Source: Candidatus Altiarchaeota archaeon
GTDB lineage: Archaea; Altiarchaeota; Altiarchaeia; IMC4; SCGC-AAA252-I15
Assembly (NCBI GenBank): GCA_043813075.1
Contig: JBDRLL010000024.1
Location: 1 to 23,422 of the forward strand
Length of the DNA stretch: 23,422 nucleotides
Direction of reading: 5' to 3'
Shown here: piece after piece, positions 1-23,422 of the stretch
Layout of the letters: each line of letters opens with the position of its first letter
How positions within the stretch are numbered: position 1 is the stretch's first letter
Notes under the pieces: model-generated
What the model saw: only the letters and a program-made list of their open reading frames with translations
What the model was told of the DNA's origin: nothing
Databases searched by the model: none
Program-made: the position numbers and the translations under genes

Positions 1-356
1 GCGTAAGACAGGTTGTTCTGCGGGTACTTCCCGTCAATCAAGTCCTTTGTATACCTTTCATACCACCCCAATTCCGTGCAAGAACAGCCCATGTAAACTA
101 TGTCCGGATTATTCTCCTCGTAATACTCCAGCTTCTTCCCATAACTTGGCCTAACCCACAAGAGGTCGTCGTCTTCAACGTGAACTGCCTTCATTTGAAC
201 GGGGTTAGGACCCCCGAACTCTATCATCTCAGGCTTCAGCACATACGAGAATCCAACAACGTTCAATACTACTTCAATGAGGATGATTACGGTAAACAGG
301 GAGGTGATTAATAACGATATGCCTGCAAAAAACTCTTTAAGCAGTCTCCAATTCAT
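1..356 (-). CDS. Membrane-anchored SGNH/GDSL hydrolase-like protein (N-terminal part, runs off window)
   Basis: Manual translation from ATG at 356: MNWRLLKEFFAGISLLITSLFTVIILIEVVLNVVGFSY...DDDLLWVRP...PDIVYMGCSCTELG. N-terminal TM helix plus block-I-like G-x-S-x-T motif. Open to window edge and absent from the ORF track. Confidence 0.6.
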   Translation of the reverse strand, partial: MNWRLLKEFFAGISLLITSLFTVIILIEVVLNVVGFSYVLKPEMIEFGGPNPVQMKAVHVEDDDLLWVRPSYGKKLEYYEENNPDIVYMGCSCTELGWYERYTKDLIDGKYPQNNLSY

Positions 357-463
357 ACCCTCATTAATTATACTCTCTTTAATTAAAACCTAACTGGCAT
401 GTCTTGATTACCCCCTGAGATTCGCATCCTCTTCAACAGACCTAGGCATACTAATTCCAGGGA

Positions 464-478
464 GAAAAAGCTTAAAAA
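464..478 (+). promoter_or_regulatory. Putative BRE/TATA promoter for the DEAD-box helicase
   Basis: GAAAAAG-CTTAAAAA resembles GAAAAG-CTTTTTAAG upstream of L14e and implies a leader of about 160 nt. Confidence 0.45.
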
Positions 479-661
479 CACTCAAATCCGCCATACTATT
501 TGATTTATATACTCATACTTCGTACATATCTGAAAGAGAGTAGAATTTGGATTCGTTTTTACGAGATGATTGTTTTTCACATTAAACTGAAAAATTCTAT
601 CAGACGAGTAAAGAAATAAAAGAACCTGATTCTACAAACGTAAAACAGAAGTTGATTTAGA

Positions 662-1792
662 ATGGAAACCATAGAATTTGGAGAACTAGACTTGAGCAGT
701 CAAGTCTTACAGGATTTGGAATACCATGGGCTTAAGACAACAATGCCCATACAAACGGAGTCCATACCCGTCTTAATGAGCGGTAGGGACTTGATGGCGC
801 AGGCCAAGACAGGCACAGGAAAGACGCTGGCCTTCGCAATACCTATCGTGGAGAAGGTTAATCAGGAAGACCGGAGTGTTCAGGCGCTCGTCATAACACC
901 CACAAGGGAGCTTGCGATGCAGGTTTCAGGCGAGATAAAGAAGATCGGCTACAAGAAGAGGATTAATGTGGCGTGCGTTTACGGCGGTAAGAGCGTTAGC
1001 ACGCACGTTCAGATGCTTAGGAACGGATCTCAGATAGTCGTCGGCACTCCAGGGAGAATACTCGACCTCATAAACAGGAGGGCTTTAAACCTTGGTGGCG
1101 TTAGGATGCTCGTCCTTGACGAGGCAGATAGGATGCTTGACATGGGATTCATCGACGACATAAGGCGTATAATCTCTAACACCCCGCGTGAACGGCAGAC
1201 GATGCTGTTCTCAGCCACATTGAACGAGAGCGTGAAGGGTATGGCCCAGTCCATCATGAACGACCCGCTCGACATCTCGACCGGACAGGACGAGCTGCTT
1301 GTGGATGACATAGAGCAGTCCTACTATGAGGTTCCCCAGGAGGATAAGCTGGACGTGTTCATAGACGTTGTCAAGAAGGAGAAGCCGTCAAGCGCGATAG
1401 TATTCTGCAACACCAAACGTTGGGCTGACACGCTCATAAAGCTGATGAAGCGGAGGGGTATTGACGGAAGGGCTCTCCACGGAGACATGACGCAGGGCCA
1501 GAGGGAGGCGGTCATGGAAGGATTCAGGAAGAACCGTTTCAAGTTCCTCGTGGCCACCGACGTTGCCGCGAGGGGGCTGGACATCGACGACGTGAGTCAC
1601 GTGTTCAACTACGACATACCCATAGACCCTGAAAACTACGTCCACCGTGTTGGTAGGACCGGTCGTGCTGGAAAGGCGGGTAAGGCGATATCCTTCGTAA
1701 GCCAGCGGGAGATAAGGAGTCTCTGGGATATTGAAAACAGGTGCGAGACCACGATACCCAAGGCAGACTTAGCGTCCTTAAAGTGGGCGTAA
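662..1792 (+). CDS. DEAD-box ATP-dependent RNA helicase (core only, DeaD/CshA-like)
   Basis: Q motif (F..L.L, MPIQ), AKTGTGKT, PTRELA, GG, TPGR, DEAD, SAT, HGDMTQ, TDVAARGLD, HRVGRTGRAG. Confidence 0.97.
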   Translation: METIEFGELDLSSQVLQDLEYHGLKTTMPIQTESIPVLMSGRDLMAQAKTGTGKTLAFAIPIVEKVNQEDRSVQALVITPTRELAMQVSGEIKKIGYKKRINVACVYGGKSVSTHVQMLRNGSQIVVGTPGRILDLINRRALNLGGVRMLVLDEADRMLDMGFIDDIRRIISNTPRERQTMLFSATLNESVKGMAQSIMNDPLDISTGQDELLVDDIEQSYYEVPQEDKLDVFIDVVKKEKPSSAIVFCNTKRWADTLIKLMKRRGIDGRALHGDMTQGQREAVMEGFRKNRFKFLVATDVAARGLDIDDVSHVFNYDIPIDPENYVHRVGRTGRAGKAGKAISFVSQREIRSLWDIENRCETTIPKADLASLKWA

Positions 1793-1803
1793 AAGATAAT
1801 GAT

Positions 1804-1837
1804 GGGGGTCAAACACCCCCTACCCTATTTTTTTTTT
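1804..1837 (+). terminator. Terminator after helicase
   Basis: GGGGG-tcaaaca-CCCCC hairpin followed by a T10 run, between convergent genes. Confidence 0.65.
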
Positions 1838-1854
1838 AATTGAGCATCTCTGTG

Positions 1855-4119
1855 CTAGAGATAATTCCTTCTTGAGAACCTTGACGTCAGTGTCACTAAA
1901 AATCCGAGCGTGAAGTACCCTATTATCGCCTGAATCATAGTGTCCCTGAAGCCCAACTCCACCATCACCGTCATAGCGTACACGGCTCCGATGACGGACG
2001 AGACAGTGCTTATCCCATAAGTGATTGGTATCACATCCTCCCTCCCCATCTCAGAAAGCCTTAAGACCGCGTACGGATAGAACACGCCCAGACACAGGCC
2101 GACAGGCGCTATGATGCAAGCCGACATTAGAAGCCTGAACGCCAGGCCATCGCCCAGCATATTCCGGTTCACATACTCTACGGCAGTGAAGCACGCGAAA
2201 ATTATCATGCATACTATGAACGGGAACAACCTCATGTCAACCATACTCCTTATCCTACCCAACGCAATGCTCCCGAAACCGCTCGTCATCAGGAATATGC
2301 TTAGTACAGTGGCCATGCTGATGAACGGGTTCTGCAGGAATAACTCCAGTTTGGCTATGAACACTATCTCGCACACAAGATAGCAGAATCCGGTGATAAA
2401 AAGGTATGCTAGGACCTGTTTCGGCAGTCTCCCCGACTTCCTTGAATAAGCCAGGCTTAAGACAATAGAGGACATGACGGACACAATCATCAGGGTCGTT
2501 ATCTTAGCCCAACCTGAATAGCGTTTCTCATATATCTCAGGGGATATGATGGAATACTCCCCCAAACCCAGGCCAGCGAGGAACGGCCTGTCGTCAGTGA
2601 CTAGTCTATCACCCCCCTCAATAAGCCCCTCTATCAGCGAGTAATCCCCCCTTAATCCTGGGGCATACGCCATCTCAAGCTTAGGGTTCTCCTCAAGCTC
2701 CAGCAGGCCCTCAAGCTCGCTTCTCGAGAATCCTGTCGGCGAAATCAGCATCCTCCTCTCCCTACCATAGTTGAACATGACTATGGACTCGTTGAACCGT
2801 TTAAAACCCCTCTCATCCAGCACAGTCTTCATGTTAGCGAGAAAGACGTCGTGCCACATCATGTCCCCATAATACAACAGCACTCCGTTAGGATCCATGT
2901 GGTCGAGATAGAGCCTGAAAGCCTCAATAGTATCCAAGTACTTCCTGCTGTGCGCGGTAAGATACTGGGCGGTAGCCGCATGACTTGAAATGCACACCAC
3001 ATCATAAATCCCCTCATCCTCCTGCAGGAAGCTCCTGCCCTCCCGCAACTCAAGGTTAACGTTCGGCAGCCCATAGAACTCTGCGAGTCCAAAACCGCTT
3101 AATTCAGGCGCAGTCAACGCAATCTCCCTGACTAAAGGATTCAACTCAACCCCCGTGACATTCGCCCGGCCACCGGAATACTCGTTGAAGTAGATCATGT
3201 CATACCCGCATCCCGCAAACATCACCAGGACCTTGTTCACACTGCGGTTCAATAGAAACGCGGACTTGCTGAAATCCACGCCACCCCCACGCGGAGAATC
3301 CCCACTATACTGCCTGACCCCCACCCCACTATACGCCGCATCATGGACTATCAAATACTCCCCCTCATCAGGGAAAGACAGCAAGGCAACCCTTGAAAAC
3401 TCGTTCCACCCGTGCGCAACATCAACAACACGCCTCCTCCTGAGGAACAGGTTCTCAAAATCATAGTTATCCTCCATGAAAGAGACAATCCAAAAACTAG
3501 CCGTGCACAACAAGACTGACGCCAACAAAAGAAGAGCCTTACCCCTAACCTGCCTGCCCGAAAAATAAACCCCAAAAACAGATATGACCAGGAAATACGA
3601 GGAGACTAAGGCCGGCAAGTCCAGGAAGTGGAACAAAACCGGTGTCGTGAAGCAAGCCAGCGCCGCCCCAGTCAAGTCGGCCCCGTAAAGCACCCCCACC
3701 TGGCTCCCACCCATCATGTAGACTACTGCAAAAACCCTGCCGATAAAAAAGAAAGGCACTGAAAACACGAGTATGAACACGACAATCTTGAAGACACTCA
3801 CCAGGCTGAACAGGAAATGACCCCTACCCAGCCAGAAAGAAATCCCGAAAAACACCATCACAAACAACACAGAGAAGAAAGCAGATGCTATAAAATGCGT
3901 CAAACCCCTCCTCAAGTCAAAACCACCAGCCGGCACACCCCTCAAGTGGACGTAAAGACTCCCCACAGCAAGACCGAAAAGCGTTATCGGTATCGCCAGA
4001 AAACTGTTCTCATAACCCAGGTGAAAGTTAGCCACCCTGTTGATAATCAACTCGAGACTCAACACAGAGAAAGACGACAAAAACACGAGAAGCTTAAGAC
4101 TAGTCCCCCCACCACTCAT
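1855..4119 (-). CDS. Membrane-bound spermidine-synthase-like / class I SAM-binding protein (TM block - Rossmann domain - TM block)
   Basis: N-terminal LELII.R, GLAVGS, LYGADLTGAALAC; central KVLVMFAGCGYD, VTGVELNP, EGRSFL, YDVV, YLDTIEAF; VTDDRPF; C-terminal TM block with EIVFI.KLELFL.NP. Confidence 0.8.
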   Translation of the reverse strand: MSGGGTSLKLLVFLSSFSVLSLELIINRVANFHLGYENSFLAIPITLFGLAVGSLYVHLRGVPAGGFDLRRGLTHFIASAFFSVLFVMVFFGISFWLGRGHFLFSLVSVFKIVVFILVFSVPFFFIGRVFAVVYMMGGSQVGVLYGADLTGAALACFTTPVLFHFLDLPALVSSYFLVISVFGVYFSGRQVRGKALLLLASVLLCTASFWIVSFMEDNYDFENLFLRRRRVVDVAHGWNEFSRVALLSFPDEGEYLIVHDAAYSGVGVRQYSGDSPRGGGVDFSKSAFLLNRSVNKVLVMFAGCGYDMIYFNEYSGGRANVTGVELNPLVREIALTAPELSGFGLAEFYGLPNVNLELREGRSFLQEDEGIYDVVCISSHAATAQYLTAHSRKYLDTIEAFRLYLDHMDPNGVLLYYGDMMWHDVFLANMKTVLDERGFKRFNESIVMFNYGRERRMLISPTGFSRSELEGLLELEENPKLEMAYAPGLRGDYSLIEGLIEGGDRLVTDDRPFLAGLGLGEYSIISPEIYEKRYSGWAKITTLMIVSVMSSIVLSLAYSRKSGRLPKQVLAYLFITGFCYLVCEIVFIAKLELFLQNPFISMATVLSIFLMTSGFGSIALGRIRSMVDMRLFPFIVCMIIFACFTAVEYVNRNMLGDGLAFRLLMSACIIAPVGLCLGVFYPYAVLRLSEMGREDVIPITYGISTVSSVIGAVYAMTVMVELGFRDTMIQAIIGYFTLGFLVTLTSRFSRRNYL

Positions 4120-4154
4120 GTATGATATTAAACACCCAAACTAAAAATCCAGGC

Positions 4155-4463
4155 TCACACCTGGCTAACACTGCCAGTCCACACGATAAACAGCAAGCAG
4201 CCCCCAGGCCCAGTCGACACCTGATGCACGCCCTCAGTCGAATTCACTATGAAATCACCGGCCCCATGCTCCCCCGCCTGGTCAGTGAAGCCACCATCCA
4301 AAACATAAACCCACTCAAAACCATCATGCACGTGAGGCATGTCAGTGAAATCCGAATCAATCCTAATCAAATCAGCTTGGATGCCCTTCTCACTGTTGAC
4401 CGCCAACGGCCTCCTCCACACACCCTCCCGCAGCATAACCCAATCATCATCCACGCTAATCAA
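4155..4463 (-). CDS. Cupin-domain protein (ChrR-like cupin)
   Basis: W......GVWRRPL, PHVHDGFEWVYVLDGGF.D, G...GDFIVN, H.V.T..GGCLLF. Confidence 0.8.
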   Translation of the reverse strand: MISVDDDWVMLREGVWRRPLAVNSEKGIQADLIRIDSDFTDMPHVHDGFEWVYVLDGGFTDQAGEHGAGDFIVNSTEGVHQVSTGPGGCLLFIVWTGSVSQV

Positions 4464-4846
4464 CCCACAGTCTTCTCCTTAACCTTCTCTTGGAACTCCG
4501 GAACCCTCTTAAGCTTACCCAACCTCCTCAAACGCGCAAGCTTCAAAAACCTGGCGAAACGCGCGACACGAAAAATCCTGAACACAGGAACCGCAGACAA
4601 CACATCCAACCAATTCCTATACAAAAACACGCGCAAAGGCCCGTTAAAACCCCTCCAAAGGAACCACAAGTCCGCTATAAACACGCACAACGCGGTGATG
4701 TCTATCACATACAGGAAAATCAGCCGACCCTCATCCAACTCATACATGAACTCCAATGAAACCGAGACAACACTAACCACGGCAGCAGTGAAAACAACCA
4801 CATCCCACAGGAGATGCCTCCACGTAATCTGACCCCCATCCCTCAT
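4460..4846 (-). CDS. Stand-alone voltage-sensor-like (ion transporter S1-S4) membrane protein without pore
   Basis: S2 FIAD, S3 NWLDVLSAVP, S4 RIFRVARFARFLKLARLRRLGKLKR. Start ATG 4846 or TTG 4852. Stop overlaps the cupin start (ATGA). Confidence 0.8.
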   Translation of the reverse strand: MRDGGQITWRHLLWDVVVFTAAVVSVVSVSLEFMYELDEGRLIFLYVIDITALCVFIADLWFLWRGFNGPLRVFLYRNWLDVLSAVPVFRIFRVARFARFLKLARLRRLGKLKRVPEFQEKVKEKTVG

Positions 4847-4887
4847 AAACAATCAAAAATTAAACCCCCCGACAGATAAAACAAAAC

Positions 4888-4902
4888 AAAACCTTATAAA
4901 TA
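4888..4902 (+). promoter_or_regulatory. BRE/TATA promoter of the tRNA-Ile2 locus
   Basis: AAAACC-TTATAAATA. Confidence 0.65.
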
Positions 4903-4940
4903 AACCAACCCCATAATATTACCCGAAAACACACAAAAAC

Positions 4941-5062
4941 GGGCCTGTAGCTGAACCTTACCAAGGTTCACGAACGGGCCATCTTCACCTAACGGCTCGA
5001 TGACCCTGAACAACCAAATTCAGGCGAGTAGCAAAAAACAACATACACAAGGGCCTGTAGCT
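4941..5062 (+). mobile_element. Structured non-coding mini-insert flanked by a 12-bp duplication of the tRNA-Ile2 5' end
   Basis: GGGCCTGTAGCT at 4941-4952 and 5051-5062. Internal hairpins TGAACCTT/AAGGTTCA, GGGCCATC/GATGACCC and CCTGAA/TTCAGG. Confidence 0.55.
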
Positions 5063-5125
5063 CAGTTCGGTTAGAGCGCTCGACTCATAATCGAGTGGTC
5101 GTGAGTTCGAGTCTCATCAGGCCCA
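5051..5125 (+). tRNA. tRNA-Ile2 (CAT, agmatidine type); Met elongator less likely
   Basis: Cloverleaf with GGGCCTG/CAGGCCC acceptor, CTCGA-CTCATAA-TCGAG anticodon arm and GTGAG-TTCGAGT-CTCAT T arm. GGGCC acceptor and A73 are typical of archaeal Ile tRNAs. CCA not encoded. Confidence 0.93.
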
Positions 5126-5160
5126 AGTTTTTTTTATCTGATAATTCATATTGATAATCT

Positions 5161-6519
5161 ATGAAATGTATTTTCTACCTAATACTTGTTGTTATACTGT
5201 GTGGTTGCATTAGTTCACTATCTGAAACAACAACCACAACTCAGCCTACTCTGGTCGTCAAGCCAACTATGCCATCTATTGTTACTTCTACGAAGCCAAC
5301 AACCACTAATCCCTCGGTGGAATTTTTCTGTGGGGATGGTATTTGCGATGCAAAGGAGAAGAAACTGGCCAGCTGCCCTCAAGATTGCAAAGAACTTTCT
5401 TGTACAAATGAATGCGGTGACGGGGAATGTGATTATGTCATATGTAAAAAAAATCCCTGTCCTTGTTTAGAGACAAAGAAGAACTGCCCCACTGATTGTG
5501 GACTAGAAGTCGAGCAAAATCCAGTTATCAAAAGTGTTTCTGTTGAAGGAGATCCCATAACTATAAAATCACAGGGGGACTTATGGCTGAACACTTGGGC
5601 AGATGATGATAATATTTACACAAGTTGGGGGGATGGTACTGGTTTTGGAAAAATTGAGACCGATTTTGGTATAGCAAAATTATTTGGCAATCCACCGAAT
5701 TTAGTGGGGGAGAACATATACAATGATCCTTGGCTCCTAGAAGAATGCGATTGCTCACATTGTGAAGAACGAGACAAAGAATGTTTTAAATCCTGTTCTG
5801 GACCCTGTAATGATAAGCCATCTAGCTTATTGTTTATTGATGGTAGGCTCTATGCTTACATTCATTCACCCCTTGGTGATCCAATGGTTGGTTATTTAGC
5901 TTATTCAGATGATTATGGCTTGACTTGGACAAGACTCAAAGATAGTTCCCCTTGGAAAGCATCTGATAAGTATGCAAATGATGGTAAATCTAAAATAGGA
6001 TCAAATTTTAGATGTATGTTTTTTATCAATATGGGCAAAAACTATAATTTGAATACTGATGATTATGTATATGCTTTTGGAATTGGCAGGGAATGGGGCT
6101 GGTATGAAGGTGTATACTTAGCAAGAGTGCCTAAAAACAAAATATTGGATTATTCCTCTTATACATATTTCATGGGGATGCAAAATAATCAACCACAGTG
6201 GTCTTTTCAGGAATCTAATGCACAACCGATTGCAGGTCTAACAACACCCGCCCAATTTTCATCGATATACCATCCAGGCATAAAAAGGTATATTATTCTT
6301 ACAGAAGAAAACCTGTATGAAGCCCTAAATCCCTGGGGGCCATGGACCCTGGCGGGAAGATGGGTGAAAAAAGGATGGCGTGGCTATCAACCCGGAATAA
6401 TCAGCAAAGATACAGGAGACGATTATTTTTGGTTTACAATAGCAGGCCAACCGTCTATAGGACAAGATATAAATTATAATCTAAATATTGGAAAAATAAC
6501 AATGAAACTCCGTGATTAA
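5161..6519 (+). CDS. Secreted lipoprotein: Thr-rich linker, Cys-rich CGDGxC repeats, DUF4185-like beta-propeller/glycosidase-like domain
   Basis: Lipobox-like ILCGC; CGDGICD and CGDGECD repeats; GDLWLNTWADD..YTSWGDGTGF, KPSSLLFIDG.LY, Asp-box AYSDDYGLTW, DDYVYAFG, VYLARVP, YEA.NPWGPW. Confidence 0.75.
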   Translation: MKCIFYLILVVILCGCISSLSETTTTTQPTLVVKPTMPSIVTSTKPTTTNPSVEFFCGDGICDAKEKKLASCPQDCKELSCTNECGDGECDYVICKKNPCPCLETKKNCPTDCGLEVEQNPVIKSVSVEGDPITIKSQGDLWLNTWADDDNIYTSWGDGTGFGKIETDFGIAKLFGNPPNLVGENIYNDPWLLEECDCSHCEERDKECFKSCSGPCNDKPSSLLFIDGRLYAYIHSPLGDPMVGYLAYSDDYGLTWTRLKDSSPWKASDKYANDGKSKIGSNFRCMFFINMGKNYNLNTDDYVYAFGIGREWGWYEGVYLARVPKNKILDYSSYTYFMGMQNNQPQWSFQESNAQPIAGLTTPAQFSSIYHPGIKRYIILTEENLYEALNPWGPWTLAGRWVKKGWRGYQPGIISKDTGDDYFWFTIAGQPSIGQDINYNLNIGKITMKLRD

Positions 6520-6535
6520 GAATAAATGATGGAGA

Positions 6536-6566
6536 TGGTCGTGAGTTCGAATCTCATCAGGCCCAA
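6536..6566 (+). repeat. att-like direct repeat of the tRNA-Ile2 3' end (31 bp, 1 mismatch)
   Basis: TGGTCGTGAGTTCGAaTCTCATCAGGCCCAA versus 5096-5126 TGGTCGTGAGTTCGAgTCTCATCAGGCCCAA. Confidence 0.95.
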
Positions 6567-6586
6567 ATTATTGTGTTTTCGTTTTC

Positions 6587-7072
6587 CTATTTTTTGTCGG
6601 CTTTGAGTATTTCTTTTAGTTTTTGTCTGTGTTTGTTTATGTCTTCTGTGGTTAGTTTTTGTATGTGGTCGTATGTTTTGGCGTTGAAGTTTTCGGCTGT
6701 TTTTATGAGTCGTCTGGCGTCTTCTTTTGTGACCTGGAAGTCTATGTAGTATTGTTTGTCCACGCGCTCCCTTTTCGCTTTCTGGATTTCCGCGTTATCC
6801 AATCCGAATACATCATGGACTATGATTATGGTGGCTGAGTGGTTCTCAGATTTTATGCCTGCCTTGAAGAGGAGGGATAGTGCGGAGTAGTACATGCTGT
6901 AGTATGTCATCGATACTGCTTCCTCTAGCTTGTTATTGTCCAAGAGTATTTTCGACGAGGAGAGGTAGCTCTCTGATTTCTTGAGGTAGGCTTCTTTGAT
7001 TTCGTCGCTTGGTTCCACCATCTGGAGCTTGCCCTCCTCACTGATTTTAGCCAAAAAATCCTGTTTTTTCAT
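6587..7072 (-). CDS. HEPN domain protein (putative toxin)
   Basis: YLKKSESYL.S...LL, YYSMYYSA..LL...GIKSENH, R...QY; overlaps the upstream MNT gene. Confidence 0.85.
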   Translation of the reverse strand: MKKQDFLAKISEEGKLQMVEPSDEIKEAYLKKSESYLSSSKILLDNNKLEEAVSMTYYSMYYSALSLLFKAGIKSENHSATIIIVHDVFGLDNAEIQKAKRERVDKQYYIDFQVTKEDARRLIKTAENFNAKTYDHIQKLTTEDINKHRQKLKEILKADKK

Positions 7073-7592
7073 AGTATCTTTCGACGCCTTTAATTATTAC
7101 GTGGTTTTTCTCAATCTCCCTGGCCAGCAGGTTGTCTTTGTCGTAGTCCCCGATTTTAACGCTTAAGCTGCTGTCCAAATATTCGAGTTCGGTTTTTATC
7201 TTCCTTTTTTTAGTTTCCGCGTATATGTCTATGTCGCTGTCCTTTGTTGCCGTGTTTTTCGCGTAGCTTCCGAACAGGAGTGCCATATTAATCCTCTGGT
7301 CGCACTGTATCCTCTCCACCATCCTTCTTAGGTGGGGGTACCTGTCAAGGACCTTAACGAGCTTGTAGTGTTCGGCCATGAAGATGTAGCCTCTTGTCTC
7401 AACGGTTTTTTTGAGGAAATAGGTCTTGTTTTTGCCTGCCTCATGGAAGTCGACCACGTTAGCCCTTAAGAGTTCTTTGAGTCTGCGGTTGACGGTCATG
7501 TGGTTGGTTTTCATTTTTTTGGCTAACAGCCGGGGGTGGTTCTCCTCCTTCAGGAGGGCGTCAACCAACTCTAGTGTTAAATTCTGTTCCAC
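7047..7592 (-). CDS. wHTH-fused minimal nucleotidyltransferase (MNT, putative antitoxin)
   Basis: N-terminal wHTH (HPRLLAKKMKTNHMTV.RRLKEL...NVV); LFGSYAK....KDSDIDI motif. GTG at 7592 fits TATA spacing better than TTG at 7601. Confidence 0.88.
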   Translation of the reverse strand: MEQNLTLELVDALLKEENHPRLLAKKMKTNHMTVNRRLKELLRANVVDFHEAGKNKTYFLKKTVETRGYIFMAEHYKLVKVLDRYPHLRRMVERIQCDQRINMALLFGSYAKNTATKDSDIDIYAETKKRKIKTELEYLDSSLSVKIGDYDKDNLLAREIEKNHVIIKGVERYYEKTGFFG

Positions 7593-7623
7593 ATGTAACA
7601 AATATGTTACATCATTTATAAAT
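7593..7623 (-). promoter_or_regulatory. TATA box plus palindromic operator of the MNT-HEPN operon
   Basis: TTTATAAA (7623-7616) followed by perfect inverted repeat ATGTAACA-n4-TGTTACAT (7593-7612). Confidence 0.7.
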
Positions 7624-7679
7624 GAAAATTAACAATAATTTATCGTCCAGCCAGGGTGTGGAACTTGGTGGGTGACTGG

Positions 7680-7690
7680 CATCAGGCCCA
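7680..7690 (+). repeat. Third, shorter copy of the tRNA-Ile2 3' end (11 bp)
   Basis: CATCAGGCCCA equals 5115-5125, is intergenic, ends at the discriminator base and is followed by a T-tract. Confidence 0.75.
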
Positions 7691-7738
7691 CTTTTTATCA
7701 TAATCCATCATTGTAAAGTAGTCACCTTAGTAAATCCC

Positions 7739-9106
7739 TTACCCTATGAAGTTTATGTAGCCAATGTTCCTGAGTTTTTCCAGCACGTCCTCGTCGTATT
7801 CCTTGTTGTAGCCTATCCCCCTCTCGTATTCCTCCTTAAGCTTGTTGAATACGTCCGGCTCTTTATCAATCAAGTCCTCCTCCATCCTAGGGTCTTTAGC
7901 CACGTTGTGTAGGGAGCTTTTAGCCTTGTTTTTCCCTATCACCGCGAAGTAGTCGCCTTTTTTTATGGTCTTGCCCTCATAGTATCCCGCGTACTGGATC
8001 CTATCATGCTTCTTCTCTTTCAGCAGGCTCTCCCCCCTAAGATTCAAGTCCACATACACACCGGTTAACTCCATTATCGTCGGCATTATGTCCACGTTCA
8101 TGACAGGATAGTCGAGCACCTTATGCTCTTCGGAAGGGAGTCGCAGTATCAGCGGGGTGTGCAGGCTCTGATAGTCCAACTCATTATGCCCGAACTTGTT
8201 TCTCTCCCCCAGCGTCTGGCCGTGGTCTGTCGAGACTATCAGGATGCTTTTGTCGAGCAGTCCTTTACCCTCAAGATGCCCGACCAGCCTCCCGAACTCC
8301 GCGTCACCATAGTGCACGTTGCTGTCGTATAACGCTATCAACTGCTCTACCATGGATTCAGTCAGGTTCCTCCTGTCATAGTTGAAGTAGTTGTACGTCT
8401 CCACTTTCTCCTCCATAACTCCGGAATAATAATCTAACGCTTTCTGGCCTGACTGACTGTCATTCAAGTCTCTTACCCGTATCCCATAGTCTGTGACGTT
8501 AAAAGAAAAACTAATGGGATACTCCCCCTGCTTGTCATAGAATCCCCTGAACAGGGACTCGTTTTTAACGAATGGGGGGTGGGGTTCCATATAATGCACC
8601 CACAGGAAGAACGGGCCACCATCATGTCCCTCAAGAATACTAATGGCCTTGTCACTGATTTCCGCAGCAGTAGTGTCCTTGCACGTATCATAGATGTCGA
8701 ATCCATTCACTTTCGTGCTGCTCCTCCCCGCGTATTCATTAGCCACTAGCGCGTAGGTGGAGTATCCACTGGCCTTCAGCACCTCAGCAATAGACGTTGA
8801 CTCGAGGTTGTCGACCTGCGGGTATTTTGAGGTCAGGAAGGATGGTGTTGAGGTTATGGTGGACGCTGACTGCGAGAAGGAATTCGTGAACACGAGTGAT
8901 TTCAAGCACAAAGAGTCTATGTTAGGCGAAGTACCCTTCTGATAACCATAACACCCGAGGTGGTCTGGCCTCAACGCGTCAAAAGTGATTAGGATGACGT
9001 TAGCCTTAGGGTACACATTCACGGGTTCCAAAACCGCCTCCTCTCTCGGAGTCACACACCCCCCAGAAAACAGGACTAAAGCCAAGATGAATGCGCAGGC
9101 CTTCAT
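7739..9106 (-). CDS. Secreted sulfatase-like hydrolase/transferase (alkaline phosphatase superfamily)
   Basis: Signal/lipobox; NVILITFDALRPDHLGCYGY, TSPNID, STITSTPSFLTSKYP, PFFLWVHYMEPH.P, STDHGQ, GH, C-terminal LRNIGYI. Confidence 0.9.
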   Translation of the reverse strand: MKACAFILALVLFSGGCVTPREEAVLEPVNVYPKANVILITFDALRPDHLGCYGYQKGTSPNIDSLCLKSLVFTNSFSQSASTITSTPSFLTSKYPQVDNLESTSIAEVLKASGYSTYALVANEYAGRSSTKVNGFDIYDTCKDTTAAEISDKAISILEGHDGGPFFLWVHYMEPHPPFVKNESLFRGFYDKQGEYPISFSFNVTDYGIRVRDLNDSQSGQKALDYYSGVMEEKVETYNYFNYDRRNLTESMVEQLIALYDSNVHYGDAEFGRLVGHLEGKGLLDKSILIVSTDHGQTLGERNKFGHNELDYQSLHTPLILRLPSEEHKVLDYPVMNVDIMPTIMELTGVYVDLNLRGESLLKEKKHDRIQYAGYYEGKTIKKGDYFAVIGKNKAKSSLHNVAKDPRMEEDLIDKEPDVFNKLKEEYERGIGYNKEYDEDVLEKLRNIGYINFIG

Positions 9107-9157
9107 AGGAAAGATTATTCCCTCTGAATGTTATTTAACACAAGCTATTCGCATACT

Positions 9158-9538
9158 CTACTCTTTCTCCTTGAATTCCAGTGCGATAGAGTTTATGCAG
9201 TACCTTTTGCCCGTCGGCTTGGGGCCGTCGTCGAACACGTGGCCTAGGTGTCCCCCGCACTTGCTGCACAATACTTCAGCGCGTTCCATGCCGTGGCTGT
9301 AATCCGTCTCAGTATTAACGGATTCGGTCGAGGCGGTGTCAGTGAAGCTGGGCCATCCTGTCCCAGAATCGTATTTGTCTTCAGAAGTGAAGAGCGCATG
9401 CCCGCAGGCTTTACAGGCGTAGACCCCCCTCCTCTTGTTTTCAACATATTCCCCCGTGAAAGCGGGTTCAGTCCCCTTCTCCCTCAGCACATGGTATTCA
9501 TCGGGGCCTAGTCTCTTCTTCCACAAGTCATTCTTCAC
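9158..9538 (-). CDS. msrB: Peptide-methionine (R)-S-oxide reductase
   Basis: [53 protein letters not shown]. Confidence 0.97.
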
Positions 9539-10734
9539 GTTAGCTCACCTTCCGGGCATCTTCCTTCAGTCCAGAATTCCACTCTCTTGTCAGTGCACGC
9601 GACGCACTCGTTCGAGTAGGTTTCAGCGCACGGGTGTCCACTACACTCGACTTTCTCGGTGTCCAACCACCCGCACACCGGCTTGTACAGCATTATGCAC
9701 CCCACCATCTCCCTGTCCTCTTTCTTGCAGTAATTCTTCTCAGTCTCCCCGCCTTTCCTCCAGCACCCGCAGCCCAGTTCATCCTGGAACTGCTCTTCGC
9801 CACTATCACACCCCAAATCCATTGTACTGCACTTTTCAGGGTCCTGGCTGACATACCTCTTAACAGCCCTAATATCCTTTGGAGTGCAGCATAATGCGGG
9901 TAACGCAAAACCCGCTACCCTACCGGCGTTAACCTCGTTTTCACCGCACTTTCCGTCGTCAGCGAGTTTCACCACGACACCCCCTGATGCATTACACTCA
10001 TCTGGCGTTAGGGTTTTTCCAGTGACTATCCAGTCATCCAGGCTAACGTCAACCCTACTGTCGTCAACACTGAAATGCACTAGGAAGCAGCCCCTGCATT
10101 TCCCGACGTCAACGCCGATAACAGTCAGCCCTGTCTCGAAGCCAACGTACTCGACCGCCTTCCCAGCAGCCTTCCGCTGGTTATCGTTCAGCTCCCACGT
10201 CCTGGTGCACGCGCCCACATCCTCGCTCCAACTGTATCCTGCAGGACCAAGACAACCGTGTTCGTCTTTCTGCCCGCCCACTATCGTGTCGTCCTTCACA
10301 GGTTCTTCGACAACCTCGACATACGTATTGCCTTCAGAATCCCGGCATTGTCTAGGATAGCTTTCCATCACCGGATACCCTTCATCAAGGCATTCCTGGA
10401 AGTTGGACACCGTCTTGCGAGGGTTCCTGCAGTAATACTGGCATTTTCCAGTATCCACATTGTACCTCCATCTTCCAACACATTTATCGTGTGGAGTGTC
10501 CTTATTCTCCCGCACGCAGCAGTCGTCCCTATTCTTGGGGTTCACCGTACCGCAGCTGCCGCCCACGATAGGATTGTCCTGGCTTGCGTTGCCCTTAAAA
10601 ATGCTTATCTCCTCACGCAGTCCAGATAAGGGTACTATCCTACCCATCTCCACTAAAACCAACACTATGAACAACAATACCACTAGTATAACACCCATCC
10701 CCGTCAAAACCTTTCTACCTGCCATATCAACCAT
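9535..10734 (-). CDS. Membrane-anchored modular Cys-rich surface protein with C-terminal Kazal-like domain
   Basis: N-terminal TM; modules NFQEC...[29 protein letters not shown].....C.R.WE, RYVS.DPE.C....C and [10 protein letters not shown]...TYSNEC.AC. Confidence 0.7.
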
Positions 10735-10805
10735 CTATTAGTGATTAAAGGATTCTTATAAAAAGAAATATTGTTTTTCTTCGGTTTAAACCGAATAATA
10801 CCAGT

Positions 10806-10820
10806 GAAAAGCTTTTTAAG
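10806..10820 (+). promoter_or_regulatory. BRE/TATA promoter of L14e-cbf5
   Basis: GAAAAG-CTTTTTAAG about 27 nt before the ATG (leaderless spacing). A divergent TTTTATAA on the minus strand at 10763-10756 likely serves the upstream gene. Confidence 0.6.
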
Positions 10821-10847
10821 CTATGTTACCCATATTTTGTCCACAAG

Positions 10848-11084
10848 ATGGCTATACTCGATGTTGGAAGGGTCTGCAGGATAACTCGTGGTAGACACAC
10901 CCTAGACTACTGTGTAGTGCTTGAGAAAGCCGGTAAAAGCAGTGTGGTAGTCGAGGGATTCGAGACAAAAAGGGGCAAGGTGAATGTAAGTCACGTCGAG
11001 CCGACACCCACCATAGTGGACGTCAAAAAATCATCCAGCAGGGAAGACGTCCTAAAGGCTCTGAACAAGGCAGGCCTAAACTGA
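10848..11084 (+). CDS. rpl14e: 50S ribosomal protein L14e
   Basis: DVGRVC.IT.GR...YCVVL, KR..VN..HVEPT; conserved position upstream of cbf5. Confidence 0.9.
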   Translation: MAILDVGRVCRITRGRHTLDYCVVLEKAGKSSVVVEGFETKRGKVNVSHVEPTPTIVDVKKSSSREDVLKALNKAGLN

Positions 11085-11107
11085 ATCCTCCGTCTGGAAG
11101 TTGGAAT

Positions 11108-12094
11108 ATGTCAAGCAAAGACTCCAAGAAGATACTGGTTAAAAGCGAGGAAGAATCCAATCCTGAATACGGCCGCATCCCTGAGGAAAGGCCCATAGAA
11201 GAGTACATCCGTAAGGGCATAGCAAACATAGACAAGCCTTCAGGCCCCACGTCGCACCAGGTTTCAGCATGGGTTAAAGACATATTCGGGTTCAAGCGGT
11301 CAGGCCACTCTGGAACACTCGACCCGAAGGTTACGGGAGTGCTTCCCGTAGCCCTAGAGGATTCCACAAGAGTCCTACAGGCTCTACTGTTGTCCAGCAA
11401 GGAGTATGTCTGCCTCATGAAGCTACACTCCGACGTTAACTCCAGCGAACTCAAGAAGATGCTCAGCTACTTCCAGGGCGAGCTATACCAGAAGCCGCCA
11501 CTAAAATCCTCTGTGAAGCGCGAACTAAGGAAGAGGACGGTATACTCCATCAAACTACTGGAGAGGGAAGAAGTTAACGTCTTGTTCAGCGTAGAATGCG
11601 AGGCAGGCACATACATACGGAAACTCTGCCACGACATAGGCCTCATGCTCGGCGTGGGAGCCCACATGCAGGAGCTCCGGAGGACGAAGGCAGGGCCGTT
11701 CACTGAAGACACTATCGTAACCCTCCACGACCTGCGTGACGCTTACCAATACTATGTTGAGGATGGCAGCGAGGATAAGCTCCGTCAGGTCGTGCAGCCC
11801 ATGGAGGCTGGCGTACGGCACTTAAAGAGGATATGGGTTAAGGACTCTGCGGTTGACGCGGTATGCCATGGAGCATCCCTTAATTCACCGGGAGTCTCCA
11901 AACTGGAGGAGGACATATCCCCTGGAGAAGTGGTTGCGTTGATGACCCTGAAGCAGGAGCTGATAGCGCTCGCCAAGGCCAAGAAGACTAGCCTAGACAT
12001 TATGGAATCGCCCAAGGGTGAGGTGGCGGCGCCAGGCACCGTCGTAATGAAGACAGACATATACCCCCGCCAATGGCACAGCAAGAACATATGA
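11108..12094 (+). CDS. cbf5: H/ACA RNA-guided pseudouridine synthase Cbf5 (TruB family with PUA domain)
   Basis: IDKPSGPTSHQV, GHSGTLDPKVTG, KEYVCLM, QKPPLKSSVKR, CEAGTYIRKLCHDIG, MQELRR, KDSAVDAVCHGA. Confidence 0.97.
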   Translation: MSSKDSKKILVKSEEESNPEYGRIPEERPIEEYIRKGIANIDKPSGPTSHQVSAWVKDIFGFKRSGHSGTLDPKVTGVLPVALEDSTRVLQALLLSSKEYVCLMKLHSDVNSSELKKMLSYFQGELYQKPPLKSSVKRELRKRTVYSIKLLEREEVNVLFSVECEAGTYIRKLCHDIGLMLGVGAHMQELRRTKAGPFTEDTIVTLHDLRDAYQYYVEDGSEDKLRQVVQPMEAGVRHLKRIWVKDSAVDAVCHGASLNSPGVSKLEEDISPGEVVALMTLKQELIALAKAKKTSLDIMESPKGEVAAPGTVVMKTDIYPRQWHSKNI

Positions 12095-12143
12095 AATATA
12101 TACCATAAAAACACTAGAATATTACCCTAGTAGATTATGTGAT

Positions 12144-12227
12144 GCTGAGGTGGCGGAGCCTGGTAACGCGCAGGACTGCTAATCCTGTTCCCGAAAGGGA
12201 TCTTGGGTTCAAATCCCAACCTCAGCG
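12144..12227 (+). tRNA. tRNA-Ser (GCT)
   Basis: GCTGAGG/CCTCAGC acceptor, CAGGA-CTGCTAA-TCCTG anticodon arm, long variable arm TCCC-GAAA-GGGA, G73. Confidence 0.96.
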
Positions 12228-12228
12228 A

Positions 12229-12279
12229 ACCCTTTTCTTTCTTGTAAGAAAGAAAAGCGTTCACGGAAAAGAAAGAACA
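12229..12279 (+). repeat. Palindromic module Y in the Ser/Ala spacer
   Basis: CTTTTCTTTCT-tgta-AGAAAGAAAAG followed by CGTTCACGGAAAAGAAAGAACA; related copy on the minus strand at 19509-19552. Confidence 0.7.
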
Positions 12280-12283
12280 AAAA

Positions 12284-12391
12284 GGGCTCGTAGATCAGAC
12301 TGGTAGATCGTCCGCTTGGCATCGGATGCGGGAAAAACATCCGCGTCCGACAGAATGCGGGAGGCCTCGGGTTCGAATCCCGACGAGTCCA
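12284..12391 (+). tRNA. tRNA-Ala (GGC) with 34-nt intron at 37/38 (12322-12355)
   Basis: GGGCTCG/CGAGTCC acceptor with G3.U70; TCCGC-TTGGCA|T-GCGGG; intron hairpin CGGATGCGG/CCGCGTCCG in a BHB arrangement. Confidence 0.92.
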
Positions 12392-12413
12392 CTTTGTATA
12401 ACGTCAAAGCGGG

Positions 12414-13568
12414 CTATGCTCTTCTCACCGCTATTATCTGCCCGACGTAGTCTTTTTCAGGCAGGTCTTTTAGGGGCATGAATTCCCCTTCAGGCACCTG
12501 GCTTATCTGAACTGGCTTACCCTTGTCGTTGCGGTATCTGAGCTGAGACCTCACTCTTATATCAAAACCAGATTCCTCAGCCTTCTTGAGTTCAGCCCTT
12601 AGTTTCTTGTCCATCAGGTCTTGCATGTCCCCGGTTTCTAATTGTTTTGGCGGGTCTCCGCCATAAAGGTATCTCAGGTATGTCTCCCTCTCCGGCATCT
12701 TGTCCGCCAGAAGGCAGAAGCTCCCCAAACCCACATAGTCTTCTATCCCAATGTATGCTGCATGCCTCGTTAGGTTCAGCATGTTCCTGACCGCAACGTT
12801 CGGCAGCGGCGAATGCCTCAGCGAATGCTCTGAAATGATGATGTCAACGCCCTGCCTTAATTGTGCTGGAGCGACTTCAGCCCCCATCAGGTGGACTCCA
12901 TCGACTTCACGGTATACGCGGTACCCCAGGTCAGTCATATGAGCTGAGACACTGTCGCCGAGAATATCCTTCATACCCCTGATGACCCTCCCATGCCCGC
13001 CTCCGATATCCCAGAGGCTGACCGGGCGGACACCGTCATATAATCCACCAACCCTACGGCAGACCTCGTCATGCATCCAGTACCTCTCGTTCTCACCGAC
13101 GCTGACATAATCCTCAGTATCCCACGCGTACTTGCTCCTATGCCTGTCAAAGGCTTCAATGTCTGTGACAGCCCTCTCAGCCTCTTCAGGACCTTCCTTC
13201 CCATCAACCCATCTCGCGAATTTAAGCAGGCTCTCACCGTTGCCAAGCAATTGTATCCTCGTGTTGGCTCTCACAACATCCTCCTCATGCGGGGATAATG
13301 GCGTCGCCTTTTCACCAGCCATCATCGACGATACGTCCGCGTCAACTTCGGGCGTGATCGGCTTGTCCCAGCTTCTCCTCCCGTGAATGCAGTCTAGGAT
13401 AGCCTTTCTTACCCTGGATTGGGTTTGCTTCTGGTCGGGTGGGTTATGATGTATCCCCACCTTCTCGTGAATCCTGCCTTCAGGAGGCTTCACAGCGTCC
13501 CCGCCGCCAGACTCGCTTATCATGATAGATACTCTAGGAACACCAGGCTTATATGCTGGGTCTACCAT
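12414..13568 (-). CDS. Hypothetical protein with class I SAM-dependent methyltransferase-like domain
   Basis: SLWDIGGGHGR motif I, AHMTDL, VDIIISEHSLRH; long unassigned N-terminus; start uncertain. Confidence 0.6.
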   Translation of the reverse strand: MVDPAYKPGVPRVSIMISESGGGDAVKPPEGRIHEKVGIHHNPPDQKQTQSRVRKAILDCIHGRRSWDKPITPEVDADVSSMMAGEKATPLSPHEEDVVRANTRIQLLGNGESLLKFARWVDGKEGPEEAERAVTDIEAFDRHRSKYAWDTEDYVSVGENERYWMHDEVCRRVGGLYDGVRPVSLWDIGGGHGRVIRGMKDILGDSVSAHMTDLGYRVYREVDGVHLMGAEVAPAQLRQGVDIIISEHSLRHSPLPNVAVRNMLNLTRHAAYIGIEDYVGLGSFCLLADKMPERETYLRYLYGGDPPKQLETGDMQDLMDKKLRAELKKAEESGFDIRVRSQLRYRNDKGKPVQISQVPEGEFMPLKDLPEKDYVGQIIAVRRA

Positions 13569-14496
13569 GCCCTATGACCCTCGGGGTTTTCTGGCCTGGT
13601 TCGAGAAAAACAATCCTCTCTTGTGTTAACGGCATCTTCTTCTCCAAGGCAAGCCTCACCCTCCCAGACCCCCCTGGCTTGACGCAACCCTCAGTAACCC
13701 TTGCTGGAACGTAATTGAGGTAGGAATTAGCCATAAAAACGTCTCCCACACAAATATCTCGCGAATAGTACTTGGACAATGTGAAGTCCACTAGAATCTC
13801 CTCAACGCACTCGACAGAATCCTCTAGTGCGAGCACGCTACCCCTCTCCACATCCTCCGGACCCACATCCTTCAGCGCCAGGCCTATCCTCAAGCCGGAA
13901 GCCGCCTCGCTAACGTCTGTGTCGTGCACTTGCATTGACTTAACGTACGCCACCCCGCCCAAAGGGTATATGCTGAGCTCATCATACTTCCTTACAGTGC
14001 CCTGTTTGACGACACCCAACGCTACTGTCCCAACACCCTTGACTGTGAATGAATGGTCCACCTGGACTATGACGTCACCCTGCCTATCAGTCCTGTTCGA
14101 CGCCACCCACTCCCGAAGGCCGACAACATGCCCCTCCAGTAGGGGGTATGATGAGATGCTGGTGTCCTTGATGAATTCGCTGACCGCGTCAGAGTCCACA
14201 CCCTCCCCAATAACAAGCCCTCCAGCAGCCGTGCCGTAGGCATCCAATGCCACTACTGTTTCGGCAAAATACCTGTCCAGCTGCGATACGTTGAAGATAA
14301 CCTGCTCGCCTATGTTCAGACTTGATGTTAATGGCTGTATCTTCTCCGGATACGATGAGGGCTCCACAAATGACAGTACAGTATCCCCCACCTTGTTGTT
14401 GTATAACGTGATGTCGCTGACAGTACCCTTCCTGCCGAGCGAGGGGGCGAGGCCTCCGCCACCCACCACTGCCGCGATTGTGCCGTTGAAAGACAT
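13549..14496 (-). CDS. Archaeal SelB-like protein (degenerate G domain plus EF-Tu domain II/III)
   Basis: LGRKGTVSDITLYN, YPEKIQPL, VDHSFTVKGVGTVALG, VKSMQVHD, RIGLALK, VERG; no GxxxxGKT P-loop. Confidence 0.85.
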   Translation of the reverse strand: MSFNGTIAAVVGGGGLAPSLGRKGTVSDITLYNNKVGDTVLSFVEPSSYPEKIQPLTSSLNIGEQVIFNVSQLDRYFAETVVALDAYGTAAGGLVIGEGVDSDAVSEFIKDTSISSYPLLEGHVVGLREWVASNRTDRQGDVIVQVDHSFTVKGVGTVALGVVKQGTVRKYDELSIYPLGGVAYVKSMQVHDTDVSEAASGLRIGLALKDVGPEDVERGSVLALEDSVECVEEILVDFTLSKYYSRDICVGDVFMANSYLNYVPARVTEGCVKPGGSGRVRLALEKKMPLTQERIVFLEPGQKTPRVIGHGRPSI

Positions 14497-14533
14497 GTTG
14501 TATTGATGGTGGAATGCTATAATAAATCCCTGC

Positions 14534-14977
14534 TTATTCCCCTATGTCCTCGTTCCAGAGTCCCGGGTTCTCATCTATGAACTTTCTCATCATCTCCACG
14601 CACTCCTCCTCGTTCAGGACTTCGACCTCAACACCCCGGCCCCTAACGTATTCCTCAGGCCCCTTGAAATTCACGTTCTCGCCCACGACTATCCTCGGTA
14701 TCCCGTAAAGCAATACCGCTCCACTGCACATGTCGCAGGGAGAGAGGGTGGAATACAGTACCGACCTTCCGTATACGCTCGCCTTCTGCCTGCCGGCGTT
14801 CTCCAGGCAATCCATCTCAGCATGCTTGATCACACTACCCTCCTGCACCCTCCTGTTATGCCCCCTCCCAATGATCCTCCCGTCAACCACCAAGACGCTG
14901 CCTATGGGTATGCCCCCCTCATCCAGTCCCTTCCGCGCTTCATCGAGCGCTGCCTCCATGTACTCATCCATCATCAC
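14534..14977 (-). CDS. Cytosine/nucleoside deaminase (Fcy1-like)
   Basis: EGGIPIGSVLV, GHNRRVQ, HAE, SPCDMC zinc motif, C-terminal WNEDIGE. Confidence 0.92.
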   Translation of the reverse strand: MMMDEYMEAALDEARKGLDEGGIPIGSVLVVDGRIIGRGHNRRVQEGSVIKHAEMDCLENAGRQKASVYGRSVLYSTLSPCDMCSGAVLLYGIPRIVVGENVNFKGPEEYVRGRGVEVEVLNEEECVEMMRKFIDENPGLWNEDIGE

Positions 14978-16590
14978 GCCTCCTCTACAACTATCGCCCC
15001 CGGGAATGTGAAGGCCAGCTTCAGGTTCTCCGCGAAATCATGCTTGTTGTACGCCTTCTTCTCTATGATCATTATCCTATCCAGGTTCTTAACCACCCAC
15101 CTGGGGGCCCTGTTCTCGATGACCGCTTTCAGGAACATGCCCTCGTAGATGTCGTCACCTGAAGCGCGTTTTATCTCAGTTATCTGCTGGGCGTAGGAGC
15201 CTAAGTCCCTGTGTCCCGGCCTTGGCGTCTGGACTTTCATGCGGGCGAGGAACGGGTCTGTCAGCCCAAACCACTGGACCAGCCTTATGTCGAATTTAAT
15301 GTAGTACTCCAGGCAGTATAGTGAAGTGTCCGTCCAACTGTACCTGAATTCCGGGAATTTTCTCTGGTACTCGATCATCTTTCTGTGCGGCTGCAGGATG
15401 AAGAATGTTTCCTCATACAAGTGTTTCAGCCTCCTGAAGTTGTTAGCGTCATCAACGCTCTTGTATATCACCCCGTTAACGCCGTCCACATACGCTGGGT
15501 GTTTGTCTAATATATGTGACGGGTAATACGTGAAAGATGTTGCCAGTATCAGCACGCCGATCAATGAGACTATCCTCTCATCCAGTTGCGGGAGGAGGTT
15601 TTCACGCGTCTTCTCAAGTATCCCCGAGAACGCGCATGCCGAGAGTATGAACGGGAAGGAAAGCATCCTGAAGTGCATGTAGTCACCCCCTATCTTCACG
15701 ATATACAACATTACCGCTAGTGAGGTCACGAGCATCATAACGCGCGCCCTCAATTCCACGTCAATGTTCCTCCTCGCAAGCAAGACAGTCAGGATAGCGA
15801 ATGCCGCGAAAACAGTCAAGAAGTGATAGGTGCTTAGCGTGTCGAACAAGTACGTCATCCCCTGGGTTGGGTTGTCCTCATTCTTCAGGTAGAATATGTT
15901 CGGGAACAAGTCCGCGTAATACCATATCCTGAACGTAAGCCACATGCCGTTGAAGACAAGTATCATCAACAACAGCCTCACCGGAACCCTCCTCTCACGT
16001 ATCCCACCCCATATGGCGCACAAAACCATTGGCAACGCCAGCTCAGGCCTTATGAGCGGAGACAACGCTATTACCGCCTGCATGAGCGCTGAGGAAGGAT
16101 TTAATATGTATAACGCATACGCTGCCGCCGCAACCTGTACGAGAGGGCTTTCAAGCCCTGACGAGAAATAGCTTAAGACCCCGTAGTTCACGGCAAGATA
16201 TGCGAGAGGAAAATTGACTACACCACCCTCCGGAGACATCCTCCTGTTGACCTTCACTATAATCAACGCGAATCCGATAAAGCAGGCGTAAGCCATCCAC
16301 TCCACAATATACCAATAGCTGACGTGGAAATACCTGAACACCGTCAGCATGACCACCCAGAGCGGGCTCGTGAACCCCTCAACAAACTCCCCGTAATTAT
16401 ACACCAACCCGATCTTCAGGAAAAGCAGGTTGTCCACATACCTGTAGTATATCCCACAGTCATCAAGGAACCAGAGATACCTGTACGTGAGGAACAGCCC
16501 GGCTATGATGTAAACCCATTCAACCGGCTTAGGCTTGATAATGCCCCCGCCATCATCACACACCCTCCGTGACACATCCTCCTTAGTCAT
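14974..16590 (-). CDS. GT-C fold membrane glycosyltransferase, AftB (arabinofuranosyltransferase)-like
   Basis: DD..IYYRYVDN...G.VYN.GE.VEGFTSPLW, SGLESPL, RPE, R.WYY.DLFPN.FY.K, GGDYM.FR, GLTDP.LAR, RPGH. Confidence 0.75.
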   Translation of the reverse strand: MTKEDVSRRVCDDGGGIIKPKPVEWVYIIAGLFLTYRYLWFLDDCGIYYRYVDNLLFLKIGLVYNYGEFVEGFTSPLWVVMLTVFRYFHVSYWYIVEWMAYACFIGFALIIVKVNRRMSPEGGVVNFPLAYLAVNYGVLSYFSSGLESPLVQVAAAAYALYILNPSSALMQAVIALSPLIRPELALPMVLCAIWGGIRERRVPVRLLLMILVFNGMWLTFRIWYYADLFPNIFYLKNEDNPTQGMTYLFDTLSTYHFLTVFAAFAILTVLLARRNIDVELRARVMMLVTSLAVMLYIVKIGGDYMHFRMLSFPFILSACAFSGILEKTRENLLPQLDERIVSLIGVLILATSFTYYPSHILDKHPAYVDGVNGVIYKSVDDANNFRRLKHLYEETFFILQPHRKMIEYQRKFPEFRYSWTDTSLYCLEYYIKFDIRLVQWFGLTDPFLARMKVQTPRPGHRDLGSYAQQITEIKRASGDDIYEGMFLKAVIENRAPRWVVKNLDRIMIIEKKAYNKHDFAENLKLAFTFPGAIVVEEA

Positions 16591-16705
16591 GCCCCACTAG
16601 ACCCGCATAAAATAGTTAATTAAGATGAGATTACTACTCTAATAATCCCCTACAACCAAAACATCATTTATATTAAAAACAAGCGAATTATAATCCTACA
16701 ATCCT

Positions 16706-16827
16706 GGGGCCGTGGGTTAGCTTGGCCATACTTCCAGCTCGGGGCTTCGTTAAGCGGGAGGACCCAATAATCCCTCTAGCAGTGAAACGGAGAGCTGGCG
16801 ACCTGAGTTCGAATCTCAGCGGCCCCA
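16706..16827 (+). tRNA. tRNA-Pro (GGG) with 48-nt intron at 37/38 (16745-16792) and C33
   Basis: GGGGCCG/CGGCCCC acceptor; CCAGC-TCGGGG|A-GCTGG; CGAC variable loop; CTGAG-TTCGAAT-CTCAG T arm; TATA TTTATATT at 16667. Confidence 0.88.
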
Positions 16828-16885
16828 AACCACCTAGACACTCCGGTAACCACAAACTGATTATCAGCCTGCTAAAAGAATAAAG

Positions 16886-17407
16886 ATGATGCCCGAACGG
16901 CTTGTGATAATCCAAGGCGACATAACTGTCCAGCGAGTCGACGCGATAGTGAACGCCGCCAACAACACACTACTCGGCGGAGGCGGGGTTGACGGCGCAA
17001 TACACCGTGCGGCAGGCCCGGAACTGCTGGAAGAATGCCGTAAACTAGGCGGCTGCGAGACAGGGGAAGCCAAGATAACCAGCGGATATAAACTACCCTC
17101 AAGATGCGTCATACATACCGTCGGCCCAGTATGGCATGGGGGAGGGCATGGTGAAGATGGTCTGCTGGCTGAATGCTACCATAATAGCCTCGACTTGGCG
17201 TCACAACACAACCTGTCTTCCATAGCGTTCCCGTCAATCAGCACTGGCGCCTACGGATTCCCCGTCGGCAGGGCCTCTAGGATTGCAGTCCGCGAGATAC
17301 TGGATTTCCTACGCCAACATGACACTCCCCGCCAGGTATTCATAGTGTGTTTTGACGTTGAAACACGCAGGCAATACTCTACAGCACTCAGGGAAGCCTT
17401 GTTTTAA
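16886..17407 (+). CDS. Macrodomain O-acetyl-ADP-ribose deacetylase (YmdB-like)
   Basis: [52 protein letters not shown]. Confidence 0.95.
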
Positions 17408-17429
17408 CTGTTTTTTACGGATTCTTCTA

Positions 17430-19310
17430 ATGAATAACATGCCTGGAGACGCGGATGAAGACTTGAGGAACCTGCGCAAAAAATTCTTCCCCAACCTGCC
17501 TGACAAAGACGGTGGAGAACCCCGCGAGACCGCGTCAAAAGACGTGCAGGAGCCTGATGAAGGGCCTGCCAAATCACCTGCAAGCGGAACCCCCCCAGAG
17601 GATCGTTCTCTTAAGCCTACCCGCGTCATAGGGGAGGAAAGAGCTAATGAGCCTACCACACCCCCACGTCCTGAAGCGCCAGTGAACGGAATACGGCAGC
17701 CAACATCACCCTACCCTGAGGGGATATCCTCCATAGCACAGGAACTAGGGATTCCTGAGAGAAGACCTGTCAGAACCCAGCCGCCAATGCCTCCAAGCAC
17801 TGAAGCCTCAGTGAATCCGGAGTATGACGCACCCCAGCGAGAGCAGGTTAGGCCAGCTCCACAGGAACAACCGGCAAAACAGCCTTATTCCCCAATACCC
17901 CAGGAAACTCAACCTCCATCTCACCCAATCCCGCAGGAAACTCAACCTCCATCTCCTCCCGCTTATTCGCCAGTCCCCTCGAAGGAGCCTCCAACACAAA
18001 CACCATCCAAGCCCGCGCCTACCGCAAAACAAGATTCCCCACCCGACCAGAAGGTGGAGGATGAGATAGAGCGTTTAAGGAGGAAATACAATCTAGGCTC
18101 CAGCGAACCAGGAGACTCCGGCAAAGAAAAGCCTACCGGAGCACTAACATGGAGTGCGCCAGAAGAGCCAAAGGCTGAAAAATCCATGGAAGAAGCCAAG
18201 TCCGGGGGAAGAAAGATTCCAGTCAAGATAATACTCATACTCGTCGTCTTAGCCGCGGTAGTCGGGGCGGCATACTACGTCCTAGTGATGTCCCCTCCAG
18301 AGGAGAAGCTATACCAGTGCCCGACCGGCGAGTTCATGGCCAACCTAAGCGCATGCCCGCCAATAGAGACCACGACGACGACAGAAACAACGACACTACC
18401 CCCAACGACACTACCCCCCTTCATATTCACCACTTCAACGACAACCACACTGCTGGTCATAAACTGCACGATAAACGATGACTGCAGTAACAAGGAGGCT
18501 GAACGCTTATTCTGCGAGGACCGGTTCGTCAAGACCTCGTACGTGACCTACCTCTGCATGAAGCCTGGCACGCCAGAATCCTACTGTGTGGCAAAAGCGA
18601 AGACGCCACGCCTTGTGAAGAAGTGCGGTGACAAGGAATACTGCCTGGACGGGGAATGCTACAGCGAAAAATGCAGGAACAACATGCTCGACGAGGGAGA
18701 GGAGAAAGTCGACTGTGGCGGAGTATGCAGGGAATGCGGTCCAGAAGACACCGCATGCAACAACAACAAGGAATGCGGTGAAGACGACTGCGGCAACTAC
18801 CACTGTAAGGACGGCGACGTATACATGCACTGCACCAGGAACATCTGCATTAACCCCGGCAAACCCAACGCCGAATGCAAGACCGAAGAAAAGGTAGAGC
18901 TCAACGACAAATGCGGTTTCGCTGAAGTATGCATAGAAGGCCAGGACGACTGCATATCAGGCCACGGCGCCAAAGCCAACTGCCACGACTGCATCAGGAA
19001 CCAGGGGGAGGAGGGCATAGACTGCGGCGGACCATGCCCCAAATGCGCCATACGCCCTCAAATGGCGGTAGACACGATGAACCTCACATCACTCGACACA
19101 TTCGAGTACGAGCTCTACAAACTGAAGTTATTGCGTGTGACCGTAGAGGAGACGTGCGCCAACGAAGCGAAGATAATGATAGTAAGCCCAGACGGACCCT
19201 GGAGGAACACGCAAGTAAGCTACCATGAAAACACTGAAGTATACGGCCTACAAGTCGGCCTAGTGCGGGCGGAACCCAGCTACGCGATAGTATGGCTCTA
19301 TAAGCCCTAA
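17430..19310 (+). CDS. Type II membrane protein: Pro-rich disordered cytoplasmic N-terminus, TM helix, Thr linker, Cys-rich extracellular repeats
   Basis: TM IILILVVLAAVVGAAYYVLV; two C.[ND]...[DN].GEE..DCGG.C..C units and two duplicated Cys modules. ATG 17430 or 17439 is preferred over the overlapping TTG 17352. Confidence 0.75.
   Translation: MNNMPGDADEDLRNLRKKFFPNLPDKDGGEPRETASKDVQEPDEGPAKSPASGTPPEDRSLKPTRVIGEERANEPTTPPRPEAPVNGIRQPTSPYPEGISSIAQELGIPERRPVRTQPPMPPSTEASVNPEYDAPQREQVRPAPQEQPAKQPYSPIPQETQPPSHPIPQETQPPSPPAYSPVPSKEPPTQTPSKPAPTAKQDSPPDQKVEDEIERLRRKYNLGSSEPGDSGKEKPTGALTWSAPEEPKAEKSMEEAKSGGRKIPVKIILILVVLAAVVGAAYYVLVMSPPEEKLYQCPTGEFMANLSACPPIETTTTTETTTLPPTTLPPFIFTTSTTTTLLVINCTINDDCSNKEAERLFCEDRFVKTSYVTYLCMKPGTPESYCVAKAKTPRLVKKCGDKEYCLDGECYSEKCRNNMLDEGEEKVDCGGVCRECGPEDTACNNNKECGEDDCGNYHCKDGDVYMHCTRNICINPGKPNAECKTEEKVELNDKCGFAEVCIEGQDDCISGHGAKANCHDCIRNQGEEGIDCGGPCPKCAIRPQMAVDTMNLTSLDTFEYELYKLKLLRVTVEETCANEAKIMIVSPDGPWRNTQVSYHENTEVYGLQVGLVRAEPSYAIVWLYKP
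17891..17955 (+). repeat. 33-bp intragenic tandem duplication (PIPQETQPPS x2)
   Basis: CCCAATaCCcCAGGAAACTCAACCTCCATCTC at 17891 and CCCAATcCCgCAGGAAACTCAACCTCCATCTC at 17924. Confidence 0.85.
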
Positions 19311-19362
19311 AGACAAATTTATATTCCATTAAACCACTAATAATAGAGTTCTAAAAACATTC

Positions 19363-19436
19363 GCCTCAGTAGCTCAGTTGGCCGGAGCGACCGACTTGTA
19401 ATCGGTAGGTCGGGGGTTCAAATCCCTCCTGGGGCT
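19363..19436 (+). tRNA. tRNA-Thr (TGT)
   Basis: GCCTCAG/CTGGGGC acceptor, ACCGA-CTTGTAA-TCGGT anticodon arm, T73; TATA TTTATATT at 19318. Confidence 0.96.
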
Positions 19437-19576
19437 AACGGCTCACTCCGTTAACACGTGGGAGCCATCTTCGCTAACGCTCGATGCCTCAGCATGTTAC
19501 ATCAAATCTGTTCTCTTTCCGTGCACGCTTTCTTTTTTTGAAAAGAAAGGGTGCTTTAAACACCTCCTGGGGCTAA
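19425..19576 (+). mobile_element. Structured non-coding mini-insert flanked by a 14-bp duplication of the tRNA-Thr 3' end
   Basis: CCTCCTGGGGCTAA at 19425-19438 and 19563-19576; contains hairpin module X (19462-19490) and inverted module Y (19509-19552). Confidence 0.65.
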
Positions 19577-19592
19577 GTCTAGTCCTAAAGGT

Positions 19593-20774
19593 TCATATCC
19601 ACGACATCATGTTCACCTTAAACTCCACCATCACCGCAGACATTATTATGAACAATGTGGTGAAGAAGATGACGTCCTTCCTGTCCAGCTCACGTCCGTA
19701 ATAGATGAATAAAGGCCATATGACTCCGATGTAGCGTCCTATCGAGTCTCCTCCGCCGGATATTGAAGTGTGGTATGCCATAAAGCATAGCGCGTAGATC
19801 ATCAAGTCCTTGTCCACGCCCTTCAGATAATAGGCTCCCACCAGCGCGAAATACGAGAAGATGATTCCCAGCATGGATAAGCCAAGCAAGCCCATAAACG
19901 GCTTGAACACGTATCCAGAGCATACTTCAGTTATCTCTGTCAGGGTGAATCCAGTGTTGCCTGGGACTTCGATGAACATCCAGTATAAGAGTGGCATGCA
20001 AAAAATATTCAATAATATGATGCTCCTCATCAGCACACCCATACTGGACCTGCCATACTCCCTCCTAACGTGTATGAGGGATAGTATCGGAAACAGCATC
20101 ATGCCCGGCCATCTTGTGAGCGAGGCGAGGAAAAGCAGGAATCCCACCACAACAACCCTCTTTTTCTTTAACATCATCCACGCGAGCAGCACGAAAATCA
20201 GGAACAAGGGTTCGCTGGCTGAACTCACCCACGTCGTGACGTTGTACGGGTAGAACGAGAATAATATGGACGCCCTAAAAGCGGAGTCAGATCCCAAATA
20301 CTCTAGTGAGACGATGTAGAACAGAATCAATGCGATTATCGACGCGACATTAGTCACAAGCAATCCCGCCAGAACGTCTCCAGTCAATCCCGACAAAAAC
20401 CCTATCAACACGGGATACACAAACGGCCAATTATACTTGCAGTATGCCTTATCAAAGCCTTCAGGCCTCTCTCTTAGCGTGTTGAAATACACCATCTCCC
20501 GTTCGGACACTCCATACCAGTTCCTGGATATGTCGACATAGACTTTAGAGTCGAACGTGTAGCCGAACTTCTCTCCCACAGGGACGTCGTCATACGTCTT
20601 ATTCAAATACCTCCAGTTATGCTTCAAATCATCCAGGTCCGAGCCTATCGCATGGGCGACATACTCCACTGGAATGAAAAACACGGTGCACACCATCAGG
20701 ACCTTCATCAAAACGCAGAATACCACTAACCTCCGCATGTTCCTCACGTCCATCCCACCTAATACGCGATCCAT
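19593..20774 (-). CDS. GT-C fold membrane glycosyltransferase (PIG-V/PMT-like mannosyltransferase)
   Basis: FDS..Y.DI, WPFVYP.LI, GLLVTN, A.RA..LF..YP, SEPLFL, LASLTRWPG, RYI..IWPLF; multiple TM helices. Confidence 0.75.
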   Translation of the reverse strand: MDRVLGGMDVRNMRRLVVFCVLMKVLMVCTVFFIPVEYVAHAIGSDLDDLKHNWRYLNKTYDDVPVGEKFGYTFDSKVYVDISRNWYGVSEREMVYFNTLRERPEGFDKAYCKYNWPFVYPVLIGFLSGLTGDVLAGLLVTNVASIIALILFYIVSLEYLGSDSAFRASILFSFYPYNVTTWVSSASEPLFLIFVLLAWMMLKKKRVVVVGFLLFLASLTRWPGMMLFPILSLIHVRREYGRSSMGVLMRSIILLNIFCMPLLYWMFIEVPGNTGFTLTEITEVCSGYVFKPFMGLLGLSMLGIIFSYFALVGAYYLKGVDKDLMIYALCFMAYHTSISGGGDSIGRYIGVIWPLFIYYGRELDRKDVIFFTTLFIIMSAVMVEFKVNMMSWI

Positions 20775-21000
20775 TCTAAACCAGTGCCATACACCCTCCA
20801 GTCCATGAGGCCGATGTCAGCGGCACGCCAGTAGGACATGCTCTCCCGCCCGCTTAAACCACACCCAAGCCGATGAAACCCCCGTAAAACGAGACCACAA
20901 CGATGCCGACGATGACGGCCGGGGCAGAAAGCACGAAATACCCTGCAGACGCCTGACCCAACCCCATAATACAATATACTCGTATATTATTTTTAATACC

Positions 21001-22506
21001 ATGATAATCAACAACATGCGGGAAAAAATCGTAATCATGGCCCTAACACTGCTCGCCATAGGATGCATGACCTCCAACGACCCGGTGAAAGGGCCTTTGA
21101 TAATAACAACAACACACACGACCACGACCACGTCAACACTCCCACCAATAGTCTACAAGACCTACATGAACCCGGAATACGGGATAATACTGGACTACCC
21201 TGAGGACTGGGCGAAGACAGACGACTACCGGGGAGCCATCGTCCTACTGGAAAGCCCCCTGGAAGACTACTTCGACGAATTCACAGAGAACGTGAACATA
21301 GTCGCCAACCCCCACGGCGGAGAAATCCTGACAGAGAAAGAATTCAGGGAACTATCCCTAATAGAATACCCGAAATACCTGGAAAACTACACTCAAATCA
21401 ACGTAACCACAGTAACCGTTAAAGACAGGAGGGTGATACAACACACCTACCGGATAACCCACGGAAACTACACGCTAATCGGCGTGCAACAAATACACTA
21501 CATCGGACCCTACACCTACGCAGTCACATTCACAGCCGAAGAAAAGAAATACGAGAAATTCCAACGCATCGCCACAGAAGTGCTCAACTCATTCGAGAGG
21601 GCCGTCAGCCTTGAGATAACCACAGACAAACACACCTACCTGCTCGGCGAGGAAGTCCGCATATTCCTCCAAAACAAAGGCACAGGCACCGCCCTAGTGG
21701 AAGACGACCTCTGCACAGCACCCCCCGTGAAAATACTCGACTCCACTAAAAACATACTCACAACCCGAAAACCAGACTGCCGATGCACAACCAACCCCAT
21801 CAACATAACCATACCACCCAACGAAACCATAGAATACAAGCTCCACGCAGACCCCCTCACCGTCGGATGGAACCAGCAATACTACAACATAAGATTCTAC
21901 AAAAGCCTATGCACCTACCCAGGCTACCAGGAATCACTCAACCTAACCAAAAACAAAAAACACGCGACCGAAGGAGAATACGAAATCCAAGTAGAATACC
22001 AGGGATACAACCCCCACACCCAAAAAATAATAGCAAACAGCAGAAGCGCCAGCAAATTCCAGATAATACACGCCACAACCACCACAACAATACCCACCGG
22101 CCCCTTCATATACCACCCACGCAACCAAGACACAGTCAACATAACAGAAGACGACACCGGAATCAACATAACAGTCTACAACAACCAAAAAGACGGCATA
22201 ATAAACCTACAACTCAAAGCCATAGGACCCCAAAACCAAGAATACCGGATAACACCCGCATTCGCCCACCTAAACGCCCACCAAAACACAACCTTCACCA
22301 TACTCCTAACACACCAAGACATACACTCCGGCGACAACATAACAATCCAAATCCAAAACCAAACCCACGAAAAAGACACAATGATAACCATCAAAAAACA
22401 AGTCACAACACAAAGAATCGGCGGCCTACCCATCATACCCATCGCCGACCCCCTCAGCGACCAAAAAAAATACCAACACGACAAAAAAAGCCCCTGGGAC
22501 TCCTAA
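21001..22506 (+). CDS. Secreted lipoprotein with PsbP/DcrB-like domain and Ig-like domains
   Basis: LLAIGC lipobox, Thr linkers, YKTY.NPEYGI.LDYPEDW, FTENVNI, Y.VTFTA....YE, SLEITTDK.TY..GE.V.I.L.N.G; start 21001 or 21016. Confidence 0.7.
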   Translation: MIINNMREKIVIMALTLLAIGCMTSNDPVKGPLIITTTHTTTTTSTLPPIVYKTYMNPEYGIILDYPEDWAKTDDYRGAIVLLESPLEDYFDEFTENVNIVANPHGGEILTEKEFRELSLIEYPKYLENYTQINVTTVTVKDRRVIQHTYRITHGNYTLIGVQQIHYIGPYTYAVTFTAEEKKYEKFQRIATEVLNSFERAVSLEITTDKHTYLLGEEVRIFLQNKGTGTALVEDDLCTAPPVKILDSTKNILTTRKPDCRCTTNPINITIPPNETIEYKLHADPLTVGWNQQYYNIRFYKSLCTYPGYQESLNLTKNKKHATEGEYEIQVEYQGYNPHTQKIIANSRSASKFQIIHATTTTTIPTGPFIYHPRNQDTVNITEDDTGINITVYNNQKDGIINLQLKAIGPQNQEYRITPAFAHLNAHQNTTFTILLTHQDIHSGDNITIQIQNQTHEKDTMITIKKQVTTQRIGGLPIIPIADPLSDQKKYQHDKKSPWDS

Positions 22507-22510
22507 GAAA

Positions 22511-23422
22511 ATGAAATGCCCGAAGTGTGGTTCATTAGCGCAGGAAAAATGGAGTTACTGTCCAGAATGCGGCTTCAACCTAATCAAAATATCTGAACTA
22601 TTCACAGACCCCCGTAAATACCTCTCCTTCAGAGGCGAGAATCTACCAATACTATGCGACAATTTCACACTGCTCGGTGGAATAAACATACTCCCCGGGG
22701 CAGGTATTGTAAAAGCAAGGAAGACGCTGTCAGACACAGCTTCCGTGAACCTATTCCAACTGCAGGTAATGGCGTTGATATCATACAGTCCAATACTAAT
22801 TGAAGACGTATTCCGTGTCGCGCGTCTCATGGGATACTACATGGTCTACCCCTCAACACAAAAATTCGCGGTCAACAAGATACTCCAAATGGTGAAATCA
22901 AGGGAACAAGAATCATGGAAGATACCAGCAAACAACCTGATAGTAGACTACATGCGGAGATCCTGGCGTAAAAACAAGATAGGCCTCGTGGAAGAAGTCA
23001 CTCCCTCAGACGGAGAAATACACTACAAAATCCGTGAAGTCGGATGCAGCATCAAGGCCATAAACTCCGAATACTGTTCACTAGTAGCCAACCTCTCTGG
23101 AATGGCCGAAGCACTGACCGGAGAAATATGGGCTGGCAGGCTTGGCAAGTGCGGGCACGAATGCGATGGCTGCTGCGAAGTAATAATACACCCAGGCGAC
23201 GAAAAATTCATCAAAGAAGACCTATCCCAAAAAGAATACGGAGAAATACAAAACGAGATAATCAACTCAATAGCCACCGGAAAACAAAAATACCCGCGAG
23301 AAAAACTCGGCCCAGACTTCCACATAAGCCTACACCAAACACTAAACTACCTACTCCTAAAAGCCAGCCCCGGCCACCGCATACTCTACAAACACTGCGC
23401 AGTAAAAGCAGGAGAACAACTC
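22511..23422 (+). CDS. Zinc-ribbon plus V4R-like domain protein (runs off window)
   Basis: Manual translation: MKCPKCG......WSYCPECG; ...YKIREVGCS....CSLVANLSGMAEAL...KCGHECDGCCEVII; REKLGPDFHISLHQ starts a probable second unit. Absent from the ORF track. Confidence 0.65.
   Translation, partial: MKCPKCGSLAQEKWSYCPECGFNLIKISELFTDPRKYLSFRGENLPILCDNFTLLGGINILPGAGIVKARKTLSDTASVNLFQLQVMALISYSPILIEDVFRVARLMGYYMVYPSTQKFAVNKILQMVKSREQESWKIPANNLIVDYMRRSWRKNKIGLVEEVTPSDGEIHYKIREVGCSIKAINSEYCSLVANLSGMAEALTGEIWAGRLGKCGHECDGCCEVIIHPGDEKFIKEDLSQKEYGEIQNEIINSIATGKQKYPREKLGPDFHISLHQTLNYLLLKASPGHRILYKHCAVKAGEQL

Follow-up and report, generated by a model that had tools for sequence, protein, structure and literature searches.

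A covarying hairpin module at tRNA gene ends and in tRNA introns of one archaeal order, with the features of a short mobile insertion

The window analysed here is a stretch of 23,422 nucleotides from a Candidatus Altiarchaeota archaeon (contig JBDRLL010000024.1). At two of its tRNA genes, tRNA-Met (site A) and tRNA-Thr (site B), the intact gene is accompanied by a partial copy of one of its own ends, and a short insert with several hairpins lies between the two. The features of both sites are the following:

4926..4952, plus strand: upstream copy of the duplication at site A, with an exact copy of 12 nt of tRNA-Met and 15 nt of imperfectly copied leader (family D13)
4952..4970, plus strand: hairpin H1, copy A, perfect, with 8 bp and a 3-nt loop, abutting the duplicated tRNA end
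4976..5006, minus strand (the better-folding strand): hairpin X, copy A (49.6 bits, E 1.9e-9)
5005..5024, plus strand: a 6-bp hairpin, H3, the third of the insert, which overlaps X at its last bases
5025..5050, plus strand: A-rich, leader-like tail that reaches the intact tRNA
5051..5125, plus strand: intact tRNA-Met (CAT), 73.1 bits, which starts with the second duplication copy (12 nt)
19363..19438, plus strand: intact tRNA-Thr (TGT) with 2 further nt, ending in the first duplication copy (14 nt, 19425-19438; family D12)
19437..19452, plus strand: hairpin H1, copy B, 5 bp with a 6-nt loop, a second type of H1
19462..19490, minus strand: hairpin X, copy B (39 bits, E 1.2e-6)
19514..19554, plus strand: module Y, in which a conserved 13-mer precedes a T/A-rich hairpin that has a T7 run
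19550..19576, plus strand: downstream partial copy of the tRNA-Thr 3' end, exact over 14 nt (19563-19576) and imperfect before

At site A, the first 12 nt of tRNA-Met (5051-5062) recur exactly at 4941-4952, and an imperfect similarity extends over 4926-4952 and 5036-5062 (78% identical). At site B, the last 12 nt of tRNA-Thr together with the next 2 nt (19425-19438) recur exactly at 19563-19576, within an imperfect extension that covers 19412-19438 and 19550-19576 (81% identical). A TATA-like box is located ~45 nt upstream of the duplication copy 4926..4952. The inserts, 98 nt at site A and 124 nt at site B, are non-coding and present H1 first and then X, and both copies of X were found where the first-pass annotation had placed them. 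In copy A an 8-bp outer stem carries a conserved internal loop, which reads GA/GAA on the minus strand (TTC/TC on the plus strand), with a short variable hairpin on top. H1-type hairpins precede X in relatives too, H3-like hairpins follow it in several of them, and the H1 type of copy B recurs with its conserved loop among other copies. Module Y, which is terminator-like in the plus orientation, also recurs in relatives, and in inverted form within tRNA introns. Copies A and B are located outside complete tRNAs, not between exons, and inspection by eye of the borders of copy A revealed no motif resembling the bulge-helix-bulge (BHB) of tRNA introns.

When the two inserts are compared by local alignment, they match best over the X core (22 identities in 25 columns with two 1-nt gaps, score 33). 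Among 3000 shuffles that preserved the dinucleotides, with a mean score of 16.3 and an sd of 2.5, only one scored as high. The match begins at offset 25 of both inserts, and both X start 25 nt past the duplicated tRNA end. The structural details first read from the letters can be recognized in the aligned copies: a G-C pair of the outer stem in one is exchanged for A-T in the other, a mismatch occupies the identical stem position (C.A in copy A, C.C in copy B), the TAAC loop is common to both, the inner stem of copy B is one pair shorter, and an unrelated hairpin and the sequence CACG precede X in both inserts. The observation on these look-alike hairpins is confirmed, with the family to which they belong, and its pairing against slid partners, as the decisive control.

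The scan of this genome and its relatives with a covariance model, as had been suggested, returned further copies. Covariance model R1 has 12 matches in this 1.8 Mb genome, a 13th appears when filters are switched off over the tRNA neighbourhoods, and matches are present in 36 of the 49 genomes of the order, with the highest counts in three genomes of one genus (25 in G019, 24 in G008 and 15 in G015). The recurring unit consists of H1, a spacer of 6-10 nt and X, often followed by a third hairpin, ~70-100 nt in all. The gap between H1 and the duplicated segment is 0-3 nt, and H1 is always located at one junction. Insert sizes, measured by eye for 17 duplication-flanked copies, range from 58 to 190 nt, with 12 copies at 78-104 nt. 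In an alignment of 51 distinct copies fitted to the covariance model, 95.0% of the cells pair (27-58% in slid controls), 8 of the 11 pairs change on both sides (71 cells), and the observed covariation score was reached by none of 500 shuffles. A MAFFT alignment of 25 copies shows the proposed pairing in 86.5% of the cells on the plus and 93.1% on the minus orientation, compared with 15-56% for slid partners. Across more than 50 copies the loop nucleotides of X are invariant and the stems covary, which bears out the initial proposal of a repeated family whose structure is under selection. Only tRNAs reach the Rfam gathering score in the window, the best Rfam match on 4935-5055 (E 6.6) belongs to an unrelated family, and a literature search found no description of the hairpin module. 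The module is thus a previously undescribed family that is widespread in one archaeal order.

The proposed link to tRNA genes is complete in this genome: all 13 copies are inside or within 100 nt of one of the 34 tRNA genes called by ARAGORN, neighbourhoods that by our own arithmetic make up ~0.6% of the genome. Five copies are intronic, two are located on the 5' side with a duplication, four directly 3' of the tRNA (X beginning 24-25 nt past the gene end) and two, inverted, on the 3' side. Most of the non-intronic copies are flanked by duplications of 12-50 nt that leave the tRNA gene intact; the claim that the module is bounded by gene-end duplications usually applies. The intronic copies form the bulk of the canonical anticodon-loop introns in which they lie. 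Since duplications are absent there, one insertion mechanism cannot account for every setting. The BHB motif (helix, 3-nt bulge, 4-bp helix, 3-nt bulge, helix) was read by eye in three intronic copies and partly in a fourth, and in three of them the 5' arm of H1 forms its inner helix, also by eye. The intron of tRNA-Asp carries orthologous copies in different genera: their 23-nt H1 is identical, and the changes in X are compensated. These two copies are therefore old and possibly retained for a function. The first-pass annotation had missed the canonical introns, the copies at protein and rRNA gene ends, and the fact that X is one of several fillers.

Of the 34 tRNA genes in this genome, 12 have a partial copy of one of their ends within 300 nt (16-nt probe, up to 2 mismatches), compared with a chance expectation that we estimate at ~0.4 for all 34 genes over the whole 24 kb around each. 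Several other hairpin fillers, diverse and unrelated to X, are located between such duplications, and hence the duplication process may not depend on X. In tRNA-Arg(CCT) the 5' filler and the gene's own intron are ~75% alike by eye, and at tRNA-Val(TAC) perfect duplications of ~44-45 nt reach beyond the gene on both sides.

In relatives, the module is also found at the ends of protein and rRNA genes, and behind these genes both orientations occur. Orthologous sites exist in filled and empty form. In a genome of the same genus (G001) the syntenic tRNA-Met and tRNA-Thr loci have neither X nor duplication. In another genus, G019 and G008 share an identical 71-nt insert of X and H1 at a protein gene end, together with a duplication of ~50 nt that covers the last 16 codons of the gene, and the corresponding gene end is undisturbed in G017 and G015. 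Longer, enzyme-bearing copies had been suggested as a check, and one relative has such a segment: in G019, 3.4 kb adjoining tRNA-Lys encode a tyrosine integrase (PF00589, E 1.1e-19), and at each of the two borders a copy of the tRNA 3' end stands with H1-X behind it. The nine Y1 transposase regions that were fetched contain no X (best score 8.1 bits, E 2.8, filters off). Viral contigs gave 97 matches to the X pattern, and among the 29 that passed the inner-stem filter and were inspected by eye none was X-like.

The two strands of X differ in their folding, and the minus strand, likened at the outset to REP-type hairpins, is the better-folding one across the family. The minus orientation is more stable in 50 of the 51 copies with RNA parameters (mean -17.1 versus -11.0 kcal/mol); DNA parameters give the same result for 48 of the 51. 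It contains 62 G.U cells, against 8 that would be G.U on the plus orientation, or 23 against 8 without one dominant column, and the internal loop, which is invariant, is rich in purines on this strand (GA/GAA). Much of the strand argument depends on a single U.G pair that is conserved in 39 of 51 copies, and this pair may go back to one ancestral event. The better-folding strand is antisense to the tRNA in 50 of the 51 copies, and 11 of the 13 copies here put the weaker-folding strand in the tRNA transcript, which fits a DNA-level role without proving one.

Enzymes that could mobilise the module were searched by protein family. This genome, which is 89% complete, has no match to PF00589 or Y1_Tnp (PF01797) and no TnpB above the cut-off. 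In the taxonomic family, integrases are present in 10 of the 20 other genomes, Y1_Tnp in 4 of 21, TnpB in 2 of 21 and a reverse transcriptase in 1 of 21. G008, with its 24 copies of X, has no match to any of the four. There are ~20 element-type integrase matches with low scores, and by a reading of the coordinates no more than 2 or 3 of them are located within 1 kb of X. The X family is tracked by none of these enzymes, be it HUH transposase, integrase, TnpB or reverse transcriptase.

Our best reading of these observations is a non-autonomous mobile DNA module that is not a REP/RAYT element. In its full form, to which we give about even credence, a short, hairpin-rich and non-coding module with X as its conserved core behaves as a mobile insertion and lands at the ends of conserved genes, mainly tRNA genes, with a duplication of 12-50 nt. 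One intact gene copy survives, as at the attachment sites of integrative elements, and copy A therefore lies in the leader (5') of tRNA-Met, copy B in the trailer (3') of tRNA-Thr. Ordinary end processing would cut both from the tRNA. In other tRNAs the module occupies position 37/38, from which it would be spliced out as a canonical BHB intron. The module may enter as a small DNA molecule, circular or linear, that brings with it a copy of the target end, through att-type or short-homology recombination catalysed in trans, with X acting in cis as a structure that is read either on one DNA strand or in antisense RNA. Several observations speak against this explanation: the duplications vary in length (12-50 nt), unlike the product of a fixed-stagger transposase, no enzyme tracks X, no X-like sequence was seen among the viral matches, the intronic copies have no duplication, the tRNA-Asp copies are old, the strand argument depends largely on one pair, and other fillers are found between tRNA-end duplications.

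A bolder version, which we consider doubtful, sees in H1-X the form in which archaeal tRNA introns move at the DNA level. It would be a non-autonomous and structure-specific element, recognised as an antisense-strand hairpin, that enters the loops of tRNA genes, survives as a BHB intron in the anticodon loop and persists in the D- or T-loop only where the gene end is duplicated. The module family bears on the origin of archaeal tRNA introns, and if this version were true it would provide a direct and testable route by which introns are gained, with a catalyst from a class of enzymes that has so far not been connected with that process.

On the other hand, X could be part of an RNA module riding on tRNA transcription units, released by RNase P, by the splicing endonuclease (as a circle) or by tRNase Z, and acting as a small RNA or cis processing element, the duplications being by-products of integrative elements that copy tRNA ends with their flanks. 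The sense orientation of 11 of the 13 copies here and the location of all of them in parts removed by processing agree with such a role, as do the H1 arm within the BHB helix, the tRNA-Asp copy kept between genera, and the borders of the G019 element, which look as if a native trailer had been copied. We nevertheless judge it unlikely, since the sense strand is the worse folder, has a C.A mismatch in place of the antisense U.G pair and shows only pyrimidines in its internal loop, both orientations occur behind rRNA and protein genes, and the orthologous tRNAs of a congener do without the module.

It is less probable still that there is no dedicated mobility at all and that duplications and fillers are scars of template switching during replication or repair, for example microhomology-mediated, in which intron sequence beside the gene was copied and X is simply a common intron sequence. 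The excess of tRNA end copies, the diversity of fillers, the tRNA-Arg(CCT) and tRNA-Val(TAC) cases and the lack of an enzyme that tracks X could all be explained in this way. However, at site A there is no intron in tRNA-Met that could have served as a source, and the identical 71-nt insert at the protein gene end of two genomes has no nearby source. Furthermore, the preservation of X in sequence and structure across the order, at up to 25 copies per genome, points to master copies and not to local scars, and the junction of H1 is constant.

The first-pass annotation had favoured a REP-like single-stranded DNA hairpin mobilised in trans by a Y1/HUH transposase (RAYT or the TnpA of IS200/IS605), and this reading, now largely refuted, appears very improbable. 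X is indeed an imperfect palindrome with one better-folding strand, under DNA parameters too, and the richest genome, G019, has 9 Y1_Tnp matches, G015 having 2. Y1_Tnp is, however, confined to the 4 family genomes noted above, with none here (12-13 copies) or in G008; the IS200-like elements that carry Y1 genes have end hairpins unrelated in sequence to X; and insertion of IS200/IS605 and REP elements is not known to leave a target duplication, whereas X inserts are flanked by duplications of 12-50 nt. An ordinary terminator or chance palindrome, to which the T-run hairpin of module Y after copy B and the T-runs after several 3' copies might point, is rejected with near certainty on the family data, as X itself has no T-run, occurs also in introns and upstream of tRNAs, and combines invariant loop nucleotides with covarying stems.

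Several known systems share part of these characteristics. Like REP/RAYT sequences and IS200/IS605 ends, X is a short imperfect palindrome, repeated in the genome, with strand-specific folding; unlike them, it was found with no associated Y1 gene, is located at gene ends with long duplications and does not exceed 25 copies. A MITE, with terminal inverted repeats and a fixed-length target duplication, does not fit well either: the duplications range from 12 to ~50 nt, and one end is H1 and the other variable. Integron attC and CTX-phage attP are folded single-strand sites of tyrosine recombinases, and X resembles them in its stem, unpaired centre and variable terminal hairpin, in the conservation of structure over sequence, in the preference for one strand and, in G019, in an adjoining tyrosine integrase. 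The core motifs conserved in attC are missing from the X consensus, cassette arrays do not occur, and in most X genomes no integrase was found. Integrase-less remnants and cis-mobilisable elements have direct repeats of a tRNA end, an intact tRNA and no integrase inside. The inserts described here are bounded in the same way, with repeats of 12 nt exact (27 imperfect) at site A and 14 exact (27 imperfect) at site B, intact tRNAs, and no integrase gene in either insert; remnants are expected to vary in size and content, unlike X inserts, which are mostly 78-104 nt with H1-X at one junction.

In the Thermoproteales, Fujishima and colleagues (Mol Biol Evol, 2010) are said to have found similar introns in unrelated tRNA genes, indicating movement between genes; these introns are reportedly short and located at many non-canonical positions, which require a BHB motif. 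X likewise places similar sequences in unrelated tRNA genes of one order, and for the Thermoproteales we know of no report of forms with flanking target duplications or of a covarying conserved hairpin. In Caldiarchaeum subterraneum, a 5' tRNA fragment is located as a direct repeat upstream of an intact tRNA-Thr gene, and the enclosed insert of 1868 bp is repeated, apparently mobile, encodes a putative recombinase and is described for one tRNA locus; the authors propose integration at attachment sites as the source of tRNA fragments and intron gain (Sugahara et al. 2012, PMC3293823). The likeness consists in direct repeats of a tRNA end that enclose a repeated insert and leave the gene intact, and the difference in that they describe no shared structured RNA or DNA module, whereas the X inserts are non-coding, 58-190 nt long, carry a covarying hairpin, and are found at many different tRNAs and also as canonical introns.

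X, the covarying hairpin found at two tRNA genes of the window, is a real, structured element, linked to tRNA genes and conserved across an order, and orthologous sites may contain or lack it. The window belongs to a genome of 1.8 Mb (41 contigs, completeness 89%), and among the archaeal housekeeping genes on the window are those for Cbf5, which has a PUA domain, and for a DEAD-box helicase. The features of the two sites are as follows.

Site A, 4941-4952: exact second copy of the first 12 nt of tRNA-Met
Site A, 4976-5006: X, copy A
Site A, 5051-5125: tRNA-Met (ARAGORN and Rfam)
Site B, 19363-19436: tRNA-Thr (ARAGORN and Rfam)
Site B, 19462-19490: X, copy B
Site B, 19563-19576: repeat of the tRNA-Thr 3' end (12 nt) with the 2 nt that follow

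In each case the repeat extends imperfectly to 27 nt. The inserts between the repeats (98 nt at A, 124 nt at B) have a single significant local alignment in common, the X core, which begins at offset 25 in both and has a score of 33, reached by one of 3000 dinucleotide shuffles. Every detail of the two copies described in the first-pass annotation is present in the sequence at both sites. Contigs of four DNA runs compared with window positions 3500-20500 gave short fragments only and bridged neither insert, so that empty sites are neither supported nor contradicted by them.

A DNA search with insert A against 40 relatives gave clear partial matches spanning the first hairpin and X. Twenty-five copies of X were gathered by a loose motif that left the stems unconstrained and were aligned with MAFFT. 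Paired cells amounted to 86.5% in the plus and 93.1% in the minus orientation (the latter being the strand antisense to the tRNA at copies A and B), compared with 15-40% and 27-56%, respectively, when the partners were slid as a control; the covariation score was attained by 0 of 500 shuffles in either orientation. For scanning the genome blastn-short was too insensitive for gapped copies. With a covariance model made from the minus orientation, the search gave at least 12 matches in the genome of the window (150 of 887 candidates scored) and, with filters off and in tRNA neighbourhoods only, one more, which brings the number of copies to 13. Across the order, matches were found in at least 36 of 49 genomes (among the 150 matches listed, with 20 more beyond), and the highest counts among those listed, 25, 24 and 15, belong to three genomes of one genus. 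When 51 distinct copies were aligned to the model, 95.0% of cells were paired and changes on both sides occurred in 8 of 11 pairs (71 cells), although an alignment fitted to the model leans towards its structure. The unpaired loop letters are near-invariant (GA and GAA on the minus strand), and the apical hairpin stays paired while its length and its sequence are free to vary. Rfam families gave no match to X, at a relaxed threshold included. The GA/GAA loop was compared by eye with consensus motifs, and none of K-turn, H/ACA, C/D box, sarcin-ricin and hammerhead fits. Among the matches listed in a pattern scan of genome contigs, five were examined (those that passed a 3-bp inner-stem check, and three archaeal ones): four look like chance matches in coding sequence, and one is a true X copy, at locus L089, identical to that at locus L002. 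The same type of scan on viral contigs returned 97 stretches, and among the 29 that passed the stem filter none had the preceding hairpin or a non-coding context and none was X-like.

The hairpin that precedes X, here called H1, is of at least three sequence types, and the unit has a fixed order. In the direction of copy A, a duplicated segment is followed by H1, a spacer, X, a variable tail and the duplicated segment once more, with 0-3 nt between the first segment and H1 and 6-10 nt between H1 and X. In 17 duplication-flanked copies measured by eye the inserts are 58-190 nt long, 12 of them 78-104 nt. What is duplicated is the start of a tRNA as far as the D-loop region, in some cases including leader sequence, or the end of a tRNA from the T-arm on; in one case it is the end of a protein gene, its final 16 codons with the stop codon. 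All 13 copies in the genome of the window lie inside or within 100 nt of a tRNA gene, each at a different one, in the following positions.

Anticodon-loop intron: five copies, no duplication
5' side of the tRNA, behind a partial 5' tRNA copy: two copies, A (12-nt repeat) and one at position 1009 of contig C10 (19 nt, one mismatch)
Directly 3' of the tRNA, sense orientation: four copies including B, X starting 24-25 nt past the tRNA end
3' side of the tRNA, inverted: two copies, the lowest-scoring two of the 3'-side copies

In G019, a genome of another genus, tRNAs account for 14 of about 25 copies, and the remaining ones are behind protein genes, behind 23S rRNA (inverted) or intergenic, as judged by eye. 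A copy in a further relative (contig 152 of G022, locus L006, 1513-1550) also lies about 115 nt past the 3' end of 23S rRNA, oriented so that the strongly folding strand is in the rRNA transcript.

Orthologous sites differ in the presence of the insert. In G001, a relative of the same genus, the genes upstream of tRNA-Met and tRNA-Thr are homologous to those of the window (49-65% amino-acid identity), and neither X nor a duplication is found at either locus. Its tRNA-Met has an intron with a module of type Y (a 13-mer and a T/A-rich hairpin) and, just downstream, an integrase gene; repeats of the tRNA end accompany the integrase. In the other genus, the last ~50 nt of a protein gene are present twice in G019 and G008, with an X-H1 insert of 71 nt in between that is identical in both genomes; the end of this gene is plain and uninterrupted in G017 and G015. 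Most of the differences between the two gene-end copies are synonymous (G019, 5 of 9; G008, 5 of 7), an excess that does not deviate significantly from drift (P ~0.1-0.3, our own rough binomial estimate).

The simplest account of these observations, to which we give about an even chance, is that H1-X is a non-autonomous mobile module. It would survive only where it is harmless, that is, in introns that are spliced out and in leaders and trailers, where the duplicate of the gene end would prevent damage. The duplications, which resemble attachment sites, and the single relative with an integrase suggest recombination in trans as the means of movement, and the enzyme, the mobile form and the strand read are likewise inferred. 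None of the candidate enzymes co-distributes with X. Tyrosine integrase (PF00589) has no match in the 89% complete genome of the window and is found in 10 of 20 other genomes of the family and 30 of 49 of the order; Y1 transposase (PF01797), TnpB (PF07282, nothing above cut-off) and reverse transcriptase (PF00078) are likewise without matches in this genome and occur in 4, 2 and 1 of 21 genomes of the family, respectively. The proposal that the minus strand resembles REP hairpins bound by HUH nucleases fails on the same distribution of Y1, and the hairpins of IS200-like elements are unrelated and have no X nearby. The IS200-like element itself (G019 and G015, loci L273-L280) is ~600 nt long, encodes Y1 transposase between its own GC-rich end hairpins and has nine matches in G019. 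An integrase is found beside X on contig 43 of G019, where a segment of 3.4 kb (locus L175, 3850-7447) adjoins tRNA-Lys and carries a tyrosine integrase (6470-7363 of the locus, minus strand) together with two further genes, neither with a significant Pfam family. The segment has a copy of the tRNA-Lys 3' end at either border, each followed by a diverged H1-X-terminator unit, and the same tRNA-Lys has an additional X insert on its 5' side with a 23-nt duplication. H1-X at both borders implies either that integrative elements carry it beside their attachment site or that they copy a native trailer.

Alternatively, X could act as an RNA module that tRNA processing sets free, which we consider unlikely. 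On the one hand, the exon-intron borders of three intronic copies form the canonical helix-bulge-helix-bulge-helix motif, in which the intron's 3' end is base-paired to the 5' arm of H1 (both by eye). On the other hand, the bulge-helix-bulge (BHB) helices of the introns have their G.U pairs on the sense strand (by eye), as expected of a sense-RNA structure, and this contrasts with X. X folds more stably in the minus orientation, the antisense one with respect to the tRNA for 11 of the 13 copies: this holds for 50 of 51 copies with RNA parameters and for 48 of 51 with DNA parameters. At one stem position the minus strand has U.G in 39 of 51 copies (C.A on the plus strand), C-G in 6 and U-A in 3, and further G.U cells total 23 on the minus and 8 on the plus strand, counts possibly biased by a model built on the minus orientation. 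The dominant U.G may be a single ancestral event.

For annotation it matters that ARAGORN, with introns of up to 400 nt allowed, finds 34 tRNA genes in the genome of the window and the Infernal tRNA model alone finds 20. Introns of 19-171 nt are present in 21 of the 34, and 12 of the 34 have a partial copy of one tRNA end within 300 nt (chance ~0.4 for all 34 with the whole range searched, our own estimate). At tRNA-Val(TAC) either side has a perfect duplication, ~44-45 nt long, that extends past the gene. Many fillers between the duplications are not X.

Y: conserved 13-mer and T/A-rich hairpin, also in introns, mostly inverted
Z: two-hairpin module, at the T-loop of displaced tRNA copies
X2: X-like second family, at tRNA-Arg(CCT) as both 5' filler and intron

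The duplications and fillers could be scars of template switching that copied intron sequence, but this we regard as rather improbable.

Several further observations concern the window itself.

5126-7696: two cassette-like segments without integrase, bounded by repeats of the tRNA-Met 3' end
5161-6519: first segment, DUF4185 protein
6536-6572: repeat of the tRNA-Met 3' end (92% of 37 nt)
6587-7601, minus strand: second segment, HEPN and nucleotidyltransferase pair
7680-7696: further repeat of the tRNA-Met 3' end
12019-12041: 83% identity over 23 nt to the tRNA-Ser 5' end, 127 nt upstream of that tRNA
12143-12228: tRNA-Ser
12229-12278: inverted Y-type module, filling the gap to the next tRNA
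12284-12391: intron-bearing tRNA
16705-16828: tRNA with a 48-nt intron, seen only by ARAGORN with introns allowed, missed by plain ARAGORN and by Rfam at gathering score

The stretch at 12019-12041 lies inside the 3' end of the cbf5 reading frame, and its likeness to tRNA-Ser is probably due to chance.

The origin of archaeal tRNA introns and tRNA gene fragments is a long-standing question. Here one covarying module occurs within one lineage in three states: it forms canonical introns, it is inserted at tRNAs along with a duplicate of the tRNA end, and it is inserted where protein or rRNA genes end. Together with the filled and empty sites, these states make intron origin testable through the strand that is read, the moving enzyme and any free circles. 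Transposition of tRNA introns reportedly takes place in Thermoproteales. Full-text searches of the literature gave no covarying hairpin module common to tRNA introns and duplicated tRNA flanks. A 2026 preprint (10.64898/2026.10.13.758758) concludes that the manner in which Asgard tRNA introns arrive is still open. Among the literature examined, the closest published case to the X inserts is the insert of Caldiarchaeum (PMC3293823), where a tRNA-Thr fragment accompanies a 1.8-kb recombinase-bearing insert and an integration model of intron gain is put forward.

What the first reader, a model, noticed from the sequence alone, without database searches (positions are those of the whole stretch)
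5051..7690. Integrase-free, integron-like tandem cassette array anchored on the tRNA-Ile2 3' end
Seen: tRNA, then a single AT-rich lipoprotein gene with only about 35 bp upstream and 16 bp downstream, then a 31-bp tRNA 3' copy, then an MNT-HEPN operon, then an 11-bp tRNA 3' copy. The repeats get shorter with distance, and no recombinase gene is present in the window. Known: tRNA 3' ends are attB sites for tyrosine-integrase islands, which are normally larger and encode the integrase. Integron cassettes are gene-sized and often carry toxin-antitoxin pairs. Inference: sequential capture of 1.1-1.4 kb cassettes with the tRNA end as the recombination site, newest cassette proximal, possibly expressed by read-through from the tRNA promoter.
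Basis: partly seen in the sequence, partly recalled or inferred. Interest (0 to 1): 0.85.

Follow-up and report, generated by a model that had tools for sequence, protein, structure and literature searches.

The report
Gene cassettes stacked behind an archaeal tRNA
Two compact gene units, each ending in a copy of the tRNA's own 3' end, sit one after the other behind an archaeal tRNA gene; they look like integrase-less leftovers or hitch-hikers of ordinary tRNA-targeted integration, not a new integron-like system.

Summary
tRNA(CAU) lies at 5051-5125. A DUF4185 lipoprotein gene follows, then a 30-nt copy of the tRNA 3' end (6536-6565), then a HEPN-MNT pair, then an 11-nt copy (7680-7690).

- The proximal unit is recent and foreign: GC3 is 0.31, against 0.60-0.67 in neighbouring genes.
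- The live tRNA carries a base (G59) that the displaced copy and all five relatives' tRNAs lack, as expected if the incoming element supplied the new 3' end.
- A same-genus genome has a 4.3-kb element with a tyrosine integrase at this tRNA, followed by more 3' copies and a one-gene cassette.
- Content between this tRNA and the next conserved gene varies from 2.1 to 12 kb among genera.

No integrase was found in this 89%-complete genome. The units are therefore integrase-less and unusually compact. Whether they decayed from larger elements or were always small and moved in trans is open.

The integron analogy fails on defining features. Read-through expression is unlikely, because eight T's follow the tRNA.

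A wider pattern is unexplained. Many tRNAs here carry short copies of their own ends 65-220 nt away, next to hairpin modules that also occur as tRNA introns.

The parts
4941..4952 (+). 12-nt copy of the tRNA 5' end (GGGCCTGTAGCT). Its upstream leader is also similar (27 nt at 78%).
   Evidence: (D4). The same 12-nt copy (22 nt in G020) lies about 100-130 nt upstream of this tRNA in G002, G012 and G020.
4953..5050 (+). Structured spacer between the 5' copy and the tRNA: a GAACC...GGTTC hairpin, then a CCATCTTC...CTCGATGAC module.
   Evidence: for 4938-5050, MFE -33.1 kcal/mol, z -4.49, 0 of 200 shuffles folded as well. The module recurs in tRNA introns and tRNA flanks of this genome.
5051..5125 (+). 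tRNA(CAU), the attachment site. Its T-loop reads GAGTC, where the displaced copy and the five relatives examined read GAATC or AAATC.
   Evidence: (73.1 bits).
5126..5160 (+). Left junction of cassette 1: eight T's (terminator-like) and AT-rich sequence directly before the ATG.
   Evidence: A role as terminator or promoter is inferred, not tested.
5161..6519 (+). Cassette 1 cargo: a 452-aa secreted or lipoprotein-like DUF4185 protein with a signal peptide ending in Cys, a Thr/Pro-rich linker and Cys-rich repeats.
   Evidence: (PF13810, E 7.4e-15), (best relatives only 57-62% identical; GC 0.386, GC3 0.305).
6536..6565 (+). Displaced original 3' end of the tRNA (30 nt, 1 mismatch): right boundary of cassette 1 and left boundary of cassette 2.
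6587..7072 (-). HEPN-domain protein, 161 aa.
   Evidence: (PF05168, E 6.5e-11).
7047..7601 (-). wHTH + minimal nucleotidyltransferase (MNT), 184 aa. It overlaps the HEPN gene by 26 nt.
   Evidence: PF18765, PF01909; MntA, 36.3 bits, below the cut-off; a GS...DxD stretch, read by eye; PADLOC candidate families PDC-M05A and PDC-S09.
7602..7679 (+). Right end of cassette 2: AT-rich region upstream of the MNT gene, then a hairpin-like flank (GGAACTTGGTGGGTGACTGG) next to the copy.
   Evidence: this region aligns with the sequence before the 11-nt copy in G020. It resembles the 'y' hairpin module found before 3' copies at other tRNAs.
7680..7690 (+). 11-nt copy of the tRNA 3' end, followed by CTTTTT.

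Best explanation
The locus is a tandem accretion of two small integrase-less units at the 3' end of tRNA(CAU), built by site-specific (tyrosine-integrase type) recombination.

Proposed order of events:
1. Before the last event the tRNA was followed directly by the HEPN-MNT unit (6566-7679), which ends in a hairpin-like flank and an 11-nt tRNA-end copy.
2. A 1.44-kb circle then recombined with the tRNA somewhere between positions 46 and 58. The circle carried a foreign DUF4185 gene and a 30-nt or longer imitation of this tRNA's 3' end.
3. The circle's imitation became the working 3' end of the tRNA. The original 3' end was pushed 1.44 kb downstream.

The enzyme is not encoded in the units. It acted in trans, or was lost, or lies in the unassembled part of the genome.

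Shown: the repeats, the compositional age order, the base difference between tRNA and displaced copy, variable content among relatives, and an integrase element at the same site in a sister genome.

Inferred: the circular intermediate, the crossover interval, and which enzyme acted.
For: 1. Direct repeats of the tRNA 3' end lie in the right configuration: downstream and same strand.

2. Cassette 1 is compositionally foreign. GC is 0.38 and GC3 0.305, against GC3 0.60-0.67 for the six neighbouring genes other than HEPN and MNT. HEPN and MNT are near host values at 0.56 and 0.62.

3. The tRNA has G at T-loop position 59. The displaced copy, and the tRNAs of all 5 relatives examined (G001, G020, G002, G012, G016), have A.

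4. In same-genus G001 the orthologous tRNA is followed by:
- a 309-aa PF00589 integrase (E 3.5e-19), type I restriction genes and a 24-nt copy, making a 4.3-kb element;
- then a 17-nt copy;
- then a single 218-aa methyltransferase gene and another 24-nt copy.
Its copies share the 23-nt core GAGTTCGAATCTCATCAGGCCCA with the G000 copy.

5. Homologues of that integrase (37-41% identity) sit directly downstream of tRNA-Lys and tRNA-Arg in G019. The tRNA-Lys element is 3.4 kb and is closed by a 16-nt copy.

6. The stretch between the tRNA and conserved orf399 is 5.6 kb here, 2.1 kb in G002 and about 12 kb in G012. HEPN-MNT DNA was found in 2 of 40 relatives: once behind this tRNA (G020) and once elsewhere (G016).

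7. Arrays made by re-use of one attachment site are described for archaeal and bacterial elements:
- PMC6563490 (passages read);
- bioRxiv 10.1101/2020.12.28.424599 (passages: newcomers push older elements further into the island, and partial tRNAs mark old events);
- PMC5704250 (passages: definition of CIME and the accretion model).
Against: - No tyrosine recombinase was found in G000, not even a Xer-like one. The assembly is 89% complete, and 14 of 20 relatives have PF00589.
- No integrase remnant lies in or beside the units.
- The units are much smaller (1.1 and 1.4 kb) than elements usually called at tRNAs, and have almost no non-coding DNA. Random decay of a larger island does not predict this.
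- The flanks of cassette 1 share nothing with those of the G001 integrase element apart from the core.
- The distal junction (short copy plus hairpin flank) is of the kind seen at many other tRNAs with inserts of only 70-220 nt, and once at a protein gene with a 56-nt duplication around a 46-nt insert. A classical integrase with a fixed attP does not easily explain these.
- No circular junction or empty site could be observed.
Confidence: 0.7

Rival explanations
1. At least the distal unit, and perhaps both, was made by the same unidentified process that has placed short hairpin-ended inserts next to many tRNA ends in this lineage. Each such insert is bounded by a copy of the neighbouring gene end. 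On this reading the units are cargo-carrying versions of those mini-inserts, and no cis or classical integrase is needed.
For: - By exact 11-mers, 8 of 32 tRNA candidates have a 3' copy downstream. Seven of these lie at 73-221 nt.
- 5 of 32 have a 5' copy upstream, at 65-122 nt.
- The wrong-side controls gave 0 of 32 and 0 of 32.
- The conserved 24-nt 'y' hairpin precedes 3' copies at tRNA-Pro, Ile and Cys here, at tRNA(CAU) in G002, and at tRNA-Gln and Ser in G035.
- The motif occurs in 9 of 41 genomes from four families, against 0 for the reversed-pattern control.
- In L114 a 46-nt insert ending in this hairpin sits at the stop codon of a protein gene, between two 56-nt copies of the gene end.
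- The left flank of the 11-nt copy in G000 aligns with that of G020 and resembles y.
Against: - The first junction (30 nt, no y hairpin) looks like a classical displaced tRNA fragment, as do the 24-nt copies in G001.
- No enzyme is proposed. No reverse transcriptase, Cas1, serine recombinase or Y1 transposase was found in G000.
- The resemblance of 7660-7679 to y is weak.
- Mini-inserts could still be products of integrases whose attP extends into shared trailer modules, as in the G019 tRNA-Lys element.
Confidence: 0.2
2. A true integron-like platform: a host recombinase such as XerA, encoded elsewhere, captures and shuffles promoterless cassettes at the tRNA end, and these are expressed from the tRNA promoter.
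For: - The units are gene-sized and integrase-less, and include a toxin-antitoxin-like pair.
- The y hairpin is an imperfect palindrome with a compensatory A-U to G-C change at its base. That would suit a structure-specific recombinase.
Against: - No Xer or integron integrase was found in G000.
- Eight T's follow the tRNA.
- Cassette 2 is on the opposite strand, with its own AT-rich upstream region.
- Only one of the two units ends in a hairpin.
- A conventional integrase element sits at the same site in G001.
Confidence: 0.06
3. Artefact or chance: the low-GC segment is a mis-assembly joined through the 30-nt repeat, and the 11-nt copy is a chance match.
For: - The contig comes from a metagenome-type assembly of 41 contigs.
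- An 11-mer allowing one mismatch is expected 0.45 times per window.
Against: - A chimera would need two joints at the same 30-nt repeat, and the foreign piece would itself have to be bounded by that tRNA end.
- The same architecture occurs independently in G001 and G020.
- The flank of the 11-nt copy is conserved in G020.
Confidence: 0.03

Closest known systems
Tandem accretion of integrated elements at a tRNA attB, with CIMEs (cis-mobilizable elements) beside integrase-bearing elements, as in streptococcal ICE/IME islands (PMC5704250, passages read)
   Same: - The units keep attachment-site copies on both sides but lack integration genes.
- A newcomer integrates at the copy that carries the gene end.
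- In G001 an integrase-bearing element sits in the same array.
   Different: - The host is archaeal and there is no conjugation machinery.
- The units are far smaller, one gene or one operon, and fully compact.
- Descent from a decayed larger element is not shown.
Tycheposons and their island remnants in Prochlorococcus (bioRxiv 10.1101/2020.12.28.424599, passages read)
   Same: - Integration is at tRNAs.
- Repeated integrations push older elements further in.
- Partial tRNAs mark old events, and the cargo is adaptive or defensive.
   Different: - The domain of life and the integrase lineage differ.
- No integrase or replication module is present in the G000 units.
- Activity has not been tested.
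Archaeal integrative elements at tRNA genes (SSV-type and pNOB8-type integrases; 'gene capture in archaeal chromosomes'; review PMC8371274, passages read; She et al. 2001 seen only in its reference list)
   Same: - The tRNA 3' end is the target and direct repeats bound the element.
- The integrase lies next to attL in G001 and G019.
- In all 3 integrases examined the stop-to-stop frame runs back into the tRNA.
   Different: - The G000 units hold neither an intact nor a split integrase.
- Whether the G001 enzyme is of the partitioning (SSV) type is unresolved. An in-frame ATG lies before attR in G001, but a stop lies there in G019.
Sugahara et al. 2012 model of tRNA gene disruption in Caldiarchaeum (PMC3293823, abstract read)
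   Same: - A 5' fragment of a tRNA lies upstream of the intact gene.
- Intron gain is linked to integration of a mobile element.
- Here too, intron-like modules sit next to tRNA-end copies.
   Different: - There the insert was 1.8 kb and encoded a recombinase.
- Here most inserts are 65-220 nt with no gene, and they occur at many tRNAs.
Integrons
   Same: Gene-sized units in a row at one site, including a toxin-antitoxin-like pair.
   Different: There is no IntI, no attI/attC pair, no common promoter and mixed gene orientation. The repeat is a piece of a tRNA.

Membership tests
Integron | An integron integrase gene (IntI, a tyrosine recombinase) adjacent to the capture site | tested here: not met
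   No PF00589 match among the window ORFs or in the 89%-complete genome.
Integron | Each cassette ends in an attC hairpin site | tested here: not met
   Cassette 1 ends in plain sequence plus the 30-nt tRNA copy. Only cassette 2 has a hairpin-like flank.
Integron | Promoterless, co-oriented cassettes expressed from a platform promoter | tested here: not met
   Eight T's follow the tRNA, and cassette 2 is on the minus strand. Expression itself was not measured.
tRNA-targeted genomic island (Islander criteria, PMC4383910, passages read) | An intact tDNA plus a displaced 3' fragment downstream in the same orientation | tested here: met
tRNA-targeted genomic island (Islander criteria, PMC4383910, passages read) | An integrase gene inside the island, and a length of at least 2 kb | tested here: not met
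   No integrase. The units are 1.41 and 1.11 kb. Both criteria are met by the G001 element.
CIME (cis-mobilizable element) | Attachment-site copies on both sides, with no integration or transfer genes | tested here: met
CIME (cis-mobilizable element) | Derived by decay of an integrase-bearing element, and mobilised together with a neighbour | not testable with these tools
   No remnant was seen, and no read evidence for excision was obtained.
HEPN-MNT (type VII) toxin-antitoxin pair | An MNT with the nucleotidyltransferase motif next to a HEPN protein, with overlapping genes | tested here: met
   PF18765/PF01909 and PF05168, a 26-nt overlap, and a GS...DIDIY stretch in the MNT (read by eye).
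HEPN-MNT (type VII) toxin-antitoxin pair | The Rx4-6H RNase motif in the HEPN protein (motif recalled, not from a call) | tested here: inconclusive
   No clear Rx4-6H was seen by eye. The NCBIfam MntA score of 36.3 is below the cut-off of 60.
SSV-type (self-partitioning) integrase, for the G001 enzyme | attP lies inside the integrase reading frame | tested here: inconclusive
   The open frame runs through the tRNA end in 3 of 3 integrases. An in-frame ATG lies before attR in G001, but a stop lies there in G019.

The most novel reading that the evidence does not exclude
This archaeal lineage harbours a family of tiny hairpin-ended mobile modules. They insert at the ends of tRNA genes, and also beside a 5S rRNA gene and at the end of a protein gene, and they copy the adjoining gene end as they go. 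The same modules occur as tRNA introns. Occasionally one carries a gene-sized cargo such as HEPN-MNT. That would give both a route by which archaeal tRNA introns arrive and a way of capturing genes without an integrase in cis.
Probability: 0.2. Interest if true: 0.8.

Novelty: new variant of a known kind. Interest (0 to 1): 0.5.

Why it matters
Arrays of integrated elements at tRNA genes are well known, so the core of the finding is ordinary. Three things are less ordinary:
- The units are stripped to one gene or one operon plus attachment-site copies.
- This recurs in three genera (G000, G001, G020).
- The genome carrying them shows no recombinase at all.

If such units move in trans, small archaeal genomes would have a cheap way to swap single genes at tRNA sites. 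Here the genes are a secreted DUF4185 protein, a toxin-antitoxin-like pair and a methyltransferase.

The wider pattern touches an open question. A 2026 preprint on Asgard tRNA introns states in its abstract that how the introns arrive remains open (10.64898/2026.10.13.758758, abstract read). Here, copies of tRNA ends sit beside hairpin modules that double as tRNA introns.

Tried and rejected
- Reads. One search for public runs found only small shares, 0.07-0.10, in three DNA runs, and no RNA holder was listed. Laying them gave short low-depth contigs. Identical pieces fell at 4700-4853, 6615-6765, 6802-6952, 7354-7548 and 7707-8000. Nothing fell on 5255-6586. No contig joined across either unit, and there was no circular or empty-site joint. 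This gives no evidence on excision, absence or expression.
- Integrase remnants. tblastn of the G001 integrase against G000 gave only chance-level hits. The best was E 0.22, inside ORF 12414-13568, which has no Pfam recombinase match.
- DUF4185 as a travelling cassette. Of 58 metagenome loci encoding relatives, 2 had any tRNA in the fetched flanks, and neither tRNA was adjacent to the gene. ARAGORN was run there without intron search. The closest proteins are only 57-62% identical. A donor was not found.
- A degenerate attachment-site remnant beside the HEPN-MNT copy of G016. The local alignment score was 22, which I treat as noise.
- Rfam. Nothing but tRNAs reached the gathering score in the window. 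Nothing relevant appeared at E up to 10 in 4880-5160.
- Other enzyme classes in G000. No serine recombinase, Cas1, reverse transcriptase or Y1 transposase was found. The assembly is 89% complete.
- Naming the tRNA as Ile2. This was not resolved.
- Scan of genome contigs with the integrase alignment. It returned 4 loci, one of them bacterial and weak. One named record is placed by NCBI taxonomy in candidate division pMC2A384.
- The sigma-70 promoter scan does not apply to archaea and was ignored.
- Supplements of the papers were not consulted.


Full report
WHAT IS THERE

The window is a whole 23.4-kb contig (C24) of a 1.8-Mb, 41-contig, 89.29%-complete archaeal assembly.

- A tRNA with anticodon CAT lies at 5051-5125.
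- 35 nt later a 452-aa ORF begins (5161-6519). It has a signal peptide ending in Cys, a Thr/Pro-rich linker, Cys-rich repeats and a DUF4185 domain.
- 16 nt after its stop comes a 30-nt copy of the tRNA 3' end with one mismatch (6536-6565).
- Next, on the minus strand, come a HEPN gene (6587-7072) and a wHTH-MNT gene (7047-7601), which overlap by 26 nt.
- Next comes an 11-nt copy of the tRNA end (7680-7690).
- A sulfatase gene follows.

The repeats exceed chance. None of the 19 window ORFs scanned has a recombinase domain.

AGE ORDER AND DIRECTION OF THE LAST EVENT

- The DUF4185 gene has GC3 of 0.305. The six neighbouring genes other than HEPN and MNT have 0.60-0.67. HEPN and MNT have 0.56 and 0.62. 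The proximal unit is therefore recent and foreign, and the distal one resident or long ameliorated.
- The best database relatives of the DUF4185 protein are 57-62% identical and come from many sediment-type lineages.
- The working tRNA reads GAGTC in its T-loop. The displaced 30-nt copy reads GAATC, as do the orthologous tRNAs of G001, G020, G002 and G012; G016 reads AAATC.
- This is what integration predicts. The incoming DNA supplies the new 3' part of the tRNA, and the original 3' part is displaced to the far end of the insert.
- It places the crossover between tRNA positions 46 and 58 (inference).
- It follows that before this event the tRNA was joined directly to 6566, that is, to the HEPN-MNT unit.

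RELATIVES

A DNA search of 40 relatives, together with fetched loci, shows that this tRNA sits between a conserved upstream ORF and conserved orf399/Cbf5.

- What lies between the tRNA and orf399 differs: 5.6 kb here, 2.1 kb in G002, about 12 kb in G012.
- Of the six tRNA(CAU) loci I read (G000, G001, G002, G012, G020, G016), five have at least one downstream 3' copy. G016 has none.
- Four of the six have an upstream 5' copy. G001 and G016 have none.
- HEPN-MNT DNA was found in 2 of the 40 relatives. In G020 it lies right after an 11-nt copy behind this tRNA. In G016 it lies in an unrelated place at 75% identity.
- Its proteins are 67-72% identical across genera, whereas orf236 and orf399 are 35-49% identical. 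This fits mobility.

THE INTEGRASE

In G001, of the same genus, the orthologous tRNA has a canonical intron. It is followed by:
- a 309-aa ORF with a Phage_integrase domain (E 3.5e-19);
- a 966-aa type I restriction R subunit and a fragment of an S subunit;
- a 24-nt copy of the tRNA end, which closes a 4.3-kb element;
- 67 nt later a 17-nt copy;
- then a single 218-aa methyltransferase gene and another 24-nt copy.

The 23-nt core of these copies is identical to that of the G000 copy. Homologues at 37-41% identity, with the catalytic R, HxxR, H and Y columns invariant in the alignment, lie directly downstream of tRNA-Lys and tRNA-Arg in G019. The tRNA-Lys element is 3.4 kb and ends in a 16-nt copy.

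The lineage therefore has small tRNA-targeting integrase elements, and this tRNA is one of their sites. G000 itself shows no tyrosine recombinase, while 14 of 20 relatives do. With 11% of the marker genes missing, this is 'not found', not 'absent'.

READING

The array is best explained by repeated site-specific integration at one attachment site. This is known for archaeal and bacterial elements (PMC6563490, PMC8371274 and bioRxiv 10.1101/2020.12.28.424599, passages read). Its units correspond to what the streptococcal literature calls CIMEs: attachment sites kept, integration genes gone (PMC5704250, passages read).

What stands out is their compactness:
- cassette 1 has 35 and 16 nt of non-coding DNA;
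- cassette 2 has 21 and 78 nt;
- the G001 methyltransferase unit has about 49 and 6 nt.

No pseudogene debris is present. I cannot tell whether they were trimmed from larger elements or were always minimal circles moved in trans.

Standard island finders would not report them. Islander, for one, demands an integrase and at least 2 kb (PMC4383910, passages read).

WHY NOT AN INTEGRON, AND WHY NOT READ-THROUGH

There is no integrase beside the site. There is no hairpin site at the end of cassette 1. Gene orientation is mixed. A run of eight T's follows the tRNA directly. From established knowledge, not tested here, oligo-T tracts terminate archaeal transcription. The 35-nt AT-rich junction could instead act as the promoter of a leaderless mRNA (inference).

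A SECOND KIND OF JUNCTION, AND A GENOME-WIDE PATTERN

The 11-nt copy is preceded by GGAACTTGGTGGGTGACTGG. The same flank precedes the 11-nt copy in G020. Similar sequence precedes the 17-nt copies in G001 and G002.

In G002 that flank is a sharply conserved module: a variable hairpin, then GGGAGGT, then a 9-bp hairpin ATCGGAACC-NTA-GGTTCTGAT. The same module precedes 3' copies at tRNA-Pro, Ile and Cys in G000.

A survey of the tRNA candidates of G000 by exact 11-mers gave:
- 8 of 32 with a 3' copy downstream, seven of them at 73-221 nt, with only the present tRNA at kilobase distances;
- 5 of 32 with a 5' copy upstream, at 65-122 nt;
- 0 of 32 and 0 of 32 for the wrong-side controls.

The candidate list mixes 20 Rfam-supported tRNAs with 12 ARAGORN intron calls of lower reliability.

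The 24-nt motif occurs in 9 of 41 genomes from four families, with none for the reversed control. Its closing pair switches A-U to G-C together. The contexts I read include:
- before tRNA 3' copies (G035 tRNA-Gln, 20 nt; tRNA-Ser, 10 nt);
- directly before a whole tRNA (G023);
- inside a tRNA-Arg intron (G027);
- behind a 5S rRNA-like gene, recognised by eye only (G034);
- as a 31-nt tandem array (G017);
- in L114, as a 46-nt insert at the stop codon of a protein gene, between two 56-nt copies of the gene end, with the stop codon replaced.

The spacers next to the copies consist of further modules: a GAACC...GGTTC hairpin, a CCATCTTC...CTCGATGAC hairpin, and a T/A-rich double hairpin. These recur as canonical-position tRNA introns and as tRNA trailers in this genome.

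In the G019 tRNA-Lys element these modules lie on both sides of the element, next to attL and attR, so they are part of the homology between element and host. That fits the proposal that mobile elements carry introns into tRNA genes through their attachment sites (Sugahara et al. 2012, PMC3293823, abstract read; cited in PMC8371274, passage read).

A classical integrase does not obviously explain inserts of 46-220 nt with duplications of 10-56 nt. I leave that mechanism open. No reverse transcriptase, Cas1, serine recombinase or Y1 transposase was found in G000.

VERDICT

It is wrong to set this apart from integrase-driven integration or to liken it to an integron.

I rate it a new variant of a known kind. 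The interest lies in the gene-sized, debris-free units, and still more in the unexplained tRNA-end duplications with intron-like modules.

Limits:
- No read-level test of mobility succeeded.
- Only six orthologous loci were read.
- The relatives are draft genomes.
- Paper supplements were not seen.

Noticed in passing
window 4941-5050: A 12-nt copy of the tRNA 5' end, with a similar leader, lies 99 nt (by the count) upstream of the tRNA. It is followed by a strongly folding spacer (z -4.49). The likely TATA-like sequences lie upstream of the copy, not of the tRNA. The copy is present in G002, G012 and G020 but not in G001 or G016.
   Followed up: partly
window 19363-19574: tRNA-Thr(UGU) is followed by the same hairpin modules. 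At 19563-19574 there is a 12-nt copy of its own 3' end, 126 nt after the tRNA.
   Followed up: partly
window 12228-12391: The 55-nt spacer between tRNA-Ser(GCU) and the next, intron-bearing tRNA is about 91-96% identical to the introns of two other tRNAs of this genome (C6:2940-3134 and C6:87750-87910). The module behaves as both intron and trailer.
   Followed up: partly
G000 genome-wide (C10:139669-139936, C10:99080-99385, C6:92165-92350, C27:9639-9954, C3:22822-23028 and others): Many tRNAs carry copies of their own 5' end upstream or 3' end downstream at 65-221 nt. At tRNA-Val(UAC) the duplicated segments include 18 nt of leader and 28 nt of trailer. The 3' copy with its preceding hairpin is also present, degenerate, in G012.
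   Followed up: partly
L114 (G027:C62) about 1440-1600; L119 (G017:C29) 1500-1750: In L114 the conserved 'y' hairpin module is inserted at the stop codon of a protein gene, between two 56-nt copies of the gene end. In L119 it forms a tandem array of 31-nt period behind tRNA-Gln.
   Followed up: no
G000 whole assembly: No tyrosine recombinase of any kind, not even a Xer-like one, was found in the 89%-complete assembly. 14 of 20 relatives have at least one.
   Followed up: partly
L011 (G001:C106) 771-5920: The integrase element of the sister genome carries a type I restriction R subunit and a fragment of an S subunit. The next single-gene unit encodes a methyltransferase with a PADLOC 'mad2' match. 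The cargo at this site leans towards defence.
   Followed up: partly
L028 (G019:C43), reverse strand 117-3691: tRNA-Lys has a 23-nt 5' copy 88 nt upstream and a 3.4-kb integrase element downstream. The hairpin modules after the tRNA are repeated after the 16-nt copy at the far end of the element.
   Followed up: partly
window 1855-4119, 4122-4832, 9535-10734, 14974-16590: Four sizeable ORFs (754, 236, 399 and 538 aa) have no Pfam match. The first three also have no NCBIfam match, and the 538-aa ORF was not scanned there. orf236 and orf399 are conserved in position in relatives.
   Followed up: no
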